Below, one piece after another: positions 1 through 64,000 of a DNA stretch of 64,000 bases. The notes beneath the pieces were generated by a model. That model did no database searches and had not been told where the DNA came from. It saw only the letters and a program-made list of their open reading frames with translations. Both the position numbers and the translations under genes were made by a program. Origin of the DNA: an uncultured bacterium (GTDB lineage Bacteria > Muiribacteriota > Ozemobacteria > Ozemobacterales > Ozemobacteraceae); contig ONIU01000005.1 of assembly GCA_900317935.1 (NCBI GenBank), positions 1,726 through 65,725 on the forward strand, in the 5' to 3' direction. Within the stretch, counting starts at the first letter, position 1. Every line of letters begins with the position of its first letter.

Positions 1-15
1 AATGTAAGATATAAG

Positions 16-804
16 TTATAGTTTTAGAATTTCTATAGATTGTTCGTGAAGTATTCCGTTGGTTGCCAGAAGCTCTAATGAATCTAATTCCATTTTTGAA
101 CCGTCGTATCTTGTTATCTTACCGCCAGCTTCCTCTAAGAGTAGTTGGCCAGCAGCTATATCCCAAGGCTTGAGGTTCTTTTCCCAATAAATAGAATAAA
201 TACCTTTTGACAGATAACATAGGTCTAGGGCTGCTGAACCGAATCGGCGCACATCCTGGACGTGCATAAGCATATTTTTCAGTCTGGTTGTTATTTCATC
301 TATGTGTTCTCTTCTGTTATAAGGGAAACCAGTTACCGCTAATGCATTATTTATATCGCTTGTATTGCTGACATGAATTTTTTCTTCATTACAGAAGGCT
401 CCGCCTTCTTTTATGCTGTAATAGGTTTCATTATTTATTGGATTTTTTATAACTCCAACTAACGGAACACCATCATGGCATAAAGCGATTGAAATAGAGA
501 AATGAGGTAGGCGGTTAGCGAAGTTAGTGGTTCCGTCTATTGGGTCAACAATCCAGAAATCGCCATTTCTCCAATCTTCTCCGCCGCCTTCTTCACCATA
601 AAACTTAATTTCAGGGAAAGACTTAGTCAATTCTTCCTTTAATATTTTTTCAGATGCTAAATCTACTTCAGTAACAAGATCTACTGTTCCTTTATGAACA
701 ATATTATGTTTATTATAAAAATTTTTCTTTATCATTTCTGAAGAGATATTTGCTGCTTTTTGTGCACCATCTAAGTATTTTGACAATTCTTGCATAATTT
801 TCAC
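16..804 (-). CDS. suhB: Inositol monophosphatase family protein (SuhB-like)
   Basis: 262-aa ORF with IMPase-family motifs VTEVDLASE, FWIVDPIDGTTNF and WDIAAGQLLLEEAGG. Confidence 0.85.
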   Translation of the reverse strand: MKIMQELSKYLDGAQKAANISSEMIKKNFYNKHNIVHKGTVDLVTEVDLASEKILKEELTKSFPEIKFYGEEGGGEDWRNGDFWIVDPIDGTTNFANRLPHFSISIALCHDGVPLVGVIKNPINNETYYSIKEGGAFCNEEKIHVSNTSDINNALAVTGFPYNRREHIDEITTRLKNMLMHVQDVRRFGSAALDLCYLSKGIYSIYWEKNLKPWDIAAGQLLLEEAGGKITRYDGSKMELDSLELLATNGILHEQSIEILKL

Positions 805-874
805 CCGAAACTTGATTTGAGATTATTTGTTAATGATGATAAAATGCTTTTACGGAAAACTCAAGGAGAACTGT

Positions 875-2260
875 ATGAAAATTACAGGCAAATTACTAAG
901 TATATTTGTTTTATATAGTATTTTTGCAGTATCTGCTAATGCAGAGACTATTCAATTCGGCAAAAAAAGAAATAACAAAAAAGAAAGTAATATTAATGCA
1001 GCACAAATAAAAGAAGATGAAACTGGAGTAGCTTCGGCATCATTTAGTAATTTACCTAAAAACGAAGTTATCAATACTTTTTATGCAGACCCTCTTTCAG
1101 ACGAATTTATGGGAAAAGACAGTTCTATCCATGATGCTGAACGAAACCGTTCTACTAAAGACCTATTATCTGAGTTTAACGGTCAGGTAAAAGTAATTAA
1201 TGACAATACAGAAATTCCAGATGAAGATGAATTGGTCGACGTGCACTCAAAAGATGATAGAGCCCGAATTGAAGCTCGTGCTGATCAACTATTGAAAGAA
1301 GCTGCTATTGAAGAATCAAAGAATAATACTGGAGAAGCTCTTTTAGAAAATTCAGCAGATAAAATTTCTGAAAAACTGAAAGAAAGAGATAATAGTAAAC
1401 AAATAGCTTCTTTTACTGATTTATATAAAGAAAATGCTTCTGAAACAATTGATATTAGTGAGAATAAATCTTCTGATGAAAAAGGCGAAGCTTCAAAATT
1501 AGCCGTAGATATGCCTGAAGAAGATCCAGAATTTTCTAATAAAACAGTTGGTGAAGAAGTTGTAATTGTTGAAGAAAAAGATACTGAAGAAAAAATAGAT
1601 GTTCCAGATTATGAAAAATTAAAAGGTATAGTTTCTGCTGATGAAATAGAAGATGATTCCTCTTCTAAGAAAAAAAAGAAAAGAAAAGAAGAAGAAAAAG
1701 AATCTAAAACGGCTAAGACTTCCAAAAAAAATATAAAGCTAAGAAAGATGTCTGAACCCATGGAACCTGTTTTGTTAACAGATGGCAAACCAAAGTCATT
1801 AGACGATGAAAGTGAGAAGGTTTATACTTACTCTGGTTTGTTGATACCAGAAAAACAGCCATTGGGGCGAAAAAAACATATGTTAAGATGGGTTTTAAAG
1901 CTTGATGACGGAACGAGAATTCCACTTAAATCTAATTTAAAGCTTATGCAGGAAGTTAGGAAAGAAAACAATCTGGATGATTTTGTTACAATAAGTGGTA
2001 AAATCCGCACTTCTGCTATGGAAAAAGAACTAAGATATCTAGTTCCTGATAGTATAGTAAAAGGCGGCAAACCTAATGTTTCAAAAGATACAGAAAAAAA
2101 TAAGAATGAAGCAGATATTAAGGCTGATGAAAATCAGAAAATAGAATCAGAAAATAAGATAGTAAATGAAACATTACAAGAAACTGCTAGTGATACTATT
2201 GATTTAAAAGAAGTTTCACAGTTGCCAGAAGAGAATAAATCTCTCCAAACAGCAAAATGA
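875..2260 (+). CDS. Secreted acidic low-complexity protein, function unknown
   Basis: ORF track gives 827..2260; start moved to ATG 875, 6 nt after GGAG. Signal peptide MKITGKLLSIFVLYSIFAVSANA. Long D/E/K/S-rich middle with a K/R/E run. Stop overlaps the uvrC start (ATGA). Confidence 0.6.
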   Translation: MKITGKLLSIFVLYSIFAVSANAETIQFGKKRNNKKESNINAAQIKEDETGVASASFSNLPKNEVINTFYADPLSDEFMGKDSSIHDAERNRSTKDLLSEFNGQVKVINDNTEIPDEDELVDVHSKDDRARIEARADQLLKEAAIEESKNNTGEALLENSADKISEKLKERDNSKQIASFTDLYKENASETIDISENKSSDEKGEASKLAVDMPEEDPEFSNKTVGEEVVIVEEKDTEEKIDVPDYEKLKGIVSADEIEDDSSSKKKKKRKEEEKESKTAKTSKKNIKLRKMSEPMEPVLLTDGKPKSLDDESEKVYTYSGLLIPEKQPLGRKKHMLRWVLKLDDGTRIPLKSNLKLMQEVRKENNLDDFVTISGKIRTSAMEKELRYLVPDSIVKGGKPNVSKDTEKNKNEADIKADENQKIESENKIVNETLQETASDTIDLKEVSQLPEENKSLQTAK

Positions 2261-4056
2261 CTAGTGAAAAAATAGAAAAAAAATTAGCATTGCTTCCGAT
2301 GAATCCAGGTGTTTACCTGATGAAAAATTCTGTCGGAACAGTAATTTATGTTGGTAAATCCAGATGTTTAAAAAAGCGCGTAAATTCATATTTTAATAGA
2401 CATCATGACAGCAATAAAACTAATGCTTTAGTTGCTGCCATAGATGATTTCGAATATATAATCACAAATACAGAAGTTGAAGCTTTAATTCTGGAAAATA
2501 ATTTAATAAAGAAGCATAACCCTCATTACAACATACTTTTAAAAGATAACAAAACATATCCATATATTAAAGTTACGATGAAAGACCGTTTCCCACGACT
2601 TGAAAAAGTAAGAAAAGTTGCTTACCGTGATGGAAACCTTTATTATGGACCTTTCCCAAGCGGTTATGATTTATCTAGAATTATAGATATGCTGTCTAGA
2701 ACTTTCAGGCTTTGTACCTCAAAAAAAGCTGTGGGAAACGATGGGAAAAAGAAAAGGCCCTGTTTAAACTATCATCTCGGTTTGTGCCAAGGTGTTTGTC
2801 AGGGCAATATTTCCCCCGAAGAATATGCTGTTTCTGTAAATAAGACTGTTGATGTGCTTTCTGGAAAAGTCCCACCTGATTTTACAGGCTTAGAAAAGCA
2901 ACTTAAAGAGCTTTCAGCCAAATTTCTTTTTGAAGAAGCGGCAGAGGTCAGAGATACTTTGACTGCTCTTAGAAAGTTCTTTGAAAGTCAGAAAGTAGAG
3001 TTTCTAAAACCAATAGATATTGATTTCTGGGGAATAGCAGAAGCTGGTTTAAGAGTGATTTTCTCTGTTTTTTCTATCAGAGGCGGTAAGTTGCTAGGTA
3101 ACCGAATAATTGATTTTGAAAGATATGATGACATGTCTTTGGCTGAAGCCTTAACAGAAGTAATAAACCGTCATTACGATATAGATTTGATTCCTGCTTT
3201 CTTATATTCATCTTTGATGCCTGATGGTGATGATTCATTGTTGGAAATGCTTTCAGCCAAAGCTGACCGCAAAGTTTCTTTTCATGTTCCTCAAAAAGGA
3301 CAGTTTCTGACTTTGCTGGAAATGGCAAATAATAACGCAAGAGAATTTCTGAGAAATAGTGAAACCAAAGGCAAAGAACGTTTGGATGATTCTGTAATTG
3401 ATTTACAGACAAGATTAGGTTTGAAAAAGCCGCCTATACATATTGAGTGTACCGATATTGCTCACATTCAAGGTGTAGACCCTGTAGCCTCTGTTGTTGT
3501 AAGTGAAAACGGCAAACCTAAGAAAAGCGAATATCGACTATTTCATATAAAAGAAGCTATGGGTGGCGATGACCCTGCTTCAATAGGGGAAATTGTAAGA
3601 AGACGTTTCTCTAGACTTTTGGCAGAACAAAGACCCTTACCTGACTTGTTTATTGTTGATGGTGGTATTACTCAGCTTCATTCTGCTATGCATGAATTGG
3701 AATTATTGGGAATTCATGATCAGCAGATAATGGGGCTTGCAAAGAAAGAAGAATTACTTGTTCAGACAGATGGACGTGAAATAAAACTTCCTTTTTCCAG
3801 CCCTGGTATGAGGGTTATAATTAAGCTTAGAAATGAAGCTCATAGATTCTGCCATACCTTCCAAAGTAAAACCCATACCCAGAGAACTCTACGTTCTTCT
3901 TTGCTGAATTTGCCAGGGGTAGGGCCAGTTATCTTAAAGAAACTTATTTTAGAATTTGGTTCTATAGAAAATGTAGTAAAAGCAACTGCGGAAGAAATAG
4001 TTGAACGTTGCCATATTCCATTAAAAACAGCTGAATTGATAATTAATTCAGTGTAA
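2257..4056 (+). CDS. uvrC: Excinuclease ABC subunit C
   Basis: 599 aa. N-terminal GIY-YIG motif (GVYLMKN..GTVIYVGKSRCLKKRVNSYF), UvrBC-interaction region, and C-terminal helix-hairpin-helix (LLNLPGVGPVILKKLILEFGS). Confidence 0.95.
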   Translation: MTSEKIEKKLALLPMNPGVYLMKNSVGTVIYVGKSRCLKKRVNSYFNRHHDSNKTNALVAAIDDFEYIITNTEVEALILENNLIKKHNPHYNILLKDNKTYPYIKVTMKDRFPRLEKVRKVAYRDGNLYYGPFPSGYDLSRIIDMLSRTFRLCTSKKAVGNDGKKKRPCLNYHLGLCQGVCQGNISPEEYAVSVNKTVDVLSGKVPPDFTGLEKQLKELSAKFLFEEAAEVRDTLTALRKFFESQKVEFLKPIDIDFWGIAEAGLRVIFSVFSIRGGKLLGNRIIDFERYDDMSLAEALTEVINRHYDIDLIPAFLYSSLMPDGDDSLLEMLSAKADRKVSFHVPQKGQFLTLLEMANNNAREFLRNSETKGKERLDDSVIDLQTRLGLKKPPIHIECTDIAHIQGVDPVASVVVSENGKPKKSEYRLFHIKEAMGGDDPASIGEIVRRRFSRLLAEQRPLPDLFIVDGGITQLHSAMHELELLGIHDQQIMGLAKKEELLVQTDGREIKLPFSSPGMRVIIKLRNEAHRFCHTFQSKTHTQRTLRSSLLNLPGVGPVILKKLILEFGSIENVVKATAEEIVERCHIPLKTAELIINSV

Positions 4057-4107
4057 TGTTTTATTATTTATTTCTTAATAAGGCTTATAATGTTGCTTAA
4101 TACAATA

Positions 4108-4368
4108 TTATAAAAAATCAAAGGGGTCGATTTCGTCTCGACCTTCTTTTTTTTCTCTTTCGTTAAGTTCTTCAAGAGAACTGCAAGAGCCAAAAGTGGA
4201 GATAAAAACAATCAGGTCGATGAAAATAAAAACTAAGTCTAATGCTCTTTCTGGGCAAGTAAGAATAAAAACATCCATACTTAAAAAGAGCATACCAAAA
4301 CCAATTAATAGACTAAGTAAAATTTTTGGTAAAACTGTAACAAAAAAGAACAAAAATGTATTTAACAT
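4108..4368 (-). CDS. Hypothetical small membrane protein (weak call)
   Basis: 86-aa ORF with two hydrophobic helices. No clear RBS, and the 3' end overlaps the putative uvrC terminator hairpin. Confidence 0.3.
   Translation of the reverse strand: MLNTFLFFFVTVLPKILLSLLIGFGMLFLSMDVFILTCPERALDLVFIFIDLIVFISTFGSCSSLEELNEREKKEGRDEIDPFDFL
4125..4154 (+). terminator. Putative rho-independent terminator after uvrC
   Basis: GGTCGA-TTTCGTC-TCGACC hairpin followed by TTCTTTTTTTT. Confidence 0.5.
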
Positions 4369-4514
4369 TTTTTGCCTCGAACAAATATCTCTAGTCTTTT
4401 ATTATACATCAAATTCAAATATAAAACATTGAAAAATGTAAAATATTTTATTTCTTTCTATTTCTAATAAATATATAATGATTTATTGTAATATTTTGGA
4501 AGAGCAAATAGTAT

Positions 4515-4718
4515 ATGAATACAGATCTTTTAGTGCTAATTATTCAAATTTTAATGTTATTAATCGGTCTTGGTTTTATTTTTCTAATGATAAGAAAGGT
4601 AAATAAAATAAAAGATGAAACGGAAAAAGATTTGGATTATATAAATAAAACAATAAGGGAAACTAATGAAAAACTAGGTGTGACTATTGACGAAGATGAT
4701 TTGAAAAATGACAAATAA
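4515..4718 (+). CDS. Hypothetical small single-pass membrane protein
   Basis: 67-aa ORF with an N-terminal TM helix (LLVLIIQILMLLIGLGFIFLMI) and a charged tail. GGAAG lies upstream. Confidence 0.4.
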   Translation: MNTDLLVLIIQILMLLIGLGFIFLMIRKVNKIKDETEKDLDYINKTIRETNEKLGVTIDEDDLKNDK

Positions 4719-4783
4719 CTTTATTAACTAAGAATATCTATATTTTACGCTTTTCTGTATATATTTAAAAGATTGGAGAAAAA

Positions 4784-7642
4784 ATGAAGAAGCTTATATT
4801 TGGATTAATCTTTTTATTTGGTATTTCACCTATTTGTTTTGCCGAAGATAGATTTAAACTTGAAGGCTATAACGATATAACTGATAATATTAAAAGTTAT
4901 CAGATTACAAAAGCTGATATAACTATATTAGGGGTTGAGTTTTATAAAAACGGCTGTTATTCTTTTAAACATTGCTATAAACCAATGATTTTAAATCCTG
5001 ATACAGCTAACAGTTTTGCTATAGTTTTTTCTGGTTCTTCTAATTGGCATAATGATACTAGAAGAGAATACTTTGAAAATGAATTTAATATTTCTGTATC
5101 TTTTGACTTGCAATTATGGCCTGCTACTGACGGCAGAATCTATGGAGCAAAATTTATTCCTACTAAAATTTCTAATTCAAAAACTACTTTTCAAGGTAAA
5201 TTAATACAATATAATTATCCAACAAACTCTGCTTATGGTGACTATATAACGAGAAAAGAAATTCCAGAATCAACTGTTGGTCCTTATGAAATGAAGGAAG
5301 TTGATTATAAAAAAGGTTTTGAAGCTAAGTGTGATAGCAGTGCAAAGTATCACGATATTCCTATGGTTTTAAAGCCTTATGCTCAGAATATCATCTCTTT
5401 AGAAGACAGATATTTAAGTGAAAAGTCTATGTATTTCCCTTGTATTATTGTAGATGAAGATGGTAATAAAACAAATCAATCAACTAGCCAAGAATCTATT
5501 GATTATACTATTTATGCTGTTGTTAATTCTTTAACTTTTACAGATGGAACTACAAAGACTTTTAATACAGAAAAAATTGATGAAAAATCCTGGGTTGAAC
5601 AAAACAATAAATATGAAAAGAAAATGCCTTGGGAAGGCAAAGGAACCAGTGATAGCCCATTCCTTATAAAAGATCTTAATGATTTGATTGCTTTAAATAC
5701 AGAGTATAAATATTTAGACGGTGGCTACTATTTTAAGCAGGAAGCAGATATAAGTATTTCTAATAATGAATTTTGGGGAAAGCCACAAGATAATCTGCTG
5801 CTTTATTATTATGAAAAACCCTTTATTGGTCACTATGATGGAAACGGAAAAAGTATTACAGGTTTGAAAATTGTTACATCAGATAAAGAGCTTACGACAG
5901 TTCCAAAATGTCCATATAATGATTTTCATGGATTGTTCCACAGAGTTAGAAATGCAGAAATCAAGAATCTTACAGTAAACTGTGAAATTGATATAGGTGA
6001 AAACGATAAAGCTGGTGCCTTAGCAGGTGAAGCTATTAATGCTACTTTTACAAATATTATAGTTAATTCAAAAGTAAAAGGAAAAGAATCAATAGGTGGT
6101 CTAATAGGTGAGGGCACCAACCTAAGTTTTAAAGATATTGTAGTTAATTTAAATAATGTTACAGGTAAAAAGTTTGTTGGTGGTATTCTAGGAAAGGGTG
6201 AAAGAATATCGGCTGACAATCTGACTTTAAAAGATTCATCTGTTAACGGTGAAGAACTCGTTGGCGGTGCATTCGGTAATTTAGAACAATACTGCAAAAT
6301 AAGTAATGTAAAAGCTGATGTAAATGTTACTGCAAAAAAGGTTTGCGGTGGTGTAATCGGCAGTATAAAAGAATATTGTAGCGCAAACAATATTAGTGTT
6401 TCTGGAAAAGTTACTTCTGATAGCTATGCTGGAGGAATTTTCGGTCTAATCTATGGAAATAAAAAGAAAGAAGATAAACAGGATATCTACACTGATTTTG
6501 TTTCAAAAGCAGAAGTGACATCTAAAGGAAATGCAGGTGGCATTGTAAGTGAAATATCTGAAAACGCATCATTGTCTGACTGTGTAAATTTTGGAACAGT
6601 AGTAGGAATAAGCATAGGTGGAATTGCTTCTTCCATTGGTGTGTTTGATAGAAATGCTGTTTGGAAAGTAACAACTGTTGCAAGATGCGAAAATCACGGG
6701 CAGTTAAAATCTACAAACGAGATAAAAGCTTATAAAAGTGGCGGAATAGCTGCTAACCTGAGAATGGAAAATACAATTAAAGATTGCTACAATGACGCTA
6801 ATATTGAAGCGAAGCAAGAATGTGGCGGTATTGTGGGTTATAACGATAGAGGATACATTGAAAACTGTTATGCAATAGGGGAATTTAAAACCGAATACTA
6901 TGATTCTAAAGTCGGTGGTATTTCTGGCATGTTTTTCTCTCCTATAGGACCGACAAAATCAAATCTGCATTCAACCATCAAAAATTGCTTTATAACAAAT
7001 GATACTAAGTTCTCTTTTAAAGGCAAACCAAGTGAAAGCAAAAACTCTACTTTTAAATGCTGCAGCGAAGAACCTACATATAAAGAATCTTATTCTAATC
7101 TTCAAAGATTCAATTCTGTTTCTGACATAAAACTAGATTCTTCTTGGAATCCAGAAGTCTGGGAAATAAAATCAGGTGCTTATCCAAAGTTAAAGATGGC
7201 TTCTAAGGTTTCAAACAATTCAGCTTCTAATAATCAACCAAAAGTTGAAACTCCAAAAGAAGAAAAACCGGCCGTTAAAGAAAGTGTTCCTGAATCAAAA
7301 TCAGTAGAGACTAAGCCTGTTGAACAAAAACCTGCAGAAGTTAAACCAGCAGATGAAAAACCTGCTGAACAACCAGCTGAACAACCAGCCAAAGCTGAAG
7401 CTCCAGTGGTAAAAACTTCAGAGCAACCTGGCAAAGTAGATGCTTCAGTAGTAAAACCTGTTGAAGTTAAACCAGCAGAAGGCAAAGCTGTTGAAGAAAA
7501 GATTCCTGAAAAAGTTGAAACTAAGATAGAATCTGTAACTAAACCATCAGTTGATACAAAAGAGTATAAACCTGTTGAATTAAAGCCTTTCCAGACTCAT
7601 CCAAAGGTTGTTGTTCCAGAAGAACTTGAGCTTGAGCCTTGA
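4784..7642 (+). CDS. Secreted GLUG-motif repeat surface protein with Pro/Glu/Lys-rich C-terminal tail
   Basis: 952 aa. GGAG RBS and signal peptide MKKLIFGLIFLFGISPICFA. About 10 spaced G-G-[ILVA]-x-[GS] repeats (GGLIG, GGILG, GGAFG, GGVIG, GGIFG and others). KP[AV]E/EQPA low-complexity tail. Confidence 0.75.
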   Translation: MKKLIFGLIFLFGISPICFAEDRFKLEGYNDITDNIKSYQITKADITILGVEFYKNGCYSFKHCYKPMILNPDTANSFAIVFSGSSNWHNDTRREYFENEFNISVSFDLQLWPATDGRIYGAKFIPTKISNSKTTFQGKLIQYNYPTNSAYGDYITRKEIPESTVGPYEMKEVDYKKGFEAKCDSSAKYHDIPMVLKPYAQNIISLEDRYLSEKSMYFPCIIVDEDGNKTNQSTSQESIDYTIYAVVNSLTFTDGTTKTFNTEKIDEKSWVEQNNKYEKKMPWEGKGTSDSPFLIKDLNDLIALNTEYKYLDGGYYFKQEADISISNNEFWGKPQDNLLLYYYEKPFIGHYDGNGKSITGLKIVTSDKELTTVPKCPYNDFHGLFHRVRNAEIKNLTVNCEIDIGENDKAGALAGEAINATFTNIIVNSKVKGKESIGGLIGEGTNLSFKDIVVNLNNVTGKKFVGGILGKGERISADNLTLKDSSVNGEELVGGAFGNLEQYCKISNVKADVNVTAKKVCGGVIGSIKEYCSANNISVSGKVTSDSYAGGIFGLIYGNKKKEDKQDIYTDFVSKAEVTSKGNAGGIVSEISENASLSDCVNFGTVVGISIGGIASSIGVFDRNAVWKVTTVARCENHGQLKSTNEIKAYKSGGIAANLRMENTIKDCYNDANIEAKQECGGIVGYNDRGYIENCYAIGEFKTEYYDSKVGGISGMFFSPIGPTKSNLHSTIKNCFITNDTKFSFKGKPSESKNSTFKCCSEEPTYKESYSNLQRFNSVSDIKLDSSWNPEVWEIKSGAYPKLKMASKVSNNSASNNQPKVETPKEEKPAVKESVPESKSVETKPVEQKPAEVKPADEKPAEQPAEQPAKAEAPVVKTSEQPGKVDASVVKPVEVKPAEGKAVEEKIPEKVETKIESVTKPSVDTKEYKPVELKPFQTHPKVVVPEELELEP

Positions 7643-7724
7643 TAAGAGCAACAGAGCTTAGAGCATAGAGCAGCAGAGCATAGAGCAGCAGAGCAACAGA
7701 GCAATAGAGCTTAGAGCTTTTAGA
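7643..7724. repeat. Degenerate 7-8 bp AGAGC(A/T)N tandem tract
   Basis: About 11 consecutive AGAGC-containing units directly after the stop codon at 7642. Confidence 0.8.
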
Positions 7725-7726
7725 GT

Positions 7727-7862
7727 AAGACCCCTTTCGTCTGCCTTACGGCAGCCACTTCCCCCACCTACGTGGGGGAAGTTCTTCAAGAAGCGCCCCC
7801 AGAATTTTGAAAAAATTGCTGGGGGAGGAGCTGGCGAGCGATAGCGAGACTTAGGGGGTCTT
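7727..7862 (+). repeat. Intergenic structured module M1 (AAGACCCC...GGGGTCTT), copy 1
   Basis: Complementary ends at 7727-7734 and 7855-7862. Internal hairpins CTGCC/GGCAG (7741-7754), CCCCCAC/GTGGGGG (7761-7778) and CCCCCAG/CTGGGGG (7796-7825). Shares the GAAGCGCCCCCAG and GGGGGTCTT cores with the copies near 41.6, 44.5 and 51.0 kb. Confidence 0.8.
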
Positions 7863-7878
7863 TTAGAAATATGAGAGC

Positions 7879-7907
7879 GCCAAGCTTTGCTTGGCATGGT
7901 TGTTTTT
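7879..7907 (+). terminator. Possible terminator hairpin downstream of the GLUG gene
   Basis: GCCAAGC-TTT-GCTTGGC 7-bp stem, followed after 6 nt by a T-run. Confidence 0.4.
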
Positions 7908-7956
7908 ATATATAAAATAGGTTAGTATGTTTAAAAATAAAAAATAGGAGAGATAG

Positions 7957-8748
7957 ATGTTTTGCCCTAATTGTGGTGCTCAAACTGTCGATGGTGCTGC
8001 ATTCTGTGTAAAGTGTGGGAAGCCACTTCCAAATACAATTCCTAATAACACTGTTGCTCAAACTAATGCAATCGCAGGTGGCACAGTTCAGATAAATCAA
8101 CAAGTGGTTCAGCCGATTCCTCAAGCATCTAACTTATTTGTTACTCCTCCTCCTCAGATGGTTTCAAGAATAGGCTATTCAAATGCCATAAATGATCCGA
8201 GATTTGCAAGTAAAAAACGAACACAGGGGTGTGCATCATTCATTTTTAGTCTCATAGTAATTCCAATGCCTTTGATAGGTTTTGCAATTTATGGATATTA
8301 TTTTCAAGATAAAATGCCAATGAAAGAGGTTTTTTTAACTGGAGCTGGTGTTTCTGGTATTTTCTTATTGTTTTATGTAGTTTTCTGGTTAAAGAAACTT
8401 TTCAGCAGTGATTGGGAAGGGGTTGTTACTGCTTTAACGGAAGAAGAACACTTATATCATCGAAATAATTCTAATAGAACCTATACAGACCGAGTTGAAT
8501 ACTATTATATGTATGTTGTTAAAATTCAAACTACTTCTGGGAAGATAAAAAAGATTGAAAATAAAAGCCAAAATTCCTTTTATTACAATTATTTTAAAGT
8601 TGGTGACAGAGTTAAATATCACCATGATATAGATTATTATGAAAAATATGACAAAACGTATGACACTCATATTCTTTGTCCGTTTTGCGCAAGAGTTAAT
8701 CCTATAACAGATGATGTTTGCAAGTGCGGGGCACCGATTGTGAAATGA
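7957..8748 (+). CDS. Membrane protein with N- and C-terminal zinc-ribbon motifs
   Basis: 263 aa with AGGAGA RBS. CPNCG..x..CVKCG at the N-terminus, a P/Q-rich linker, two TM helices, a beta-rich domain, and a C-terminal CPFC..CKCG. Confidence 0.7.
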   Translation: MFCPNCGAQTVDGAAFCVKCGKPLPNTIPNNTVAQTNAIAGGTVQINQQVVQPIPQASNLFVTPPPQMVSRIGYSNAINDPRFASKKRTQGCASFIFSLIVIPMPLIGFAIYGYYFQDKMPMKEVFLTGAGVSGIFLLFYVVFWLKKLFSSDWEGVVTALTEEEHLYHRNNSNRTYTDRVEYYYMYVVKIQTTSGKIKKIENKSQNSFYYNYFKVGDRVKYHHDIDYYEKYDKTYDTHILCPFCARVNPITDDVCKCGAPIVK

Positions 8749-8830
8749 GAGATTAGAGGTAGGTGATGAGTGATAGGTAATTTGGGTTGGTGGTTGGTGG
8801 TAGGTGATAGGTTGTAAGCCATGATAGGAG
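8749..8830. repeat. Degenerate GGT(G/T)(A/G)-rich short tandem tract
   Basis: GGTAGGTGATGAGTGATAGGT..GGTTGGTGGTTGGTGGTAGGTGATAGGT. This is the reverse complement of the CACCTACCACCAACC tracts at 53721-53765 and 51040-51060. Confidence 0.7.
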
Positions 8831-8833
8831 AAT

Positions 8834-9526
8834 ATGATGTTAACTAGAATATTCTGGTTTTTAGTAGCCTTAGTTTGTTTACTTTGTAGTTTGGTAGGTA
8901 TTGTTCCAATTGTTGGTAAATCCACTGAAGCACTTGTTACAGAAAACTCTAGCAGAACTGTTAATGTTAGACGAGGTGGAAGACAGGTATATGTTAATAA
9001 AAACGGCTACGAAGTTCAGAAAACCAGAACTGAATACACTTATTCATATGAATTTTTTGTTAATGGTGAAAAATATACTGGAAGTTTTTCTGAATATGAG
9101 CAAATTCATAAAAAAGGCGGTAAGGTCACCGTTTATTATCTTCCTTTTTACCCCAAGATTCATTCTTCAATGAATCCTTATCTTCTTTATTTTTTATCTG
9201 GAATATGCTTCCTAAGCGGTATAGTATTAATGCGATCATCTATTAGTGGTAGGAGACCTGAAATAAATATTGGTGGCCGTAATAATGTCTTTACTTCTGG
9301 TCCAAAATATCCTAGTAATAATGCTGTTCAAAGTGTTTTGCAGAACCAGAACCCTCAGCCTATGCAGCAATTTGTTCCTATTCAACCGCAAATAGTTCCA
9401 CAAACTCAGCAATTTCAACAAATACCGAGTAATTCAAATACAAATGGCTATGCATTTTGTCCTAAATGTGGTTCTCCATTGGGCGCAGGATACGCATTTT
9501 GTCCAAAGTGCGGTTGTAAATGCTGA
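8834..9526 (+). CDS. DUF3592-like membrane protein with C-terminal double zinc ribbon
   Basis: 230 aa with AGGAG RBS. Layout is TM, beta domain (TEYTYSYEFFVNGEKYTGSF...GGKVTVYYLPFYP), TM, Q/P-rich linker, then CPKCG..CPKCG. Confidence 0.65.
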   Translation: MMLTRIFWFLVALVCLLCSLVGIVPIVGKSTEALVTENSSRTVNVRRGGRQVYVNKNGYEVQKTRTEYTYSYEFFVNGEKYTGSFSEYEQIHKKGGKVTVYYLPFYPKIHSSMNPYLLYFLSGICFLSGIVLMRSSISGRRPEINIGGRNNVFTSGPKYPSNNAVQSVLQNQNPQPMQQFVPIQPQIVPQTQQFQQIPSNSNTNGYAFCPKCGSPLGAGYAFCPKCGCKC

Positions 9527-9646
9527 AACTTAAGAAATATTAATAATAGATATTGTTTAAAGAATAATAATCTGGAAAACTTGATATTAAAAAGCATAAT
9601 AATTATATATAAAAAGAATATTTTTAAGCATGCAAATTAAAAGAAT

Positions 9647-10864
9647 ATGAATTATAAGATACAATATAAATTTAACTTGTTTTTCAGATTAGTCTTTATC
9701 TCATTGGGCTTAATTGCTTTTCTTATTGGCTTTTTTGTTGATGGTATTAAACTCTTTGGAACAACGACCAATAAGGGTGCTTTTAAGCCGATAAAAGTAG
9801 GCATCTACAAAAGTATGATGGATAAAAGATTTAGATACCGATGGAAAGTTAAATACGAGTTTTTTATTAATAAAACAAAATATATTGGCAGCAAGTTTTT
9901 CAGAGGCGGTCCAGATAATATTGATTTTAAAAAAGAGATAGGTTATTTGGCTATTTACCCTAAAATTAACTGGTTAGAAACAGATGAGCCAAAAGGCATT
10001 AACCTGATATTGGGTTTTATTATAGGACAATTTTTTGTCTGGTTTGCATTCAGAAAAAAACTAATATATTCCCATGATTTATCTGTGGTAATTAATGGGG
10101 TTTACTTCAATAATACCGGTATTTTACCTGTAAGAGGCTTAGGTCCTTTAGCATATATATCTTTCATTTTTGAAGAAATAAAAAAAGGCTTTAAGAGAGT
10201 AATAAATATTAGAGTAATATTTATATTAGTCTATTTATTAGCTGTTTGGTATATCATTCTTTGGGCTAAAACCCAACAGTCTTATTCATCCTTGGCAGTA
10301 GTTCTTTCGTTCTTTTCTTATGCACAAGCCGGGGCACATGGAAATATAATAAATATTGCTGGTGGGTTAATAGGAAAAGTCTTTTTAATTTCTTTTCTTC
10401 TATATCCTGCTATTGAAGCAAGATATGAGACAAATTATCTTATTAGCCAACCGCCAAAAACTCTTTCTTTATTTGGCTTGATATCAAGTTTTGGTGCATT
10501 TATCCTAGGTATTGGAGCTTCTCTGATCTTTTTTAATTTTATGAGTTCTGGGTTTTGCAGAGAAGATTCTATAATCGGATTAATCATGTTTTTTATCTGT
10601 TATAAAGCTCATAAGAATATTAATAATCCTGTAATTGGTTTTATTAATTCTTTTGAAAAAGGCAATCCTCAGAATCCTAATGCCGCAAGAAAAATTTTAT
10701 TGGGGGCTTCCCTAGGTTTTTTGCTAGGTTTTTGTGTTATTTGGACTTCTTACACTTATTTAATTAATTATTTATTTGCTTCTTTAATATTTGGATGTGG
10801 TTTCTCTATTGTCTTAATCAGCTTTTTATTTAGAAATAATGATAATTCTGAGGAAATGATATGA
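9647..10864 (+). CDS. Polytopic membrane protein with N-terminal DUF3592-like beta domain
   Basis: 405 aa. TM, then RYRWKVKYEFFINKTKYIGSKF...IGYLAIYPKINW, then roughly 8 hydrophobic helices. Confidence 0.6.
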   Translation: MNYKIQYKFNLFFRLVFISLGLIAFLIGFFVDGIKLFGTTTNKGAFKPIKVGIYKSMMDKRFRYRWKVKYEFFINKTKYIGSKFFRGGPDNIDFKKEIGYLAIYPKINWLETDEPKGINLILGFIIGQFFVWFAFRKKLIYSHDLSVVINGVYFNNTGILPVRGLGPLAYISFIFEEIKKGFKRVINIRVIFILVYLLAVWYIILWAKTQQSYSSLAVVLSFFSYAQAGAHGNIINIAGGLIGKVFLISFLLYPAIEARYETNYLISQPPKTLSLFGLISSFGAFILGIGASLIFFNFMSSGFCREDSIIGLIMFFICYKAHKNINNPVIGFINSFEKGNPQNPNAARKILLGASLGFLLGFCVIWTSYTYLINYLFASLIFGCGFSIVLISFLFRNNDNSEEMI

Positions 10865-11883
10865 AAAAAATAAACTTTTTCTTATTAATTTTTATTTTTA
10901 TCTTTGTTTCTATTGCTTGTTTTGCCAGAGATGGACAAATTGATATTGAAGAATTAATAAAAAGAAAAGAAGCTGAAAATCAAAGCTTAGAAAAGATTTC
11001 TTCAGCTTTAAATCAAATTACAGAAAAAGATAAAAATGAATTAACAAAAAAAATTAATCCTTTTTTAAGAAATGAAGATGATGAAATTGTTAAATTTGAT
11101 GATTCAAATGATGAAATAAGTTTGGAATATTTTATAAATATATTTAATGATAATGTGGTTCGTAAAGCTGTTATTGATTCTATCAATAAAGCCTCTGAAT
11201 ATATTAAAAATAAAACAGAACAAACTAATGAGATAGAATTGCCTTATTCCATCATTCCATTTATTATCAGTATTTTTGCATCCTTGTTTATTTGTTCTAT
11301 TTCTACTGTTTCTGGGAAAGAGGCTTCTGTTTTTCCAATGGTAATCAAAGATGCTGTACCTGATTGGAAGTCTGTTGATAAAAAATTGAATAATCTAGTA
11401 AAAAATAAGATAATTCCACTAAAGGTAAAAAAATATAGACAAGATAAGGATACTAATAATTTAAGTACAATTGCTGATACTTTAGAAGCTACATATGGAT
11501 ATGATTACGATTCATGGATGAATGCAGGCCAACAAGCCTTGTTTAATTTGGAAAGTTTTTCTAATAATAATGAATTTAAAAATGTTTATAATCACTTTAA
11601 GAAAAAAAGAGTTGTTTATGGCCGCATTTTAGATGAAGCTTTGGCTGAAGCAGATGATGCTGATAAAGTTCTGATTGATATAGAAGATAAAAATAATTCC
11701 TTGTTGAGTTTGTTAATTAAAAGTCGACTGACAAATAAGGTTGCCGGAGACGATATAAATGCTAATAACTCTATGTTGGAGCAGACAGATTTAGCATATA
11801 TAACTGTTTTTTCAGATAATACAGAAATTGGTCAGAATGCAGATAATGCAAATGATTTCTGGGCTGGGCACGCTTGGGTTTAA
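10861..11883 (+). CDS. Hypothetical membrane-anchored coiled-coil protein
   Basis: 340 aa. ATGA overlap with the upstream gene. Signal/anchor sequence, charged coiled-coil region, one internal TM helix, and no recognised domain. Confidence 0.6.
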   Translation: MKKINFFLLIFIFIFVSIACFARDGQIDIEELIKRKEAENQSLEKISSALNQITEKDKNELTKKINPFLRNEDDEIVKFDDSNDEISLEYFINIFNDNVVRKAVIDSINKASEYIKNKTEQTNEIELPYSIIPFIISIFASLFICSISTVSGKEASVFPMVIKDAVPDWKSVDKKLNNLVKNKIIPLKVKKYRQDKDTNNLSTIADTLEATYGYDYDSWMNAGQQALFNLESFSNNNEFKNVYNHFKKKRVVYGRILDEALAEADDADKVLIDIEDKNNSLLSLLIKSRLTNKVAGDDINANNSMLEQTDLAYITVFSDNTEIGQNADNANDFWAGHAWV

Positions 11884-11898
11884 TTGGAGTTTTATTTA

Positions 11899-12801
11899 AT
11901 GACTATGAATTTTTATAGATTGAGCTTGGATAGTTATAAGTTATTTCTCTCAGCATCTGGTTTTTTACCCACTAAGTTGTCTGCAGCATATGTAGAAACA
12001 AATGAAATCTCTAATGCAGAAGATTTGAAGCAGGCTGAAGAAAATGGTTTGTTACAGGATGGAAAGATTACTAATGAAGGTTCTTTAATTGCTTCGATTA
12101 TATCAAATCCAGAAAAAACTGTAATAGCATCAAACAGTAGTTTCGGAAGGGTTCCATTATGCTTCTTCTGTTTTAAAGAAGGTTTCTGGGCTTTTGTTTC
12201 AATGGATTACACTAATAAGTTTGTGAGTTTATTAGCACCTATAGAAAGTAAAGATATAATATCAATAGCAAAAGATGCTTTAATTGGTAAACTTCAGATT
12301 ACTAATTATTCTCCTTTCTCAATTTCTTTGTCTAATGATGAATTAATGATTTATAACATGGTTTTAATGTTAATGGGGAAGAGATCAAAAGAAAAATCAG
12401 AGCCTCTGTTGCCACTAGATTGTCGTTTCAATTATGAAGAATTAATAATTAATAGAGATTTTGCGAAGCAGGTTCTTGCAGGAGAGGTTTTATCTGAAAA
12501 CTCAGAAGTTTTAACTCTTATTAAAGACCCTGAAAGATGCAAAAATGCTGTAAATAAATTAATAGAAAAGCAGATATTGGCAAAAAGCCAGATAAAAGGT
12601 TATTTGCAACCTGGTATTACTATGTTTTACAGATTGGCTCCTCAAAAGGGAATGTTCATTTTATCTTATTCAGATTTAGAGACAAAAAAAGGGAAAAAAT
12701 ACTATGTTTTTCCTAATTCAATAATTGAAGTTACTGCTGATAGAAATTCACTTACTTTTTCTGCCGCTCAGGATATTGACTATTCACTTTGGAAAGTATA
12801 A
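11899..12801 (+). CDS. Hypothetical cytoplasmic protein
   Basis: ORF track starts at TTG 11884, directly after the upstream stop. I prefer ATG 11899, 9 nt after GGAG (11886-11889). No recognised domain. Confidence 0.55.
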   Translation: MTMNFYRLSLDSYKLFLSASGFLPTKLSAAYVETNEISNAEDLKQAEENGLLQDGKITNEGSLIASIISNPEKTVIASNSSFGRVPLCFFCFKEGFWAFVSMDYTNKFVSLLAPIESKDIISIAKDALIGKLQITNYSPFSISLSNDELMIYNMVLMLMGKRSKEKSEPLLPLDCRFNYEELIINRDFAKQVLAGEVLSENSEVLTLIKDPERCKNAVNKLIEKQILAKSQIKGYLQPGITMFYRLAPQKGMFILSYSDLETKKGKKYYVFPNSIIEVTADRNSLTFSAAQDIDYSLWKV

Positions 12802-12803
12802 AA

Positions 12804-12831
12804 AACGCCAAGTTATACTTGACGTTTTTTT
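12804..12831. terminator. Bidirectional rho-independent terminator
   Basis: AACGCCAAGT-TATA-CTTGACGTT hairpin flanked by an A-run and a T-run, between the convergent 11899..12801(+) and speA(-). Confidence 0.7.
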
Positions 12832-12877
12832 ATCTAATTTCTAAGTTTCTCTGTCTGCTATATTAAATAGCAACAGG

Positions 12878-14782
12878 TTATTCCAGATAAGTGTAGCCGT
12901 AGAGGCCGGAACAGTATATAGCCAGAAATTCTTTTCCTTCTTTGTTGGTAATCTTACCTTCTTTTATTGCTGCAGAAACCCAGGTTTCAATAGTTCTTAC
13001 AAGTTTCTTTGAATCATACTGAACGTAGTCAAGAACGTCTGAAACTGTTTCACCGGCAATTATTTCTTCAATGTTATAAGTGCCGTCTTCGTTTATTGTA
13101 ACGTGAACTGTATTCGTATCACCGAAGAGGTTATGCATGTCACCAAGGATTTCCTGGTAAGCACCTACCATAAATACACCAATATAGTAGTTTTCATACA
13201 TTTTTAATGAATGTAGAGTTAAAGTTGGATTGTAACTGCGATTCCCAATAAAGCGTTCAATCTTTCCGTCAGAATCACAGGTGATATCCTGCAGATTTGC
13301 TCTATGAGTTGGTTTTTCATCTAATCTATGAAGAGGCATTACTGGGAATAGTTGGTCGATTGCCCAATGGTCAGGTAATGACTGGAACATAGAGAAGTTA
13401 CAGAAATATTTTTCAGCAAGAATCTTATCTAAGTCGGTTAAATCTTCGAGACCATGTTTTGATTCTTTTGCCAAATCAGCGATTTCATGAGCTATAGTCC
13501 AGAAAATCTTTTCGACTTTTGCACGATTCTTAAGGTCTAAGAGACCAAGACCGAATAAATCTAAAGATTCTTCGCGAAGCTGCAAAGCATCATGCCAGCA
13601 TTCTATCATCGTTAAATCTGTAATAGAATCAAGAACAGTAAACATGTCTCGAACTAATTCGTGGTCTTCTTTAGTTATGCTATTTTTAAGTTCTTCAATA
13701 GTAGATCTTGGAGGACAAGTGCTTTCAAGAACATTGAAAACAAGCATTGAGTGGTGTGCTGTTAATGCTCTACCAGATTCTGTTATTAGATTTGGGTGAT
13801 TAAGATTGTTTTTATCTGCTGCTTCCTGAAGAGCTGACACAGCGTCATTTGCATATTCCTGAATAGAATAATTTATACTGCTGGATATAGTTGTGCGGGT
13901 GCCGTCATAGTCAACACCTAAACCGCCGCCTATATCAACATATTCAATGTTACATCCCATTTTGCTTAACTGAACAAAGAATTGAGAAGATTCTTTCAAA
14001 CCATGCTTAATTTTGCGGATATTTGTAATCTGGCTGCCGAGATGTGCATGAATAAGCTTTATGCTGTCTAGCATATCTTCGCTTTTCATGTATTCTACAG
14101 CTTCGACTATTTCCATTGGTGTTAAACCGAATTTGCTCTTGTCGCCACCAGATTCTTCCCATTTACCACTGCCGAATGCAGCTAATTTAATTCTGATTCC
14201 AATATTGGGCTTAACATTATGTTCTTTGGAAAGCTTGGCCATTAGTTTCAGTTCATTAAGTTTTTCTGCAACTATAAAGATTTTTTTGCCCATTTTTGTT
14301 GCTAAAAGAGCTAATTCTATGAATTCTTTATCCTTATAGCCATTGCAGACTATTATGGTATCTGGGTTTTCTGTCATGCCCAAAACAGCATGAAGTTCTG
14401 GCTTAGAGCCAGCTTCCATACCTATATTGAATTTCTGTCCATATTTGACAATTTCATCAACAACAGGCTGCATTTGATTAACTTTTATTGGATAAACGGT
14501 ATGATACTGTCCTTTAAAATTATATTCTTCAGAGGCTTTTTTAAAACATTCTGCTAGTGTCTCAATGCGTTCGTCAAGTATATCAGGAAATCTTAATAAT
14601 ACTGGACAGGAAACGTCTTTGTTTGATAAATCATCAAGAAGTTCTTTTATATCTATGGCTTTATTTGGATCACGATGGGGCATAACAGTAACGTTGCCTT
14701 TGTCGTTTACACCAAAATAGCCGATTCCCCAGCCATCGATATTATACAACTCTACAGAATCTTCAATACGCCATTTACGCAT
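12878..14782 (-). CDS. speA: Biosynthetic arginine decarboxylase
   Basis: 634 aa. Typical SpeA N-terminus (W.IEDS..LYNIDGWG.GYFGVN..GNV) and PLP-lysine context VYPIKVNQ. GGAGG RBS. Confidence 0.95.
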   Translation of the reverse strand: MRKWRIEDSVELYNIDGWGIGYFGVNDKGNVTVMPHRDPNKAIDIKELLDDLSNKDVSCPVLLRFPDILDERIETLAECFKKASEEYNFKGQYHTVYPIKVNQMQPVVDEIVKYGQKFNIGMEAGSKPELHAVLGMTENPDTIIVCNGYKDKEFIELALLATKMGKKIFIVAEKLNELKLMAKLSKEHNVKPNIGIRIKLAAFGSGKWEESGGDKSKFGLTPMEIVEAVEYMKSEDMLDSIKLIHAHLGSQITNIRKIKHGLKESSQFFVQLSKMGCNIEYVDIGGGLGVDYDGTRTTISSSINYSIQEYANDAVSALQEAADKNNLNHPNLITESGRALTAHHSMLVFNVLESTCPPRSTIEELKNSITKEDHELVRDMFTVLDSITDLTMIECWHDALQLREESLDLFGLGLLDLKNRAKVEKIFWTIAHEIADLAKESKHGLEDLTDLDKILAEKYFCNFSMFQSLPDHWAIDQLFPVMPLHRLDEKPTHRANLQDITCDSDGKIERFIGNRSYNPTLTLHSLKMYENYYIGVFMVGAYQEILGDMHNLFGDTNTVHVTINEDGTYNIEEIIAGETVSDVLDYVQYDSKKLVRTIETWVSAAIKEGKITNKEGKEFLAIYCSGLYGYTYLE

Positions 14783-14967
14783 TTCTTAACCTCCGAGAAT
14801 GTCATTGAAGGTACATACTAATATTAAAATTCGCTTTTTACAAGTTTTTTTAATCTGTAGTTCCCTTTTGAATATGACTTATTTTTTTAGTAATAAAGAA
14901 TAACAAAATTGACTTTAAGAAAGTCTTTGATAAAATAAAAACAAATTATTATATATGAGAAAACATA

Positions 14968-15645
14968 ATGTTGATAGCTATTTATTTTTTTCATGCTTTT
15001 GCGTTTATTATTTGTATTCTTTATTTACTACCATCTACAAAAAGATGTGATAATTATTATAGAGAATTATTTCGCAAGAATTTTCCGACTTTTTATCCTT
15101 TGAGTTTTTGGGTGTTTATAATCGTATTCTTTTATTTCCTTATTGATGTTTTATCAAAGGGTTGGATTGGTGTTAATTACATTGATTCTTTTGATACTAA
15201 AAAATGTTATATAATTATGGCTGTTTATGCTGTAATCATATTTAAACTTTTGTTGAGTAAAGTAAGAAATGAGATTTTAAATGTTAGCCAAGAATTAAAA
15301 AATCGAAGAATTTGGGCGGTACCTTTTTCATATATTATTTTATATACTTCTTCCGTATTACTTAGTGTAGTATTCTTTCATTTTACGAATCATTTCCTTG
15401 ATTTCTCATTTGGAGAAGAACATGTAGTCACAGTTACTACTAGTTCTAGGAATACTGTAGGCAACAGAAGAAAAGGGCATACAGTTTTTGAAATATCCTT
15501 TAGACCAAGTGTTTATAAACTTCATAAACTTGAAGTTTCAAGAGTAACTCAGGGCCTTATTAGCAGTGGAAATAAAATTAAGATTTATGTTTACAAAGGT
15601 TTGTATGGTGTCAGGTATGTGAGTAATAGAATAGATTTGAAATAA
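14968..15645 (+). CDS. 4-TM membrane protein with conserved C-terminal beta domain, paralog 1
   Basis: 225 aa. Shares architecture and the motifs NHFLD ... V.V ... P..(Y/C)(K/G)L ..EVS ... G..(I/L)K..V.KGL.G.(R/K)Y with 15658, 16412 and 18412(-). Confidence 0.65.
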   Translation: MLIAIYFFHAFAFIICILYLLPSTKRCDNYYRELFRKNFPTFYPLSFWVFIIVFFYFLIDVLSKGWIGVNYIDSFDTKKCYIIMAVYAVIIFKLLLSKVRNEILNVSQELKNRRIWAVPFSYIILYTSSVLLSVVFFHFTNHFLDFSFGEEHVVTVTTSSRNTVGNRRKGHTVFEISFRPSVYKLHKLEVSRVTQGLISSGNKIKIYVYKGLYGVRYVSNRIDLK

Positions 15646-15657
15646 AGGGGAAAAGAA

Positions 15658-16335
15658 ATGGGTATTAATATTGTAATTATTCATATTGTAATTGCCGTTA
15701 TTACTTTTCTTTACTATATACCTAAAAGAACAGATATTTATGGCGATTTCTATTATGAAAGCGAGTTTAACGAAAATTTCCCAATATTTAGTAAAACCGG
15801 TTATTGGTTTTTTGTCCTACTATTAATATATATTATTGTAGATCATCTTTGGTTAAACTATTTTTACATAGATTATTTTGAGGATTCATTTTTTATAATA
15901 ATAGTTGCAGTTTTAGCTCTTCCTATTTTCGGAATTTTATATAGGTTTTATTTTCAAGAAATATACTTTGTCAGTGACAAATTCAAGAAAAAGAGGAAAT
16001 TCGTTGTTGAAACTATTTTTCTTTATTTATACTCTGTATCTGTATTAATTAGTTGTGCATTAATATATAATGCTAATCATTTCTTAGATAATTCTGCCCC
16101 TATTGAACACAAAGTAAAAGTATTAGAAGCAAGAACTTATGTTACTGGTTCTGGAAAAAGCCGTACTCGTCACTATGATTTAACTGTTGAACCACCTATT
16201 TGTGGTCTAAAAATTGTCGAGGTTCCAAAGGAAAATTTTAGACTCTGTCATAAAGGTATCAACGTAAAACTATATGTTGGTAATGGATTATTTGGACAAA
16301 GATATTTAACTAAAAAAATGGTTGTTATAAAATAA
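15658..16335 (+). CDS. 4-TM membrane protein family, paralog 2
   Basis: 225 aa with AAGGGGA RBS. Same architecture, with C-terminus EHKVKVLEAR...LTVEPPICGLKIVEVP...NVKLYVGNGLFGQRY. Confidence 0.65.
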   Translation: MGINIVIIHIVIAVITFLYYIPKRTDIYGDFYYESEFNENFPIFSKTGYWFFVLLLIYIIVDHLWLNYFYIDYFEDSFFIIIVAVLALPIFGILYRFYFQEIYFVSDKFKKKRKFVVETIFLYLYSVSVLISCALIYNANHFLDNSAPIEHKVKVLEARTYVTGSGKSRTRHYDLTVEPPICGLKIVEVPKENFRLCHKGINVKLYVGNGLFGQRYLTKKMVVIK

Positions 16336-16411
16336 ATAAGTATGTTTATTTATTAAATTAGTTATTGCTTTATTATATAAATATATATTTGAGTTTTTCG
16401 GAGATAATAAT

Positions 16412-17068
16412 GTGTTTTCGTATTATTTTTTAGTATTTCATGTAATTCTACTTTTTCTTTCACTTGTTTATTTTACTCCCAAAAAAGATGATAATGGTTA
16501 TACTGTTTTATTTGAAGAGAGTTTCCCTGTTTTTTATCAGGTATACTTTTGGTTTATACTAATCGACGTTTTTTATGTAATGGCCAATCTATGGTTTATA
16601 TATTATATTTATATAGATCAATTTAATGACTTGCTTAGCATTATGCTTATTATGATTTTAGCAGCAGTTATTTTTTTCTTAATATATAGTAAGTTTAAAG
16701 GTGAAATACTTTACCCAACTGATGAAGTTAAAAATAGAAAAAAACATATCGTTGTTTCCATTATTCTGTATATATATGCGGCCTCTGTTTTATTCAGTAT
16801 TATGATATTACATTCGGTAAATCATTTTTTGGATTTTCGACCTAAAACTGAGTACAAAGTAACTGTTCAAGATTTCTATTACCAAAGAGGTAATAAAAGA
16901 GGTTATTTTATGTTTTTAATAGATCCTCCTGTTTGTGGACTTAATAAAATTGAAGTTTCTAATACAATTTATAATGAAGCTGAAAAAGGAAAAACTCTGA
17001 AGCTCTTTGTTTGTAAGGGACTATTAGGGCAAAAATATTTCAGTAAAAAAATGGAATGGGTAAAATAA
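16412..17068 (+). CDS. 4-TM membrane protein family, paralog 3
   Basis: 218 aa. GTG start 8 nt after GGAG. C-terminus EYKVTVQDF...LIDPPVCGLNKIEVS...LKLFVCKGLLGQKY. Confidence 0.6.
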   Translation: MFSYYFLVFHVILLFLSLVYFTPKKDDNGYTVLFEESFPVFYQVYFWFILIDVFYVMANLWFIYYIYIDQFNDLLSIMLIMILAAVIFFLIYSKFKGEILYPTDEVKNRKKHIVVSIILYIYAASVLFSIMILHSVNHFLDFRPKTEYKVTVQDFYYQRGNKRGYFMFLIDPPVCGLNKIEVSNTIYNEAEKGKTLKLFVCKGLLGQKYFSKKMEWVK

Positions 17069-17073
17069 GTTTT

Positions 17074-17670
17074 TTACTTATACAATTTGGTAAACATAAG
17101 TTTTTCCAATCTGTCTTTGGCATAGTTATTCAGCGGTGATTCAAATACAAAACCCAGAGTATTTTTTCTGGTTAAGCCAATTATAGTAGGAATATCATAT
17201 TCGATTTTTAAACTTCTTCCAACTATTGCGTGATTGTCTATAACTACTGGTATAGCGATACTGAATTCACGTAATGCTTTTTCGTTTCGTTCTCGGTGGT
17301 CTGCAAACTCTGTGCTGTCAGGATTAAACACCCAGATAATATCACAAAAATTATTGTATTTATGAGCAAGATAATGGGCCCATTTCTTTATATCATGTCT
17401 TAAAGCCCATTTGCCAGTAATAATGAGCAGTGGTCTACTTAAACCATAACGATTAGTCCACTGTCTTCCATTAAGGTCAGTAAAATCGAAAACATTGAAG
17501 TCTTCATAGGTTCTAACTTTTCTAAGACTGTAAGGGGGCAGGGGCTTTTTGTCTATATCAAGTTCGGGGTCATCATCAACGAACTGAGCATAGCAAAGAT
17601 TATTTGCTAGAAATAATGCTAGTAGTATAGATGATAGTATTTCTTTTCTCATTAACTTAGAGGTTTCCAA
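17074..17670 (-). CDS. Hypothetical secreted protein
   Basis: 198 aa with an N-terminal signal-like helix (ILSSILLALFLANNLCYA). No recognised catalytic motif. Confidence 0.6.
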   Translation of the reverse strand: METSKLMRKEILSSILLALFLANNLCYAQFVDDDPELDIDKKPLPPYSLRKVRTYEDFNVFDFTDLNGRQWTNRYGLSRPLLIITGKWALRHDIKKWAHYLAHKYNNFCDIIWVFNPDSTEFADHRERNEKALREFSIAIPVVIDNHAIVGRSLKIEYDIPTIIGLTRKNTLGFVFESPLNNYAKDRLEKLMFTKLYK

Positions 17671-17758
17671 TCATGATTTATAAATTTATCGTCACCCTAG
17701 ATTAAAAGAATTATTAATAAAATGGTATATCAATCCAAATTTCTGTTATTATATAATT

Positions 17759-18397
17759 ATGAAGATTAAAAATATGAAACTAAATTTTAATCGAAAAGGC
17801 TCATGCTTAACAGTCTTAGGTATTGGTATTATTATAATAAATACATTAATTAATATGGCTGTACCTAATTTCCCTCGTACTCGATATTCTGCTAGATTAA
17901 AGGCATGTTTTTCAAACCAGAGAATTATACAAGGTGCTGTAGAAATGTATAATATGGATAATACGATTCCTATAGAAACGGCATTGCCTGGCCAAGCTTT
18001 TGAACAATGTGAAGAACTTCTGGTTAAAGAAAGATATTTAAAAAATTATATTGATTTAATCGAGCCGGAATGTTCTTATGGTTTTTTTGATATAGTTGGT
18101 TCTGGAACTATTTTCTGTAAGAAACATGGGAGTTGTGAACTATATTACCAAAAACATAATAGTGACGATATAGCTATGCCTTCATACGACAATTCTCTTG
18201 AAATTCCTTTTTCGCATCAATATCTTGAAAAAAGGAATAAAAGAATAAAAGAAAAAGAAATGCGTGATTTTTCCAATAGAGTATATTCTAATATTTTTAA
18301 TGTTTTATTTTCGCCAGTAACAGGCTTGTTGCTGGGAGTTATTTTAGTAGCTGCAGATATAATAAAAAGTAGCAAAAATGAAGATATTGCTGAATAA
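17759..18397 (+). CDS. Pilin-like membrane protein (GspG/type IV pilin-type N-terminal helix motif), C-terminal TM
   Basis: 212 aa. Hydrophobic N-terminal helix followed by ARLKACFSNQRIIQGAVEMYNMDN, resembling the pilin alpha1 continuation. There is no canonical G|F..E cleavage motif, and a second TM lies near the C-terminus. Confidence 0.45.
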   Translation: MKIKNMKLNFNRKGSCLTVLGIGIIIINTLINMAVPNFPRTRYSARLKACFSNQRIIQGAVEMYNMDNTIPIETALPGQAFEQCEELLVKERYLKNYIDLIEPECSYGFFDIVGSGTIFCKKHGSCELYYQKHNSDDIAMPSYDNSLEIPFSHQYLEKRNKRIKEKEMRDFSNRVYSNIFNVLFSPVTGLLLGVILVAADIIKSSKNEDIAE

Positions 18398-18411
18398 TAA
18401 AACTTTTATTG

Positions 18412-19188
18412 TTATTTAAGCAGTATTTCTTCTTTTTCAATAAATCTTGCTCCAAATAAGCCTTTCTTTATTGTTGCTTTTAATTTATTACCTTTTCGAG
18501 CTTTATTCAAGGTTTCATCTGATACAGAAATAAATCTATCGCCGTAAATGGCAGGTTCTACTACCAAAACATTGTAGTGTTTTCTTTCAAACAGACCTGA
18601 ATGTTCATACAAAACTTTAGTAACGTCTTTTATTTTTACTATTTTTTCTTCTGACTCCGGATCAGGCATATTGTAGTTTAAAAAACAGACAACAGAAGCG
18701 GTAATAAGAAAAGAAGAACAATAAACAAATAGTATTAAAGCAGGTTGAAAGTAAGTTCGGAAAGAATTTATCTGTTCAGAGACATTTTTATATTCAGGGT
18801 ATATAAAATATAAATAATAAGCGACTTCAACAAGAACAGATACCATGATTATAGGAATTGTCTGGTAATTTAAAATAGAGTCTATACATTCTCGGATACT
18901 AAATCTCATGTATCCAAATAAGAGTATTGCTATAATATAGTTAAGAATAACAAAAACGCTGATTATTTTAAACTTATGGAAAGTTTCATCAAAAAGCGCT
19001 TTATAAGCTACATTGTCGATATATTTTTGACTATGTTCATAATCTTCTTTTTTACAGATTCCTGTTTTATCTTGAAACCATTTAAAAAAGTTTTCATTAC
19101 GAATAAGCTTTACATCGTAATATAAATAAGCATAGCAGGCAATTCCAAAAATATGTAGAAAAAACAATATATTAAAAAAATAAGTCAT
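18412..19188 (-). CDS. 4-TM membrane protein family, divergent paralog 4
   Basis: 258 aa. Longer N-terminus but the same C-terminal pattern EKIVKIKDV...LVVEPAIYGDRFISVS...LKATIKKGLFGARF. Confidence 0.6.
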   Translation of the reverse strand: MTYFFNILFFLHIFGIACYAYLYYDVKLIRNENFFKWFQDKTGICKKEDYEHSQKYIDNVAYKALFDETFHKFKIISVFVILNYIIAILLFGYMRFSIRECIDSILNYQTIPIIMVSVLVEVAYYLYFIYPEYKNVSEQINSFRTYFQPALILFVYCSSFLITASVVCFLNYNMPDPESEEKIVKIKDVTKVLYEHSGLFERKHYNVLVVEPAIYGDRFISVSDETLNKARKGNKLKATIKKGLFGARFIEKEEILLK

Positions 19189-19221
19189 AAATAACTCTTT
19201 TCAATTTTTGTTCTAATTATA

Positions 19222-20076
19222 TTAAACTAACTTTTTCCCAACCATACATTGTTTTTTAAGAATGCAATCAGCACATAATTCAGGATTCTTGCCGTAGGTA
19301 CATTTACCACCAATTCCTAAATGGCAGATGGCAAAATCGTATTTTATCGGGTCTTCAGGGCAACATTCTTTTAATTTATTTGTAATTTCTATAGCTGTTT
19401 TTAAATCATCGTTTTTTCTGGTAGTTAATCCGAGATTTCTGCTGATTTTACTAATATGTGTATCTAGGGGAATAATAAGTTTTGAAGGTGGTATTTCCTT
19501 CCATATTCCTATATCAACTCCGTCATTCTTTCTAACCATCCATCTTAAAAACATGTGCCAGCGTTTACAGCAACCGCCTGCTGTCGGATCTGGCAGAAGA
19601 TGCTTGATTCCATGGGGAACGGGGTTAATAAACTTTTCAGCTTCTTCGAAAATTGCGTTTCTTAGAGCAGATAAGCCCTCAATTATTTCATTATTTTTCT
19701 TATATCCAGAAAGAAAAACTTCTTTTATACTGCCGAATTTGTTAATTACATTACCGATTGAATAAGCAAATATTGATATTTCTTTTGCAGTGCTCATTCT
19801 ATAGCCAATCCAGGGGAAATTAGAGTCTGGTTCGTTGGTTATAAGTTTTAAAAATTCTTTATTACAGCTGTTTATAATTGCTGCAATTTTTTTTGTAAAT
19901 TGCGCTGCAGAACCATATGAAAGCATTGCCGAAAAGAGTGCTACTGCTTCTACTTCTTTTTGGCTTTTTCCTTCATCGAAAAAACGTCTTTGAAATTGAA
20001 CCGGATCAGCACTAACTCTGTCTTTAGGGGGAAATTCTTTTAAAACTTTGTCTAAGTAAATCTTTAAATCCTTCAT
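19222..20076 (-). CDS. TIGR02757/DUF2400-like protein (HhH-GPD superfamily-like, Cys-rich C-terminus)
   Basis: ORF track starts at TTG 20109; I prefer ATG 20076 (MKDLKIYLDK). Motifs DPVQF, DTHISKISRNLGLT and a terminal Cys cluster C..C..C. The family assignment is from memory. Confidence 0.55.
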   Translation of the reverse strand: MKDLKIYLDKVLKEFPPKDRVSADPVQFQRRFFDEGKSQKEVEAVALFSAMLSYGSAAQFTKKIAAIINSCNKEFLKLITNEPDSNFPWIGYRMSTAKEISIFAYSIGNVINKFGSIKEVFLSGYKKNNEIIEGLSALRNAIFEEAEKFINPVPHGIKHLLPDPTAGGCCKRWHMFLRWMVRKNDGVDIGIWKEIPPSKLIIPLDTHISKISRNLGLTTRKNDDLKTAIEITNKLKECCPEDPIKYDFAICHLGIGGKCTYGKNPELCADCILKKQCMVGKKLV

Positions 20077-20102
20077 ATTTATATCATAGATAAAAAAATA
20101 AA

Positions 20103-20159
20103 ATTCCAAAAAGACTAGATTGCCACGCTAACGCTCGCAATGACGAGCCTTTTTGGAAT
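20103..20159. repeat. 11-bp inverted repeat enclosing a GC-richer 35-nt loop
   Basis: ATTCCAAAAAG ... CTTTTTGGAAT, with an inner GCTCG-CAATGA-CGAGC hairpin. Confidence 0.6.
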
Positions 20160-20173
20160 TAATTATTAAATTA

Positions 20174-20201
20174 TCAGTTTTCAGTTTTCAACTTTCAATT
20201 T
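20174..20201. repeat. Heptamer tandem tract (TCAGTTT/TCAACTT)x4
   Basis: tcagttt tcagttt tcaactt tcaattt, immediately downstream of the stop of the gene at 20205(-). Confidence 0.6.
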
Positions 20202-20204
20202 AAA

Positions 20205-21914
20205 TCAGTATTGGAACGAACTGCCACCGATGAATTCACGAAGAATTGATGTAGGCGGAACTTCTTCAACCATCTTAGGATCTAATGGACAGAAGTAGGA
20301 GAGAGTTCTTAGAATCTGTCGAGCCTGACTATAGCATGGACTATCTGGAGTAATATCCATAAATAGCTTTTCTGCAATTGGTCTTAAAACAGCCCATTCG
20401 TAAGGAACAGCAGAATTGAAGACTGCGTCAGCACATTCCTGGAATGGGAATATGTTCTGAACTTCACCACGATTTACTGATGGCCAACGCATAATAGTAG
20501 ATTCTGCAGAATAACTTCTATACTTAGCATCTCTGACGGTTCTTCTGATTAAGCGTGTATCTGTTGTGCTAATTCTGTTATAGTCATCGATAACCAATGG
20601 AGTCAAAGCACTGATATAAATCTTGAATTTACATTCCGGTGGAATAGATTCTGTAAGTCTTGGATTTAGACCATGAATACCTTCAATAATAACAATCTGG
20701 TCTTCATTGATTCTCATTGGAATAGTCTTTTCTTTTCTGCTGCCGGTATGGAAGTCATATTCCGGTATCTGAGCAGTTTTGCCTTCAAGAAGTTCAAGCA
20801 TATTTTTGTTGAACAAGGGTAGGTCTAAAGCTTCAATTGCTTCGAAATCATATTCGCCGTCTTCGTCTAAAGGAGTTTTGTCTCTACCAACAAAGTAATT
20901 GTCTAATGAAAGGGTAATTGGTCTTAAACCATTAACTTTTAGGCTTGTGCAAAGACGCTTACTGAAAGTTGTTTTGCCAGAACTTGAAGGCCCTGCTATT
21001 AAAACTATTCTTACAGAACTGTGACTGCTAATTTGGTCTGCGATAACCTGAATCTTTTTCTGGTGAAGTGCTTCTGAAGTTTTGATAAAATCAGAAATAG
21101 AACCATCTTTTATGATTTCATTTAAACGACCTACATTGTTTACTTCAAGAATTCTACCCCATTCTTTACTTTCACGATATGCAGCAAATATCTTAGGTTG
21201 TCTTTTGGGTTGAGATGGAATTGAAGGATTATCAAAATCTGGGAACAAAAGAACAAAACCAGAAGCATACTGCTTAACATCAAATACTTTTAAATAACCT
21301 GTAGATGGAACCATTGGCCCCATGTCAAGGTCTACATACTTCCAGCAAGAAACTATATCTACTCTGTCAGCATTAATATTTTTGAGTAATCTGGCTTTTT
21401 CAGGATAGCCTTCTTTTTCGAATAAATCTTTGGCTTCACCACGAGTTAAAGTAGTTTTTTGGAAAGGTTCATCCTTTTCAACTATACTGTTCATTCTCTT
21501 TTTTACTTGTTCCAAAAGTCTATCAGATACTGGAACATCAGTGAATAGATCGTAATAGAAGCCGTTCCCAATAGCATGGTCTATAACTAATCTGGCATTA
21601 CGGTATAATTCAAGAATTGTTCTAGCAAGAACAAAAGCGAGACTTCTTTTATAGCAGTCTCTTCCGAAGCTAGATTTGTAAGTTAAAAATTCAATTTTAC
21701 AATCCATTGCTGGAGTAAAATCAAGTCCTAATACTTCGTTGTTAACCTTAGCGCAGATATATGGGAGATTATCCGGACCTAATTCTAAGGTTTTAGCTAA
21801 TTCGATTATTGGTTTTCCTCTCTCAAGTTCATGGGTTGACCCATTGTTTGCAACCGTTATTTTTATGGTCTGCGGTTCTTTGTTTTCTTTGTTTATAATC
21901 TTTTCTTCACTCAT
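20205..21914 (-). CDS. Uridine kinase/PRK-family P-loop kinase with long N-terminal TGS/ThrRS-like extension
   Basis: 569 aa. Walker A LIAGPSSSGKTTFSKRL and IIEGIHGLNP in the C-terminal half. The roughly 290-aa N-terminal region resembles the threonyl-tRNA-synthetase-like N-terminus seen in long 'uridine kinase' homologs. Confidence 0.65.
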   Translation of the reverse strand: MSEEKIINKENKEPQTIKITVANNGSTHELERGKPIIELAKTLELGPDNLPYICAKVNNEVLGLDFTPAMDCKIEFLTYKSSFGRDCYKRSLAFVLARTILELYRNARLVIDHAIGNGFYYDLFTDVPVSDRLLEQVKKRMNSIVEKDEPFQKTTLTRGEAKDLFEKEGYPEKARLLKNINADRVDIVSCWKYVDLDMGPMVPSTGYLKVFDVKQYASGFVLLFPDFDNPSIPSQPKRQPKIFAAYRESKEWGRILEVNNVGRLNEIIKDGSISDFIKTSEALHQKKIQVIADQISSHSSVRIVLIAGPSSSGKTTFSKRLCTSLKVNGLRPITLSLDNYFVGRDKTPLDEDGEYDFEAIEALDLPLFNKNMLELLEGKTAQIPEYDFHTGSRKEKTIPMRINEDQIVIIEGIHGLNPRLTESIPPECKFKIYISALTPLVIDDYNRISTTDTRLIRRTVRDAKYRSYSAESTIMRWPSVNRGEVQNIFPFQECADAVFNSAVPYEWAVLRPIAEKLFMDITPDSPCYSQARQILRTLSYFCPLDPKMVEEVPPTSILREFIGGSSFQY

Positions 21915-22142
21915 TCTTTCATTAAACCTTCTTGATTTGTTCTAAAATAGGGATAACACCCCAATTTATATCATTATTACCACTCTTTAAACTTTTCTGT
22001 CAATAATCTTTAATAAGAAAATCAAAAAGTGAATATATTAATTATTTCTCATAAATATTAATTATTTTTCTTTTTTCCTCTATCGGTACAGTGAATTTTT
22101 TGCTATAATACGATTATAACTAAACAAATTCGAGGTGTATCT

Positions 22143-23546
22143 ATGAAAAAGCATTGGTTATACTTAATTTTAGGTTTGGCATTAATTATAAACAGTAGTT
22201 GTGCTGTTAATGCCCAGGATGATGAAGGCGGCTGGTGGGATGTTAGTTCCGAAAGTGATGTAACAATAGATGAAGCATTAGAAACTAAGCCTACAAGCAC
22301 TTCAGAAAGCTCTGAAGAAGCTAAAGATACTGAAAAATCTGAAGAAACAGAAAATAAAGAAGAAGAAAAACAGGTTATAACTTATACTGTAGTTCCAGGT
22401 GATACCCTTTGTTCTATAGCTTTAAGATATCTTGGAAGTGCAAGTAGATATCCTGAAATAGCTGCTCTTAATCCAGAACTTATTTCTGACCCAAATGTTA
22501 TTCTTACAGGTTGGAATTTAAAAATTCAATTGGATGGCGCTGCTCCTGCTGAAGAAGCTGCCGCTGCTGATCCAGAACCTGAAGTTGAAGTTACAGATGA
22601 ATCTTCTGAAAGCAGCGAAGTTGCTGAACCAGAAGAAGAAAAGACAAATGCAGAAAAAATAGCTGAACTTCAGAAAGTTTTAGATGAAGCAAATGGTAAA
22701 TTACCAGAAGGTTTTGGACTTGTAGATTTCAATGGTAATACTGTTAAATATTTAGTAGAAAAAGGTATTATTTCTAAGGAAGAATTAGCTGCTCTTAGTC
22801 CAGCAGATGAACATACCTGGAGAATTAATAACGGTAAGATTGAACTTGTTAATGCGAAAAATGTAGCTTTAACTCCAGAAGAAATTGCTGCATTAGATGC
22901 TGCAAATGCTGCCAAGAAAAATGGTGAAGAAGACGCTGAAAAGATGGGACTTGCCCAAAGAATTGGTAAAATGATTGATGAAGGCGTCGAAAAAGTTGGC
23001 GAAGGCCTTAAGAAAGGCGTCGAAGGCCTTAAGAAAGGCGTCGAAACCGTTGGTGAAGGAATTAAGAAAGGCGTCGAAACCGTTGGTGAAGGAATTAAGA
23101 AAGGCGTCGAAACCGTTGGTGAAGGTGTTAAGAAAGGTGTCGAAACAGTTGGAAAAGGTCTTAAGACTTTCGGTAATTGGCTAAATGATCGTATTGAATA
23201 TAATAGAGTTACAAGAGTCGCCAGAGCTCAGAATGCTTTAGATACTCTTGTTACTACTGGTAAGGTTGTAACTGCACCAGTTAGAGCTCTTGGTAGCGGG
23301 CTTGTAAGTGGAATTAAGGGATTCTTTGTTGGTGGCGAAGATAACGGTTTTGTAAACGGAGCAAAAAAAGTATTTGATGACACTATAGAATCTGCAGCTG
23401 GATTAAAAGATCGTCGTCAGGAAAGAATTGATAATGCATTAGAAAAAGCAAATTATGGTGGTTCTACTACTCACACTAGTTCTAGTGGCACAACTCATGG
23501 CGGCAGCGGTCGTTCATTCGGCGGTGGCGGTGGACATCGTTTTTAA
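22143..23546 (+). CDS. Secreted LysM-domain protein with 11-aa tandem repeats and Gly-rich C-terminus
   Basis: 467 aa with GAGGTG RBS and a signal peptide. LysM motif (YTVVPGDTLCSIALRYLG...YPEIAALNP). GVETVGEGIKK repeats. Terminal GGSGRSFGGGGGHRF. Confidence 0.8.
   Translation: MKKHWLYLILGLALIINSSCAVNAQDDEGGWWDVSSESDVTIDEALETKPTSTSESSEEAKDTEKSEETENKEEEKQVITYTVVPGDTLCSIALRYLGSASRYPEIAALNPELISDPNVILTGWNLKIQLDGAAPAEEAAAADPEPEVEVTDESSESSEVAEPEEEKTNAEKIAELQKVLDEANGKLPEGFGLVDFNGNTVKYLVEKGIISKEELAALSPADEHTWRINNGKIELVNAKNVALTPEEIAALDAANAAKKNGEEDAEKMGLAQRIGKMIDEGVEKVGEGLKKGVEGLKKGVETVGEGIKKGVETVGEGIKKGVETVGEGVKKGVETVGKGLKTFGNWLNDRIEYNRVTRVARAQNALDTLVTTGKVVTAPVRALGSGLVSGIKGFFVGGEDNGFVNGAKKVFDDTIESAAGLKDRRQERIDNALEKANYGGSTTHTSSSGTTHGGSGRSFGGGGGHRF
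22983..23168 (+). repeat. In-frame 33-bp tandem repeat inside the LysM gene
   Basis: Units start at 22983, (21-bp partial) 23016, 23037, 23070, 23103 and 23136. Units 23037-23069 and 23070-23102 are identical. Confidence 0.85.
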
Positions 23547-23600
23547 TTAAATAAAAATATTAAAAACTGGTTTACACCTCATTTAATATAATGTATATAC

Positions 23601-23642
23601 AGGTCAGGATATATATTAGATTTATCCTGACCTTATTTTTTG
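23601..23642 (+). terminator. Rho-independent terminator after the LysM gene
   Basis: AGGTCAGGATA ... TATCCTGACCT stem followed by TATTTTTT. Confidence 0.7.
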
Positions 23643-23655
23643 AAGGAGTTTATCT

Positions 23656-24513
23656 ATGAAAAAACTTATTAATTTAATTGCTATAGCTATGTTCGTATTC
23701 TTATCTAGTCATCTTTTTGCTGCAGATGCTTTAAATTTAAAGAATAAAATTTTATTCGTAAATAAAGCAAAAGAAGGTGGAACTTATCTTTCTGTTATTG
23801 ATCCTAATGGGAAAAATAAAGTCAGACTTACTCCAACTCTATTTAATATAATACTTCCAAAGAATAATCCCGTTACTGGAGAAATAGCTTTTACTAATCA
23901 GACAGAAAATATGACTTCAGAAATCTATATTTTAGATAATACAGGAAAACATTTAAAGAAAATTTTAACTAACGCTTGTTTTCAAGATTTTTCTCCTGAT
24001 GGTAAAACAATACTTTACACTACAACTGGAGGTAATCCCGAACTTTTTGTATATGATATAAATAAGAAAAAGGCATATAAAGTATCTCAGAGTTTAAAGG
24101 TTTGTTCTGCTAACTATTCTCCAGATGGTGAATGGATTGTTGTTTCAGATTTAAGCAGTGACGGTTCTATGGATATGCATATGATTTCTTGCTATGGCAG
24201 AGGTATTATTCCTTTAGTTAATACTCCAAAAGTTAATGAAGCTTATCCTGTATTTTGTTTAGATAATAAAAAAATCGCTTATTACACTAACCGTAATAAT
24301 GCAATGTATGAAATTGAAATACTAGGTGTTGGTCTTAATGAAGAAGGGGTATTCGATTTAAATAGAACAAATCTTAAGGGAACTAATCCTAGCTTTTCTC
24401 CAAATGGTGAATTTATTGTTTTTCAAAATAATTTTGATATTATGATTGGTGATACTAATGGTAAAGAAACTTTAAAATTAGTTGAAGGAAGATTCCCATA
24501 CTGGACTAAATAA
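23656..24513 (+). CDS. Secreted TolB-like beta-propeller (PD40 repeat) protein
   Basis: 285 aa with AAGGAG RBS and a signal peptide. Repeated FSPDGKTILYT, YSPDGEWIVVS and FSPNGEFIVF motifs. Confidence 0.75.
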   Translation: MKKLINLIAIAMFVFLSSHLFAADALNLKNKILFVNKAKEGGTYLSVIDPNGKNKVRLTPTLFNIILPKNNPVTGEIAFTNQTENMTSEIYILDNTGKHLKKILTNACFQDFSPDGKTILYTTTGGNPELFVYDINKKKAYKVSQSLKVCSANYSPDGEWIVVSDLSSDGSMDMHMISCYGRGIIPLVNTPKVNEAYPVFCLDNKKIAYYTNRNNAMYEIEILGVGLNEEGVFDLNRTNLKGTNPSFSPNGEFIVFQNNFDIMIGDTNGKETLKLVEGRFPYWTK

Positions 24514-24535
24514 AGAATAAATATTAATAAAAAAA

Positions 24536-24564
24536 CTCAGGCATTTATGCTTGAGTTTTTTTTT
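24536..24564. terminator. Bidirectional rho-independent terminator
   Basis: CTCAGGCA-TTTA-TGCTTGAG hairpin flanked by A6 and T9, between convergent genes. Confidence 0.7.
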
Positions 24565-24578
24565 ATGTTTTTTTATGT

Positions 24579-25226
24579 TTAATAATAAACCTGATAGGGT
24601 TCAGGATCATTTCGCGGTGGTGGAGTTCTTGAATCACTATATGTTTTTATTATTACATCCTCTGTATTTTTTAAATAGTCATTAGAAGATATAAATGAAT
24701 TTTTTTTAGGAACAATAACTTCTTTTTTTCTTTCGATAACTTCCTGTTCTGGGATTTCGATTTCATTTTCAGAATTTTTTTCCAACTCTAATATACTTTC
24801 TAAGGTTCTAGCAGATTTGTTATCATCTATATTTTTCCATCCTATTTTGGCTAGTCTGCCTGTTTGTGGATAATGGTCATAAAATCCTTCTCTTAGGGAA
24901 TCACCCCAATAATAACCTTTTGCTAATTTTAGGTCGCCAGAAACTTCAGCAATGACACCAAGTCTGTAATATGCCCATGTTGTTCTTTCTTCGTTTACCT
25001 TTTTAGCTTTGTTTTCGTTTTTGTATATTAAAGAATAGTAATTTCTTGCTTTAATAAATTTTTTTGCTATTAGTGCTTCTTCACCTCTTTTTCTACAGTT
25101 ATAATAACTATATTGAGGAGAACAACACCCAGTTAAAAAAAGAAAGCATAAAGAAATAACAAAAGCAGAACATTTTATAGTTATTTGTTTATGCAGTTTT
25201 ATTATCATAAAATCGCCTTTCAACAT
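24579..25226 (-). CDS. Putative lipoprotein (TPR-like helical region)
   Basis: 215 aa with lipobox-like FLTGC. Last gene of the minus-strand pseudopilin operon. Confidence 0.55.
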   Translation of the reverse strand: MLKGDFMIIKLHKQITIKCSAFVISLCFLFLTGCCSPQYSYYNCRKRGEEALIAKKFIKARNYYSLIYKNENKAKKVNEERTTWAYYRLGVIAEVSGDLKLAKGYYWGDSLREGFYDHYPQTGRLAKIGWKNIDDNKSARTLESILELEKNSENEIEIPEQEVIERKKEVIVPKKNSFISSNDYLKNTEDVIIKTYSDSRTPPPRNDPEPYQVYY

Positions 25227-25252
25227 AAATCCTTGTTATTTTTAAGTTTTTA

Positions 25253-25846
25253 TTAATTTGAAGGATTATCTATCGTAGAAACCCAATAATTATCTTTTTT
25301 ATTAGGTAAATTTGGATAAATTGTTGCAGACCATATTAGGTCTTGTTTGCCACTAGAAGTTTTATTCGGGTTTTTCATATTAATATTAACCTTAAAAGAG
25401 ATAATATTGTTTTCGACTTTCTTTGTTACTGACATACTGGTCAAATATTCATCTCCAAATTTTTGTATTGGCGTTTCTTTAGGTTCATAAGCAACGTGTT
25501 CATTTGATCTTGTATATTTTCTTACGAAAGTTTTGGTATTTCCATTATTTTCTAACTGATAAGAAGCCTTACCGCCTTCTATATATACTTCAAACTTTGA
25601 TGTTCCATCCCATGTGTCGTTTGAGCCTTCAAAATTAATGTGCTCTAAGTCAGAATGAGAAAAATCATCTCTGATTGTTGAGATTATCCAGAATGCCTGA
25701 TTTGCTGCTAAAGCATTGAAACTGCCTTTCTGAACATTTGATGCACCTCTGGTCATCATTATCAAGACAATTCCCATAACCATAACAACAATAACGATGG
25801 CTATTATTAGTTCTACAACTGTGAAAGCTTTCTTAGTTTTTAACAC
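25253..25846 (-). CDS. Prepilin-type N-terminal domain protein (pseudopilin)
   Basis: 197 aa. KKAFTVVELIIAIVIVVMVMGIV with Glu at +5 of the predicted mature end. 14-nt overlap with the upstream gene. Confidence 0.7.
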   Translation of the reverse strand: MLKTKKAFTVVELIIAIVIVVMVMGIVLIMMTRGASNVQKGSFNALAANQAFWIISTIRDDFSHSDLEHINFEGSNDTWDGTSKFEVYIEGGKASYQLENNGNTKTFVRKYTRSNEHVAYEPKETPIQKFGDEYLTSMSVTKKVENNIISFKVNINMKNPNKTSSGKQDLIWSATIYPNLPNKKDNYWVSTIDNPSN

Positions 25847-26294
25847 TTACAAAACCTCTTAGTTTATATGTCAGACTTTTTCCTTCTTTGCTTTTGTATC
25901 TCATTTCAAGTGTTATTATTCTTCCAATAGTTTTTTCTGGTAAAAATTTGTTTTTTACTACTTCTGAACTGATTGTCAGTTCAGGAGCAAGGTAAGTTTC
26001 AAATGTACCAACATTTACTGTTAGAGCAGAAGTCTGGTTCCCTATATTTATTGCAGAACCTGGAGTCAGTGTAAAATGATAAGTGTCGTTATCGCCAGAA
26101 AATACATTAATGGCATGTGAGTTCTTTATTTGTTCCAATATTTCTACGGTTAACTGACTAGCTACTATTTCTTCGGAAAATCTTACAACCTGTTGTGTTG
26201 ATGTTCCCATCAACCCCCATAAAGGGACCATTGATGCCAAAAATATCAGGATAGATACCATTATTTCTACGAGGCTCATGCCGTGTTTTGTCAT
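25833..26294 (-). CDS. Prepilin-type N-terminal domain protein (pseudopilin)
   Basis: 153 aa. TKHGMSLVEIMVSILIFLA (G|MSLVE). 4-nt overlap with the upstream gene. Confidence 0.7.
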   Translation of the reverse strand: MTKHGMSLVEIMVSILIFLASMVPLWGLMGTSTQQVVRFSEEIVASQLTVEILEQIKNSHAINVFSGDNDTYHFTLTPGSAINIGNQTSALTVNVGTFETYLAPELTISSEVVKNKFLPEKTIGRIITLEMRYKSKEGKSLTYKLRGFVSVKN

Positions 26295-28504
26295 AGTTGG
26301 CCTCCTCTAGGACCTAGAGCTATCCCGGCATATTTACTAAATTCATTTTTTGTAGGGTCTAAACTTAAATTGTAATCCAAGCATCCACCTGCATTTGGTA
26401 AATTATTTACATCAAATTGTTTTATTGCTACACCGCCTTTTATAAGGAGTTTTTCATTAGGATTTTTTGCTATTACGGAACCATTTTCTCCTAAAGCAAT
26501 GAGGTAGGCTCTTACTAAATTACTATTTGAATTATTAATATATATTTGCCCTTCTTTTGATAGAATAAGTAATGGAGATTCATCTGAATTACTTGCTTGA
26601 GGAAAGTTTCCAAGAGTTATTGAAGAGTTGCTGTATATTGCTCCTGCAGTTTTTGCATTTAGAATACCTAAGCTTACATCTTCTGAATTAATTTCGTAGA
26701 CTAGATTATTTAGATATAATCCATCTGAAAGACTAAAATAATTTAAAAAATCTTCTGATGAATTTATTTGATAGCATTTTCTTAATTGTAAACCTAAAGT
26801 TTTATCTCCAACTTCTGAAATATCTGGAATTTTCATTTTCTTTACTTTATCAGGTTCAGGCATAATACCTGTATTTAAACCACTACCACTATAAGTGAGA
26901 TTAGAAGGTTCAAAAGTGTTATCGTTTACTGATGGGGCTGAGACATTAGGAGGCAATTTTATGGCGCTGCCGCTATTGTAATTGACTATAGTCTTATATG
27001 TTTCGTCATAAGTTTGAGAAGTTGATTTACTCATTATTGTTTTATAGTTAATTTTACTAGAATTATTACTATTATATCTAATATGATTTTGGAATAGGTC
27101 TAAATAGGAATCCCATTCCGTATTGTGTTCCGAATATCTGTAATTGCCTTTAAACAGGAAGAAACTCTTATAAAAAGTTACTCCTTGTTGTAATACTAGG
27201 CTTCCACCTTCAAAACCATATTGATTTGTAAGGTCAAGTTTATCTTCTGGAGTTATAGAATCTGATGGTCTTAGCCAAAAATCGTAAACATTTTGAGAAG
27301 GACAGTTTTTAACTGCAGCTAGTAGACTGTCGTTTTTAAATAAATAGCCTAATTCAAGGAATCGGTCGTAAACTTTGCCGGTAATTCTTGTTATTGACGG
27401 GACAGGGGCAGAAGATGAATTGGAATTGCTTATGAGGTTGCTATCACTGAATAAATGCAGGCATGAACTTTTCCATAACTCTGGTTTTTCATCGGCGCCA
27501 TTATGTTTGTCGTATTCACCTTTAAATATTTGTCTCCAATTGCTTGGACCATCAGGATTCATATGAGATTCGGTAAAACCCCAATATGAAGTTCTGAAGG
27601 AGAATCCTTGAGGTAGGTTATCTGTATTGCTTAATTTCATAGTTATAGGCTTATCTGAGTTATAAGAATAAAAAAGCTGTCCAAACTTTTTACTTCCATT
27701 TGAGTGATTTAGAACTAATTCTCTACCTCCGATATAAATCCAGCCTCGGTCAACCCAGACTGTTTCTTCTCGGTTACTTCCGATTGAAGAACCATTATCA
27801 AATATAAATGGGACTTTTCCTTCTTTGACATTTCCACTTGCATTAATAACAGAAGTGTTGAAACTATAAGGATTGCCAGAAACCCCATTTTTCCAATAAA
27901 AATTGAATTTTGTAATCGGCATAGGGAAGGGGAAGACAACTTTGAAAGGTCTTGTTTCCTGCCATATTTCGCGAGTATGACCAATTTGAACTGTAACTTC
28001 TATTGTTATTCTTCCTACTTTTTCGGAATCTAAGAATAATATGTCATCAGCTCCTCTCGAAGATTTTATGCTGTTTAATGTTGTTATATCAATAAACCCA
28101 AATCTTACGTAACAGTCTTTGGTTTTGTTGGGTGCAGTATCAGCAACTAATTTATCAAATAAAGTTTTACAATCTATATCTTTTAGCCATTTTGCTTTTA
28201 AATCGCTTTCTAGTGTATCTGGATCGTTACTGTTTAGAAAAATAGTCTGAAGTTTTGTCAGTCCTTCAGAATTTGAATTTTGTAAATCGCTAATGAAGTG
28301 GGTCAATATGTAATTATGAACAGATTGAGCACAATAAGAAGCACGAACATGTTCTAGTATTTCACGGCTTTCATTAAATTTTCCTTTAACTAAATAATTA
28401 TAAGAAAATACCAGAGTCCCTAACACAAAGATAGTGCCTAATACTACAAAGATAACGATACCTTTGCGGTTGTTTTGTCTCTTTTGGTTGAAGATTATAG
28501 TCAT
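26291..28504 (-). CDS. Large N-terminally anchored protein in pseudopilin operon (GspK/PilX-like position)
   Basis: 737 aa with one N-terminal TM (GIVIFVVLGTIFVLGTLVF) and an Asn/Ser-rich beta-type remainder. Only the operon context suggests a pilus-tip or minor-pilin role. Confidence 0.55.
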   Translation of the reverse strand: MTIIFNQKRQNNRKGIVIFVVLGTIFVLGTLVFSYNYLVKGKFNESREILEHVRASYCAQSVHNYILTHFISDLQNSNSEGLTKLQTIFLNSNDPDTLESDLKAKWLKDIDCKTLFDKLVADTAPNKTKDCYVRFGFIDITTLNSIKSSRGADDILFLDSEKVGRITIEVTVQIGHTREIWQETRPFKVVFPFPMPITKFNFYWKNGVSGNPYSFNTSVINASGNVKEGKVPFIFDNGSSIGSNREETVWVDRGWIYIGGRELVLNHSNGSKKFGQLFYSYNSDKPITMKLSNTDNLPQGFSFRTSYWGFTESHMNPDGPSNWRQIFKGEYDKHNGADEKPELWKSSCLHLFSDSNLISNSNSSSAPVPSITRITGKVYDRFLELGYLFKNDSLLAAVKNCPSQNVYDFWLRPSDSITPEDKLDLTNQYGFEGGSLVLQQGVTFYKSFFLFKGNYRYSEHNTEWDSYLDLFQNHIRYNSNNSSKINYKTIMSKSTSQTYDETYKTIVNYNSGSAIKLPPNVSAPSVNDNTFEPSNLTYSGSGLNTGIMPEPDKVKKMKIPDISEVGDKTLGLQLRKCYQINSSEDFLNYFSLSDGLYLNNLVYEINSEDVSLGILNAKTAGAIYSNSSITLGNFPQASNSDESPLLILSKEGQIYINNSNSNLVRAYLIALGENGSVIAKNPNEKLLIKGGVAIKQFDVNNLPNAGGCLDYNLSLDPTKNEFSKYAGIALGPRGGQL

Positions 28505-28505
28505 T

Positions 28506-29537
28506 TTATTTTTTTATCTCTTTTAACCTTTTTTCTAACCATCTTTTAGTGCCTTCATGAAGAGGAACATTTGTGTTTTCCAATATTTTAACAACTTCAT
28601 GAATATCAGAAGGAACTGTTTCAAAAGCTTTGAAACGATTCTTCAATCTTGTGCATGCGTTTATTAATAAATCGACAAATAATTCAACAAGTTCTGGCGG
28701 AACATCTGAAGTAGAAATCATAACATTAGGTAATGCAAAAGTATTGATTTCTGGTTGATTGTCATCATAAAAACCTGCAGGAATTTTGAAATCAATATAA
28801 GTTGATACATTTTTTCTAATCAACTGAAGTTGTTCGTCTGAAAAGCTATAAAGACCGCATCGATAATATACTATAGCGTTAGAAACGGTATTATTGGGTA
28901 TACCCGCTTGTATCATTGCAAATCCTAGTTTACCGTAAGAGAGTTTATCTATAACGCTGTCTGTTTGAATATTGGGATTTGTCTTCAATTTTATGTTTAA
29001 GGCAGAGAGTATTTCTTTTGATGTTCTTTCTGTAGAAGAATTCTTTTGCCCTAGGAAAGCAACATTTGAACCTGGGAAAACATAGTCTTTCATTACTTCC
29101 TTAGGTGGTTTTACTATTTGAACAATATCATACCATAATGGCCAGACAACCCTGATGCTATTGTTCATGCAATAGGCTTCTTTGGCAATACGAGATTCTG
29201 CCATTCCAAATTGAATAAGCCTTTTTTGTAATAAAGTAATATTATCTATAGAGCCATTGGTTTGGTAAGCTAAAAATCCGCCTTTTTTATTTTCTATATT
29301 ATCATTAAACCAATTTGCTAATATTTGACCGGCAGGGAAATAGGTTCCTAGTTTATTACCTGTTCCTATAATATATTGCGACGAAGAATAGAGGTTAGGA
29401 GGTAATAGAATCTCTGTTTCTTCATCATCACTTAATTCGTTGAAATAAGTGATATAAATGGAAAAAGCAATAGCACCTAAGACAACAAGTACTATTATTG
29501 AGATAAGGGTTATTTTTTTAGTATTTTTAGCTTCCAT
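28506..29537 (-). CDS. Membrane-anchored TAXI-family (TRAP-type) solute-binding protein homolog
   Basis: 343 aa with an N-terminal TM anchor. IGTGNKLGTYFPAGQILA...YQTNGSIDNITLL...GMAESRIAKEAY matches the TAXI/NMT1-like signature (GTGG.GGTYYP.G ... T.GS..N ... A). Confidence 0.65.
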   Translation of the reverse strand: MEAKNTKKITLISIIVLVVLGAIAFSIYITYFNELSDDEETEILLPPNLYSSSQYIIGTGNKLGTYFPAGQILANWFNDNIENKKGGFLAYQTNGSIDNITLLQKRLIQFGMAESRIAKEAYCMNNSIRVVWPLWYDIVQIVKPPKEVMKDYVFPGSNVAFLGQKNSSTERTSKEILSALNIKLKTNPNIQTDSVIDKLSYGKLGFAMIQAGIPNNTVSNAIVYYRCGLYSFSDEQLQLIRKNVSTYIDFKIPAGFYDDNQPEINTFALPNVMISTSDVPPELVELFVDLLINACTRLKNRFKAFETVPSDIHEVVKILENTNVPLHEGTKRWLEKRLKEIKK

Positions 29538-29702
29538 AAATATAAACCTTATCTATTTTATCAGCTTTAATCTACTATTATCAACTATTTATATTCTAAA
29601 AAAGCAGTTTTTTTAGATTTTTTGATATTTGTTTTATTCCTTTGATATTTTGATATGGTTAAAATCTTTGCTAAAGATTCATTATTGTGGTAAATTGAAT
29701 TT

Positions 29703-31172
29703 ATGAATGAATGTGTATCAATATCTTATATTTTAAGTTCATATATTTCTTTGACGAGAACCTGTTGTCAGGAATGCGGCTTTTGCAGCTTCTTTAAACA
29801 GGATTCACCTCTGCTTGAACCAGAAGATTTACAGAACGAATTAAAACAGCTTTCTAAAGCAGGAGCAACAGAAGTAGTTTTTGTTGCGGGTGAAAATCCT
29901 TCTGATTTTCCACACATAATGATTCAATTGGCAAAATTTGGTTATACTTCTTTTGCTGAATATGTAAATATGGCAATAAAAGAAGCTTTGGCTTTGAATC
30001 TAATTCCTGTATTGGAAATAGGCTATCTTAATTCCTTCACCTTAGAAAGATTTTATAAGTCCGGCTGTTCTATCAGAGCTAATCTGGTTTGTTCAAATCT
30101 TTCTGAAGAAGGGCAGGCTCTGCAAAATTCCAAGAATAGAAATCCTGCAAATGGTAAAGCTTTTGTAGAAGCTCTTCACCAGAATCAGATTCCTTATACT
30201 CTCTGTTTTTCCATAGGAATTGGCGAAACAGAAACTGAAAGACTTGAATTCCTTAGAGAAATCGGAAGATTCTGTTCGTCTGACCCATTCCTTCAAGATA
30301 TAAGAATTATACCTTTCCAGCCGTCACAAGGCTGTAAGATGTTTAACAGACCTCCTTTACCATTTGATGCTGTTGCTAAAATGGTTGAAGTTGCTAGAGA
30401 AGCTTTCCCCGTTCATCATATCTCGGTTCCAGCTAACTTATTTAGCAGATTCCCTGATTTAATAGAACATGGACTTAATGACTTGGGCTCTTTGCCAGTT
30501 TTTTCTGGTGATATTTTCAATCCCTCTTTTCAAATTCCTAATGTAGAAACCATTAAGGCTAGACTTAGAGAAAAGAATTGTCATTTGTATGAAAGAGGGA
30601 CGCTTTCTACTCCAGCTGTATTGAATAGACCTGAATGCTATAATGCAGTATCCTATACCAGAGCATTGATAGAAAAGCGTAATTCTTCAATAATATCACT
30701 GATAGACAATAATCATTGCTTTGTTTGTGGAAAGAACAATCCATTTGGTTTGCATATTCCAGTAAAAACATACATTAAAGGAAATACAGTTACATTTAAC
30801 TGGGTTCCAGGGCCGAATCATCAGAGTTACGCCGGGATAGTTCATGGAGGAATTCTTGCCACGCTTCTAGACGAAGCTATGGGCTATGCTGTTATGGGTG
30901 AAGGTATTACCAGAAGAATAGTAACTTTGGAATATACCCTTAATTATAGACACCCGACCCCAGTGGGATTGCCATTAAAGGTTATTGCTACTATGGGGCC
31001 TCAGCGTCGTCAGATCATCATGGCAAGGGGCTCTATTGTTGCTCCGGATGGAACAATATTGGTCGAAGCTACCGGCAAGTTCTATGAAATTATTAAAGAT
31101 GCGCCAACATCGGTTAATGCAGAAAATATTCAGAAGGATAACAATAATGAAGATAACGAATCAGCGAACTAA
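29703..31172 (+). CDS. Radical SAM enzyme (CofG/CofH/MqnC/E-like branch) fused to PaaI-type hotdog thioesterase
   Basis: 489 aa. CQECGFC (CxxxCxxC) near the N-terminus, plus FVAGENP and GIGETETERLEFL. The C-terminal roughly 150 aa carry CFVCGKNNPFGLHI...GIVHGGILATLLDEAMGYA. Confidence 0.7.
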   Translation: MNECVSISYILSSYISLTRTCCQECGFCSFFKQDSPLLEPEDLQNELKQLSKAGATEVVFVAGENPSDFPHIMIQLAKFGYTSFAEYVNMAIKEALALNLIPVLEIGYLNSFTLERFYKSGCSIRANLVCSNLSEEGQALQNSKNRNPANGKAFVEALHQNQIPYTLCFSIGIGETETERLEFLREIGRFCSSDPFLQDIRIIPFQPSQGCKMFNRPPLPFDAVAKMVEVAREAFPVHHISVPANLFSRFPDLIEHGLNDLGSLPVFSGDIFNPSFQIPNVETIKARLREKNCHLYERGTLSTPAVLNRPECYNAVSYTRALIEKRNSSIISLIDNNHCFVCGKNNPFGLHIPVKTYIKGNTVTFNWVPGPNHQSYAGIVHGGILATLLDEAMGYAVMGEGITRRIVTLEYTLNYRHPTPVGLPLKVIATMGPQRRQIIMARGSIVAPDGTILVEATGKFYEIIKDAPTSVNAENIQKDNNNEDNESAN

Positions 31173-31392
31173 GATTGTTGCTTATACTAATTCCTTAAAA
31201 ATCGAAGGTGTAATAAATTTTGTTGAAGATAGTCGTCTAACCGACGTTCTTAATTCAAAGAATTTCAATAAAGAATTTCTGCCGATAAATGACGCTTCTG
31301 TTACATATTTAAAAACAGGTGAAGTTACGAAAGTTGCTTTTTTATCTTTAAATAAAAACAGTATTGAAGTAATATATGAAGAAGATAACTAA
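31147..31392 (+). CDS. Hypothetical small protein
   Basis: 81 aa from ATG 31147 (ORF track gives 30985, which lies inside the previous gene). Overlaps both neighbours by 26 and 17 nt. No recognised domain. Confidence 0.4.
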   Translation: MKITNQRTKIVAYTNSLKIEGVINFVEDSRLTDVLNSKNFNKEFLPINDASVTYLKTGEVTKVAFLSLNKNSIEVIYEEDN

Positions 31393-33055
31393 TAGGATAG
31401 GACAAGGAATGTTTAATAATATCATTAAAAAATCGTCATCACTTATACTGGCTGGTCTGTTTGGTTTAATGGTTTCTGCTAATGCCAACGCTGCTGAGTT
31501 TGTAATTTTCCATACAAGTGACGTTCATGGTTCTATAAATGCTCATGATGACCCAGCAGCGAAAGGTGATTTCAAACCTCTCATGGGTGGTTATGCAGTT
31601 TTGCAGAACCTTATAAATCAGACAAAAAAGAAAGCCGAATTTAAAGGCGCTCGTTTCATGTATTTTGACAGTGGTGACTTTTTCCAGGGAACTCCAATAG
31701 TTGACCGCACTAAGGGTGGGGTTATGGTTGATATGTTGAATACTCTTGGAGCAAATGGGACAACCCTTGGTAATCATGAATTTGACTATTCCTATGAAAA
31801 TCTTCAAAAGCAGATGAAAAATAAAAAGTTCCCGGTTCTTTGCTGTAATGCATTTGATAAAAGAACTGGCGAACTGCTTTCTTTTGCTACTGAATATGCT
31901 GTTTTTGCGCATGATGGTATTAAAATTGGTGTTATAGGCGTTGATACACCAGAAACAAAATGGATATCTTTTGAAAAGAATGTAGAAAATATTGAATTTA
32001 AAGATCCTGTTCCTATTGTCACTGAATTAGCAAAAAAACTTAAGAGAAATGGCTGCGATTTTATAATTATGCTTTCTCACTTAGGTCTCAATGCTGATAT
32101 TGAATTCCTTAAAAAGGCTGAAGGTGTAGATTTGATTCTGGGTGGGCATACTCATGTTGTAAAAAAAGATTTTGTTTATGCAGGTCCAAATAATACACCA
32201 ATAGTCCACAGCGGTTGTTCCTGTGAACATGCTTCTGTCGTAACATTAGACATAGATGGTGTTTCTAAGCCTAAACTTACAATTAATTCTGTTCCTTTAT
32301 ATGAAAAAGAAATTGGTGAAGACAACAAAATAAAGGATTTAAGCGAAGAATACCTTAAAGATTTAAGAGCAGAAATGACTAAGGTAATCTGTGAAAATAA
32401 AGTTAATCTTTATAGAGGTGTTGCTGGTGGTAATTCTCCTGCTGGTTTCCTTGTTGCAGATGCAATGAGAACTGTTGGAAAGGCTGACGTAGCATTCCTT
32501 AATTTTGGCGGATGCAGAAGAAGCATTTATAAAGGTAAGATTACTGTTGAAGATATTTTCCTTGTTCAGCCTTTTGAAAATGCCATCGAAATCGTTCAAA
32601 TGACTGGCGCAGAATTAAAGCATGTCTACGAATTAAGTCTTTCTGTTCCTGTTGTAAAAATAGGTCAGGATGATAAAACTGCTGCAATGGAACAGTTCAA
32701 CACTGTTATTGATGGTACAAGACTTGAAGTAGGTGCTGGTTATGGTTTCCTTATTCCTTCTGGTGTAAAGATTTATTTTGATCTTTCTAAGCCAAGTATG
32801 CATCGTATTACAAAAATGACTGATATGAGCGGCAAAGAAATAGATGATAATAAAACCTATAAAGTAGCCTTTAACGATTTCCTCGTAGATGGTGGCGATG
32901 GTTTTGCAATATTGAAGACTTTCACCAAAAAGGAAAAAACAGATATTCTTGTTAGAGATGCAGTAATTAGATATATAGAAGAACTTAAAGTTATTGAAAA
33001 AGTTCCTGAAAATCGTATTTTTAATGCTTCCTTAACAGAACAGCCTCTTGAATAA
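31376..33055 (+). CDS. Secreted bifunctional metallophosphatase/5'-nucleotidase (UshA-like)
   Basis: 559 aa with a signal peptide. Motifs FHTSDVHG, DSGDFFQGT, GNHEFD, LSHLG and GGHTH. An alternative start exists at ATG 31409. Confidence 0.9.
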   Translation: MKKITNRIGQGMFNNIIKKSSSLILAGLFGLMVSANANAAEFVIFHTSDVHGSINAHDDPAAKGDFKPLMGGYAVLQNLINQTKKKAEFKGARFMYFDSGDFFQGTPIVDRTKGGVMVDMLNTLGANGTTLGNHEFDYSYENLQKQMKNKKFPVLCCNAFDKRTGELLSFATEYAVFAHDGIKIGVIGVDTPETKWISFEKNVENIEFKDPVPIVTELAKKLKRNGCDFIIMLSHLGLNADIEFLKKAEGVDLILGGHTHVVKKDFVYAGPNNTPIVHSGCSCEHASVVTLDIDGVSKPKLTINSVPLYEKEIGEDNKIKDLSEEYLKDLRAEMTKVICENKVNLYRGVAGGNSPAGFLVADAMRTVGKADVAFLNFGGCRRSIYKGKITVEDIFLVQPFENAIEIVQMTGAELKHVYELSLSVPVVKIGQDDKTAAMEQFNTVIDGTRLEVGAGYGFLIPSGVKIYFDLSKPSMHRITKMTDMSGKEIDDNKTYKVAFNDFLVDGGDGFAILKTFTKKEKTDILVRDAVIRYIEELKVIEKVPENRIFNASLTEQPLE

Positions 33056-33672
33056 TGTCTAACAAAGCTTGGTTTCAAAATAGACTGAATGATCATTATC
33101 TGTTAAAATCCAGAGCGGACGCTTATAGGTCTCGTGCAGCCTATAAACTTGAAGAATTAGACCAGAAGTATAAGCTTATCAAACCTGGTGCTAAAATACT
33201 TGATTTAGGTGCTGCTCCAGGTAGCTGGTCTCAGTATGCTTTGAGAAAAACTGGCGGTAAAGCTAAAATTATCGCTATTGATTTGCTTGATATTGAACCA
33301 ATAGAAAATGTTATTATTATAAAAGGCGATATTAGAGACCCTGAAAATCAGGCTAAGATTTTGGAACTAGCCCCAAAAGGTCTTGATTTCATTATGAGCG
33401 ATATGGCTCCAGATACTACTGGAGTTCATTTTGCTGATACAGAAAACTCTGTTATGCTTGTTAATCTTGCTTTGGATATTGCAGAAAAACTTCTTAAGCC
33501 AAAAGGTAATTTTGTAGCTAAAGTATTTGAAGGCGCAGAATATAATTCTTTGTTAAAGCGAACTAGAAGTATGTTTGATTTCGCTAAGTCCTGTAATCCA
33601 AAAGCCTCTCTAAATAGAAGCCGTGAACTCTTTATGGTTGCTCAGGGCTTTAAAGGGGCACCCAAAGCCTAA
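33055..33672 (+). CDS. rlmE: 23S rRNA 2'-O-ribose (U2552) methyltransferase RlmE/FtsJ
   Basis: 205 aa with a TAATG overlap. Motifs SRAAYKLEELDQKY and ILDLGAAPGSWSQY. Confidence 0.9.
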   Translation: MSNKAWFQNRLNDHYLLKSRADAYRSRAAYKLEELDQKYKLIKPGAKILDLGAAPGSWSQYALRKTGGKAKIIAIDLLDIEPIENVIIIKGDIRDPENQAKILELAPKGLDFIMSDMAPDTTGVHFADTENSVMLVNLALDIAEKLLKPKGNFVAKVFEGAEYNSLLKRTRSMFDFAKSCNPKASLNRSRELFMVAQGFKGAPKA

Positions 33673-33699
33673 TCTTTTGTTATTATCCCTCTTTTGAAT

Positions 33700-34281
33700 A
33701 TGAAATTATTATTAGAACTATTTTTATGTTTTTTCAAAATAGGGTTATTCACTTTTGGCGGTGGTTATGCCATGATTGCTCTTATAGAAAATGCCTGTGT
33801 TGAAGCAAAAAAATGGATAACCCATGATGAAATGATGAATATAACTGTTATTGCAGAATCAACACCTGGGCCAATAGCTATAAACTGTGCAACCTTTGTC
33901 GGTTATAAACAAAAAGGTTTCTGGGGAGCAGTTGCTGCTACTTTGGGGGTTGTACTGCCTTCATTTATAATAATTTATCTAATAGCTTTATATTTTAATA
34001 AATTCATTGAGATATCATTGATATCACATGCTTTTCAAGGCATAAAAATAGCTGTTGGCATCTTAATTCTTGATGCCGGAATTAATATGTTTAAAAAGAT
34101 GAAGAATAAAAGCTTATTCTCATACACAATACTGCTGATAAATTTTATATTGATGCTTTGCATCAATTATTTCAGTTTAAATTTATCGACAGTTGTAATT
34201 ATGCTGGTTTCCGGATTATTAAGTTTGTCTTTGTTCATTTGTAAAGACCATTTTGCGAAAAGGGAAGGGGAATCAAAATGA
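33700..34281 (+). CDS. Chromate transporter (CHR family), first half-size subunit
   Basis: FGGGYAMIALIE and AESTPGPIAIN motifs. ATG 33700 preferred over TTG 33694. Confidence 0.85.
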   Translation: MKLLLELFLCFFKIGLFTFGGGYAMIALIENACVEAKKWITHDEMMNITVIAESTPGPIAINCATFVGYKQKGFWGAVAATLGVVLPSFIIIYLIALYFNKFIEISLISHAFQGIKIAVGILILDAGINMFKKMKNKSLFSYTILLINFILMLCINYFSLNLSTVVIMLVSGLLSLSLFICKDHFAKREGESK

Positions 34282-34841
34282 TTCTGCTGAATCTATTTCT
34301 TGGATTTCTCTATGTGGGCTGTTTTTCCTTTGGTGGAGCCTATGCTGCAATTCCTTTAATAAGAGATGTTGTTTTGCAAAATGGCTGGATAAATGACGAT
34401 AAACTTTCCTATATGATTGCAATCAGCGAAAGCACGCCTGGTCCAATTATGGTCAATTTGGCCACTTATATAGGAACAGATCAGGCTGGAGTTTTAGGCG
34501 CATTAACAGCTACTTTTGCTGTTATTTTGCCAGCTTTTTTAATAATAATTGCTATAATGGTTTTGCTGAAAAATTCATTTGAAAACAAATATATTCAAGC
34601 TATGTTAGGCGGAATGAAACCTTCTATTTCTGGTATAATCATGGGAATCGGTCTTTATATGATTTTCCAGAATTGTAATGTTCTTAAAAGTGTTAATGAT
34701 TTGAATATACGTTCCCTTATAATAACTCTCTTACTTATTGCTATTTATTATGGTTCAAGAAAATTATTCCAAAAAGGCCTTACACCTATTAAGCTTATAA
34801 TTATTTCTGCTATTACTGGAATTATCGCATATTCAATTTGA
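34278..34841 (+). CDS. Chromate transporter (CHR family), second half-size subunit
   Basis: ATGA overlap with the upstream gene. FGGAYAAIPLI and SESTPGPIMVN motifs. Confidence 0.85.
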   Translation: MILLNLFLGFLYVGCFSFGGAYAAIPLIRDVVLQNGWINDDKLSYMIAISESTPGPIMVNLATYIGTDQAGVLGALTATFAVILPAFLIIIAIMVLLKNSFENKYIQAMLGGMKPSISGIIMGIGLYMIFQNCNVLKSVNDLNIRSLIITLLLIAIYYGSRKLFQKGLTPIKLIIISAITGIIAYSI

Positions 34842-34866
34842 TTCGTATATTTAAGACAATAAAAAA

Positions 34867-34895
34867 ACGAGTTTATAAGCATAAACTCGTTTTTT
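34867..34895. terminator. Bidirectional rho-independent terminator
   Basis: ACGAGTTTAT-AAGC-ATAAACTCGT perfect 10-bp stem flanked by A7 and T5. Confidence 0.8.
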
Positions 34896-34915
34896 GTTTT
34901 AGTCTTTACTGATTA

Positions 34916-35518
34916 TTAATCGTAATCAGGGTCATGATCATGCATATGCTGTACTTCATGTGATTTGGGTTTTCTAACCATAACATATACATTATGAGGT
35001 GATGTAATATACCACAGACCATCAGGTTTCTTTTCCGCCATTACATAGCGGATAGAATCTGCTCCAGAACTGATTAAATCAACATAATAATAGTTATCTC
35101 TGCTTTTTCGTATTTTTTCAATATTTAGTTCAAAATTTTCAGGGTCCATCTGGTAGCTATTTTCTACAGAGGTACCAGCTGCAAATGATCTGAATATATA
35201 ATAATAATCAGGGTCATTTAATCTTTCTCTGAATGTGCTGTAATAAATAGAAGTTTCTATGGGAACATCAGAGTAGACTGCATATCTTATCATTTTGCCA
35301 GCATCTTTTTTTAGCTGAGCGTTTTTTGTCTGAACTGCTTTTGTCCAACAGAAAATGCCTTTAAACAGCATTTTTGCAGCACCTTGAGGAGTTGTTGCCA
35401 CGGTTTGATATTCCTGTTTGAATTCAGCCCAGGTTGCAGGAAGTTTTGCTTCAACTACAGAACAGGTAAGAATGGAAAAAACTAATGTTGCTAATAAAGC
35501 TTTTACTGTATTTTTCAT
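34916..35518 (-). CDS. Hypothetical secreted protein
   Basis: 200 aa with signal peptide (LLATLVFSILTCSVVEA) and a His/Asp-rich C-terminus. No recognised domain. Confidence 0.6.
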   Translation of the reverse strand: MKNTVKALLATLVFSILTCSVVEAKLPATWAEFKQEYQTVATTPQGAAKMLFKGIFCWTKAVQTKNAQLKKDAGKMIRYAVYSDVPIETSIYYSTFRERLNDPDYYYIFRSFAAGTSVENSYQMDPENFELNIEKIRKSRDNYYYVDLISSGADSIRYVMAEKKPDGLWYITSPHNVYVMVRKPKSHEVQHMHDHDPDYD

Positions 35519-35603
35519 TATAACCTCCAGATTTTTGTTTATTATACAATATTTGAGAGATATCGCAAGGTTTTTGTTTAATGTTTTAGATGTATGATAT
35601 AAG

Positions 35604-35837
35604 AGTTGGAAGTGTTGGAAGGGTTAGAAGTGTTGGAAGGGTTGGAAGTGTTGGAATGGTTAGATGTCTTAGAAGTGTTGGAAGTGTTGGAAGAGTTAGA
35701 AGAGTTGGAAGGGTTGGAAGTGTTGGAAGGGTTGGAAGAGTTGGAAGTGTTGGAAGGGTTGGAAGTGTTGGAAGGGTTAGAAGTGTTGGAATGGTTAGAA
35801 GTGTTGGAAGGGTTGGAAGGGTAGGAAGGGTTAGAAA
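35604..35837. repeat. 26-unit 9-bp tandem repeat (consensus NGTTGGAAG)
   Basis: Counted unit by unit from 35604. Variants are GTTAGAAG, GTTGGAAT and GTAGGAAG. Flanked by ATAAG on the left and GTAACGCTTTGCTGTG on the right, the same flanks that bracket the 4-5 unit tract inside M2 modules. Confidence 0.9.
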
Positions 35838-35865
35838 TGTAACGCTTTGCTGTGTCTTCTAAAGC

Positions 35866-35883
35866 CCCTCCTTGAGGAGGGGA
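35866..35883. repeat. GC-rich hairpin CCCCTCC-TTGA-GGAGGGG
   Basis: 7-bp perfect stem immediately after the 9-mer tract, 75 nt downstream of the stop of the helicase gene on the opposite strand. Confidence 0.6.
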
Positions 35884-35957
35884 ATAAAAGGGGTGGTGAC
35901 CTAACCATAGTAAACTATAGTTCTTTGAGTAGTTGTTGTAGTTGGTAGTTATTGTAA

Positions 35958-38516
35958 TTATTGTCTAAAAAAGTCCTGGGCACTTTTTAAAAGTAAGCGG
36001 AACTTTCCTTTTATAAAAGGTGATTCAGGAAGTGAATGAAGGAAATAACTGCCGTAAAACTTGTTGATAATTCTGTTATCAAGTATCCAGACAGTGCCTC
36101 TGTCTTTTTTTGAACGTATAAGCCTCCCAAAACCCTGTTTAAGCTTTATGGCCGCCATAGGAAGCTGATAGTCCTTAAATGGGTTACCACCATTTTCTTT
36201 TATTTTTTCGTTCCTTGCTTCAAGAACAGGGTCATTTGGTGAAGCAAAGGGCAGTTTAAGGATAATAAGATTTCTTAAAGATTCTCCAGGAATGTCTACG
36301 CCTTCCCAAAATGAATCTGTTCCAAATAACACTGCGTTTCCGTCTTCTTTGAATAATTCTACAAGATATTGTCTATCGAAGTCGCCCTGCTTATAACAGT
36401 TGATTCCTTGTGCTTCTAGTATAGGGCTAATATTATTATAGAACATATTTAAATGTGAATAAGAAGTGCACAGAACCAATGTACCGCCGAGAGATGATTT
36501 GATTATATCAATAATAGGTTGGGAAGCCTGTTCAATAAACAAGGCACTTGATGGGTCTGGTAAATCTGATGGTACAAACAATCTTGATTGTTCTTTATAA
36601 TCAAAAGGAGATTTATATCTTCCTTCGATTAGATTTGCTGAAATCTCTTCATTTGTTAAACCCAGTCTGGTTTTTAAAAAATTAAAGTTACCGCCAGTTG
36701 TCATTGTTCCAGACACCATTATTGTACATGGAATCTTATCGAAGCAATAATCTATCATCTGCTGAGAAATTGTAATCGGCAAAGAAGAATATGAAGTGTA
36801 TTTCCCCGTTTTGCGAACATTTGAAGTAAAGAAATGTACATAATCAGCTCTGTTTTCTGTTTCTAGCTCAAACATCATTTCAAGTCCGTTAGAAACTTCA
36901 TCTAGTCTGCTCGAATAATTATTTAATTCTGTGAAGGGAACTTCATAAATAGAATTATCTTCTTCAAAATCAGGCACAGAACTGTTTAAACGCCTTGCAA
37001 ATTTTTTCATTGAAGCAGATAAATGTTTTAATTCATCTTTCAGCTTTTTTGCTGTTGCACTTAAGATATTAAACTCATTTGAGGCTTCTTGCTTCGGGGT
37101 GACACGCAATCTGTATTCTCCAAGCTGAGTGCTGTCATTTAAAAGAAAACTTGTTATTGAATCGAATAGAACCTTGGAAATATCAGCTATTTCCATTCTT
37201 GAAGGAACAAGTATATCATTTATATCTTTTAAAAGAAGTTCTCTGTCTGAATCTTCTATATCGCCATGTTTAAAGGCTAGTGCGTTCGTTAACGTATAGA
37301 AGGTTCCGGATTCTTTTCTTCCCCGTTTTTGATAAATTTTGTTCATCAACCTTTGAAGTCCTGTAGCTGTAGTTCTGTAGCCAAAATGCTTAGTAGCTGT
37401 TTCTTCAAGATTATGAGCTTCATCCATTATAATTGCTTTGCAGGCTGGAATTACTGCTGTTTGAGAATATTCTGATGTTTCCGCTCTCAAAGCCAAATCG
37501 GAAAACAATAAAGAATGATTTACTACTAAAATATCGGCTTCAGCTGCTTTTCTTCGAGCATTATAAAAGAAGCATTCATTGTAATCCGGGCATTTTACTC
37601 CGGGGCAACTGTCTTTATCACAACAGACTTTATCCCATAAGCTTTCAGATGGAACCCAGGTTAAATCGCTCAAAGAACCGTCAGTCGTTTTTTCCATCCA
37701 GGCTGCTAATTTTTGAAATTGTGGAAATTCTAGTTCATCAAGAAGAAAGTCTGCATTATCACTTGCTGTAGCTTCTTTAACTCTTCTTAAGCAGATGTAA
37801 TTACTTCTACCTTTTAACAGACAATATTTGAAATCAAAAGGAATTATACTTTCAAGAAAAGGTAAATCTTTATCTATGAGCTGATATTGTAGATTTATGG
37901 TATTTGTAGAAACACAGACTCGGCATCTGTTCTTATGTGAGTAAAATATAGCTGGAATAAGATATGCCATACTTTTGCCTATACCCGTTTCACCCTCTAA
38001 TATTGCATGACAGGGACCATTTAAAGCATCTGTTATTTTTCCCATCAATTCTATCTGACCGTCACGTTGCTCATAATTTTTGAGCTTGGACGCAATTGGG
38101 CCTTCTTTCGAAATGTAGGCTATCATCTCTTTTTTGCTTAACTGCTCTGGTTGTTCTTCTATATAAGGTTCAACAACGACATAAAATTCAGAACAGTCAT
38201 TATTGTGGATTGCAAAACCTATTCCGGATTTCCCACAAATTGAAGCAACGCCCATATCGGCTTCTGAAGGTTTTAAGCGTCCTGATGGGTGATTGTGCAG
38301 AAGAACTTCTCCTGGTCTTAAGCTTTTAATAATCGCAGGAGCAGAATCTATTGTTCCTCTGGATATTACACGAACATCTGTATACTGGTCAGGTGCACAA
38401 CAGACTGCAGCTGAACATACTTCACAGCCGCCAGCCTGTTCTATTTCTTCTTTTAGATATTGTCTGTCATATTCATTTAATGTGACAGGTGAGGCTTTTT
38501 TCTTTCTACCAACCAT
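35958..38516 (-). CDS. dinG: DinG/Rad3-family Fe-S helicase with N-terminal RadC-like JAB/MPN metalloprotease domain
   Basis: 852 aa. JAMM motif HNHPSGRLKPSEAD in the first roughly 120 aa. Walker A GETGIGKS, DEAH box IMDEAHNLE, Cys cluster C..CCDKDSCPGVKCPDYNEC, motif V GTDSFWEGVDIPG and motif VI QGFGRLIRS. Confidence 0.8.
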   Translation of the reverse strand: MVGRKKKASPVTLNEYDRQYLKEEIEQAGGCEVCSAAVCCAPDQYTDVRVISRGTIDSAPAIIKSLRPGEVLLHNHPSGRLKPSEADMGVASICGKSGIGFAIHNNDCSEFYVVVEPYIEEQPEQLSKKEMIAYISKEGPIASKLKNYEQRDGQIELMGKITDALNGPCHAILEGETGIGKSMAYLIPAIFYSHKNRCRVCVSTNTINLQYQLIDKDLPFLESIIPFDFKYCLLKGRSNYICLRRVKEATASDNADFLLDELEFPQFQKLAAWMEKTTDGSLSDLTWVPSESLWDKVCCDKDSCPGVKCPDYNECFFYNARRKAAEADILVVNHSLLFSDLALRAETSEYSQTAVIPACKAIIMDEAHNLEETATKHFGYRTTATGLQRLMNKIYQKRGRKESGTFYTLTNALAFKHGDIEDSDRELLLKDINDILVPSRMEIADISKVLFDSITSFLLNDSTQLGEYRLRVTPKQEASNEFNILSATAKKLKDELKHLSASMKKFARRLNSSVPDFEEDNSIYEVPFTELNNYSSRLDEVSNGLEMMFELETENRADYVHFFTSNVRKTGKYTSYSSLPITISQQMIDYCFDKIPCTIMVSGTMTTGGNFNFLKTRLGLTNEEISANLIEGRYKSPFDYKEQSRLFVPSDLPDPSSALFIEQASQPIIDIIKSSLGGTLVLCTSYSHLNMFYNNISPILEAQGINCYKQGDFDRQYLVELFKEDGNAVLFGTDSFWEGVDIPGESLRNLIILKLPFASPNDPVLEARNEKIKENGGNPFKDYQLPMAAIKLKQGFGRLIRSKKDRGTVWILDNRIINKFYGSYFLHSLPESPFIKGKFRLLLKSAQDFFRQ

Positions 38517-39836
38517 TTAGGCTTTGTTTTCGTTTGTCTGTTCTTTTTTTTCAGGTGCTTTAAGAATTGAAAGTGTTTTGATCATTTCTTCATTCTTCAA
38601 TTCTTCTGCTAATTCAAAAATACTCTTATCTTCTTTGGTTTTGACTGTTATATCTGAACCGGCTGAAATAAGAAGTCTGACTGCTTCGAGGTTATTGCAT
38701 CTGATTGCAGCAAGTAGAGGCGTGTCAAAATTATCGTCACGTCTTTCTAATAAGACTCCATAACCTAATAAGGTAGCAAGAACGTCATACTGCTTTTCTA
38801 CAATAGCCATTTGAAGAGGTGTAAAACCGTATTTGTCGCGTGTTTCCGGGTCTGCGCCATTATCTATCAATATTTTGACTATTTCGTAATGACCCATTTT
38901 TGATGCTTCAAGAATAGGTGAATGACCAGAAATTGTTTCACATCTATGAACGTCAGAGCCTTTTTCCAAAAGCATTTTTACAGCGGGTATATTTCCTATT
39001 TGAGAAGCTGTAAGAAGGAGAGTCATGCCCATTTCGTCATTTTCATCCTTCAAAGACGGGTATTCATCGATTAGTTTTGCAAGTTCATCTATTTTGTTTT
39101 CTAATAATAAATCTTTTGCTTCGTTATATTTGCTTGAAATGGTCATTGATTGTGGAATTTTAGAAACTTCTTCAATATATTCAAGCAATCTGTCTTTGGG
39201 TAAATCTTCGTTCTTTTCATCTAAAAGCTTGGTAACTTCAGGAAGACTATTCATTAAAATAGCTGAAATTGTAAGACTTTTACTTTGTCTATAGTTAGAA
39301 AGTAGGCATTCAAGACCCTGAACATATAAAACAGGAATTTTATTGCTTTTTCCAACCCCAGTAAGAAATCTGGCAAAACTGAAGTTTAAACGAGGCTGTT
39401 TGAGTCTTTCAAAGTAGATACATGCATTTTGGGCTTTTTGAATTCTCATTACATGTTCTTTGTCATGGAATGATGTGGTCCAGGCTAGGTGACTTAACTT
39501 GTTGCAGAGCACTGCGTCACCTTTAGCACAGGCTATTTCTGCACAAACAGAAGTTAAAAAGCTTGTTTGAATATAGTCAAAAACAAAGGGGTGGGGTTCC
39601 TGACCTAAGAATTCATTAAGCGCATCGTCATCTCTATCTAGCTTTAAATAACATATAAAAGTGTAATATTTTTGCCACCCAAGCATAATTGGATCAACAG
39701 GCTTTTCAGCATACATCCTTTGTTTCATTTCAGCACAAAGAGCTAGTGCTTTTTCATAATTCTTATTGGTTATAAGATTCATTATTTCTTTTAGATATAC
39801 ATCGTAAAGTTGTTGTTTTTCCATTTTTGTCTCCAT
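38517..39836 (-). CDS. TPR-like helical / ankyrin-repeat protein
   Basis: ORF track starts at TTG 39887; the first ATG is at 39836, and ATG 39824 has GGAG 6 nt upstream. The C-terminal half has 4-5 ANK repeats (GMTLLLTASQIGNIPAVKMLLEKGSDV, GHSPILEASKMGHYEIVKILIDNGADP and others). Its stop abuts the helicase start (TAAATG). Confidence 0.8.
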   Translation of the reverse strand: METKMEKQQLYDVYLKEIMNLITNKNYEKALALCAEMKQRMYAEKPVDPIMLGWQKYYTFICYLKLDRDDDALNEFLGQEPHPFVFDYIQTSFLTSVCAEIACAKGDAVLCNKLSHLAWTTSFHDKEHVMRIQKAQNACIYFERLKQPRLNFSFARFLTGVGKSNKIPVLYVQGLECLLSNYRQSKSLTISAILMNSLPEVTKLLDEKNEDLPKDRLLEYIEEVSKIPQSMTISSKYNEAKDLLLENKIDELAKLIDEYPSLKDENDEMGMTLLLTASQIGNIPAVKMLLEKGSDVHRCETISGHSPILEASKMGHYEIVKILIDNGADPETRDKYGFTPLQMAIVEKQYDVLATLLGYGVLLERRDDNFDTPLLAAIRCNNLEAVRLLISAGSDITVKTKEDKSIFELAEELKNEEMIKTLSILKAPEKKEQTNENKA

Positions 39837-39960
39837 ATTTGGGTGCAATATATTTATTGAGCAGATATCATACCTTTTATTTCTCAATAAAACAATAGTC
39901 TAGGAAAATTTGTTTTGGATGTTTTTTGTAAAAGTTTCACTGTTTTGTTATTAAAATCCC

Positions 39961-40420
39961 GCTTAATCCCCATTTAAGAAAGGGGTAATTATAACAGCTG
40001 ACTGACGACCAACAGGATGTTGGGAGTGCAAGCGAGCGCCAGGATGTCAAGCGAGTCGTAGGGGGCATAAAGCTTCGCAGTGTTACGCTTCTCTGTGGGA
40101 CTCTTCGTTGTGGGACAGCAGCATAACGACTTGTGGGAATTGTTATAAGGGTGAGAAGGGTTGGAAGGGTTGGAAGGGTTAGAAGTGGAACGCTGCGGTG
40201 TGGTACACTTCGTTGTGGGACGTTTCACTGTGGTTATTGTCGAACAACTCCCACAGGCAGCGTTAGCTGCAGTCTCACAAGTTGTGTTAGCAACAGTCCC
40301 ACAGAGGCTTTAGCCTCGTTCCACCAACCACCAATATCTCCATCTTAGGTCTTGTGTCTCAAGTTCTGGTCTTATATCTCCATCTTTGGTCTTGTATCTC
40401 AATTTTAATGGCTCTTGATT
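39961..40420 (+). repeat. Composite intergenic repeat locus R4 (degenerate M1 + M2 + short tandem tracts)
   Basis: Direct repeat AGGATGT..CAAGCGAG x2 (40014-40056). M2 at 40069-40325, nearly identical to 41735-42006. Then a CCACCAACCACC / GGTCTTGT(A/G)TCTC tract to about 40410. Confidence 0.85.
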
Positions 40421-40467
40421 TTAACTTTACAAAATAATAGAATAACAATAATTAAGGAGAGCAAATC

Positions 40468-41514
40468 ATGGGTTTCACTTCAAAAATAATATATAAAGCA
40501 TTGGAAACAGGTTTTATTCCAGACAGAATCACTAAACTCTGGATGAAATATCTATGTTATAGAACAATAAAGAACGCAAAACTAGATAATATTGAAGCTA
40601 GAAATTCTGTGTTCAGACAAATAAGAAGCGATTTGCTAAATGGCTCAGAAATTAGAAAATATTATTTTACCGAAAGAAACTCTATTGATTTCCCCCTTAC
40701 TTTTTACGATTATTTTTTGGGGAAAAATCTCAGTCTTACTTGTGGTTATTTCTCTACTGGTGCAGAAGACCTCAATGAGGCTGAAGATACTGCTTTATGG
40801 CTTGCCTCTGAACACGCAAGAATCAGAGAAGGTATGAGTATTTTAGAAATCGGTTGCGGAGCAGGTGCATTCTCTTTCTGGCTTGCGAATAAATATCCTA
40901 GCTGCAAGATAACTGCGTTAACTCCTTCCCCCAAAATGCTTTCCAATCTCAGAAAAAAAGCTCAAGAACTTGATATTAACAATATTAACTTTATCAGTCA
41001 GGAAATTAAAGATTTTACTGATGCAGATAAATTCGATAGAGTAATCTGTCTTGAAAGATTCGACTTATTAGCTTCTCTTGGTAATTGGGAAAAAAGGGTA
41101 AAGAAGCTCTTAAATAAAGACGGAATGTTTTTCATGACCGCCAGAGTTCATTCTTCTACTGCATTTTATGAAGATTCCACTGGTTTTGATAATATGCCCG
41201 GAAATAACGTAATTGAAGATGTTATTATTCCTTCTGTAAAAAGCTTGATGTTGACTACACCAGATTTACATCTTGTTGATATGTGGGAAATCAGCGGACT
41301 TCATTATAAGCAGACTGCCGATAAATGGTTCAGAAAATTTACTTTTAATAAAGAACCTATTTTAAGGGCCTTAGAAAAAGCTTACGGTAGTGATAAAGCT
41401 CATAGCTGGTATAACAAAATGAGACTTTACATATTAAGTCTATACGAAAGATATGGTTATAATCATGGGCAGGAATGGATAACCGCCCAGTATCTCTATT
41501 CGCCTTCTAAGTAA
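40468..41514 (+). CDS. Cyclopropane-fatty-acyl-phospholipid synthase-like SAM methyltransferase
   Basis: 348 aa with AAGGAGA RBS. CMAS-type region FYDYFLGKNLSLTCGYF...LNEAEDTAL and SAM motif ILEIGCGAGAFSFWLA. Confidence 0.75.
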   Translation: MGFTSKIIYKALETGFIPDRITKLWMKYLCYRTIKNAKLDNIEARNSVFRQIRSDLLNGSEIRKYYFTERNSIDFPLTFYDYFLGKNLSLTCGYFSTGAEDLNEAEDTALWLASEHARIREGMSILEIGCGAGAFSFWLANKYPSCKITALTPSPKMLSNLRKKAQELDINNINFISQEIKDFTDADKFDRVICLERFDLLASLGNWEKRVKKLLNKDGMFFMTARVHSSTAFYEDSTGFDNMPGNNVIEDVIIPSVKSLMLTTPDLHLVDMWEISGLHYKQTADKWFRKFTFNKEPILRALEKAYGSDKAHSWYNKMRLYILSLYERYGYNHGQEWITAQYLYSPSK

Positions 41515-41540
41515 CCCACCACACTATGCTGGCTACGCCA

Positions 41541-41734
41541 GTAAGACCCCTTTCGGTTCCTGTGGAACCACTTTCCCAGCAATGCTATCGCATTCTGGGG
41601 GCAGATCGTTTTCTCAAAGAAGCGCCCCCAGTTTTGCAATTAGAGATGGCGACGTAGTGATCATCCATCCCGATGCTCCCCCAGAGTTTGAAAAACTGCT
41701 GGGGGAGCTGTCACGAAGTGACTGAGGGGGTCTT
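41541..41734 (+). repeat. Intergenic structured module M1, long copy
   Basis: Complementary AAGACCCC (41543-41550) and GGGGTCTT (41727-41734). Hairpins GGTTCC/GGAACC (41555-41569), AATGC/GCATT (41581-41594) and GTCAC/GTGAC (41710-41722). GAAGCGCCCCCAG core with a duplicated CCCCCAG. Confidence 0.85.
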
Positions 41735-42006
41735 AAAGCTTCGCAGTGTTACGCTTCGTTGTGGGACAGCAGCATAACTACTTGTGGGAATTGTTATAAG
41801 AGTGAGAAGGGTTGGAAGGGTTGGAAGGGTTAGAAGTGGAACGCTGCGCTGTGGGACACTTCGTTGTGGGACGGCTGTTTACAGCCTGTGGTAATAGTCA
41901 ACAACAAACACAGGCAGCGTTAGCTGCCGTCTCACAAGTTGTGTTAGCGACAGTCTCACAAGTTGCGTCAGCAACAGTCCCACAGAGGCTTTAGCCTCGT
42001 CCCACC
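41735..42006 (+). repeat. Intergenic palindromic module M2 (TGTGGGAC iterons / GTCYCACA + hairpins), full copy
   Basis: Left arm has YTGTGGGA(C/A) x5 around a 4-unit GGTTGGAAG tract. Right arm has GTCTCACA, GTCTCACA, GTCCCACA, each followed by a 5-6 bp stem hairpin (GGCAGC/GCTGCC, GTTGC/GCAAC, GAGGC/GCCTC). Confidence 0.9.
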
Positions 42007-42012
42007 TACTTC

Positions 42013-42630
42013 TCACCTGCTAGGTGGTTTATCAATATACATCAGGCCGCTTGAATATAAATCTTTGAAGGTAACGATACCTTTTCCTTTTAAAACATCA
42101 AAGAAGTTCAGCAGTAGAACTTTGACTGCTTCTGTATCGTTCATAGCTCTATGAGCATCAACAAGATTATAGCCAAAATATTTTGCAGAATTTTCAAGCT
42201 TGTTTGACGGTAGTTTTAAAAGTTTCCTAGATAAATTAAGTGTGCAGAGCGATGGCGATTTATAGTCGATTCCAAGACATTCTTTAAAGAAATATTCAAA
42301 AAAAGACCAGTCGAAAGGCACATTATGAGATACAAATATATTGTTTTTCAGCATATTATGAAGAACAGGTGCTAATTCGCTGATAGTTGGAGAATCCTTA
42401 ACCATTTCGTCTGTTATATGCGTTATGTTTGTTATTTCTTCAGGAATATGACATTCAGGGTTTACAAAGGATTCAAATCTTTCTTCTTTTCCATCTTCGT
42501 ATAGAATTATTGCAACTTCTGTTATTTTTGCCGGTCCTGGTTTGAAGCCGGTGGTTTCTAAGTCTAATATAGCATAAGGAAGTTTTGAAATTTCGGTGTT
42601 TATATACTTATCAATAAAAGAGTTATTCAT
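42013..42630 (-). CDS. DnaQ-like 3'-5' exonuclease (DEDDh family)
   Basis: 205 aa. Exo I AILDLETTG, Exo II FVSHNVPFDWSF and Exo III HRAMNDTEA. Confidence 0.8.
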   Translation of the reverse strand: MNNSFIDKYINTEISKLPYAILDLETTGFKPGPAKITEVAIILYEDGKEERFESFVNPECHIPEEITNITHITDEMVKDSPTISELAPVLHNMLKNNIFVSHNVPFDWSFFEYFFKECLGIDYKSPSLCTLNLSRKLLKLPSNKLENSAKYFGYNLVDAHRAMNDTEAVKVLLLNFFDVLKGKGIVTFKDLYSSGLMYIDKPPSR

Positions 42631-42751
42631 TGGTGCCTGCTTTAATCTTGTTTAATTTACTCCATTATAACATAATGTAATATAAAAAGATTCTTTTATT
42701 ACGAAGAATAATTATCTGTTATAAAAGTTTCTAATGATGAGAATTTACTAA

Positions 42752-44107
42752 CTAATTGTTGGATATAGATCCTAGTTTACCTTTTTTCTTAAGAATAAAG
42801 CAAAGAATGGCGATGGCAAAAGCGGTAATAGCTAAGCTTACCGGGTATGATTGCATTATTGTTGTAAAAGTAGGAGACTTTTTGAAGATTGTATTAACCC
42901 AGGCTATTCTAATTCCACATATACATATTAGACTTATTAATGCGGGGCCTAGTGATTGACCAAATCCTCTAAGCAGACCAGATAAAATATCCTGAATGAT
43001 TGAGAAAATAAATGCAAAAGCTAACCAATAAAGCCTGATATAGCCTATTTCTATTACTTCAGCATCTTTGCAGAATAAACCAAGAAGTTCTTTGTAATAT
43101 ATAAGCATTAAACTTGCTGCAATTGTTGTGAATAAATAACTGTAGCCCATGCAGATATACATTGATTTTCGGCATCTATCATATTTATGTGCTCCATTAT
43201 TCTGCCCTACAAAGGTGGTGCAGGTCTGCCCGAAGGAAGATAGAACAAAGAATGCAAATATTTCTACATTTAGAGCTGCTGCAGAACCAGCCATAACAGT
43301 TGCCCCAAGACTATTTATAGATGATTGAATAACAAGATTTGATAATGCAAACATCATAGACTGTATTCCTGCTGGAATACCTATTCTCAATATACGTATA
43401 AGAGTAGGTTTAGTTATTTTAAGCTGTCCAAAATCAACATGAACATCGGAATCAGACTTTGCTAAACCATTAAGTAAATAGAGTGAACTGATTATATTAG
43501 CAGTTACTGTTGCAATAGCTACTCCGTCAACACTCATTCCACCACCGCAAACAAGGGCAATATTAAGAATCACATTTGTTATTCCAGATATAACTAAGGC
43601 TGTTAATGGAGTTTTTGTGTCGCCAATCGCTCTGTATATTGCAGCTTCAAAGTTATAAAGCAATATAACTGGCATTCCAAGTAGATAAATTCTTAAATAA
43701 AGAGTGGCAAGTTTTAAACATTCTTCTGGAACAGACATCCAGTTTAAAATATAACCCGCTGCGAATTCTCCAAAAATGGCTAGAAGAACACCGCAAATAG
43801 CAGAGGTATATATGGAAGTATGAACACATTTTCTTATTCGGCTTTCATCTTTAGCGCCTATGGCATTGGCTAATACAACGTTTGTTCCAAGAGAGATTCC
43901 GATGAAAAGGTTAATTAAAAGGCTTATTACAGGAGCGTTGCTTCCAACCGCAGCCATAGCATGAGGGCCTCTGAATTGGCCGACTACTGCTAAGTCTGCT
44001 GCATTGAAAAGCTGTTGCAGTATTCCTGTTATGGCTAATGGAATGGCATAAAAAAGAATTTTATCCCACAGAGAGCCGTTAAGCATGTCTATTTTTTTGC
44101 CAGCCAT
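42752..44107 (-). CDS. MATE family efflux transporter
   Basis: 451 aa with 12 predicted TM helices and a typical MATE N-terminus (LWDKILFYAIPLAITGILQQLFNAADLAVVG). Confidence 0.9.
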   Translation of the reverse strand: MAGKKIDMLNGSLWDKILFYAIPLAITGILQQLFNAADLAVVGQFRGPHAMAAVGSNAPVISLLINLFIGISLGTNVVLANAIGAKDESRIRKCVHTSIYTSAICGVLLAIFGEFAAGYILNWMSVPEECLKLATLYLRIYLLGMPVILLYNFEAAIYRAIGDTKTPLTALVISGITNVILNIALVCGGGMSVDGVAIATVTANIISSLYLLNGLAKSDSDVHVDFGQLKITKPTLIRILRIGIPAGIQSMMFALSNLVIQSSINSLGATVMAGSAAALNVEIFAFFVLSSFGQTCTTFVGQNNGAHKYDRCRKSMYICMGYSYLFTTIAASLMLIYYKELLGLFCKDAEVIEIGYIRLYWLAFAFIFSIIQDILSGLLRGFGQSLGPALISLICICGIRIAWVNTIFKKSPTFTTIMQSYPVSLAITAFAIAILCFILKKKGKLGSISNN

Positions 44108-44171
44108 TTTTTTACCTTTAAAAATTTAGTAGTTATTTTATTAAGCCGTTTATTCGTAATTGTCAAGATTT

Positions 44172-44556
44172 CTAAAAGAAGAAGCGCCCAAAGCGAGACT
44201 GAGATGGCTTTAAAGTAGTGGAATGCTTTGCTGTGATACACTTCGTTGTGTGACAGCAGCATAACTGCTTGTGGGAATTGTTATAAGAGTTAGAAGGGTT
44301 GGAAGGGTTTAAAAGAATGAAGTGTAACGCTGCGCTGTGGGACACTTCGTTGTGGGACGGCTGTTTACAGCCTGTGGTAATAGTCAACAACAAACACAGG
44401 CAGCGTTAGCTGCCGTCTCTCAATTTGCGTCAGCAACAGTCCCACAGAGGCTTTAGCCTCGTCTCACCATCTGACAACCGAGGGCAGATCGTTTTTCCCC
44501 GAAGCGCCCCCAGTTTAGCAATTTGAGCTGTCAGCTTGCTGACTGAGGGGGTCTTC
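44172..44556 (+). repeat. Composite intergenic repeat locus R6 (degenerate M1 - M2 - short M1)
   Basis: GAAGAAGCGCCC at 44178. M2 at 44212-44468. Short M1 at 44480-44555 with a GTCAG/CTGAC hairpin (44530-44543) and a GAGGGGGTCTT end. Lies in the divergent promoter region between the MATE gene and the first channel gene. Confidence 0.85.
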
Positions 44557-44646
44557 TCTTTATCCAAATAAATAACTTAAATTTCTGAGCAAAATAATAT
44601 ACAATACTGACAAATTTATAATTCATACTCATAAAAGGAAATTGCT

Positions 44647-46389
44647 ATGAAAAATATCAAGTCAAACTTAGTTTTAATCATTATTTTCGTTGAAATTTTC
44701 CTCGTTATGGGTATTACCTTTATCGTTAAAACTCTAAATTATGAAGATTATACCGAGAAAAAATTTATAGATAAAACTACTCAGGTTTTGAAAGAAACGG
44801 CTTCAGGTAAAGATGTTGATGCAATTATAGAAGAGGGTGGGGCTAAATTTAATAAACTTCTTACAACTCTTGATATTGCTCAAAACAGTTTTGCTTTTGC
44901 TATAGACTCAAATCTTAAAATTAAGATGTATAACAAAACTAAGGAAGAATTCAGCAAAGCTCTTGATATTTCCATGTTTCCTCAATTAAAGGAAGTAAAC
45001 ACATTAGCTTTTTATGTTTCTAAACGCCAATCAAGTAATTTTGAGTATTTTTCCGAATCTAGCAAAGAAAAACTAATATACTTTGTAGAGCCTGTTCCGA
45101 ACTCTAAGTGGGTATTGGTTGTCAGTGTCTTAAAAGACAGCATTGTCATGAAAACGGTTACAGAAAAAAGATACTTTTTTTGTGGTATAGCATGCTGTAT
45201 TTTTGCTTTAACAATGACTGCCGCTTTCTTCGGTTGGGTTCTTCCTAAGGATATAAAAAATAAATTCTGGTATTCAGCTTCTTTTATTTCTTTAGGTCTT
45301 TCTGTTGGAATTAGTATTTTATGCGTTTTCAGCAATAAGTATCATGATTACGAAAACCCAGAAGAAATTTCTTTGACTGACCAGAACATAATTGATGGCT
45401 TTCTAGATAAGTTTGATAATCAACTTGTTGAAGAAGGAAACAGCAGAATAAACAGAGTCAGAGTAGGGGTTTTCTTAAAAAATCTTGATTTTGAATCCAG
45501 CACAAAGGTTAATTTTTCCGGTTATTTGTGGCAAAAATTAGATAAAGACCAGTTGGGAAAGATAAAAGAAGGCTTTTATTTTGCTGACTCCTTTAAAAGC
45601 AAGTTTCATAAACTTCATGAAAAAGAAAATTCTGATGGAAGCAAGATATTTGTCTGGTATTTTACTTGTCTTGTGAGCTGTGATTTGGCTGAGAACAAAC
45701 TTTATCCATTTGATGTAGAATCAGTAAGTTTAAGACTGAGTTCTTCTGATTTTGGGAATAATGTAATACTTGTTCCTGATATTAGAGATTATGTTGATAT
45801 TGAGCCTTATTCGAAACCAGGAATCTATAATAACCTTACTATACCAGGCTGGAATGTTTCTGAAAGTTATTTCACTTATTTAAAGGAAAACTATAACTCT
45901 ACTTTTGGGGTTTTTCAGTCTCATACTGGCGGGTCACTTAATAACGAACTTTATTTTAAAGTAATTCTCAGAAGGTCTTTCTTAGGTTCTTTCATAAGTA
46001 TATTCCTGCCAATATTCGTTACAATGGTCATGATGTTTATTCTTCTATTAACTTGTTCCAGCGATGAAGAAAGATCAAAGAAACTTGGTTTCTCTGCAGG
46101 GGCTATATTAGCCAGCACTGCCGCGTTATTCTTTGTTGTTATCGTTGCTCAGATTGACTTAAGAGACAAGGTTGCTGCTAATGGGCTTATATATATGGAT
46201 ATTTACTATTTCGTAACCTATTTGATGTTTATGATAGTTAGCATTGATTCAATTCTGCTTTGCTGGCCTGATAAATTCAAATGGATAATCTGGGAAGACA
46301 ATATTATTGTTAAAAGCCTGTTCTGGCCAGTTGCTACTTCTATTATTTTCCTGTCTACCTTGGTTTATTATTTCCCAAGCGGTATATGA
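44647..46389 (+). CDS. Pentameric ligand-gated ion channel (pLGIC/Cys-loop superfamily) homolog with N-terminal TM-sensor-TM module, paralog 1
   Basis: 580 aa. The C-terminal roughly 350 aa show VRVGVFLKNLDFESSTKVNFSGYLWQKL (beta1-2), LYPFDVESVSLRL (Cys-loop-equivalent YPFD), ILRRSFLGSFISIFLPIFV (M1), ERSKKLGFSAGAILASTAALFFVV (M2), YMDIYYFVTY (M3) and a C-terminal M4. The N-terminal roughly 230 aa are TM, a roughly 150-aa extracytoplasmic domain, then two TM helices. Confidence 0.75.
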   Translation: MKNIKSNLVLIIIFVEIFLVMGITFIVKTLNYEDYTEKKFIDKTTQVLKETASGKDVDAIIEEGGAKFNKLLTTLDIAQNSFAFAIDSNLKIKMYNKTKEEFSKALDISMFPQLKEVNTLAFYVSKRQSSNFEYFSESSKEKLIYFVEPVPNSKWVLVVSVLKDSIVMKTVTEKRYFFCGIACCIFALTMTAAFFGWVLPKDIKNKFWYSASFISLGLSVGISILCVFSNKYHDYENPEEISLTDQNIIDGFLDKFDNQLVEEGNSRINRVRVGVFLKNLDFESSTKVNFSGYLWQKLDKDQLGKIKEGFYFADSFKSKFHKLHEKENSDGSKIFVWYFTCLVSCDLAENKLYPFDVESVSLRLSSSDFGNNVILVPDIRDYVDIEPYSKPGIYNNLTIPGWNVSESYFTYLKENYNSTFGVFQSHTGGSLNNELYFKVILRRSFLGSFISIFLPIFVTMVMMFILLLTCSSDEERSKKLGFSAGAILASTAALFFVVIVAQIDLRDKVAANGLIYMDIYYFVTYLMFMIVSIDSILLCWPDKFKWIIWEDNIIVKSLFWPVATSIIFLSTLVYYFPSGI

Positions 46390-46489
46390 CAATAATGAAT
46401 TAACTTGAAAAATACCTTATCTGGTTTATATTTGAGTAATAGTTTGTATATGGCTTATGTCAAAAGCAATAAATGAAAAGAAATAAATT

Positions 46490-48229
46490 ATGAAAAATAT
46501 TAAAACCAGTATTGCTATACCAATTATTTTTATCTGGTTGTTTCTTGTTCTTGGAATAACCCTGATAGTAAAAACTGTTAATTATGAAAGTTATACAGAA
46601 TTAAAGTTTATAGATAAAACTACTAAAACTTTACAGAAAACTGTTTCTGAAAAAGGCTTAAATGAAATCATCGACGAAGGCGGAGCTAAATTCAATAAGC
46701 TTTTGACAAAGCTTGATATAGCGCAGAACTCTTTTGCATTAGCTATTGATTCTGATAAAAAGATTAAAATCTATAATAAAACCAAGGCAGAAGTCAGTGA
46801 ATCCCTGGATATTTCAATATTCCCTCATTTAAAAGATAACAAAGAACTAATTGATCTGGTAACTAAACATCAATCCGGGCACTTTGAATTCATTTCAAAT
46901 ACAAGCAAGGAAAAATTATATTGTTTTGTAGAAGCTGTTCCGAGCTCTAAATGGTGCTTAGTAGTTACTGTTTTAAAAGATAGTATTGTTATGAAGACAA
47001 TTAAGGAAAAACGATACTATTTTTCTGGTATAGCCTGCTGCATTATATCTTTTACTATGTTGATTACATTGCTGGGTTGGCTTTTCCCTAAAAATATAAA
47101 AAATAAATTCTGGTATTCTTCCTCATTGTTTTCTATAGTTCTTGCTTTGGGAATAAGCATGCTTTGTGTTTTCAGCAACAAATTTAATGACTATGAAAGC
47201 CCTCAGGAAATCTCTTTAACAGACCAGAACATTATCGAAGGTTTCCTTGATAAATATGACAATCAGTTGGCTGAAGAAGGTAATGGACAAATAAATAGAG
47301 TTAAAGTAGGTATTTTCCTTAAGAATATTGATTTCGAATCAAGCACAAAGGTAAATTATAGCGGTTATCTTTGGGAAAAGCTTACCAAAGAACAGGTTGG
47401 AAACATAGAACCTGGTTTATATTTTTCTGATTCATTTAAAAGTAAATTTCAGCAGTTATATGAAAAGGATAATCCTGACGGCAGCAAAGTCTACGTCTGG
47501 TATTTTGAGTGCCGTCTAAGCGCTGACTTGCAGGAGAAAAAGCTTTATCCTTTTGATGTAGAAGCAGTAAAAGTCAGACTTCGCTCAAGGGATTTCGGAA
47601 ACAATGTTATTCTTGTGCCTGATACCAAGGATTATGTTGATGTAGAACCTCATGCAAAACCTGGAATATATAACCAGATGACAATTCCAGGCTGGAATAT
47701 TTCTGAAAGCTTTTTTACTTATTTAAAAGAACAATATGATTCAACTTTTGGTGTGTTCCACTCTCATACAGGAAGTATAGTTTATACTGAACTCTATTTT
47801 AACGTTATATTGAGACGTTCATTTTTAGGTTCATTTATTAGTATATTCCTGCCTATATTCGTAACTTTAGTCATGATTTTTATTCTGCTTCTCACCTGTT
47901 CCAATGATGAGGAAAGGTCGAAGCATCTTGGTTTCTCTGCAGGAGCTATATTAGCCAGCACAGCTGCATTATTCTTCGTTGTAATCGTAGCTCAGATTGA
48001 TTTAAGAGATAAAGTGGCGGCCGATGGCCTGATTTACATGGATATTTATTATTTTGTAACTTACTTTGAATTTATGCTTGTCAGCATTAACTCTATTTTG
48101 ATGTGCTGGCCAGATAAGTTTAAATGGGTTGCCTGGGAAGACAATATCTTGGTAAAAAGCACTTTCTGGCCAATAGTTACATCTATAATATTTATAGCTA
48201 CGCTATTTTATTACTTCCCAAGAATCTAG
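46490..48229 (+). CDS. pLGIC homolog with N-terminal TM-sensor-TM module, paralog 2
   Basis: 579 aa, colinear with 44647..46389 over the full length. The pore region is nearly identical and the N-terminal sensor region is more diverged. Confidence 0.75.
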   Translation: MKNIKTSIAIPIIFIWLFLVLGITLIVKTVNYESYTELKFIDKTTKTLQKTVSEKGLNEIIDEGGAKFNKLLTKLDIAQNSFALAIDSDKKIKIYNKTKAEVSESLDISIFPHLKDNKELIDLVTKHQSGHFEFISNTSKEKLYCFVEAVPSSKWCLVVTVLKDSIVMKTIKEKRYYFSGIACCIISFTMLITLLGWLFPKNIKNKFWYSSSLFSIVLALGISMLCVFSNKFNDYESPQEISLTDQNIIEGFLDKYDNQLAEEGNGQINRVKVGIFLKNIDFESSTKVNYSGYLWEKLTKEQVGNIEPGLYFSDSFKSKFQQLYEKDNPDGSKVYVWYFECRLSADLQEKKLYPFDVEAVKVRLRSRDFGNNVILVPDTKDYVDVEPHAKPGIYNQMTIPGWNISESFFTYLKEQYDSTFGVFHSHTGSIVYTELYFNVILRRSFLGSFISIFLPIFVTLVMIFILLLTCSNDEERSKHLGFSAGAILASTAALFFVVIVAQIDLRDKVAADGLIYMDIYYFVTYFEFMLVSINSILMCWPDKFKWVAWEDNILVKSTFWPIVTSIIFIATLFYYFPRI

Positions 48230-48377
48230 CATTATTCTTCCCGATCTACCAATTGTTTAGCTAGGGTAGTTGTTATACTACGGATAGCAAGCCTGCCGTT
48301 CAATATATTGTGAATGGACGCCAAGCGAAGATTTGCGTTTAGCTAATTAGAATCAACACAATTAGACGTAAAACTAA

Positions 48378-48410
48378 AAGCGCCCCTTATTAGAGGCGCT
48401 TTAATCTTTA
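48378..48410. terminator. Possible bidirectional terminator
   Basis: AAGCGCC-10 nt-GGCGCTT stem between convergent genes. The T-tract is interrupted (TTAATCTTTA). Confidence 0.4.
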
Positions 48411-48428
48411 TGCTTATAACTCTAAAGG

Positions 48429-49217
48429 TTATTTCTTTTCGAAAATGCTGCAGTTATACTTACTAGATTTATATAATCTATTGTAGCTCTTGGGTGTATT
48501 TTTATACATTCCATTGCATTCAATAATTTTTTTATTTCTATATTTCAAAGCAAGATAAACTGATTTTAATACATCTGATTTAGCTTCTTTGTACCCTTTA
48601 TTAATATTCTTTTGTGAATAATAGTTTGAGTCACCTTTATGTTTCGGGTCCCAACCCTGCATTTTCTTTATAGTAGTTTTCTGGTTAAGCATAGCACTTG
48701 CCCAGCCGTAGTGAAGATATGGGTCTTTGAAATAACCTTCTCTTTGTGTTGTTCCAATTAATATTATTACATAATCTTTTGATACGCCGATAGATGCAGC
48801 GAGTTCTATAATTTCTTCTCTTGTCGGCGTTTTCATACTTTTCAATTCTTTATTAAAGTCTTCAGGAGAAATACCTTTATTTACTGATTTTACGGTTTCT
48901 TTAGTCTTTTTACTGTCTGAATCTGTAATTGTAGAATCTGCAGTCTTAGCTTCTTTATTGTCATCTAGTTTCTTGGGAGTTTCAGGCTTTGTATCTGTTG
49001 GATTTTTTGTGACAACATCATTTTTTATATCTTTTTCTGTTGTAAGATATTCACCTTCCCAAATTGGAGTTGTATCTAATTCATTATTAGCTACATCTTT
49101 TTTTATTTTAATTTCATTGTCTTCGAAAGGATTATCAGCATAAAGGTTTTGACCGAATAGTGCTGAAATACTTAAGGCCAGAATCAAACTCTTTTTAATC
49201 ATATTAATTCTCTCCAT
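48429..49217 (-). CDS. Secreted protein, possible cell-wall hydrolase-like C-terminal domain
   Basis: 262 aa with a signal peptide and a T/K/D-rich linker. The C-terminal region (IGTTQREGYF..WASAMLNQ) faintly resembles SleB/CwlJ-type Hydrolase_2, but this functional guess is weak. Confidence 0.5.
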   Translation of the reverse strand: MERINMIKKSLILALSISALFGQNLYADNPFEDNEIKIKKDVANNELDTTPIWEGEYLTTEKDIKNDVVTKNPTDTKPETPKKLDDNKEAKTADSTITDSDSKKTKETVKSVNKGISPEDFNKELKSMKTPTREEIIELAASIGVSKDYVIILIGTTQREGYFKDPYLHYGWASAMLNQKTTIKKMQGWDPKHKGDSNYYSQKNINKGYKEAKSDVLKSVYLALKYRNKKIIECNGMYKNTPKSYNRLYKSSKYNCSIFEKK

Positions 49218-49409
49218 AAAAAACTATATGTTAATATATATATACATTATAAATGAAAAAAAGTTTATATTTGTTTTCTGTTTTTTGAACTGCATTGTAT
49301 TGTTTACAAAGCCTTATTTATGTGTAATAATAAATGCGCTGCATAGCGCAATAAAACATACTTAACATAAAAGATAAAATCAAAATTTATGACTTTTCTT
49401 TAATATTAT

Positions 49410-50747
49410 ATGAATAGAAAAAATTTGATTAAAGCTGAACCAGAACTAATAAAGTTTTTCAAATCTCTTTGGCCCTTTGAAATACAAACAGAAAAAGAAA
49501 GCTTAAATATTGAAATAGGCCAAAATAAAAGAGAGATTTGGGCTTTTCCTCTATCTGGCGGAAGTGAATATATAGATGATGCAATTCATGCAATGGAAGA
49601 ACATCGCAAAGTTATTCCGGCTGCCTTGAACCGCTGTATTGATAAAATTGATGGCGCTTTCCTGGTTGGTTATTATGCAAAAAAAGTCAAAGAAGATGAA
49701 TATGAACATGGGTTGGTTATTATACCAGCAAATAGAGGTTCTAAGGAATTAAATTCCAGACTTTTAACTGATTTTTGTTTTGAGCGAAACTCTCTCTATG
49801 AGAATATGCTATCTGAAGAATATTTTTCTCAGATTAACTGTTTTTTAAATGCTTATAAGTCAGTTTGTAAAAAATATTGGATTCAGGATACAAAACTTAT
49901 TAATACCTCTTTTGTTAAGAGGCCAGAAATCATTGACGATGAGCTTTTCCCGGAACAGGCGGCTATTTCTACATGGCATACAGAAGTTTACCCAGATTTT
50001 ATGCGACCTGTGAGCATGATAGGTGATATTTATATTGATTTTATGATTTGTGATCATAAGCTTATTTGCCTGATGAACGAAATAGAAGATGATGATACAA
50101 TCTGGAATTTTTTTGAGGAAGAATGTATAAAAAAGATTTATACTTTGCCAGCTTCTATCTCGAACAATTCAGCAAATATAAATTTAAAAGGCTGGTGTGA
50201 AACTACATCATTTGAATTATCAGAAAGAAAAGATTTAAATTATAAAACTATCTATGATATTGCTGTTCCAGGATTAAAAGGGGCTCTTATTGATCAAGGT
50301 TATTCTATTGGCTGGTGTGGGAAGATAGCTTTTATTTGTATTGGAATTGATAAACCTTTGTACGTTTCTCCTGAATTAGTTGTACAACTCTCTGATATAT
50401 TTGATTTTGAGCAGGCAGGCAACGATAATAAAGCTTTTTGGAGAAATAGAGATATTGAATATAGAAGAAGATTTGGAAATCATAATCTGGTTAAAGTTTG
50501 CGACGACCTCATGACTGAAGAAATCGCTAAAGAAAAGCTTTTTGAAGCTTGTAAAAAAGTTTTGCAAAGTTGCAAAAATCCTTTAAAACCAATTCAAAAG
50601 GGAATAACAAAATATGTTCTACGCTATTTAAAAGGATTAGCTCGTGGGTCATATGAAAAACAAGCTTCTGAACTTATTGTTAAAATCAATTCTGACCAGA
50701 TTTGTGCTGACTTACAAGAAACCATCTATTCTATCTTGAATCTTTAA
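49410..50747 (+). CDS. Hypothetical cytoplasmic protein
   Basis: 445-aa ORF with no TM helix, no signal peptide and no recognised motif. Confidence 0.6.
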   Translation: MNRKNLIKAEPELIKFFKSLWPFEIQTEKESLNIEIGQNKREIWAFPLSGGSEYIDDAIHAMEEHRKVIPAALNRCIDKIDGAFLVGYYAKKVKEDEYEHGLVIIPANRGSKELNSRLLTDFCFERNSLYENMLSEEYFSQINCFLNAYKSVCKKYWIQDTKLINTSFVKRPEIIDDELFPEQAAISTWHTEVYPDFMRPVSMIGDIYIDFMICDHKLICLMNEIEDDDTIWNFFEEECIKKIYTLPASISNNSANINLKGWCETTSFELSERKDLNYKTIYDIAVPGLKGALIDQGYSIGWCGKIAFICIGIDKPLYVSPELVVQLSDIFDFEQAGNDNKAFWRNRDIEYRRRFGNHNLVKVCDDLMTEEIAKEKLFEACKKVLQSCKNPLKPIQKGITKYVLRYLKGLARGSYEKQASELIVKINSDQICADLQETIYSILNL

Positions 50748-51110
50748 TCTTCTAACTTGAAACTCGTAACTTGTAACTAAGTGTTACGCTTCGCTGTGGG
50801 ACACTTCGTTGTGAGACAGCTGTTTACAGCCTGTGGAAATAGACAACAATAAACACGGACAGCTTTAGCTGCCGTCTCACAGATTGCTCGCAATCGTCTC
50901 ACAGAGGCTTTAGCCTCGTTCCACTGTCTAAATATCGAGGTCAGAACTTTTTACTCGAAGAAGCGCCCCTAAAATGCCTTCGGCATTGCTGGGGGAGCTG
51001 TCACGTAGTGACTGAGGGGGTCTTTAAGATAATTCTAAATTCTCACTCACTACCTATCACCCACCACTAAACTTGTAACTTGTAACTTAAAACTTAAAAC
51101 TTATATCTAA
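50748..51110 (+). repeat. Composite intergenic repeat locus R7 (heptamer tract - short M2 - short M1 - tracts)
   Basis: CTTGTAAC-type tract at 50748-50780. M2 without the 9-mer tract at 50781-50924. M1 at 50937-51024 with AATGCC/GGCATT (50973-50987) and GTCAC/GTGAC (51000-51012). CACC and AACTTGT/AACTTAA tracts extend to about 51110. Confidence 0.85.
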
Positions 51111-51211
51111 AAAAATATTAATTTATGGTTATAAAATTTTAGACATTAACCGAAAACAAAGTACACACCGTAGTTAATAAATATATAAGGGTACAGGGTG
51201 GAGTTTGGTTA

Positions 51212-51739
51212 ATGAATAATTTTTTTCACGGTTTAAAGGATTGGTTTGGCGACTTCGTTAAAGCACTAATTTTCTTTTTGTTGCTTCAGACTTATGTTGC
51301 ACAAGGTTTCGTAATTGAAGGTTCATGTATGGAACCCGAACTGCATTCACACGAGAAAATAATGGTTAATAAGATGATTTATCGTGTGAAAGAACCAGAG
51401 GTTGGGGAAATTGTAGTTTTCAGATATCCATATGAGCCTGGCAAAGATTTTGTAAAGCGTGTAGTTGGCGTTCCTGGAGATGTAATAGCTATAAAAGACG
51501 GCTATTTATACAGAAATGGCAAAAAAATGAATGAATCATTCGTCAAGGAATACGTTTTCGGAACCTATGGTCCTTTGAAAGTTCCCGATGGCAAATTATG
51601 CGTTATGGGAGATAATAGAAATAATTCTCATGACAGCAGAGCCTGGGGTTTACTTGATAGAAATATGGTAAAAGGTAGAGCCGACATTCGTTTTTGGCCC
51701 GTTAAGCAAATAGGTTTAATTCCCGTAAGAAAAGACTGA
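51212..51739 (+). CDS. lepB: Signal peptidase I
   Basis: 175 aa. GSCMEPEL (Ser box), KRVVGVPGD (Lys box) and GDNRNNSHDSR (box E). GGTGGAG RBS. Confidence 0.9.
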   Translation: MNNFFHGLKDWFGDFVKALIFFLLLQTYVAQGFVIEGSCMEPELHSHEKIMVNKMIYRVKEPEVGEIVVFRYPYEPGKDFVKRVVGVPGDVIAIKDGYLYRNGKKMNESFVKEYVFGTYGPLKVPDGKLCVMGDNRNNSHDSRAWGLLDRNMVKGRADIRFWPVKQIGLIPVRKD

Positions 51740-51746
51740 TTAGTAA

Positions 51747-51893
51747 GATATAAGATTTAAGATATAAGATATAAGAAATAAGATATAAGATTTAAGATAT
51801 AAGATATAAGAAATAAGATATAAGATTTAAGATATAAGATATAAGATGTAAGAAATAAGTTTGAAGAAGATAGATAAGCTTTAAGCTATAAGC
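51747..51893. repeat. Heptamer tandem array (GATATAA family), 35-bp higher-order period
   Basis: 16 clean units at 51747-51858 in the pattern [GATATAA GATTTAA GATATAA GATATAA GAAATAA] x3.2, then 5 degenerate units to 51893. Starts 8 nt after the lepB stop. Confidence 0.9.
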
Positions 51894-52011
51894 CAAAAAA
51901 TCGTTTTTATTTGATTGGTTTTGAGCATAAAGCTTTTTTCTATCTGATTAAAAAATTAAACACTTGTAATTAAGCTTAGGTAATAGTATTATATCAAGCT
52001 TGGAGTTAAAC

Positions 52012-52665
52012 GTGACTACTAATTATAAAACTGAATCATTTACCTGTCCATGCTGTGGTAAAGAATTTGAAAGCAAAATCGTGACCATGATTACTCATGA
52101 AGGTCAGGATTCCGATTTCTTGCCACATTTTGTTGGGGCTAATCCTTTACCTTTTTATTTAGCAAAATGTTCATATTGTAATTATGTAGGATATCCAGAA
52201 GATTATTCTGTAGAAAATTCTCATAAGTATTCTATTAACCCATCACAAATTAAGAAAATTCTTAGTATGCCTCTTGCTAAGAAAATACCAAACGAAGCAA
52301 TAGATTTTTTTGTTGCTGGTAAAATCTATGAAGAGCAGAAAAAGAATCCTTATTTTACAGGAAATCTATATTTGCGTGGTGCTTGGTGCTGTAGATTAAT
52401 AGAGAATCGGAAAGCAGAAATAGAACTTCAACAGCTTGCAATCAGGTTTTTTAAATTGGCTCTTGATAAATCAACAATTTCAAATCCTGATACTGTTTCT
52501 GTTGTAACATATCTTGTAGGTGAATTATATAGAAGGTTGGAAGACCGTAAATCAGCAAGAGAATGGTTTGAAGCAACCGTTGAAACTATTATTGATCCTG
52601 AACAGCAATGGCTTTTGGAATTAACTCAAAAACAAGCTGAATTAAATGAATATTTAATTAATTAA
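52012..52665 (+). CDS. DUF2225-like protein (N-terminal zinc ribbon, helical C-terminus)
   Basis: ORF track starts at TTG 52000; GTG 52012 lies 6 nt after GGAG. Motifs CPCCGKEF...CSYCNY. The family name is from memory. Confidence 0.55.
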   Translation: MTTNYKTESFTCPCCGKEFESKIVTMITHEGQDSDFLPHFVGANPLPFYLAKCSYCNYVGYPEDYSVENSHKYSINPSQIKKILSMPLAKKIPNEAIDFFVAGKIYEEQKKNPYFTGNLYLRGAWCCRLIENRKAEIELQQLAIRFFKLALDKSTISNPDTVSVVTYLVGELYRRLEDRKSAREWFEATVETIIDPEQQWLLELTQKQAELNEYLIN

Positions 52666-52681
52666 TTTAAGGAGTTTCTTT

Positions 52682-53110
52682 ATGAACAAAAAGGCTGAAA
52701 AATTTGAAAAAATGCTGAAAGATAACAAAATTGAATGCTTTCAGAAAGAAGAAGTAAAAGACGAACTGAATTCTGTTCTTTTCAGAAGTTTCATGGAAAT
52801 TGAAGGACTTCAACTTCCTGTTGTTGTAATTCTTGATGATAGTATTTATAGTATTTTCAGAACACTAGTTATTGGAAAAGGTGTTAATGAAAAGAACAAA
52901 AATGATGTTGTTAATGTAGTAAATACTTTAAATTCTACTTATAAATCTTTCAAATATATTGTTTCTGAAAATGGTGAAATTATTCTTGATGTTTGTGTTC
53001 CATGCACTGATGATAATTTTGATCCAAATTTAATCAGAGTTATGATTGATGTTGCCATTAAGAATCTTAATGAAAACTATCGCAAAATTGTTAAAACTGT
53101 TTGGGAATGA
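52682..53110 (+). CDS. Hypothetical protein (possibly YbjN-like fold)
   Basis: 142 aa with AAGGAG RBS, 16 nt after the upstream gene. The fold guess is weak. Confidence 0.5.
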   Translation: MNKKAEKFEKMLKDNKIECFQKEEVKDELNSVLFRSFMEIEGLQLPVVVILDDSIYSIFRTLVIGKGVNEKNKNDVVNVVNTLNSTYKSFKYIVSENGEIILDVCVPCTDDNFDPNLIRVMIDVAIKNLNENYRKIVKTVWE

Positions 53111-53141
53111 TCTTAAAGCTCTAGATTATAAATCCTAAAAA

Positions 53142-53195
53142 TATAAGTCGCAAACCAGGTAACTTATTTATCTGTTTTGCGACTTATACTTTTTT
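53142..53195 (+). terminator. Rho-independent terminator
   Basis: TATAAGTCGCAAA ... TTTGCGACTTATA 13-bp stem followed by CTTTTTT. Confidence 0.75.
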
Positions 53196-53765
53196 AGATT
53201 AAGTTACAAGACACAAGTTATAAGATTCAAGTTACAGATTAAAATCTTATGTCTCCATCTATGGACTTGTATCTCAATTTTTGGTCTTAAATATTACAAC
53301 AACTAACACGGGCAGCTTTACCTGCCGTCTCACAGATTGCGTTTGCAATCGTCCCACAGAGGCCTTAGCCTCGTATCACCTTCATCTTATAATCTTGTAT
53401 CTTGTAACTTATGACTTGTAACTTATAACTTATAACTAAAGGTCTCTCGTCAGCTGTCCTTAAAATTCACAACTACCACTACTCACTTATATCACTAATC
53501 ACTAATCACTTATCACTTATCACTAATCTTATATCTTCTATCTTATATCTTGTAACTTGTAACTTGTAACTTGTAACTAAGTGTTACGCTTCGCTGTGGG
53601 ACACTTCGTTGTGGGACGTTTCACTGTGGTAATAGTCAACAACTAACACGGGCAGCTTTAGTTGCCGTCTCACAGATTGCGTCAGCAATCGTCCAACAGA
53701 GGCTTTAGCCTCGTATCACCTACCACCAACCACTCACCACTTACCACTTACCACTTACCACCTAC
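53196..53765 (+). repeat. Composite intergenic repeat locus R9 (tracts - M2 right half - about 200 bp heptamer tracts - short M2 - CCACTTA tract)
   Basis: M2 right half at 53293-53380. Heptamer tracts at 53381-53580 (CTTGTAA, CTTATAA, ATCACTA/ATCACTT, CTTATAT). Short M2 at 53581-53720. (CCACTTA)n tract at 53721-53765. Confidence 0.85.
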
Positions 53766-53786
53766 TAGTCATTTGTTAACTAAAAG

Positions 53787-55274
53787 TTATGAGATAAGTT
53801 CACCTAGTAAAAACATTTTTGTGACTTTTAGGTCTTTTATTCTTCTTTTGAATGTTTTAAACGGGTCGGTATCTAAACAGATGAAATCAGCTCTTTCTCC
53901 AATTCTTAGATGACCTCTCTTTTCAAAGTTGCCAACGGCTCTGTGAGGTTCGTTTATGAATATACAGAATGCCTGATTTAAGCTGATTTGTTCGTCAGAA
54001 TTTGTGTGATTAACCAATGAGTGAATGCCTAAAATTGGGTCTATTGGAGTTACGGGACTATCAGACCCGCCAATTAATGCAATACCTGAGTCAGCTAATG
54101 TTTTGTAGGGGTTGCAGTTAATTGCTCGTTCAATTCCAAGTCTTTGAGCATACAAACCGTTCTTACCACCCCAATAATAGTCATAAGCAGGCTGAATTCC
54201 TATTATGGCATTTGATTTTCTAGCGTTGCGTATTGATTTGTTGTTTGGAAGAATAAAATGTTCTATTCGATTAGGAAGGTCTGTTTTGCCAAATGTTTCT
54301 TCTGCCCACATGTAACTTGAAGACACAATTTCACAGGCAACATCACCTATTGAATGCAATGCCAATTGTAGATTATTCTTTTTGGCTGTTTTGGTAATAG
54401 CCATTACTGCATCACTATTAAGGTATAAATCTCCCTTGGTTTTTTCATCATAATAGTCATCAAACATGGCTGCTGTTCTAGAACCTATTGAACCATCAAC
54501 AAGAATACAGCCACCCATTTGTTTCCATTTATTTTTTAAAGGAATAGACGGGTTCGATGATTGATTATAAATATATGATTCCAGTTTACTGCTTTTAAAA
54601 AACTTATCTACAAGAAGCGCTTCGTAAGGATTATCTTCGGTGCCTTCTAGTGCGTGAACTGTCGCAACACCTTTTTTTATACAGTGATTTTCAACTTTTT
54701 TAAGGCTTGTTAATTTGTATGATTCAGATAATAAGTCATTAATTTTATAACAGAGGGAGTTATAAGCTTCTCCGGTAATTAGACCGTTATTATCTTTTAA
54801 AGAAGGGTAGTTTTTTTTCGCCCACTTTAAAGCTTCGGTATTTGCAGCACACATATGCAAGTCTTTGCTGACTATCCATATGAAATTCTTAGAGCTGATT
54901 TTATCTAATTCTGATACAGTTGGAAATCGCTTTTCTTTTATTAAATCTAAATCAAAATTCCAGCCTAGAACTATTTTATTCTTTTTACATTCATTTGAAA
55001 CTATTTCAAATACATCCTTCAGGTTATCAACATCATCGAACTGACAACCTGAATTGACTATTCCTGTCTGCAAAAAATGAGTATGAGAATCTACAAATGG
55101 AGGTAATATTATTGCTCCTTCTAAATCTACCGCTGGAGTTTTTACAAAAGGCTTAGTTATTCCAAACCCACAATTTATTATATAGCCATCGGATACAATC
55201 ATTGTATCAAAAGCAGTTTCTGAATAATCCGGGTAGGTTCTGGCAGAAAAATTGTAGAAATAAGTTACAGACAT
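53787..55274 (-). CDS. Amidohydrolase family protein (Amidohydro_3/YtcJ-like metal-dependent hydrolase)
   Basis: 495 aa with FVDSHTHFLQTG, HSIGD and GGSDSPV motifs. Confidence 0.85.
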   Translation of the reverse strand: MSVTYFYNFSARTYPDYSETAFDTMIVSDGYIINCGFGITKPFVKTPAVDLEGAIILPPFVDSHTHFLQTGIVNSGCQFDDVDNLKDVFEIVSNECKKNKIVLGWNFDLDLIKEKRFPTVSELDKISSKNFIWIVSKDLHMCAANTEALKWAKKNYPSLKDNNGLITGEAYNSLCYKINDLLSESYKLTSLKKVENHCIKKGVATVHALEGTEDNPYEALLVDKFFKSSKLESYIYNQSSNPSIPLKNKWKQMGGCILVDGSIGSRTAAMFDDYYDEKTKGDLYLNSDAVMAITKTAKKNNLQLALHSIGDVACEIVSSSYMWAEETFGKTDLPNRIEHFILPNNKSIRNARKSNAIIGIQPAYDYYWGGKNGLYAQRLGIERAINCNPYKTLADSGIALIGGSDSPVTPIDPILGIHSLVNHTNSDEQISLNQAFCIFINEPHRAVGNFEKRGHLRIGERADFICLDTDPFKTFKRRIKDLKVTKMFLLGELIS

Positions 55275-55278
55275 TTAA

Positions 55279-55614
55279 TTAAAATGGCAGTTTTCTTAAA
55301 AATTGAATAGTTGCTGCAAAACAAGTAGCTAGCCATTCCATAGGTATTATTAAAATCATTGCTATTGGATAACAAAGCTTAGAAAGTCTTGTTAAGCGAA
55401 GTAACCAGAATATGACTAAATATAATAATAGAATAAACAAAAGAATAGCGGTATAAAAATACCAGATTCCCTTTGCTTCAGCCTGCTCACAAAGTTTATT
55501 TAACTGGCAGGGACTGTTCTTATTGCCTAAAAGACGGCAAATTATCTGACTTGGAAAATCTTTTGCCACCTTACGACTAGAACATATTTTATTTAATTCA
55601 TTCATTAAAACCAT
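55279..55614 (-). CDS. Hypothetical membrane protein
   Basis: 111-aa ORF with 2 TM helices, ending 4 nt upstream of the amidohydrolase start. Confidence 0.45.
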   Translation of the reverse strand: MVLMNELNKICSSRKVAKDFPSQIICRLLGNKNSPCQLNKLCEQAEAKGIWYFYTAILLFILLLYLVIFWLLRLTRLSKLCYPIAMILIIPMEWLATCFAATIQFLRKLPF

Positions 55615-55705
55615 ATAAAAATTATATCACAATCTCTATATGTTTTTAAATATTTTTAATTAGATTGAAGAAAAAAGATTGAATGGTGATGAGTGGCGGG
55701 GTGTA

Positions 55706-55734
55706 TTGATTTTTAATTTTAGTTGTGTTAATAT
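55706..55734 (+). promoter_or_regulatory. Putative sigma70-type promoter of fadD-like gene 1
   Basis: TTGATT (55706-55711), 17 nt, TAATAT (55729-55734), with TG at -15/-14. The -10 block TTGTGTTAA(T/C)ATC is conserved upstream of the paralog. Confidence 0.45.
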
Positions 55735-55759
55735 CCAACCACTTTTGTTAGGAGATTTT

Positions 55760-57382
55760 ATGGAAAAATTTTGGTACAAAAACTATGACAAGGGTGTAAA
55801 TCCAGAAATTAACTTTTCTGAGTTGCCTATGACTTTTACCGATGTGATAAAAAAAGCTGCTGGCTTATATGAAAATCATATTGCATTAAAAGACGATAAT
55901 GTTAAGTATACATATAAAGAATTAGACAATATTACTTCTAAAATAGCAGGAAATTTGAGACTATTTGGGATTGAAAAGCAAGACAAAGTTTGTGTTATTC
56001 TTCCTAATTGTATAGAAACAGTTCTTTCTTTTTGGAGTATTGCTAGAGCTGGAATAGTCGGGGTAATGACTAATCCTCTTTATTCAGAAACTGAATTGAC
56101 TCACCAAATAAACGATTCTGATGCGAAAACAATTATTACAAATGACTTTATCTTACCGAAGATTAAAGCAGTTCTTTCACGATTAGCAATAAAAAAAGTT
56201 TTTGTTGTAAAAGTAAAAGATTCTGTGAATGAAGTTATTTATGATAAGGTTATTCGTCCTTGGGAAGAATTATTAGTAAATAATCGTGGTTATGATTGTG
56301 ATTCTATAGACCCTTATAATGATTTGGCTTTGTTACAGTATACAGGCGGAACTACCGGTATATCTAAAGGCTGTATGCTTACCCCCAGCAATCTAATATG
56401 TAATGCCTATCAATATGAACAGATATTCATGGGCATTTTGAAATATGGTGAAGAAAAGATAGTCGGTGTTCTTCCATGGTTTCATATTTATGGTTTACAG
56501 ATGGCTGTATTGTTCCCAATTATTATAGGTGCTACTATATATCCAATGATTAGATTTTCACCAAGAAGTCTTTTAAGTCTGATTCAGAATGAAAAGATAA
56601 CCTGTATGCCTTCGGCACCTTCTATTTTTAGTGCTTGTTTAGGGCAAAAAGAAATCGATAGCTACGATTTAACAAGCATAAAACTTGTTATTTCTGGTTC
56701 TGCTCCTTTGCCATTAGCTTTAATTGAATCATTTGAAAAACGCACTGGTGCAACAATATCCGAAGGTTATGGTTTAAGTGAAGCATCTCCTGTTACACAC
56801 TTTTCTCCATTGTTCCCAAAAGAAAGAAAGCTTGGTTCAATTGGGCTTCCATTGCCTTCAACTGATTCTAAGATTGTTGACGTTGAATATGGTGTTAAAG
56901 AACTTGGCGTAGGTCAAAATGGTGAACTTTGTATTCGTGGACCTCAGGTTATGAAAGGCTACTATAAACAGCCTACAGCTACTGAAGAAGTTTTGGTTGA
57001 TGGTTGGTTACATACTGGCGATATCGCTTATTACGATAAAGAAGGCTATGTATATATAACCGATAGAAAGAAAGATCTGATTATTTGTGGTGGTTATAAC
57101 GTATATCCTCGTGAAGTTGAAGAAGTTCTTTATAAGCACCCATTGGTTAGTGAAGCTTGTGTTGTTGGTATAAATGAGCAAATTAGAGGTGAAGCCGTCA
57201 AAGCTTTCATAGTTACTAAAGAAAATCAGAAAGTCGATAAGAAAGACATTATTAGTTTCTGTAGAAAGAATCTTGCTACTTATAAGATTCCTAGAGATAT
57301 TGAATTCTTGGATGCTTTACCAAAATCTGCTGTAGGTAAGATATTAAGAAGAGAACTTCGCGATAGAACTAATAAGAAGTAA
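55760..57382 (+). CDS. fadD: Long-chain-fatty-acid--CoA ligase (AMP-binding enzyme), copy 1
   Basis: Start moved from 55679 to ATG 55760 (AGGAG RBS; matches the paralog N-terminus MEKFWYKNYDKGV). Motifs YTGGTTGISKG, GYGLSE, GWLHTGD and PKSAVGKILRREL. Confidence 0.9.
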   Translation: MEKFWYKNYDKGVNPEINFSELPMTFTDVIKKAAGLYENHIALKDDNVKYTYKELDNITSKIAGNLRLFGIEKQDKVCVILPNCIETVLSFWSIARAGIVGVMTNPLYSETELTHQINDSDAKTIITNDFILPKIKAVLSRLAIKKVFVVKVKDSVNEVIYDKVIRPWEELLVNNRGYDCDSIDPYNDLALLQYTGGTTGISKGCMLTPSNLICNAYQYEQIFMGILKYGEEKIVGVLPWFHIYGLQMAVLFPIIIGATIYPMIRFSPRSLLSLIQNEKITCMPSAPSIFSACLGQKEIDSYDLTSIKLVISGSAPLPLALIESFEKRTGATISEGYGLSEASPVTHFSPLFPKERKLGSIGLPLPSTDSKIVDVEYGVKELGVGQNGELCIRGPQVMKGYYKQPTATEEVLVDGWLHTGDIAYYDKEGYVYITDRKKDLIICGGYNVYPREVEEVLYKHPLVSEACVVGINEQIRGEAVKAFIVTKENQKVDKKDIISFCRKNLATYKIPRDIEFLDALPKSAVGKILRRELRDRTNKK

Positions 57383-57435
57383 GATAGAAGCCTCTTATCT
57401 TTATTCTCTCATCTCTTCTTTATATGTTAGTGTTA

Positions 57436-57464
57436 TTGTTTTTTTTTCTTACTTGTGTTAACAT
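57436..57464 (+). promoter_or_regulatory. Putative sigma70-type promoter of fadD-like gene 2
   Basis: TTGTTT (57436-57441), 17 nt, TAACAT (57459-57464), with TG upstream. Same spacing to the ATG as in copy 1. Confidence 0.4.
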
Positions 57465-57489
57465 CACAAAACTTCAATGAGGAGATTAT

Positions 57490-59106
57490 ATGGAAAAATT
57501 TTGGTATAAAAACTATGACAAGGGCGTTAATCCAGAAATTAACTTTTCTGAATTGCCTATGACTTTCCCTGACGTCTTAAGAAAAGCCGTCTCTGAATAT
57601 GGTGATAAAATAGCTGTAAAAAGTGATAATACTCAAATTACATATAAAGAATTTGATAGACTTACATCTAAAATTGCTGGAAATTTAAGACTTTTCGGTA
57701 TTGATAAACAAGAAAAGGTTTGTATTTTTCTTCCTAACTGTTTTGAAACTGTTTTGTCTTTCTGGAGTGTAGAAAGAGCTGGTATCTGTGGTGTAATGAC
57801 CAACCCGCTTTATTCTGAATCAGAACTTATTCATCAAATTACAGATTCTGATGCTAAGGCTGTTATTACTTCAGATACTTTACTTGCAAAAATTAAAGCA
57901 ATACTTCCTTCTGTTTCTTTAAAACATGTTTTTGTTGTTCCCCTTGGTGACATTAAAATTGATTTTGACAATGTAATTCATCCTTGGGAAGATTTATTGG
58001 CTGAAAACCGTGGCTTTGAAGCAGATAACATCGACCCATACAATGATTTGGCACTTTTGCAGTATACAGGCGGAACTACTGGTATATCAAAGGGCTGTAT
58101 GCTTACACAAAGCAATTTGATTTGCAATGCCTATCAATATAAAGAAATGTTTATGGTTATATTGAAATATGGTGAAGAAAAAATTGCTGGTGTTTTACCC
58201 TGGTTCCATATTTATGGCTTACAGTTGGGTGTTATACTCCCATTTATTATTGGTGCTACAATTTATCCATTGATTCGTTTTACTCCTAGAGCTTTGCTTT
58301 CTATGATTAATGACGAAAAGATAACTTGTATGCCTTCTGCTCCTTCTATTTTCAGTGCTTGTCTTGCTCAAAAGGAAATAGACTCTTATGATTTAACCAG
58401 TTTGAAACTTTTGATTTCTGGTTCTGCTCCTTTACCATTAGCTTTAATAGAAGCTTTTGAAAAGAAAACTGGGGCAAAGATTTCTGAAGGTTATGGTTTA
58501 AGTGAAGCTTCACCAGTTACTCATTTCTCACCAGTATTCCCTAAAGAAAGAAAACTTGGTTCAATCGGTTTGGCAATACCATCAACTGATATTAAAATTG
58601 TTGATGTTGAATATGGTGTTAAAGAATTGGGCGTTGGTCAGAATGGTGAACTTTGCATACGTGGTCCTCAGGTAATGAAAGGTTATTATAAACAGCCTGC
58701 AGCTACTGAAGATGTTCTTGTAGATGGTTGGTTACATACTGGTGATATAGCAAACTATGACAAAGATGGTTATGTCTATATTACCGACAGAAAGAAAGAC
58801 CTCATTATTTGCGGTGGATATAACGTTTACCCAAGAGAAGTTGAAGAAGTTCTTTACAAACATCCTATGGTTGCAGAAGCCTGTGTTGTTGGCGTAAAAG
58901 ATGCTGTTCGCGGTGAAGCAGTAAAAGCTTATATTGTAACCAAAGAAAATCAGGAAGTAGATAAGAAGGATATCGTAGGTTTCTGTCGTAAAAATCTTGC
59001 TAACTACAAGATTCCTAAAGATATCGAATTCCTTGATGCTTTGCCGAAATCAGCTGTAGGTAAAATATTGAGAAGAGAACTTCGCGATAGAGCAAATAAA
59101 CAATAA
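57490..59106 (+). CDS. fadD: Long-chain-fatty-acid--CoA ligase (AMP-binding enzyme), copy 2
   Basis: 538 aa, colinear and highly similar to copy 1, with GAGGAG RBS. Confidence 0.9.
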   Translation: MEKFWYKNYDKGVNPEINFSELPMTFPDVLRKAVSEYGDKIAVKSDNTQITYKEFDRLTSKIAGNLRLFGIDKQEKVCIFLPNCFETVLSFWSVERAGICGVMTNPLYSESELIHQITDSDAKAVITSDTLLAKIKAILPSVSLKHVFVVPLGDIKIDFDNVIHPWEDLLAENRGFEADNIDPYNDLALLQYTGGTTGISKGCMLTQSNLICNAYQYKEMFMVILKYGEEKIAGVLPWFHIYGLQLGVILPFIIGATIYPLIRFTPRALLSMINDEKITCMPSAPSIFSACLAQKEIDSYDLTSLKLLISGSAPLPLALIEAFEKKTGAKISEGYGLSEASPVTHFSPVFPKERKLGSIGLAIPSTDIKIVDVEYGVKELGVGQNGELCIRGPQVMKGYYKQPAATEDVLVDGWLHTGDIANYDKDGYVYITDRKKDLIICGGYNVYPREVEEVLYKHPMVAEACVVGVKDAVRGEAVKAYIVTKENQEVDKKDIVGFCRKNLANYKIPKDIEFLDALPKSAVGKILRRELRDRANKQ

Positions 59107-59130
59107 TCTGAAATAATAATAAATAAAACT

Positions 59131-59165
59131 CTGAGTCTGTCTCTTGTAACAGACTCAGTTTTTTT
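59131..59165 (+). terminator. Rho-independent terminator
   Basis: CTGAGTCTGT-8 nt-ACAGACTCAG perfect 10-bp stem followed by T7. Confidence 0.8.
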
Positions 59166-59238
59166 ATATAATTCTTGAAACTTTTTTTTATATATAATGT
59201 CTAAGAAATAAAAAAAATAATTGGAAGGCGGCAAATCT

Positions 59239-60186
59239 GTGATTGAGCTTAACAATCTAACGAAATATTATGATAATTTTCGTGCCTTGGATAATATAAA
59301 TCTTAAGGTTGATAAAGGTGAAATATTAGGGCTGTTAGGGCCAAATGGAGCAGGGAAAACAACTGCAATGAGGATTTTGTCCTGTTTTATTCCTGCTACT
59401 TCAGGAACAGCTAAGGTTGCTGGTTTTGATGTTTTTGAAGACTCTATTGAAGTAAGAAGAAGATTAGGCTATTTACCTGAAACTCCACCTCTTTATTTGG
59501 ATATGACAGTAGGTTCTTATCTTGATTTTGTTGGTAAAATCAGAGAAATCAGCTATAAAGATAGAAAAAAAAGTATTGATTCTGTTACTGAAAGATTAGG
59601 CCTTCAGGATTACAGAGACAGAATTATCAGCACTCTTTCAAAAGGATATCGACAAAGAGTTGGGCTAGCACAGGCAATGATTCATAATCCTGAAGTTTTG
59701 ATTCTGGATGAACCTACTGTTGGCTTAGATCCTAATCAAATAATAGAAATCAGGGAATTAATTAAAAGTTTGGCTCAGCAGCATACTGTTATTCTTTCAA
59801 CTCACATTTTGTCTGAAGTCAGTGCAAGCTGTAACCGCGTTGTAATAATTAATGAAGGTCAGATTGTAGCAGAAGATTCTGTTGATAACTTGGAAAACCG
59901 AACAATTGGTAAACCAGGTTGGCATATTTCCCTTAAAGCACCGAAAGAACTTGATTGGAAAGATTTAATTAAGAAAATTGATGGTGCAGAAATTGCTGAT
60001 GAACAGGAAAGCAATGGTATTAACAATTTCAATTTAAAGCTTTCTTCAAAAGATGATTTTGATGCTTTCTTCTCTGGGCTTGCGTCTAAAGGAGCTGTAT
60101 TTAAAGAGATTACACCAATTAAAGCTACTCTTGAAGATGTATTTATGAAGTTGACTTCTAATGAAGAAGGGAAGGAAGATAAATGA
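59239..60186 (+). CDS. ABC transporter ATP-binding protein (ABC-2/GldA-like)
   Basis: ORF track starts at TTG 59221; GTG 59239 gives the typical VIELNNLTKYY N-terminus. Walker A GPNGAGKTT, signature LSKGYRQRV and Walker B ILDEPTVGLD. Confidence 0.9.
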   Translation: MIELNNLTKYYDNFRALDNINLKVDKGEILGLLGPNGAGKTTAMRILSCFIPATSGTAKVAGFDVFEDSIEVRRRLGYLPETPPLYLDMTVGSYLDFVGKIREISYKDRKKSIDSVTERLGLQDYRDRIISTLSKGYRQRVGLAQAMIHNPEVLILDEPTVGLDPNQIIEIRELIKSLAQQHTVILSTHILSEVSASCNRVVIINEGQIVAEDSVDNLENRTIGKPGWHISLKAPKELDWKDLIKKIDGAEIADEQESNGINNFNLKLSSKDDFDAFFSGLASKGAVFKEITPIKATLEDVFMKLTSNEEGKEDK

Positions 60187-60893
60187 AAATTTTAGCTATA
60201 ATAAAAAAAGAACTACAGTCTTATTTCTTTTCACCTGTAGCTTACATAGTTTTCTCAGCATTCTTATTGGTTATGGGGTATTTTTTCTGGGTTTTCTTGT
60301 TATCTAGCCAAATAGCCAGTCTTACCCCAATTCTTTCTAATTCAGCTTTTATTTTGCTCGTTGTTTCTCCAATCTTAACAATGAGATTGATTAGTGAAGA
60401 AAAGAAGAATAAAACAATAGAACTGCTTTTAACTTCTCCAATTTCTCCTACTGAAATTATAATTGGTAAGTTTATAGCTTCTTTATTGCTTTACTGCTTA
60501 CTGTTTTTATTTACATTAGAATTTCCATTCATTATTTACCATTATTCGCCTGAATTTGACTGGGGTCCAGTATATACCGGATATCTTGGATTGGTTCTTA
60601 TGGGAAGTGCTTTTATTTCAGTCGGTTTATTTGCCAGTACTATAAGTGAAAATCAAATAATCTCGGCAATGGCCTGCTTTGGAATTCTTTTATTGTTCTG
60701 GTTTTTCGGCTGGTCTAAAGATATCTTTGAAAATGCTTTTGGTCAGATATTGTCCAATCTATCGCTATTCGATAGATTTTCTGACTTTTTAAGAGGAATA
60801 ATAGACAGTGGCAATGTAATTTTCTTTATTGTTTTCACATTTATCTGGTTGTTCCTTGCTACTAGAGTTCTAGAATCAGATAGATGGAGGTAA
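60183..60893 (+). CDS. ABC-2 family permease (GldF-like)
   Basis: 236 aa with 6 TM helices and an ATGA overlap with the ATPase gene. Confidence 0.8.
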   Translation: MKILAIIKKELQSYFFSPVAYIVFSAFLLVMGYFFWVFLLSSQIASLTPILSNSAFILLVVSPILTMRLISEEKKNKTIELLLTSPISPTEIIIGKFIASLLLYCLLFLFTLEFPFIIYHYSPEFDWGPVYTGYLGLVLMGSAFISVGLFASTISENQIISAMACFGILLLFWFFGWSKDIFENAFGQILSNLSLFDRFSDFLRGIIDSGNVIFFIVFTFIWLFLATRVLESDRWR

Positions 60894-60897
60894 TGCT

Positions 60898-62505
60898 ATG
60901 TCAGATAAACGAAGAGAAAAAATTCCATTTTATCCATATGTATTTTTAATTCTTTCTTTTGCGCTGCTTCTAACAGCAGGGGGATTTTATATAAATTATC
61001 CTGAACAGGTAAAAGCTGTTTATTGTTTACTTGGCACCTGTCTCGTTTTTGCTCTTGCAGCTTTTATAAGCCGACCTTCAATATTTAAGGAACTATTTTT
61101 AAATAAAAAGACAGTTCTTTGGGTAAACGATATTATATTGGTTCTCCTTGTTATTGGTATAGGTGTTCTGCTTTCTCATATTGCTTTTAGACGCAATTAC
61201 AGATTTGATTTAACCAAGAACAAGAATTATTCTCTTTCTGAATTAACAATAAAGACAATTAGAGAATTAGATAAAAAAGTTACAATTTATGGTTTCTTCT
61301 CTAAGGGCAGTCTTATAGATGTATATATGACTGACCTTTTTAATGAATACAAACGTCATAGCGAAAAACTTCAATGGGTAATTGTCGACCCTCAAAGAGA
61401 TCCGGTTACCACAAGAAGACTAAATGTTACTGCTATGAATTCAATTGTTGTAGAATGTGAAGCAAATAGACAAAATGTTCTTCCCAGCGATTTATTTATA
61501 AGGTCAATGGAACCAACAGCCAATGAAATGAATTCTACACCTCTATTTACTGGTGAACAGGCTATTACATCTGCGATTCATAATGTTATTCATGGCGACA
61601 AGACTGTTGTTTGTGTAATTACTGGTCATGAAGAACCTTCTATATATAAATATGGACAAAGTGATATTGGCGGACTTAATCAACTTCTAACCAGTGAAAA
61701 CCTTGAAGTTGTTGAAAAGTCTTTAATTAGTGATGAAATTGATCCCAGAGCAAGTGTGGTTTTGGTTCTGACACCTAAAATAGACTATATGCCTGCCGAA
61801 ATTGAAAAACTAAAGAGATATGTTGAAAGCAAAAAAGGAAACATGATTTTTGCTTTTGATCCAAATCCAAACTTAAAAAATTTAAATGATTTTGTATTTA
61901 AGGAATATGCGGTATCAACTAACTACGATATAGTTGTTGATCCTCGAGGTATGTCTCAAAAATATTGGACTTTGTCTCCGTCGTTAGCCAAGCACGATAT
62001 TACTGCTCCTTTAATTAATAAAAACCTATATGGAATTATGTTTCATTGCTGTAGTTTAACAAAAGAAGCCAGAGCAGACGTCAACCATACTGTTCTTATG
62101 AAGTCTATTGATTATTCATGGGCTAAGAGAGGCTTAGAATCAGCAAAATATATTGACGTTCAATTAGATAAATCAAAAGACGTAATGGGGCCGTTTGATA
62201 TTGGTGTGATTGCTCAGAAAACTAATACTGCTAGTGGTTCAAAAGCTATTATTATAGGCGATGCAGATTTTCTTACTAATGGATACATTTCTTTCTCTGG
62301 AAACAGAGATTTAATCATTAACTCAATCAACTGGTTAGCTGGGAATCATAAATTATTGTCAATCAGACCAAGAACTCTTGAAATTCCTAGAATTATGTTC
62401 TCCGGTAATGATTCATCTAAAATTTTTACTTTCTGCGTAGTCGCTATTCCGCTATTTATTATTATGATTGGTGGAATTGTTTTCCTGTATAGAAGGAGAG
62501 TATAA
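60898..62505 (+). CDS. GldG-like ABC-transport auxiliary component (ABC_transp_aux family)
   Basis: 535 aa with N-terminal TM helices, a large extracytoplasmic domain and a C-terminal TM. The conserved position after the GldA/GldF-like genes supports the call; the family assignment is by context and overall architecture. Confidence 0.65.
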   Translation: MSDKRREKIPFYPYVFLILSFALLLTAGGFYINYPEQVKAVYCLLGTCLVFALAAFISRPSIFKELFLNKKTVLWVNDIILVLLVIGIGVLLSHIAFRRNYRFDLTKNKNYSLSELTIKTIRELDKKVTIYGFFSKGSLIDVYMTDLFNEYKRHSEKLQWVIVDPQRDPVTTRRLNVTAMNSIVVECEANRQNVLPSDLFIRSMEPTANEMNSTPLFTGEQAITSAIHNVIHGDKTVVCVITGHEEPSIYKYGQSDIGGLNQLLTSENLEVVEKSLISDEIDPRASVVLVLTPKIDYMPAEIEKLKRYVESKKGNMIFAFDPNPNLKNLNDFVFKEYAVSTNYDIVVDPRGMSQKYWTLSPSLAKHDITAPLINKNLYGIMFHCCSLTKEARADVNHTVLMKSIDYSWAKRGLESAKYIDVQLDKSKDVMGPFDIGVIAQKTNTASGSKAIIIGDADFLTNGYISFSGNRDLIINSINWLAGNHKLLSIRPRTLEIPRIMFSGNDSSKIFTFCVVAIPLFIIMIGGIVFLYRRRV

Positions 62506-63836
62506 TGAAAAAAAGATTTATTCCAACTCTCATTGCCTTAATTATTCTGGTAGTTTTAGCTGTTTATTCTAATTATTATGAAGTAGATGACGTTCTTGCG
62601 CCAGGTGAAGTAAAATCTGTTTCAATACTAGGTTTTAATGCAAACGATATTAAATCTGTATCATTTGGGAAAAATGGTAAATTTGATTTAAAAGTTGAAT
62701 TAGACAATTCTGATAGTAAAATTGTGCTTCCTCAAGCTTATAAAAGTGATAATGCAGAAGTCTATGGAATTGTAAGACATTTTTCTGAATTAAAATCAGA
62801 TTTTATGTTCCCAAATAACGCTACTGATACTAAGATTTATGGATTAACTCCAGAATCTCCTTCTATAAAATTTGAAACATCATCTCAAACTGTGGAACTT
62901 ACCTTAGGGAATAAAGTAGAAGTTGGTAATTCTCTTTATTTAGCTAAGAAAGGTGATTCTAATATTTATGTTGTTTCTGATAATGTTAAAGGCTTGTTTG
63001 ATAAAAGTCTGGCAGATTTAAGAGACAGAGCTCTATATTATAAGAACTTCGATAAATGCAATGAAATAGAATATACTTGCGGAGAACACCATTTTAAGCT
63101 CATTCTAGACGGAGTGAATTCAGAATGGCTAGTTGCAGATACAAAGTATTCCTGTGACCATATAGAAGTTGCTAATATTATTAACAATATGAGAAACCTC
63201 AGAATTTCTAAATTCCTGGATGATACAAATTTATCTGCTGAAAAATATGGATTAACATCCCCATATTTGCATATAATTATAAAAACAGAAAATAGTGAAG
63301 TTTATGAATTAAAAGCAGGTTCTTTGCAAGGTTCTGATACCTATGTTTCTGTTGATGGTAAAACTGTTCAAATGGCTAATACCATGAAAGTAAATGAACT
63401 AAAACTAACTTTAAATGATGTTAGAGATAAGTTCTTAGAAGTATATCCATTTAAAGAATTAACTGAAATAGAATTAAAAGATGCTACAGGAACGATTAAA
63501 TTATCTTTTATTGATAAAAAATGGAAAATGGGAGAAATTAATATTCCTGAAAGTGATGTAAAAGAATTTATCAATACTCTAGCAAGATCAAAGGTTAATG
63601 AATACTTACCAAAAGAAAAACTTGATCAATATGGATTAGGCACACTTGAATCATGCTCTAAAATAACATTGAAAAGCAATGACAAAGAAAAGATTTACTG
63701 GTTGGGCGAATCTAACGGTGCTTTATTATTCATGACTGATAATGAAGATTTGATTAACATAAATGCTCAGCTATTAGACGGGTTTAAGAAATTTATTCAT
63801 ACCTTAAGAAATGCAGAGGTTTCTGTCTCTAAGTAG
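62505..63836 (+). CDS. DUF4340-like protein, N-terminally anchored
   Basis: 443 aa with a TAATG overlap and one N-terminal TM. It occupies the position typical of DUF4340 proteins after GldG-like genes. Confidence 0.6.
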   Translation: MKKRFIPTLIALIILVVLAVYSNYYEVDDVLAPGEVKSVSILGFNANDIKSVSFGKNGKFDLKVELDNSDSKIVLPQAYKSDNAEVYGIVRHFSELKSDFMFPNNATDTKIYGLTPESPSIKFETSSQTVELTLGNKVEVGNSLYLAKKGDSNIYVVSDNVKGLFDKSLADLRDRALYYKNFDKCNEIEYTCGEHHFKLILDGVNSEWLVADTKYSCDHIEVANIINNMRNLRISKFLDDTNLSAEKYGLTSPYLHIIIKTENSEVYELKAGSLQGSDTYVSVDGKTVQMANTMKVNELKLTLNDVRDKFLEVYPFKELTEIELKDATGTIKLSFIDKKWKMGEINIPESDVKEFINTLARSKVNEYLPKEKLDQYGLGTLESCSKITLKSNDKEKIYWLGESNGALLFMTDNEDLININAQLLDGFKKFIHTLRNAEVSVSK

Positions 63837-63837
63837 G

Positions 63838-64000
63838 TTAATGTTGTGGGACGGCTGTTTACTGCTTGTGGAAATAGTAATCAATTCACACAAGCAGCTA
63901 TGCTGCTGTCCCACAACGTAGTGTCTCACAGCGCAGCGTATCACTTTTAACCCTTCCAACTCTTCTCACCCTTCTAACCCTTCTCACAATTATAACTGAA
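63838..64000 (-). repeat. M2-family module in inverted orientation, rearranged, runs off window
   Basis: GTTGTGGGAC (63843-63852) and GTCCCACAAC (63908-63917) form the outer stem; CTGCTTGTG (63862-63870) and CACAAGCAG (63889-63897) form the inner stem. Then the reverse complement of ACGCTGCGCTGTG.GAC and of a 5-unit GGTT(G/A)GAAG tract. Confidence 0.85.

Follow-up and report, generated by a model that had tools for sequence, protein, structure and literature searches.

The window, the whole 64,000-nt stretch of DNA analyzed here, comes from an uncultured rumen bacterium of the Riflebacteria, whose 33% GC genome is represented by a metagenome-assembled genome (MAG) of 371 contigs. Between positions 35519 and 53786, six large non-coding gaps are present where the original prediction had placed them: g1 (35519–35957), g2 (39888–40467), g3 (41515–42012), g4 (44108–44646), g5 (50748–51211), and g6 (53111–53786). 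All had been described as mosaics of two modules, M1 and M2, and short tracts. This description holds for g2 to g6, where dispersed repeats covered at least fivefold elsewhere in the genome make up 74, 89, 64, 60, and 75% of the length, respectively, but not for g1, in which no full M1 or M2 was found in the sequence or the depth profile. As proposed, the repeats occupy divergent (g2 and g4), convergent (g3 and g6), and tandem (g5) gene junctions and are GC-richer than their surroundings (47 to 55% GC in modules versus 33% in the window and 20 to 24% in repeat-free gaps). Within the stretch, every large gap is repeat-filled and every M2 copy is in + orientation; the largest gap elsewhere in the window (4057–4783) contains no repeat. 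The only duplicated gene pair in the stretch consists of pLGIC genes (families D5 and D6); other genes between the gaps are unrelated. The suggested absence of transposases and integrases was borne out, with no matches to six transposase, integrase, and reverse-transcriptase Pfam families on the window's contig.

M2, a composite palindrome, has a scaffold about 145 nt long in which the left arm carries two GTGGGAC iterons that pair with GTCYCAC tags of the right arm. Inside lie one central hairpin and, separated by tags, three small ones (GGCAGC-GTCA-GCTGCC, GATTGC-NNNN-GCAATC, and GAGGC-TTTA-GCCTC). M2 is bordered on the left by a G-rich 9-mer or heptamer tract and on the right by a C-rich heptamer tract or M1. 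In its structural model, 97.4% of cells are paired, five pairs show compensatory changes, and the score exceeds those of all 500 shuffles; module folds have z values from −3.6 to −5.7. The M1 scaffold measures 130 to 190 nt; its ends are inverted (AAGACCCC ... GGGGTCTT), its internal hairpins vary, and it may include a 56-nt cassette, about 20 copies of which exist in the genome, mostly at the M1 3′-end position. No target-site duplication was found at the 14 full M1 copies examined, a finding that speaks against a classical DDE-type MITE. The original module grammar overlooked three aspects: hairpin cassettes are optional scaffold parts, the 56-nt one being nested in M1; g1 lacks a full module; and the tracts continue M2's terminal words. 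Tracts repeat the terminal words of the scaffolds in a polar manner, with G-rich 9-mers or heptamers at the 5′ side and C-rich heptamers at the 3′ side (left flanks, 29% G and 11% C; right flanks, 33% C and 10% G). Periodicity was seen in the left flank of 13 out of 38 copies and in the right flank of 6 out of 39, versus 2.5% in controls. Genome-wide, about 190 non-coding tandem arrays have a period of 7, 14, or 21, and about 93 have a period of 9, 18, or 27. Since copies are about 80% identical (about 20% divergence), a very recent burst of copying did not occur.

All features described below are on the + strand unless stated otherwise. In g1, the 9-mer GGAAGKGTT is repeated 26.7 times in tandem (35601–35840; TRF, sequence, and depth profile); this word is identical to the first 9 nt of M2, and the tract has a genome-wide depth of up to about 295. 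Because this tract itself creates a spurious 90-aa open reading frame (ORF) at 35590–35862, g1 was missed by a genome-wide ORF heuristic. The tract is followed at 35833–35905 by a truncated, 22-nt M2 5′ end (AGAAATGTAACGCTTTGCTGTG), then by TCTT-CTAAAG and the hairpin CCCCTCC-TTGA-GGAGGGG, a block with a depth of about 15 to 29. The hairpin is a dispersed module that elsewhere follows M1 3′ ends (contigs C205 and C176). This block also has a 39-nt match (97%) at the end of C74, a contig with a DDE transposase. In g2, the 56-nt cassette (M5; CGACCAACAGGATGTTGG...GTCGTAG, 40006–40061) is nested in a degenerate M1 3′ end, with CTGA on one side and GGGG(C)ATAAAG on the other. Next to it is the left extension of M2 (40069–40185; repeat families D3 and D8, nhmmer, and TRF), composed of TGTGGGAC iterons and AGCAGCATAAC..GTGGGAATTGTTATAAG and followed by a 9-mer tract. 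The M2 core (40180–40325; nhmmer, 1.7e-42; covariance model CM R1, 161.8 bits) folds with −59.5 kcal/mol (z −4.7). C-rich heptamers and 20-nt repeats (GGTCTTRTATCTCMA..) occupy 40330–40406 (family D11, TRF, and locus L019); the 20-nt unit recurs in g6 and in congener G004.

A full-length M1 with four G5/C5 runs and variable hairpins (AAGACCCCTTTCG ... CTGAGGGGGTCTT, 41541–41734; fold and paired ends) is present in g3 and folds with −61.3 kcal/mol (z −5.4). The adjoining M2 (41735–42005; TRF with a period of 24, nhmmer, CM R1, and fold) comprises left extension, 9-mer tract, and a core in which a 24-nt tag-plus-hairpin unit is duplicated (−73.7 kcal/mol, z −5.7). In g4, an M1 3′ remnant, M2 left extension, 9-mer remnant, and M2 core (44318–44468) span 44178–44468 (nhmmer, CM R1, and fold); this M2 folds with −63.3 kcal/mol (z −5.4) on the + strand and −55.8 kcal/mol (z −3.0) on the opposite one, the better top-strand folding being due to three consensus G·T wobbles. 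A short form of M1, GAAGCGCCCCCAG ... CTGAGGGGGTCTTC, lies at 44480–44555 (nhmmer, fold, and sequence). In g5, an AACTTGW heptamer tract leads into an M2 core (50775–50925) within 50726–50925 (families D7 and D12, nhmmer, CM R1, and fold), and M1 (50937–51024) is followed by C-rich and AACTTRW heptamer tracts up to 51113 (TRF and nhmmer). A 260-bp gap absent from the original six holds 16.6 TAAGATA units (51744–51867; TRF). In g6, 14- and 20-nt tracts precede an M2 right half (53284–53380) within 53201–53380 (TRF, repeat families, and fold); this half consists of the center-right arm and three hairpin units. It is followed at 53386–53765 by heptamer tracts (CTTATAA, CACTAAT, and CTTGTAA), a full M2 core (53575–53720), and a CACTTAC heptamer tract (TRF, nhmmer, and CM R1). 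Outside the stretch, an M1 copy at 7726–7861 (paired M1 ends at C227:9451, 136 nt apart) lies in a gap (7643–7956) that is 45% repeat, and an M2 copy and a 9-mer tract, both inverted, occupy the window end (63833–63996, − strand; CM R1 at C227:65558–65673, minus strand; TRF at 63944–63996).

A genome-wide nhmmer census confirmed a dispersed family. M2 gave 177 matches on 90 contigs, the M2 left-extension model 84 on 49 contigs, and a third model 62 on 43 contigs; about 70 M1 ends were found, and the covariance model recovered 93 M2 copies. Since the MAG is fragmented and 36 of the 177 M2 matches are less than 500 bp away from a contig end, the copy numbers given for the host and its congeners are underestimates. 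Most M2 matches (156 of 177) are in ORF-free DNA, and 17 “coding” overlaps are with spurious ORFs of 91 to 128 aa generated by the repeats, so that every real copy is intergenic, with about 50% GC. Of gaps of at least 400 bp genome-wide, only about 20% contain M1 or M2, and 56 to 59% contain some repeat of at least five copies.

Outside the host, the repeats are scarce. BLAST gave no match to them beyond the genus. A 20-nt motif occurring 66 times in the host genome was not found in 40 relatives, and it is absent from 185,579 species representatives except for one match, in an unrelated Cypionkella MAG. By the covariance model, 93 M2 copies in the host compare with 0 to 3 in each of six congeners, a 30-fold or larger difference between sister species; congener copies follow an identical grammar. 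A comparison of orthologous gaps showed empty sites in two congeners: the Ank-MTase gap is 580 bp in the host versus 122 to 123 bp in congeners G006 and G002, and the MTase-RNaseT gap is 498 bp versus 40 and 137 bp. Between strains 91 to 99% identical, entire M2 units and hairpin cassettes differ, as does the length of tracts. In g6, whose length ranges between 308 and 676 bp, some strains have an M2 that others lack: this full M2 is found only in the window and strain contig L047 and is missing from five other strain contigs, L040 has a hybrid M2, and the M2 right half is in all strains compared. Similarly, L095, L075, and L062 share an M2 and accompanying C-rich tract that are missing at the host's C248. 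At g3, two M1 hairpins are swapped in L010 between otherwise identical flanks, and L099 carries the 56-nt cassette, which is precisely absent from the window. The TAAGATA tract has 10 to 16 units in other strains. Strains lose synteny with one another at g5 and g4 (at g5, homology to L040 begins only at 51125, just past the M1/tract block), and some strain contigs could be chimeric at repeats. Because M2 flanks are variable tracts, strain comparisons define no clean M2 insertion junction, and therefore its presence or absence could reflect deletion or conversion rather than insertion.

We consider it fairly likely that the gaps are filled by lineage-specific, non-coding, non-autonomous modular repeat DNA that spread and was then remodeled by slippage, recombination, and gene conversion. 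The scaffolds would have reached about 100 intergenic sites by a trans-acting, hairpin-dependent process without target-site duplication. Replication slippage of terminal 7- or 9-nt words and 24-nt tag-plus-hairpin units, recombination between copies, and short-patch gene conversion swapping hairpin cassettes may have followed, yielding inflated, GC-rich, recombination-prone, and strain-variable intergenic regions; any transcriptional effect would be secondary. In line with this reading, M2 orientation is tied neither to the direction of transcription nor to that of replication. Thus, rather than a new gene or a local duplication, the repeats probably represent REP/BIME/BOX-like selfish or mobile DNA. 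In M2 density, the stretch does share first place in the genome with one site on contig C205: it has five merged loci versus 0.58 expected (Poisson P of about 3e-4 per window, about 250 windows), and its copies share one orientation, as a segmental duplication or assembly artifact limited to this region might produce. However, this possibility can practically be dismissed: the modules are clearly not confined to one region, M2 occurring in unrelated contexts on 90 contigs, the genes between the gaps are unrelated apart from the pLGIC pair, and the same gaps are assembled with 99 to 100% identity in independent rumen metagenomes.

Although copies have diverged by about 20%, compensatory changes preserve the stems, a pattern that selection for a cellular function could explain as well. 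Host-selected cis elements, such as the bidirectional terminators, mRNA 3′-end protectors, insulators, or nucleoid-protein or gyrase binding arrays proposed for REP/BIME, would agree with the iteron-like GTGGGAC words and a mild enrichment in convergent junctions (25 observed versus about 16 expected). In tandem junctions, M2 orientation is evenly split (35 copies follow the genes and 35 oppose them), a lack of bias that does not exclude a cis role because the hairpins form on both strands. Yet we regard such a role as unlikely, since congeners with the same genes and synteny manage with repeat-free gaps of 40 to 137 bp, sister-species copy numbers differ 30-fold or more, individual copies are missing from same-species strains, divergent, promoter-containing gaps are not depleted (26 versus 29 expected), no U-tract follows any hairpin seen, and Rfam gave no family match. 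The genome has one RAYT-like Y1 transposase gene (C156:18440–18892; 88.6 bits to PF01797 and 71 bits to NF033573), with dispersed hairpins on both sides (CCTAGGGCG..CGCCCTAGG and GTGCC..GGCAC) and an M1 left half about 360 nt downstream. In a true REP/REPIN-RAYT system, the units or scaffolds would be single-stranded substrates of this single Y1 (HUH) enzyme, in line with the lack of target-site duplication at M1, precise presence or absence of the 56-nt cassette 3′ of YGA, better top-strand folding, and agreement of M1 orientation with strong GC skew at 11 of 11 loci. Such a system is nevertheless quite improbable here: the hairpins beside the Y1 gene differ from M1 and M2 and are unrelated to the M2 units, M2 orientation is independent of GC skew (agreement at 28 of 52 loci), and of 41 genomes from the family, 28 have a single-copy Y1 gene, congeners without M2 among them. 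The units have no GTAG tag, and where CGTC occurs at unit junctions, the stems are 5 to 6 bp, not 8 to 9 bp, and lack the AT start of the CGTC REP definition. None of the transposase ends in the genome matches M1 or M2.

For the favored reading, non-autonomous modular repeats, the predicted resemblance to BIME/REP or REPIN/MITE elements stands insofar as the repeats are dispersed, intergenic, hairpin-forming, mosaic, lineage-specific, and strain-polymorphic; strict REP membership was not upheld. Features shared with BIME/REP (PU) and REPIN-RAYT systems are imperfect palindromes that are short and GC-rich and have a conserved unpaired word beside the stem, intergenic mosaics with other short motifs, high-copy species-specific families with compensatory stem changes, and a single-copy Y1 transposase between hairpins (PMC3116915; PMC3733652). 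In contrast to REP units with their GTAG/CGTC head, M2 units have a 7- to 8-nt GTCYCAC(A) tag and are arranged in fixed order inside a larger palindrome, not as inverted doublets; the elements are not depleted from divergent junctions and are bordered by 7- or 9-nt tandem tracts (PMC3116915; PMC3733652). Like M2, the BOX elements of Streptococcus pneumoniae (boxA-boxBn-boxC) are composite, with mutually pairing outer modules and a self-folding inner module of variable copy number, are length-polymorphic between strains, cluster or nest with other repeat families, and have an uncertain mobilizing enzyme (PMC3049150). However, sequences and host phylum differ, the inner units here are 24-nt tag-plus-hairpin units of three distinct types instead of 45-nt boxB copies, and the elements are GC-rich within an AT-rich genome, with terminal words grown into long tandem tracts (PMC3049150).

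Cyanobacterial STRR and SDR repeats differ from those here in phylum and words. They are reportedly described by Elhai et al. (2008, Genome Res 18:1484) as heptamer repeats (STRR) and, in Nostoc, small dispersed repeats of 21 to 27 nt (SDR). Like the repeats here, the latter are said to be very small hairpin units located between heptamer-like words or nested in larger repeats, with no target-site duplication and no known enzyme. Most small hairpins here, by contrast, are in fixed order within M2. Abundant non-coding tandem arrays are also formed by the heptamer SSRs of Xanthomonas and Nostoc (PMC4692102). Finally, the BrickBuilt MITE of Porphyromonas gingivalis is likewise a composite element that is intergenic and restricted to one species; it has leader and tail modules with small inverted ends, and 23-nt units form a tandem array in its interior (PMC4596501). 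BrickBuilt has 19 copies and its array is internal and spacer-less, whereas here the tandem tracts lie at the ends and tags separate the internal units, which are hairpins (PMC4596501).

The window belongs to a 4.55-Mb Riflebacteria assembly of 371 contigs with 34.7% GC. Its RlmE protein has its best named relatives in Candidatus Riflebacteria and Rifleibacteriota MAGs (78 to 80% identity), and contigs of several metagenome assemblies, including the STEW18 and STEW19 sets, which we take to be cattle rumen, encode identical proteins. The genes at 35519–53786 are ordinary and mutually unrelated: they encode a JAB-DinG helicase, an ankyrin protein, a SAM methyltransferase, an RNase T-like exonuclease, a MatE transporter, two paralogous ~580-aa proteins, two hypothetical proteins, a signal peptidase, DUF2225 and YbjN-like proteins, and an amidohydrolase. 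All six long gaps reported among them (g1 to g6 in coordinate order, from 35519–35957 to 53111–53786) are real. When each gap was compared to the genome by BLAST and sequence present at least five times elsewhere was counted, it made up 60 to 89% of g2 to g6. The original prediction that the gaps consist almost entirely of two modules, M1 and M2, and short-period tracts is largely borne out for these five but not for g1, which combines a 9-mer tract (26.7 copies) with a truncated M2 start of 22 nt and with the hairpin module CCCCTCC-TTGA-GGAGGGG, found 3′ of M1 at other genomic sites. As had also been proposed, the modules are GC-richer (47 to 55%) than the window (33%) and the repeat-free gaps (20 to 24%). 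The stretch contains five merged M2 loci versus 0.58 expected and ties with one other contig, C205, as the densest cluster of the genome. Genome-wide, ~20% of gaps of at least 400 bp contain M1 or M2, and 56 to 59% contain some repeat with at least five copies. The largest gap of the window (4057–4783; 727 bp, 24% GC) is without any of these repeat families and is single copy in the genome.

The consensus of M2, a composite palindrome of ~145 nt, was derived from an alignment of 46 near-full copies, with a cleaner set, A1, of 25 copies. Its left arm, AAGTGnnACGCTkCGCT-GTGGGAC-ACTTCGTT-GTGGGAC, is followed by a central hairpin, TGTGGTAATTGTC-gAA-CAACTACCAC, and by hairpins that each carry a tag: GGCAGC-GTCA-GCTGCC with GTCTCAC-A, the middle unit GATTGC-NNNN-GCAATC with GTCCCAC-A, and GAGGC-TTTA-GCCTC with GTnTCAC. 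According to RNAalifold, the two left iterons pair with the two internal right-arm tags, and three small hairpins fold separately; 97.4% of alignment cells are paired. Compensatory double changes occur at five pairs, among them GC to AU at columns 88:95 (6 of 25 copies) and AU to GC at columns 109:122 (5 of 25), while the middle-hairpin loops vary freely. The score exceeded those of all 500 shuffles and all slid controls. Consensus wobbles are G·U at three positions and A·C at none, and the written strand folds at −63.3 kcal/mol (z −5.4) versus −55.8 (z −3.0) for the complement. The wobbles and the better top-strand fold thus point to a single-stranded form of one strand, RNA and single-stranded DNA not being separable here. 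The GTCCCAC heptamer occurs 311 times in the genome, 69 times within ORFs, compared to 219 and 209 for the reversed control. Variants of M2 were counted by a stricter check; loose regular expressions were dropped because of high false positives in a reversed-genome control. The middle unit is duplicated at g3, giving a period of 24; elsewhere, the middle or first unit is missing, the element ends after the middle unit, or solo terminal hairpins lie in tracts. Copies carry 0, 1, or 2 Hb units, some are without Hc, and one subfamily has an inverted 9-mer tract in place of the centre.

M2 is usually flanked on the left by a (GGAAGKGTT)n or (AACTTGT)n tract and on the right by a (NNACCAC)n or (TCTCAAT)n tract or by M1. 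Flank composition is mirrored, with 29% G and 11% C on the left and 33% C and 10% G on the right. Of 38 left flanks, 13 are strictly periodic at 7 or 9 nt, as are 6 of 39 right flanks; among random intergenic 45-mers, the share is 2.5%. The 9-mer word is identical to the first nine bases of M2, and the terminal M2 tag is continued by C-rich heptamers. Since tract words match the end words of M2, the tracts are probably slippage outgrowths of element ends, or landing pads. Across the genome, non-coding arrays number ~190 for periods 7, 14, or 21 and ~93 for periods 9, 18, or 27. A 20-nt unit, GGTCTTRTATCTCMATYTNT, adjoins M2 at window positions 40330–40406 and 53245–53281 and also adjoins the M2 of a congener (G004, L019 1680–1720); it counts as a further conserved word of the mosaic.

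M1 is a scaffold of 130 to 190 nt, AAGACCCCTTTCG-(hairpin)-CACTTCCCCC-(hairpin)-GGGGGCAGATC...GAAGAWGCGCCCCCAG-(hairpin)-CTGGGGGAGCTG-(hairpin)-CTGAGGGGGTCTT, with inverted 8-nt ends, AAGACCCC and GGGGTCTT; ~70 left and 68 right ends are present in the genome. Compensatory changes in its hairpins distinguish copies. M5, a 56-nt cassette with ~20 copies, is in most cases placed between CTGA and GGGGTCTT of M1, and the “degenerate M1” of g2 is an M1 copy carrying M5. Target-site duplication was assessed for M1 only, M2 being flanked by tandem tracts; neither a consistent duplication nor a conserved flanking word was found around 14 strictly paired full M1 copies.

The modules are not restricted to one region, an outcome that would have pointed to local segmental duplication. 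Searches of the genome contigs with nhmmer yielded 177 matches of the M2 core on 90 contigs, 84 of the left extension (a module 5′ of the core) on 49, and 62 of M1 on 43; the M2 covariance model, R1, detected 93 copies. All 17 “coding” overlaps of M2 matches are spurious ORFs of 91 to 128 aa made by the repeat itself. Such ORFs of 90 to 128 aa, arising from 9-mer or heptamer tracts and M2 and encoding, for example, (VGR)n peptides, occur at window positions 35590–35862 and 17 other sites; gene callers may annotate products of this kind (90 to 130 aa) as hypothetical proteins. M2 lies in 55 tandem (~61 expected), 26 divergent (~29), and 25 convergent (~16) junctions. In tandem junctions, no bias relative to gene direction was observed (35 copies with genes and 35 against). 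M2 orientation is also unrelated to GC skew: a weak signal in unmerged matches (53 of 87) was gone after merging (28 of 52 independent loci). M1 orientation followed the sign of local GC skew at 11 of 11 loci with |skew| above 0.06 and at 12 of 16 with a threshold of 0.03, a small sample that makes a replication-strand preference of M1 possible.

A 20-nt M2 motif present 66 times in this genome was absent from 40 relatives, including six congeners. Across 185,579 species representatives, only one match was obtained, in a Cypionkella MAG that is not related. BLAST and the covariance model revealed 0 to 3 M2 copies per congener and none beyond the genus. The grammar of congener copies is identical: a heptamer tract, M2, C-rich heptamers, and the 20-nt unit. 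The comparison of orthologous gaps in relatives, suggested as a check of the original prediction, revealed differences. Two congeners, G006 and G002, keep the DinG-Ank-MTase-RNaseT synteny, and their gaps are 122 to 123 bp and 40 or 137 bp, versus 580 and 498 bp here. Between strains (contigs from other samples with 91 to 100% identity in flanking genes), g6 is 308, 358, 463, 477, 492, or 676 bp long. Clean empty-site junctions were sought; congeners are too diverged for this, and strains show tract replacement, not simple insertion. In another congener, G005 (L025, C57:9505–13502), the methyltransferase gene is directly followed by inverted YbjN-DUF2225 and then by the AMP-ligase gene, so the rearrangement end points correspond to the repeat-filled g3 and g6.

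Several strains show stable g2 and g5. The second M2 of g6 is present only in the window and in one strain locus, L047. Strain contig L040 has a single hybrid M2 at g6, which recombination between the two direct copies could have produced. Heptamer tracts of g6 differ in steps of ±7 or 14 nt, and a TAAGATA tract ranges from 10 to 16 units. Three strain contigs carry an M2 and its C-rich tract where this genome has none (C248:38513–38631). Two M1 hairpins are exchanged between otherwise identical flanks (GGTTCC-TGT-GGAACC for GGCAC-TAC-GTGCC, and the next hairpin). In L099, another strain contig, M5 is located precisely at CTGA|GGGGG of the M1 of g3, and the adjoining M2 has different cassettes. 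Slippage, inter-copy recombination, and short-patch conversion are directly visible between strains. The repeats mark strain-level rearrangement and indel hot spots. L040 is homologous only from a point immediately past the g5 repeats, its upstream genes being different ones, and L071 departs from synteny inside the g4 M2, possibly through chimeric assembly at the repeat. Four genes at 44647–50747, namely the two ~580-aa paralogues (69 to 76% DNA identity, families D5/D6) and two hypothetical genes, have direct M2-M1 composites, g4 and g5, on either side. Because both strain contigs leave synteny exactly there, this block may be a strain-variable island.

As originally reported, the window is free of transposase and integrase genes. 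The genome encodes one Y1, one reverse transcriptase (RT), four DDE_Tnp_1, three rve, and seven integrase-family genes and no TnpB; none of the census genes is located on C227, the contig of the window. The flanks of the Y1, RT, and four DDE_Tnp_1 loci share no ends with M1 or M2, their sole similarity being a 39-nt module, neither M1 nor M2, at the end of C74. The single-copy IS200/RAYT-like Y1 gene (C156:18440–18892, 150 aa) has visible HUH and Y motifs. Clusters of CCTAGGGCG..CGCCCTAGG and GTGCC..GGCAC hairpins flank it on both sides (C156:18300–19150); these hairpin types are dispersed over ~24 loci on 17 contigs and are unrelated to M2 units. The arrangement is RAYT-like, but with hairpins of its own. 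An M1 half lies ~360 nt downstream of the Y1 gene. An 87-nt direct repeat (C156 17941–18027 and 19427–19513, 93% identical) brackets the whole Y1 unit. Of the 41 genomes of the family, 28 have a single-copy Y1 gene, M2-free congeners among them, and no correlation between Y1 presence and M2 copies was found across genomes.

Sequence comparison leads us to regard the repeats as a lineage-specific addition to the known class of bacterial interspersed mosaic repeats. They most closely resemble BIME/REP mosaics and REPIN-RAYT systems (PMC3116915, PMC3733652), pneumococcal BOX elements (PMC3049150), the BrickBuilt MITE (PMC4596501), and heptamer repeats (PMC4692102). Of the predicted resemblance to BIME/REP or REPIN/MITE elements, the BIME-like organization stands, as an analogy: gaps mix M1, M2, the left extension, M5, and 7-, 9-, and 20-nt tracts in varying order. 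A similar analogy can be drawn to BOX, in that left iterons pair with right tags and inner hairpins self-fold and vary in number. The features that define REP/REPIN and DDE-derived MITEs were not found. REPs are 20- to 40-nt imperfect palindromes with an unpaired GTAG or CGTC head (PMC3733652), whereas the units here have a GTCYCAC(A) head, a 5- to 6-bp stem, and a 4-nt loop. CGTC-type REPs have 8- to 9-bp stems starting with AT, 4- to 5-nt loops, and a CCA tail (PMC3733652); “CGTC” does occur at unit junctions here, but stem length and composition do not fit. Unlike in REP/REPIN-RAYT systems, Y1 is flanked by hairpins other than M2 units, and, unlike in REPIN inverted doublets, M2 has its hairpin units arranged in direct order along a single arm, the other carrying iterons without hairpins. 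Strict REP/REPIN-RAYT membership is therefore improbable. So is an origin of M1 as a classical DDE-derived MITE, since its ends match none of the four DDE_Tnp_1 loci and the 14 copies lack target-site duplications.

A structured noncoding RNA gene is not supported either, given the balanced orientation, the 0 to 3 copies in congeners, and the absence of any Rfam family in the window at the gathering threshold. Integron attC arrays consist of same-orientation sites with RYYYAAC/GTTRRRY cores in unidirectional cassettes with intI nearby. Here, orientations are mixed, the cores are GTGGGAC/GTCCCAC, C227 has no Phage_integrase-family match, and the genes are housekeeping genes, syntenic in repeat-free congeners, which argues against such an array. 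A CRISPR-like array, local segmental duplication, and assembly artefact were likewise rejected. Selfish, non-autonomous repeat DNA is a better fit than either a dedicated RNA or a site that the host requires, because the repeats are dispersed and strictly intergenic, have expanded at least 30-fold compared to sister species, face short orthologous gaps in congeners, undergo gain, loss, and swapping at the strain level, and show no orientation bias. Compensatory upkeep of stems would fit a hairpin-dependent propagation step, and the lack of target-site duplication together with the one-strand wobble pattern leans toward an HUH-type or other single-strand mechanism as a candidate mode of spread. 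By analogy with proposals for REP/BIME, the repeats may also act secondarily in cis on transcription or DNA topology.

It is conceivable, though we consider it improbable, that the smallest parts, the 17- to 24-nt tag-plus-hairpin cassettes of M2 and the 56-nt M5 of M1, are themselves mobile. They would insert precisely, in one strand and without target duplication, beside a short word (GTCYCAC, a heptamer boundary, or YGA|GGGG in M1), possibly through HUH-type or template-directed machinery, with the larger scaffolds and the heptamer and 9-mer tracts serving as landing pads. The precise presence or absence of M5 at g3, hairpin swaps in identical flanks, and solo units in tracts suggest this scenario; gene conversion between dispersed copies accounts for the same data at least as well. 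Cyanobacterial STRR/SDR repeats are another analogue, and SDRs reportedly show unexplained insertion behaviour. If the cassettes are mobile, SDR-like behaviour would extend to a further phylum, unrelated to the first, in which natural polymorphisms between strains could be exploited.

Heptamer or 9-mer tandem tracts here belong to a single system with tiny hairpin cassettes. We found no description of interspersed repeats in Riflebacteria in the literature. The repeats break short-read assemblies (36 of 177 matches are at contig ends) and could be used as strain-typing markers in rumen metagenomics. Elsewhere in the genome, the RT gene (449 aa) in C170:28027–29949 is preceded by 118-nt direct repeats (28027–28144 and 28767–28884, 89% identical), and an integrase-family gene is located on the same contig (C170:32956–33438). 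The 118-nt repeats resemble the paired template and variable repeats of a diversity-generating retroelement.

Follow-up and report, generated by a model that had tools for sequence, protein, structure and literature searches.

The 852-aa helicase encoded in the window (the whole 64,000-nucleotide stretch of Ozemobacteraceae DNA that we analysed) is very probably an ordinary chromosomal member of a known family, RadC-like DinG, in a housekeeping setting and outside any dedicated two-gene system. Its fusion of a RadC-type JAB domain to a DinG-type helicase is not new. It was reported by Iyer, Zhang, Rogozin and Aravind (2011; PMC3239186), who argued that the JAB domain displaces a DnaQ exonuclease, and the subgroup was named RadC-like DinG, and described as uncharacterised, in a 2025 review (Comput Struct Biotechnol J; PMC11981726). 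With the architecture published and the window copy a typical member, the discovery value is small. The adjoining TPR-ankyrin gene is best read as inherited synteny and not as the second half of a two-component system, and the repeats on either side of the two genes belong to an intergenic element spread across the genome and do not delimit the pair; the apparent operon and the bracketing repeats are thus local accidents of genome arrangement. A sequence-only reading of this DNA had proposed the pair as a candidate uncharacterised surveillance or repair system. That proposal is not supported: the fusion was already known, the pairing is restricted to one lineage, the repeats are dispersed, and nothing marks the locus as a defence island.

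The helicase and its JAB domain

Pfam matched Helicase_C_2 (158.9 bits), DEAD, DEAD_2 and RadC (PF04002) on the same 852-aa protein, so that the architecture of a RadC domain followed by DEAD_2/Helicase_C_2 is borne out (Table 1). In an alignment of 14 full-length sequences from different phyla, Walker A residues G178 and K181, the DEAH box and motif VI (Q794-R801) were invariant, as were C242, C309 and C315, while C304 was present in 12 of the 14. The DinG/XPD hallmarks first read from the letters (Walker A, DEAH box, four cysteines and further motifs) therefore stand, on both Pfam/NCBIfam matches and alignment invariance. The conserved cysteines predict that the region binds an Fe-S cluster, and the last three are separated by 5 and 6 residues, as are C194, C199 and C205 in E. 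coli DinG. An AlphaFold2 model of the protein (pLDDT 83.8) had E. coli DinG as its best Foldseek match (6fwr, E 2e-39), with 6fwr and 6fws as the top matches.

Table 1. Features of the two genes and their surroundings, in window coordinates
Feature	Position	Strand	Description	Basis
9-bp tandem array GTTRGAAGK	35590..35860	+	Expanded array, ~27 copies; dispersed intergenic repeat family; context, outside the gene pair	
RadC-like DinG gene	35958..38516	-	852 aa; N-terminal JAB domain and DinG/YoaA-type Fe-S SF2 helicase	ORF, Pfam/NCBIfam matches
Helicase core	35958..38099	-	Residues ~140-852	
Helicase core motifs			Walker A GxGKS 178-182, DEAH 365-368, arch region, Helicase_C_2 668-831	
Predicted Fe-S cluster region	37572..37793	-	Cys242, Cys304, Cys309, Cys315	
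RadC-type JAB/MPN domain	38163..38483	-	Residues ~12-118	Pfam, PDB profile search
JAMM motif	38256..38297	-	H74-N-H76-PSGRLKP-S84-EA-D87; E32 upstream at 38421-38423	
TPR-ankyrin protein gene	38517..39836	-	Riflebacteria-specific; alternative start ATG 39824	
Five ankyrin repeats	~38565-39032	-		
TPR-like helical N-terminal half	~39033-39836	-		
Composite intergenic element, full copy	40040..40340	+	Context, outside the gene pair	
Stand-alone DnaQ-like DEDDh (RNase_T) exonuclease	42013..42630	-		Pfam, NCBIfam

For the N-terminal domain, PF04002 scored 28.6 bits when residues 1-125 were searched by themselves and 22.3 bits when the whole protein was, the gathering cut-off being 22.1 bits; all 21 orthologous N-terminal domains also matched it. 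A profile search of the PDB returned the RadC homologue 2qlc (E 2.5e-8) and then, weakly, AfJAMM, and the order of secondary structure elements in the AlphaFold2 model is alpha-beta-beta-alpha-beta-alpha-beta-beta. The canonical JAMM motif, E..HxHx7Sx2D, is intact. H74, H76, S84 and D87 were invariant both in the 14 full-length sequences and in the 21 N-terminal domains; E32 was invariant in the former and at least 90% conserved among the latter. The full invariant set of the N-terminal region in the 14-sequence alignment was E32, H74-N-H76-P, G79, P83-S84 and D87. Thus, the sequence-only reading was right to see an intact RadC-type JAMM/MPN motif in the first ~120 residues, and profile searches, on which it had let the JAB fold of residues 1-120 depend, support that fold. 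Invariance of the motif suggests a real catalytic activity, that of a putative zinc hydrolase, coupled to the repair helicase.

Relationship to described DinG proteins

Described RadC-like DinG proteins (PMC3239186; PMC11981726), such as Desulfuromonas soudanensis A0A0M4DKS9, share the architecture and a length of ~810-890 aa with the window protein: a RadC-type JAB domain at the N-terminus, in which E, H, H and D are conserved, together with a four-Cys Fe-S domain and a YoaA-like core. Against the N-terminal 145 aa of the D. soudanensis protein, the window protein shows 36% identity (E 2e-24), and full-length tblastn identity to loci in Desulfuromonadales, Geobacteraceae and Thermodesulfobacteriota is 36-39%. 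The subgroup is entered as "4C" in the table of the 2025 review, where its predicted core is most similar to YoaA (PMC11981726). Two features set the window protein apart from those described: its Riflebacteria-type host, a lineage absent from the text that we read in PMC3239186 and PMC11981726, and, in its genus, a lineage-specific TPR-ankyrin gene directly upstream.

Three other families share parts of this protein. YoaA, the HolC/chi-associated DinG paralogue of E. coli, was the best NCBIfam match (553.4 bits) and has the same core with a four-Cys Fe-S domain; however, the window protein does not reach the equivalog cut-off of 680, and YoaA has no JAB domain. ExoDinG, the DnaQ exonuclease-DinG fusion of Bacillota (for example S. 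aureus DinG, PDB 9ii8/8zef), has a closely related core and an extra hydrolase at the equivalent N-terminal position, but that hydrolase is of the DEDDh RNase_T fold, whereas the window protein has a JAB/MPN fold there. The ExoDinG model PRK08074 scored 520.8 bits, over model positions 234-929 and below its equivalog cut-off of 789, and Pfam found no RNase_T domain in the 852-aa protein, which therefore falls outside ExoDinG. Stand-alone RadC/YicR, an HhH plus JAB protein (PDB 2qlc), has the same JAB subtype with the motif HNHPSG..PS..D; in the window protein the HhH is missing and the JAB is fused to a helicase.

CasDinG, the Csf4 of type IV CRISPR systems, was considered and rejected, as TIGR03117 scored 97 bits against a cut-off of 400. 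The tandem repeats found in the window include no CRISPR-like array, and none of the ORFs listed between 33 and 44 kb is a cas gene.

Distribution and genomic context of the fusion

Full-length homologues (97-100% coverage) were found in KSB1, Acidobacteriota, Bacteroidota, Anaerobranca and Acidimicrobiia, and JAB-DinG loci in Thermodesulfobacteriota, Geobacteraceae, Gemmatimonadota, Terriglobia, Treponema, Brachyspira, Sumerlaeota, Halanaerobium, Fusobacteria and the PVC group; at least 10 lineages carry the fusion. The JAB subtype forms 539 clusters at 50% identity with E<=1e-3 and 261 with E<=1e-10, and about 62 of the best 150 JAB clusters are proteins of 800-935 aa with the JAB domain at the N-terminus. 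The family is thus widespread, with hundreds of such clusters in many phyla.

When the neighbours at 43 loci were clustered, no gene family recurred across phyla, and only lineage-specific synteny blocks emerged. The contexts are housekeeping: individual JAB-DinG genes lie near genes for PFK, a ClpX-like AAA protein, GlyRS, an HD protein or a PBP. In the window itself the neighbours are RlmE-like, ChrA-like, DUF6935, a CMAS-like methyltransferase and a MATE-like transporter. There were no defence-island markers at the locus, where PADLOC returned generic DinG and ankyrin model matches that span the helicase core and the ankyrin repeats only, and the locus showed neither a GC anomaly nor mobile-element genes. 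A placement in a defence island, raised by the sequence-only reading, is accordingly not what we find. That reading had also named the outcome that would count against it, a fusion ubiquitous as the sole housekeeping DinG of its lineage and with no conserved ankyrin linkage, and this is largely the picture obtained: the fusion is widespread and lies in housekeeping surroundings, with linkage in Riflebacteria only.

The TPR-ankyrin gene beside the helicase

The TAA stop of the ankyrin gene (38517-38519) abuts the helicase ATG in TAAATG, exactly as first seen. The protein had been described as 440 aa with a TPR-like half and 4-5 ankyrin repeats. The architecture stands, with five repeats: the AlphaFold2 model (pLDDT 91.6) contains alpha-helices only, its N-terminal half is TPR-like, and the fold matches were to ankyrin-repeat/DARPin structures only. 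The length needs correction, as the gene probably starts at ATG 39836 (439 aa) or at ATG 39824 (435 aa, with GGAG 6 nt upstream), and TTG 39887 is probably not the true start. The N-terminal domain is highly conserved (76 invariant columns). The full-length family occurs in Riflebacteria-type assemblies only, and an ankyrin homologue lies beside the helicase at no locus outside Riflebacteria.

Within Riflebacteria, the ankyrin gene adjoins the helicase at eight of ten loci, which span 57-95% helicase identity, and does so even though the orientation has flipped and the genes on the far side of the helicase have changed. At the remaining two Riflebacteria-type loci (L003 and L004), no ankyrin gene is present within 8 kb. 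The genes are convergent in relatives with 57-62% helicase identity (L001, L006, L088 and L089, four independent lineages if L001 and L002 are counted as one). There, an N_methyl pseudopilin-like gene lies upstream of the ankyrin gene and either overlaps or adjoins it, which we read as an operon. Only in the window, L086 and L087, all of the window's own genus, do the ankyrin and helicase genes point the same way, and in L087 they overlap by 14 nt. Since they abut or overlap, the two genes are almost certainly co-transcribed in this genus, where the co-directional arrangement would have arisen by local rearrangement. Co-occurrence of JAB-DinG with an ankyrin gene, which the sequence-only reading had suggested surveying, turns out to be confined to Riflebacteria; the two genes are mostly convergent there and form an operon in no genus but the window's. 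The Riflebacteria synteny block also holds the ankyrin gene beside the CMAS-like methyltransferase gene, BaxI and other genes; thus, plain synteny explains its adjacency to the helicase, although the persistence of that adjacency could reflect selection for proximity.

Repeats around the gene pair

Tandem and composite repeats are present on both sides of the pair, at 35590-35860 and 40070-40400, as the sequence-only reading had it, but they are not specific to it. They belong to a dispersed intergenic element, ~250-300 bp long, that occurs at least seven times in the window. The full copy at 40040-40340 is nearly identical to those at about 41700-42010 and 44190-44480, and partial ones are at about 50750-50900, 53560-53700 and 63860-64000. 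Two of the copies flank the methyltransferase gene in place of the ankyrin-helicase pair.

What the pair and the JAB domain might do

A dedicated system for nucleic-acid surveillance or phage defence, made up of the TPR-ankyrin protein and the JAB-DinG helicase and bounded by the repeats, is highly improbable. The abutting stop and start, the same orientation in two close relatives, and generic PADLOC matches to each protein are what one would cite for it. Against these, the helicase does without an ankyrin neighbour everywhere outside Riflebacteria and at two loci within it, and in the four convergent lineages the ankyrin gene shares its operon with a pseudopilin-like gene instead. The PADLOC matches are limited to the generic parts of both proteins, the surroundings are housekeeping with no sign of mobility, and the repeats recur elsewhere, including around the methyltransferase gene. 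A milder proposal is that the ankyrin protein serves the helicase, in Riflebacteria only, as an accessory or adaptor, for example by bringing it to a partner or substrate, much as HolC serves YoaA, with no defence system involved. Adjacency kept through rearrangements that changed other neighbours, and the conservation of the N-terminal domain, agree with this; in addition, RadC-like DinG keeps the YoaA-like C-terminal helix in hosts that lack HolC (PMC11981726), which leaves room for another partner. However, convergent genes in most lineages imply no co-regulation, the synteny block accounts for the adjacency, the tight operon partner elsewhere is the pseudopilin-like gene, and L003 and L004 lack the ankyrin gene nearby. 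We consider an adaptor role unlikely, and inherited synteny the better reading.

A separate question is what the JAB domain does. By analogy with the exonuclease, a nuclease role was proposed for it (PMC3239186), and a nuclease, or a mere DNA-binding module, in place of the DnaQ 3'-5' exonuclease of ExoDinG is a serious contender that falls somewhat short of an even chance. In its favour are the case made by Iyer et al. (2011) for non-homologous domain displacement, the ExoDinG relatives confirmed in our locus set, and the fusion of RadC JABs elsewhere to HhH, primase and ArdC DNA-binding modules (PMC3239186). In the mechanism that we would propose for this YoaA/DinG-type 5'-3' Fe-S DNA helicase, the protein would load onto 5' single-stranded DNA where replication intermediates are damaged or stalled and use ATP to translocate, and the tethered JAB domain would hydrolyse whatever the motor exposes or meets. 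To our knowledge, all biochemically characterised JAB domains are (iso)peptidases; because of this, and because the full E/HxH/S/D motif is retained, the nuclease role is less favoured. On our analysis, a role in clearing proteins that obstruct DNA, whether bound or cross-linked to it, is therefore slightly preferred over the nuclease role of Iyer et al.

Taken further, RadC-like DinG might be a helicase and protease in a single chain that removes proteins attached to DNA covalently or tightly, with the Riflebacteria TPR-ankyrin neighbour as an adaptor that recruits substrate or replisome. Eukaryotic DNA-protein cross-link repair pairs FANCJ, an XPD/DinG-family Fe-S 5'-3' helicase, with SPRTN, a Zn metalloprotease. 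The likeness is one of function and implies no homology of the protease, since SPRTN is a zincin, not a JAB, and a separate polypeptide. We found no evidence linking RadC-like DinG to cross-link repair, and this combined proposal is a long shot. The passages of PMC3239186 and PMC11981726 that cite Attaiech et al. (2008) give the function of RadC as unknown; deciding between peptidase and nuclease for the JAB domain would bear on that long-unresolved matter. To this the window contributes one more sequence and a lineage-specific neighbour, with no special leverage on JAB activity.

Observations on DnaQ-like exonucleases are in keeping with displacement at the N-terminus. In 12 JAB-less relatives in the locus set, a DnaQ-like exonuclease region lies directly upstream of the helicase match, consistent with fusion, and PRK08074 aligns the stand-alone exonuclease of the window at model positions 5-182, ahead of the stretch covered by the helicase; both agree with the earlier view that a JAB domain occupies the place of the exonuclease. 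That stand-alone gene, correctly recognised from the letters and matched as RNase_T, is 3.5 kb from the helicase gene, beyond the divergently transcribed methyltransferase gene. By tblastn, homologues of it occur near JAB-DinG only at L087 and L014, and at L001 an RNase_T gene, cut off at the end of the locus, lies ~8 kb away.

A Fe-S helicase fused to a RadC-type JAB domain

To characterize the 852-residue helicase, we compared it with domain profiles, homologues and solved structures. Pfam matched the full-length protein to Helicase_C_2 (158.9 bits), DEAD, ResIII, DEAD_2 and RadC (PF04002). The RadC score was 22.3 bits in the whole protein, where the gathering score is 22.1, and 28.6 bits when residues 1-125 were scanned alone. 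In NCBIfam, the core was nearest to YoaA (553 bits) and the Bacillota DinG model PRK08074 (520 bits, model positions 234-929), with both scores under the equivalog cut-offs. Walker A (G178, K181), the DEAH box (365-368) and motif VI were invariant in a 14-sequence alignment covering Riflebacteria, KSB1, Acidobacteriota, Bacteroidota, Anaerobranca and Acidimicrobiia. The helicase also has cysteines C242, C304, C309 and C315, which are spaced like the Fe-S ligands in E. coli DinG. The top structural match of a full-length AlphaFold2 model (pLDDT 83.8) was ssDNA-bound E. coli DinG (6fwr, E = 2e-39).

The same alignment revealed that E32, H74, N75, H76, P77, G79, P83, S84 and D87 of the JAB domain were invariant; these residues constitute the canonical JAMM motif, E..HxHx7Sx2D. 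They were likewise invariant in 21 N-terminal domains from further phyla, except for E32, which was at least 90% conserved. Pfam RadC matched all 21 domains, with Prok-JAB also matching 8, and a profile built from these domains found the solved RadC homologue 2qlc (E = 2.5e-8), with AfJAMM next, weakly. The Pfam RadC match, the invariant JAMM residues, the 2qlc match and the intact helicase motifs confirm the JAB-DinG fusion described in the sequence-only reading, in which a DinG/YoaA-type Fe-S helicase core with all catalytic motifs intact is joined to a JAB domain with all JAMM residues. The JAB domain is real and, from its conserved residues, looks catalytically intact.

JAB-DinG proteins occur in many phyla

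A homologue search recovered relatives with 97-100% coverage and 37-42% identity across many phyla; homologues at 44-95% identity were annotated nearly all as Riflebacteria, Rifleibacteriota or Ozemobacteraceae, which places the window in this lineage. In a one-genome-per-species scan, 33 loci (L006-L037 and L061) had the JAB domain inside the match. These came from a Riflebacteria-type MAG, Thermodesulfobacteriota, Geobacteraceae, Desulfuromonadales, Gemmatimonadota, Terriglobia, Treponema, Brachyspira, Sumerlaeota, Halanaerobium, Fusobacteria, the PVC group and Spirochaetes. JAB-less relatives were also recovered, 12 of which had a DnaQ-like exonuclease region directly upstream of the helicase match, consistent with the fused arrangement of the sister group, ExoDinG. 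Comparison of residues 1-125 with 1.84 billion cluster representatives (HMMER) gave 539 matches at E ≤ 1e-3 and 261 at E ≤ 1e-10. Approximately 62 of the best 150 were proteins of 800-935 residues with the domain at the N-terminus, and the remainder of these 150 mostly look like fragments. In one 993-residue representative (P0243), 12 separate stretches matched JAB query residues 87-118, suggesting a protein made of repeats of part of the JAB C-terminal region; possibly, it is an assembly artefact.

Across phyla, the fusion persists as one polypeptide chain, and no neighbour is obligate. We clustered every ORF located no more than 5 kb from the helicase at 43 JAB-DinG loci; no family was shared between phyla, and the synteny blocks were lineage-specific only (Gemmatimonadota, Riflebacteria). 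Neighbours in other lineages include PFK, a ClpX-like ATPase, GlyRS, an HD protein and a PBP. This Riflebacteria helicase is a further member of a known, experimentally uncharacterised family, for which the argument of the sequence-only reading had already been made, nearly verbatim (Iyer et al., 2011, PMC3239186). The observation in that reading is confirmed, and the interpretation is only partly supported.

Possible role of the JAB domain

Like E. coli DinG and YoaA, the helicase would translocate 5'-3' on ssDNA, driven by ATP, at damaged or stalled intermediates, and the JAB domain would act in cis on whatever the motor meets. All JAB enzymes characterised so far are, to our knowledge, peptidases. 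Since the full peptidase motif, including Ser84, is also invariant, we slightly favour a Zn (iso)peptidase that would clear DNA-bound or cross-linked proteins over the competing reading, in which the domain is a nuclease. The argument for a nuclease is that the JAB domain displaces an exonuclease (Iyer et al., 2011, PMC3239186). A literature search on RadC biochemistry and on a connection with DNA-protein cross-links yielded nothing relevant; "RadC" in cross-link papers denoted unrelated terms.

The ankyrin-helicase operon is a local arrangement

The ankyrin gene likely starts at ATG 39836 or ATG 39824 rather than at TTG 39887. A GGAG lies 6 nt upstream of ATG 39824, which agrees with the start of an 83%-identical homologue (P0123). 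Pfam placed the ankyrin repeats at residues ~290-445, and no Pfam family covers the N-terminal half. In an AlphaFold2 model (pLDDT 91.6), a TPR-like solenoid of helical hairpins precedes five ankyrin repeats, and no catalytic fold is present; in a fold search with the N-terminal half, ankyrin-repeat/DARPin matches dominated and nothing informative emerged. Homologues spanning the full length, in which the repeats accompany the conserved helical N-terminal domain, were found only in Riflebacteria-type assemblies. This domain is highly conserved (e.g., RIQKAQNACIYFERL...LNFxFARFLTGFGKSN), appears confined to Riflebacteria and is a candidate for a new domain family.

As the sequence-only reading had noted, the ankyrin gene lies immediately upstream of the helicase gene on the same strand; its ORF ends at 38517, the TAA stop abutting the helicase ATG (taaATG). 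The two genes adjoin in 8 of 10 Riflebacteria loci, in orientations that vary by lineage. L001/L002, L006, L088 and L089, whose helicases are 57-62% identical, share the gene order PFK(-), helicase(+), ankyrin(-), N_methyl pseudopilin-like(-), CMAS(+), so that helicase and ankyrin genes stand tail to tail. An additional 84-86-aa ORF(+) separates them in L001/L002, L006 and L088, not in L089. Only the window and its close relatives L086 (86%) and L087 (78%) have the ankyrin gene followed by the helicase gene on one strand. The codons abut in the window, whereas the genes are 88 bp apart in L086 and overlap by 14 nt in L087. No ankyrin gene occurs within 8 kb of the helicase in L003 (60%) or L004 (49%), and the 64-kb window contains no homologue of the pseudopilin-like gene or of the 84-86-aa ORF. 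Given these differing orientations, absences and genes without a counterpart in the window, we conclude that the operon is the product of a recent, genus-level rearrangement inside a syntenic block and not a conserved functional pairing. Adjacency is limited to Riflebacteria. That adjacency persists there would fit a lineage-specific accessory of the helicase, a role that this comparison leaves improbable for the ankyrin protein.

In the more distant Riflebacteria (L001/L002, L006, L088 and L089), the 5' neighbour that the ankyrin gene overlaps or abuts encodes a pseudopilin-like protein of the prepilin-type N-terminal methylation (N_methyl) kind. This suggests that if the ankyrin protein has a true partner, it is related to pili or secretion and is not the helicase. 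In several Riflebacteria, the 84-86-aa ORF (pattern MERTI..LVGKRK.TA.NVQKILT.WGC.IKTRLGLHDG...) lies directly 3' of the helicase gene; L003, where the ankyrin gene is not nearby, is one of them.

Coordinates of features in the window and at related loci
Feature	Location	Strand	Basis or remark
Helicase ORF	35958-38516	-	852 aa; ORF map
Helical N-terminal domain of ankyrin protein	~39033-39836	-	~265 residues; without Pfam family
DnaQ-like RNase_T exonuclease	42013-42630	-	Pfam, NCBIfam
N_methyl pseudopilin-like gene	L001 12276-12740; L088 10252-10650; L089 9870-10256	-	conserved cysteines
Conserved 84-86-aa ORF	L001 10716-10976; L003 10625-10885; L006 13089-13340; L088 8685-8939	+	
9-mer array GTTRGAAGK	35590-35860	+	~27 copies; tandem-repeat analysis
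Composite element, full copies	40040-40340 (+); 41700-42010; 44190-44480		
Composite element, partial copies	~50750-50900; ~53560-53700; 63860-64000 (-)		

Genomic context and repeats

Judged by their translations, genes around the pair appear to encode RlmE, a phosphoesterase of the 5'-nucleotidase type, and transporters of the ChrA type (two genes) and the MATE type. Pfam confirmed DUF6935, a CMAS-like methyltransferase and the exonuclease as neighbours, the last being the stand-alone DnaQ-like enzyme of the sequence-only reading, here identified as RNase_T. GC content is flat. PADLOC matched the pair and its neighbours to generic DinG-core, ankyrin, DEDDh and methyltransferase models only; we therefore rejected a defence system. 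A general linkage between stand-alone DnaQ exonucleases and JAB-DinG was also rejected, as tblastn detected a nearby exonuclease only in L087 and L014. In L001, Pfam annotated a stand-alone DnaQ exonuclease ~8 kb from the helicase.

Repeats lie on both sides of the pair, as first described, but do not delimit it. The GTTRGAAGK run also sits in a composite element of ~250-300 bp that contains CTTCGTTGTGGGAC motifs and internal inverted repeats; the elements at 40 kb and 41 kb have 3 copies of the 9-mer, and the expanded run at 35.6 kb has ~27. All copies of the composite element are intergenic, and two flank the methyltransferase gene, not the helicase pair. A 17-mer of the repeat had 32 matches (0 expected) and a 14-mer had 14 (0.11 expected). 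One copy, as ssDNA, folds better than shuffled controls (z = -3.3), and an Rfam scan of the window, composite repeat included, gave no match. With copies at at least seven intergenic sites, in direct orientation, we rejected the repeats as mobile-element boundaries. The composite repeat is a genome-wide intergenic element, which may be MITE- or REP-like in this Riflebacteria genome. The ankyrin operon, like the bracketing repeats, is a local feature that lacks wider support.

Arrays of 7-bp tandem repeats (TAAGATA x16.6; runs of CTTATAA, CACTAAT, CTTGTAA and CACTTAC) cluster in the intergenic stretches 51744-51867 and 53386-53765; partial composite-repeat copies lie nearby. At 23022-23166 there is a 33-bp tandem repeat (4.4 copies, 91% matches), which a 21-bp repeat at 22998-23045 overlaps; if this stretch is coding, its product would probably contain an 11-residue peptide repeat.

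What the first reader, a model, noticed from the sequence alone, without database searches (positions are those of the whole stretch)
41541..41734. Module M1: candidate structured RNA or REP-like element with compensatory stem changes
M1 copies lie at 7727-7862, 41541-41734, 44480-44555 and 50937-51024, with degenerate remnants at 40014-40068 and 44178-44211. They share GAAGCGCCCCCAG ... CTGGGGGAG-hairpin-TGAGGGGGTCTT. The hairpin just before TGAGGGGG is GTCAC-GAA-GTGAC (41710-41722), GTCAC-GTA-GTGAC (51000-51012) or GTCAG-CTTG-CTGAC (44530-44543). That is a C:G to G:C double change that preserves pairing. An upstream hairpin is AATGC-TATC-GCATT (41581-41594) in one copy and AATGCC-TTC-GGCATT (50973-50987) in another. 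In the two long copies the 5' AAGACCCC can close the whole element against the 3' GGGGTCTT. Structure-preserving variation in a dispersed element suggests function at the RNA level (3'-UTR stabiliser, sRNA or processing site) or as a protein-recognised DNA hairpin.
Basis: seen in the sequence. Interest (0 to 1): 0.7.

Follow-up and report, generated by a model that had tools for sequence, protein, structure and literature searches.

The report
Palindromic triplex-motif DNA repeat, hairpin-swapping
M1 is a real dispersed non-coding repeat in a rumen Riflebacteria genome, but the evidence points to a DNA-level element rather than an RNA gene: it is an inverted pair of hairpin-plus-"triplex motif" units that is also abundant in Caulobacter, and its small hairpins are swapped wholesale between nearly identical strains.

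Summary
All four copies, their shared motifs and the quoted hairpins are at the stated coordinates. Structure-preserving variation is strongly supported: 94% of cells pair over 18 units, and 11 of 17 pairs change on both sides.

The RNA reading is not supported.
- A covariance model built from the 3' half also hits the 5' half on the opposite strand. A full M1 is therefore an inverted doublet of one unit of about 50-70 nt.
- That model hits 78 sites in Caulobacter and Phenylobacterium (E down to 2e-10), and BLAST finds relatives in Azospirillum.
- Each unit has a C5 arm, a G5 arm (CTGGGGGAG), a c-GNA-g mini-hairpin, and a second G5 segment (GAGGGGGTC) that mirrors the first. This is the sequence rule of the published intrastrand DNA triplex motifs (TMECO, Holder 2015), but with hairpin-expanded loops.
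- Among strains at least 99% identical, two hairpins at one locus are replaced independently as cassettes.
- Copies are absent from related species. Copies in the window lie next to segments that relatives lack, and one relative carries M1 in frame inside a methylase gene.
- There is no Rfam match and no transposase nearby.

Verdict: a DNA-level palindromic repeat, a new variant of a known kind. How it spreads is unknown.

The parts
7727..7862 (+). Full M1 doublet. Left arm X is 7727-7786 (reverse-complement unit, B type). Right arm Y is 7788-7862 (A type). In this copy the terminal segment of Y is GGCGAGC-GATA-GCGAGAC, which is not a clean hairpin.
   Evidence: Read. The covariance model hits 7788-7862 on + (E = 5.8e-17) and 7727-7786 on - (E = 9.7e-5). 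The fold has z = -5.4. The copy is kept at the orthologous site in L127, L146 and L147.
41543..41734 (+). Full M1 doublet with an extra internal piece. Arm X is 41543-41609 and carries hairpins GGTTCC-TGT-GGAACC and TCCCAG-CAATGCTATCGCATT-CTGGGGG. A partial second Y start, GAAGCGCCCCCAG-TTTTGCAATTAGAG, lies at 41619-41645. Arm Y is 41670-41734.
   Evidence: Read. The covariance model hits 41670-41734 on + (E = 8.9e-18) and 41543-41609 on - (E = 2.8e-6). The fold has z = -5.3. Both X hairpins are replaced in strains L118 and L121.
44480..44555 (+). Singlet Y unit. It starts inside the 3' arm of the X-type C5/G5 hairpin (GAGGGCAGATCG), lacks the CTGGGGGAG segment, and has terminal hairpin GTCAG-CTTG-CTGAC. 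It sits at the end of a block of about 380 nt (44176-44555) that is absent in relatives.
   Evidence: Read. The covariance model hits 44499-44555 (E = 2.5e-7). The empty site is seen in L128, L129 and L130 and there is no M1 in L149.
50937..51024 (+). Singlet Y unit with inner palindrome AATGCC-TTC-GGCATT and terminal hairpin GTCAC-GTA-GTGAC. It is preceded by an M2 copy.
   Evidence: Read. The covariance model hits 50958-51024 (E = 1.7e-19).
44179..44211 (+). Degenerate Y remnant (GAAGCGCCC-AAAGCGAGAC-TGAGATGGCTTT) directly followed by AAAG and M2.
   Evidence: Read. The covariance model gives only E = 6.4. Support comes from its position next to M2, which matches copy 41543.
40014..40068 (+). 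Putative degenerate Y remnant (...GCGAGCGCCAGGATGTCAAGCGAGTCGTAGGGGGCAT) directly followed by AAAG and M2.
   Evidence: Read. It is not detected by nhmmer or the covariance model. Support comes only from position and from resemblance to the end of copy 7727.

Best explanation
M1 is a non-coding, dispersed DNA repeat that acts at the DNA level.

Shown:
- A full copy is an inverted doublet of one unit of about 50-70 nt. The shorter copies are single units.
- Read on its own strand, each unit runs as follows: C-rich arm GC(G/T)CCCCCAG; loop 1; G-rich arm CTGGGGGAG; a short hairpin that is nearly always closed C:G around a G-N-A triloop; then GAGGGGGTC(TT). That last segment is the exact mirror of the G-rich arm.
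- The same family is abundant in Caulobacter and Phenylobacterium and present in Azospirillum.

Inferred:
- This arrangement is the sequence rule for a purine-motif intrastrand DNA triplex (G*G:C and A*A:T triads) capped by a very stable single-stranded-DNA mini-hairpin. M1 is therefore a hairpin-expanded relative of the G/C-rich triplex motifs (TMECO) that Holder et al. 2015 showed to fold in vitro and linked with rearranged loci.
- When the unit strand is single-stranded, during replication or transcription, it folds. Folding obstructs replication and promotes template switching, short-patch conversion between copies, deletion and insertion.
- That would produce the hairpin-cassette swaps between near-identical strains, the truncated singlets, the presence/absence differences and the position next to variable segments.

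The hairpins stay paired because the folded form is what is recognised or propagated, not because an RNA needs them.

How new copies are made is not shown. It could be a trans-acting enzyme that recognises folded single-stranded DNA, or recombination alone.
For: Doublet architecture:
- Model R1, built only from 3' halves, hits the 5' halves on the minus strand: window 41543-41609 at E = 2.8e-6 and 7727-7786 at 9.7e-5, L063 at 3e-5, L127 at 4e-4, and L148 and L118.

Cross-phylum family:
- R1 gives 78 hits in alphaproteobacterial loci, nearly all Caulobacter and Phenylobacterium, down to E = 2.1e-10.
- The same A-type and B-type arms plus a linker are seen by eye in Caulobacter.
- Azospirillum relatives are found by BLAST and by reading.

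Triplex rule:
- CTGGGGGAG and GAGGGGGTC are exact mirrors.
- There is a three-way association of C arm, G arm and third segment over 86 units in four types.
- The published TMECO pattern, including its 3' GTC tail, its in-vitro triplex, its link with rearranged loci and its 'palindromic' inverted pairs, is in PMC4666352.

Hairpin upkeep:
- 94% of cells pair and 11 of 17 pairs change on both sides, with 0 of 500 shuffles reaching that.
- In Caulobacterales 98.6% of cells pair.
- There are 28 distinct terminal-hairpin segments in 75 units. 18 are perfect stems, and mean stem length is 3.6 against 1.4 when shuffled.

Single-stranded-DNA signature:
- By my count from the list, 21 of the 28 segments have a c-GNA-g loop on the unit strand.
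- d(GNA) loops closed by C:G are extraordinarily stable DNA mini-hairpins (PMC13037366, PMC3201870).
- Y units fold better on +, by about 5 kcal/mol in most. X units fold better on -, by about 3.

Turnover and mobility:
- L118 differs from the window by 28 scattered differences in 6 kb plus two clusters of 12 or more changes exactly at hairpins 1 and 2. L121 is recombinant.
- L118's hairpin allele GGCACTACGTGCC recurs at another locus in L148.
- There is an empty site in L128-L130.
- No M1 is found in relatives L128-L132, L138-L145 and L149.
- L063 carries an in-frame insert of about 45 aa in a methylase linker that 7 of 10 homologues lack.
- The window is essentially a whole contig that ends in a repeat.
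Against: - Triplex folding of M1 itself is not shown.
- Loop 2 (15-17 nt) and, in Riflebacteria, loop 1 (14-19 nt) exceed the 1-6 nt limits used to define the published motifs.
- In most Riflebacteria Y units the duplex position under the A*A:T triad is a G.A mismatch (GCG instead of GCT).
- The X arms carry a weakened third segment (GAAAGGGG).
- No mobilising enzyme was found. No window ORF matched a transposase, integrase or RAYT family in the scans done. No Pfam family recurs among 129 neighbouring ORFs in 40 loci.
- No target-site duplication is visible.
- Copy 7727 is stable across three lineages, so not every copy turns over quickly.
- The co-orientation of all informative copies with neighbouring genes (3 tandem contexts plus 1 in-ORF copy) is not explained, although the sample is very small.
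- The covariation counts were made on alignments fitted to the model and include related sequences.
Confidence: 0.6

Rival explanations
1. M1 is a REPIN-like element. The inverted doublet is the replicative unit. It is cut and pasted as single-stranded DNA by a trans-acting HUH/Y1 tyrosine transposase (a RAYT or IS200/IS605-type enzyme) that recognises the foot of the c-GNA-g hairpin and the conserved GAGGGGGTCTT next to it. Singlets are decayed copies.
For: - It has inverted-doublet architecture, and both doublets and singlets exist, as in REPINs (PMC3116915).
- No target-site duplication is seen.
- The hairpin is conserved in shape but not in sequence, next to an invariant flanking motif.
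- The GNA loop is strand-specific, which points to single-stranded DNA.
- Distribution among related species is patchy.
Against: - No Y1 or RAYT domain was found in any window ORF scanned or among 129 ORFs next to elements in 40 loci.
- Units are 50-70 nt, not 20-25 nt.
- There is no GTAG or CGTC tag at the 5' foot.
- This reading does not by itself explain the mirror repeat CTGGGGGAG/GAGGGGGTC that is conserved across phyla.
Confidence: 0.2
2. M1 is a classical MITE. It is a deletion derivative of an insertion sequence and is moved by that element's DDE transposase, which binds the terminal inverted repeats AAGACCCC...GGGGTCTT.
For: - It has 8-11-nt terminal inverted repeats, is 120-190 nt long, carries no ORF and has a stable fold.
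- A filled/empty site difference exists.
- One relative has an in-frame insertion in a gene, as reported for Rickettsia palindromic elements and other MITEs (PMC10969869).
Against: - No target-site duplication is seen at any of the full copies.
- The 'TIR' is simply the outer end of a 50-70-nt unit whose whole framework is conserved from Caulobacter to Riflebacteria.
- No transposase is present in the window or near 40 loci.
- Single units are common and all begin at the same internal point.
Confidence: 0.1
3. M1 works mainly as RNA. Transcribed as part of neighbouring mRNAs, its multi-hairpin fold stabilises 3' ends, terminates or attenuates transcription, or is a processing site. Stems are kept by selection on the RNA.
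For: - Covariation is strong and the fold is very stable.
- All informative copies are co-oriented with adjacent genes: 7727, 50937 and L125 lie in tandem contexts, and L063 is in sense inside an ORF.
- Copy 7727 lies between a stop codon and a terminator-like hairpin and is kept in three lineages.
- The closing stem uses G:T (G:U) pairs on the + strand.
Against: - The two arms are inverted copies of one unit, and each arm folds better in its own sense: X folds better on the - strand.
- GNA loops lie on opposite strands in the two arms.
- Contexts are mixed: after a terminator in L148, 49-151 nt upstream of start codons, and inside a coding sequence.
- M1 contains no promoter- or terminator-like site and has no Rfam match, even a permissive one.
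- Copies are absent in close relatives.
- Hairpins are swapped wholesale among 99%-identical strains.
- Wobble and mismatch positions show no consistent strand.
Confidence: 0.12
4. M1 is a site for a site-specific recombinase, like a folded integron attC site, and it marks the borders of gene cassettes.
For: - All window copies have one orientation.
- The methyltransferase gene at 40468-41514 is flanked on both sides by M1(remnant)-M2 blocks.
- Segments bounded by M1/M2 are absent in relatives.
- Structure is conserved while hairpin sequence varies.
Against: - The ends carry no RYYYAAC/GTTRRRY core sites.
- No integrase or recombinase was found in the window ORFs scanned.
- The genes between copies are large and ordinary.
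- In Caulobacter the elements sit among unrelated housekeeping genes.
Confidence: 0.03

Closest known systems
G/C-rich intrastrand triplex motifs (TMECO; Holder et al. 2015, PMC4666352; E. coli BoxC repeats are mentioned there as found by another triplex tool)
   Same: - The segment order is the same: C-rich stem, G-rich stem, then a second G-rich stem that mirrors the first.
- Both have a 3' GTC tail.
- Both occur in many copies, intergenic, patchily among close relatives, and also as inverted 'palindromic' pairs.
- Both are linked with variable or rearranged loci.
- The Azospirillum copy has TMECO-like stems (CCCTCTCCCC/GGGGAGAGGG/GTGAGGGGGG) together with the M1-type mini-hairpin, and so bridges the two.
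   Different: - The stems are C5AG/CTG5AG/GAG5TC, not CCCTCNCCC/GGGNGAGGG.
- Loop 2 is a 15-17-nt c-GNA-g mini-hairpin instead of 3 nt.
- Loop 1 carries a 14-19-nt AT-rich palindrome in Riflebacteria.
- Triplex folding of M1 is untested.
- The hosts are a candidate phylum from the rumen and Caulobacterales.
REPINs (REP doublets forming hairpins; Bertels & Rainey 2011, PMC3116915)
   Same: - Both are inverted doublets of a palindromic unit with a short spacer.
- Doublets and singlets coexist.
- Both are extragenic and non-coding and are predicted to fold in single-stranded DNA or mRNA.
- Neither shows a target duplication.
   Different: - The unit is 50-70 nt with two hairpins and a mirror repeat, not a 20-25-nt REP.
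- No RAYT was found.
- The two arms are consistently of two different types (A and B).
Small dispersed repeats (SDR) of Nostoc punctiforme (Elhai et al. 2008, Genome Res 18:1484). Cited from memory; the paper is not held. It is mentioned in PMC3116915.
   Same: Very short hairpin sequences occupy fixed slots inside larger repeats and replace one another. Heptamer tandem repeats lie nearby.
   Different: The phylum differs, no sequence comparison was possible, and here the exchange is seen directly between strains at least 99% identical at one locus.
CIR elements of Caulobacter and Brucella (Chen & Shapiro 2003, as described in PMC2229807)
   Same: The Caulobacter relatives of M1 are about 110-120 nt, have two arms joined by a linker, are intergenic and are abundant.
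   Different: The defining GANTC methylation site in a hairpin loop is not seen in the conserved parts of the copies read. The original sequences could not be consulted.
Rickettsia palindromic elements (RPE) and other MITEs (PMC10969869, PMC3184786)
   Same: Both are palindromic repeats of 100-190 nt with terminal inverted repeats and a stable fold. One M1 relative is inserted in frame in a protein-coding gene (L063).
   Different: No target-site duplication or cognate IS was found, only one in-ORF case is known, and no sequence relation was tested.

Membership tests
Intrastrand triplex motif (ITxF/TMECO, Holder 2015) | [quoted passage not shown] | tested here: met
   Y has GC(T/G)CCCCCAG, CTGGGGGAG and GAGGGGGTC, which gives 7 mirror positions. 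X has CTTCCCCCAC, GTGGGGGAAG and GAAAGGGGTC, a mirror with one mismatch. This comes from reading and from the three-way table over 86 units.
Intrastrand triplex motif (ITxF/TMECO, Holder 2015) | Loops of 1-6 nt (TMECO: N3-6 and N3) and the pattern CCCTCNCCC...GGGNGAGGG...GGGNGAGGG. | tested here: not met
   Loop 2 is 15-17 nt and is itself a mini-hairpin. Loop 1 is 14-19 nt in Riflebacteria and 1-3 nt in Caulobacter. The stems differ from the TMECO pattern.
Intrastrand triplex motif (ITxF/TMECO, Holder 2015) | Optional 3' GTC after the third stem. | tested here: met
   All four window copies and the L125, L126, L127, L063 and L066 copies end GGGGGTC(TT).
Intrastrand triplex motif (ITxF/TMECO, Holder 2015) | Forms a triplex in vitro or in vivo. 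| not testable with these tools
   This needs CD, NMR or footprinting. The folding tools used here model only Watson-Crick and wobble pairs.
Intrastrand triplex motif (ITxF/TMECO, Holder 2015) | Loci that carry the motif vary more among close relatives. | tested here: met
   Hairpin-cassette replacement is seen among strains at least 99% identical. An empty site is seen in relatives. Segments of about 9 kb and 47 kb next to M1/M2 blocks are absent in relatives. No control sites were analysed.
REPIN | Two palindromic units in inverted orientation with a short spacer. | tested here: met
   Model R1 hits the 5' halves on the minus strand. Caulobacter doublets have a 15-25-nt linker.
REPIN | The unit is a REP of about 20-25 nt. 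| tested here: not met
   Units are 50-70 nt and contain two hairpins.
REPIN | Associated RAYT (Y1 transposase) gene flanked by the repeats. | tested here: inconclusive
   None was found in the window ORFs scanned or among 129 ORFs within 2 kb of elements in 40 loci. Whole genomes could not be searched.
MITE | Terminal inverted repeats, small size and no ORF. | tested here: met
   AAGACCCC/GGGGTCTT pairs over 8-11 bp including G:T. Copies are 120-192 nt.
MITE | Target-site duplication flanking the element. | tested here: not met
   The flanks of 7727, 41543, L066 and the L148 copies share no direct repeat. Only 7727 has a possible TTAGA.
MITE | A cognate autonomous IS with the same termini. 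| not testable with these tools
[quoted passage not shown] | A conserved GANTC site in or at a terminal loop. | tested here: not met
   No GANTC is seen in the conserved arms or linkers of 28 Caulobacter copies read, or in M1. The original CIR sequences are not held.
Any Rfam RNA family | A match to a curated covariance model. | tested here: not met
   There were 0 matches at gathering score in the window and in 17 related loci. Nothing overlapped M1 at E up to 1 in 39900-44700.
Integron attC site | R''/R' core sites (RYYYAAC...GTTRRRY) and a nearby integron integrase. | tested here: not met
   The ends read AAGACCCC...GGGGTCTT. No integrase domain was found in the window ORFs scanned.
Nostoc SDR mini-elements | Hairpin elements of 21-27 nt that occupy and replace each other at fixed slots in larger repeats. 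| tested here: inconclusive
   The behaviour is seen. The defining sequences and criteria could not be consulted.

The most novel reading that the evidence does not exclude
The framework C5 / CTG5AG / c-GNA-g hairpin / GAG5TCTT is conserved almost base for base between a 33%-GC rumen Riflebacteria genome and 67%-GC Caulobacter. The reason would be that a dedicated, still unknown machinery recognises the folded single strand (triplex plus mini-hairpin). That machinery would both spread the units and exchange the small hairpins as independent micro-cassettes at fixed slots. This would be a hairpin-replacement form of mobility, so far proposed only for Nostoc SDRs, and here it could be followed in natural strain populations.
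Probability: 0.15. Interest if true: 0.75.

Novelty: new variant of a known kind. Interest (0 to 1): 0.45.

Why it matters
- It links three bodies of work that have been treated apart: REP/REPIN-like inverted doublets, intrastrand triplex motifs, and extraordinarily stable GNA mini-hairpins. All three features sit in one concrete element found in two distant phyla.
- The triplex-motif class appears wider than its published definition, which limits loops to 6 nt or less.
- Near-identical rumen strains that differ only by whole hairpin cassettes at one locus are a natural experiment on how palindromic repeats turn over: template switching or conversion rather than stepwise compensatory mutation.
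- They also warn that covariation in a dispersed repeat does not by itself indicate an RNA.
- Practically, these elements fragment metagenome assemblies of this lineage and lie next to variable genome segments.

Tried and rejected
- **Cyanobacterial origin.** The heptamer tandem repeats suggested Nostocales or Melainabacteria. This was rejected: UvrC is 99% identical to a protein of a 'Candidatus Riflebacteria' MAG, and relatives are rumen assemblies.
- **Genome scan.** It used a 19-nt pattern that I first wrote off as chance noise, and it consumed the only genome scan. Its length peaks later showed that most hits are real relatives.
- **Viral contig scan.** It gave 2 chance hits.
- **Plasmid BLAST with M1.** It gave nothing.
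- **nhmmer on the Caulobacter loci.** It missed them at E up to 1e-3. Only the covariance model found them.
- **Literature.** Elhai 2008 and Chen & Shapiro 2003 are not held. Searching the literature for sequence strings found nothing until the GGGAGAGGG/GGGTGAGGG pair was used.
- **Special conservation of copy 7727.** This was rejected, because the whole 7.7-8.7 kb stretch is 93-97% identical in relatives.
- **Strand-specific wobble pairs as an RNA signature.** No consistent strand was found.
- **One look-up was lost** to a wrong start codon.
- **Recurrent neighbouring gene.** None was found.
- **G-quadruplex.** Only three G5 runs lie on a strand in a full copy, so an intramolecular quadruplex is unlikely (reading).
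Full report
**1. Observation**

All are on the + strand and all lie between ORFs.

The shared 13-mer GAAGCGCCCCCAG occurs 6 times at up to 2 mismatches, against 0.25 expected by chance. The 12-mer TGAGGGGGTCTT alone is not significant.

Each quoted hairpin is at the quoted coordinates. Full-length copies fold far better than shuffles, with z about -5.3.

The two 'remnants' are weak. 44179-44211 scores E = 6.4 with the covariance model, and 40014-40068 is not detected. Both sit directly before the neighbouring repeat M2, exactly as copy 41543 does.

**2. Host and setting**

The window is essentially one metagenome contig of 64,485 bp. Assemblies at 99% identity or more come from rumen-type samples.

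UvrC is 99% identical to a protein of a 'Candidatus Riflebacteria' MAG. G+C is 0.30-0.38.

No window ORF matched a transposase, integrase or Y1 family in the scans done. There is no Rfam match, either at gathering score or permissively.

**3. More copies**

- A 29-nt pattern scan of metagenomes gave L125 and L126, which are new sites, and L127, which is the ortholog of copy 7727.
- Two Riflebacteria MAG loci from the genome scan, L063 and L066, carry copies.
- L146 and L147 keep copy 7727 in place, and L148 has three further units.
- Relatives L128-L132, L138-L145 and L149 have none.
- Relatives whose MatE protein is 94% identical have a 160-bp spacer where the window has a 540-bp spacer that contains remnant-M2-M1.
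- In relatives with 82-87% UvrC identity, UvrC lies about 1.7 kb from the signal-peptidase gene. In the window, 47 kb lie between those genes.

**4. Architecture**

A covariance model built only from eight 3' halves (A3, R1) finds the 5' halves on the opposite strand. The hits are window 41543-41609 at E = 2.8e-6, window 7727-7786 at 9.7e-5, L063 at 3e-5 and L127 at 4e-4.

A full M1 is therefore an inverted doublet [X = reverse-complement unit][Y = unit]. Hairpin 1 corresponds to hairpin 4, and hairpin 2 to hairpin 3. The shorter copies are single Y units that all start at the same internal point.

Y units fold better on the + strand and X units on the - strand. The asymmetry therefore belongs to the unit, not to a + strand transcript.

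**5. Structure-preserving variation**

- On 18 distinct Riflebacteria units, 94% of cells pair. 11 of 17 pairs change on both sides, 0 of 500 shuffles reach this, and slid controls give 27-51% paired.
- On 71 distinct alphaproteobacterial units, nearly all from Caulobacter and Phenylobacterium, 98.6% of cells pair.
- These alignments are fitted to the model and contain related sequences, so the numbers lean high.
- An independent tabulation of the terminal hairpin gives 28 distinct segments in 75 units. 18 of them are perfect 4-7-bp stems, including GTCAC, GTCAG, GGCAC, GTCGC, GGCCC, GTCGGC, GTCAGGC, GGCGC and GGTCC. Mean stem length is 3.6 against 1.4 for shuffles.

**6. How the variation arises**

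At the single locus 41543, strains that are otherwise at least 99% identical carry different hairpins.
- Hairpin 1 is GGTTCC-TGT-GGAACC or GGCAC-TAC-GTGCC.
- Hairpin 2 is TCCCAG-CAATGCTATCGCATT-CTGGGGG or CCCCCAA-CAGCTTACGCT-TTGGGGG.
- L121 combines one allele of each.

L118 differs from the window by 28 scattered differences in 6 kb, plus two clusters of at least 12 changes exactly at these hairpins. This is cassette replacement, not stepwise compensatory substitution.

The L118 allele GGCACTACGTGCC recurs at another locus in L148. The AATGC...GCATT palindrome occupies slot 2 in copy 41543 and slot 3 in copies 50937 and L063. This fits exchange among copies, which is an inference.

Copy 7727 is stable in three lineages, but the surrounding 1 kb is equally conserved.

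**7. Cross-phylum family**

The genome scan I had first dismissed shows sharp length peaks.

R1 hits 78 sites in alphaproteobacterial loci, nearly all Caulobacter and Phenylobacterium, down to E = 2.1e-10. Those elements are inverted doublets made of three parts:
- the reverse complement of an A-type arm, GACCCCCTCAGTCGCTCCGCGACAGCTCCCCCAGAGGGGGAGCATCT;
- a linker of 15-25 nt;
- a B-type arm, AGATCCTCCCCCTCTGGGGGAGGTGGCCCGGAGGGCCGGAGGGGGTCTT.

M1 Y is the A type, and M1 X is the reverse complement of the B type. The A/B asymmetry is therefore conserved between phyla.

Riflebacteria copies differ mainly by AT-rich palindromes inserted in the C5/G5 loop. Azospirillum chromids carry relatives.

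Neighbouring genes in 40 loci are unrelated housekeeping genes. Of 98 Pfam families, none occurs in more than 2 of the 129 ORFs. Rfam has nothing.

**8. Link to known biology**

The short-loop hits of the genome scan (CTCCCTCTCC-CTGGGGGAGAGGG-TT-GGGGTGAGGGGGTCTT) correspond to the published G/C-rich intrastrand triplex motif. That motif, TMECO, is 5'-CCCTCNCCC N3-6 GGGNGAGGG N3 GGGNGAGGG[GTC-]. It has 3610 copies in 262 proteobacterial genomes. It folds into a purine-motif triplex in vitro, is associated with rearranged loci, and is also found as inverted pairs (PMC4666352).

M1 obeys the same rule. CTGGGGGAG and GAGGGGGTC are exact mirrors, giving 7 triads, and they are followed by GTC. Over 86 units the C arm, G arm and third segment change together in four types.

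The Azospirillum copy has TMECO-like stems with the M1-type mini-hairpin in loop 2.

The loop-length limits and the exact pattern of the published family are not met. I therefore file M1 as a hairpin-expanded variant, not as a member of TMECO.

**9. Single-stranded-DNA signature**

By my count from the list, 21 of the 28 terminal segments have a G-N-A triloop closed by C:G on the strand that ends GGGGGTCTT-3'. All four bases occur at N.

d(GNA) loops with a C:G closing pair are extraordinarily stable DNA mini-hairpins (PMC13037366, PMC3201870).

X and Y lie on opposite strands, so one transcript could carry this loop in only one arm. That the element works as single-stranded DNA is an inference from this.

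**10. Other contexts**

In L063 a Y unit and an X unit lie in frame inside a DNA methylase ORF. They add about 45 residues in a linker that 7 of 10 homologues lack. This resembles Rickettsia palindromic elements (PMC10969869).

In L148 a copy follows a terminator-like hairpin. In 44480, L066 and L126 the unit ends 92, 49 and 151 nt upstream of a start codon. Copy 7727 lies between a stop codon and a terminator-like hairpin.

No promoter- or terminator-like site falls in M1. This variety argues against one RNA role.

**11. Verdict**

M1 is a DNA-level palindromic repeat. It is an inverted doublet of units that combine a C5/G5 hairpin, a GNA mini-hairpin and a mirror G5 segment.

It belongs to a family shared with Caulobacterales and is related to the intrastrand triplex motifs.

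- Shown: the architecture, the cross-phylum homology, the upkeep of pairing, the cassette swaps and the presence/absence differences.
- Inferred: triplex folding, replication-linked turnover and single-strand recognition.
- Unknown: the means of spread.

Noticed in passing
window 40069-40330, 41735-42012, 44212-44479, 50762-50936, 53284-53391, 53562-53740, 63843-64000; L148 212-400: A second repeat family, M2, is about 260 nt long. Its core is ACGCTGCGCTGTGGGACACTTCGTTGTGGGACGGCTGTTTACAGCCTGTGG...GGCAGCGTTAGCTGCC...GTCCCACAGAGGCTTTAGCCTCGT. It carries several GTGGGAC motifs on the left and GTCCCAC/GTCTCAC motifs on the right. It abuts M1 in five places: M1-AAAG-M2 three times and M2-M1 twice. 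It also ends the contig.
   Followed up: partly
window 7650-7715, 35565-35870, 40330-40406, 41795-41830, 50726-50778, 51056-51108, 51716-51890, 53392-53578: Short tandem repeats of 7-9 nt (AGAGCAT/AGAGCAGC, AACTTGT, TAAGATA, GGTTGGAAG, and a 9-nt array) fill the spacers around M1 and M2. They resemble the heptamer repeats of heterocystous cyanobacteria. The 9-nt array at 35565-35870 differs between strains at least 99% identical.
   Followed up: partly
window 4100-51200 and 33700-42700: Relatives L141-L145 have UvrC about 1.7 kb from the Peptidase_S26 gene, so about 47 kb of the window is extra or rearranged there. GCA_016648615.1, L130 and L149 place the FtsJ gene directly beside MatE (L128/L129 have a 278-aa orphan ORF between them), so about 9 kb carrying the helicase, ankyrin, CMAS and exonuclease genes is extra. 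M1/M2 blocks sit at or near these borders.
   Followed up: partly
L063 1318-1464 (Riflebacteria MAG Rumen_Coassembly_mag_344): A Y unit, 21 nt, and then an X unit lie in frame inside a 590-aa N6/N4 DNA methylase ORF. They encode about 45 residues in a linker that most homologues lack. This is an RPE-like gene insertion.
   Followed up: yes
L148 8690-8920: This spacer holds an array of at least seven different short perfect palindromes, separated by AT-rich spacers of about 10 nt. Examples are AGCGTCC-TACC-GGACGCT, CCTAGGGCATC-TTCG-ATGCCCTAGG, CCGTGGGTGTC-GAA-GACACCCACGG and CCTAGGGCG-TTAAAAA-CGCCCTAGG. This is another hairpin-rich spacer type in the lineage.
   Followed up: no
L001-L116 (loci), e.g. 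L009, L016, L030, L104 (Chloroflexota), L018, L052 (Rhizomicrobium), L045, L078 (Verrucomicrobia): The short-loop motif CTCCCTCTCC-CTGGGGGAGAGGG-TT-GGGGTGAGGGGGTCTT recurs, often several times per genome, in phyla well beyond the Proteobacteria covered by the TMECO survey.
   Followed up: partly
window 7879-7905: A terminator-like hairpin, GCCAAGC-TTT-GCTTGGC followed by ATGGTTGTTTTTAT, lies just downstream of copy 7727. It is conserved in L127 and L146. M1 copy 7727 would therefore lie inside the 3' UTR of the 952-aa gene.
   Followed up: no
window 44647-46389 / 46490-48229 and 55679-57382 / 57490-59106: There are two tandem gene duplicates. One is a pair of orphan ORFs of about 580 aa (69-76% nt identity). 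The other is a pair of AMP-binding enzyme genes (74-83%). Many window ORFs have no Pfam match.
   Followed up: no
window 42752-44107: Outside the lineage, the closest MatE homologues (about 56% identity) are from rumen and gut Firmicutes (Lachnospiraceae, Ruminococcus). This suggests horizontal acquisition within the rumen community.
   Followed up: no
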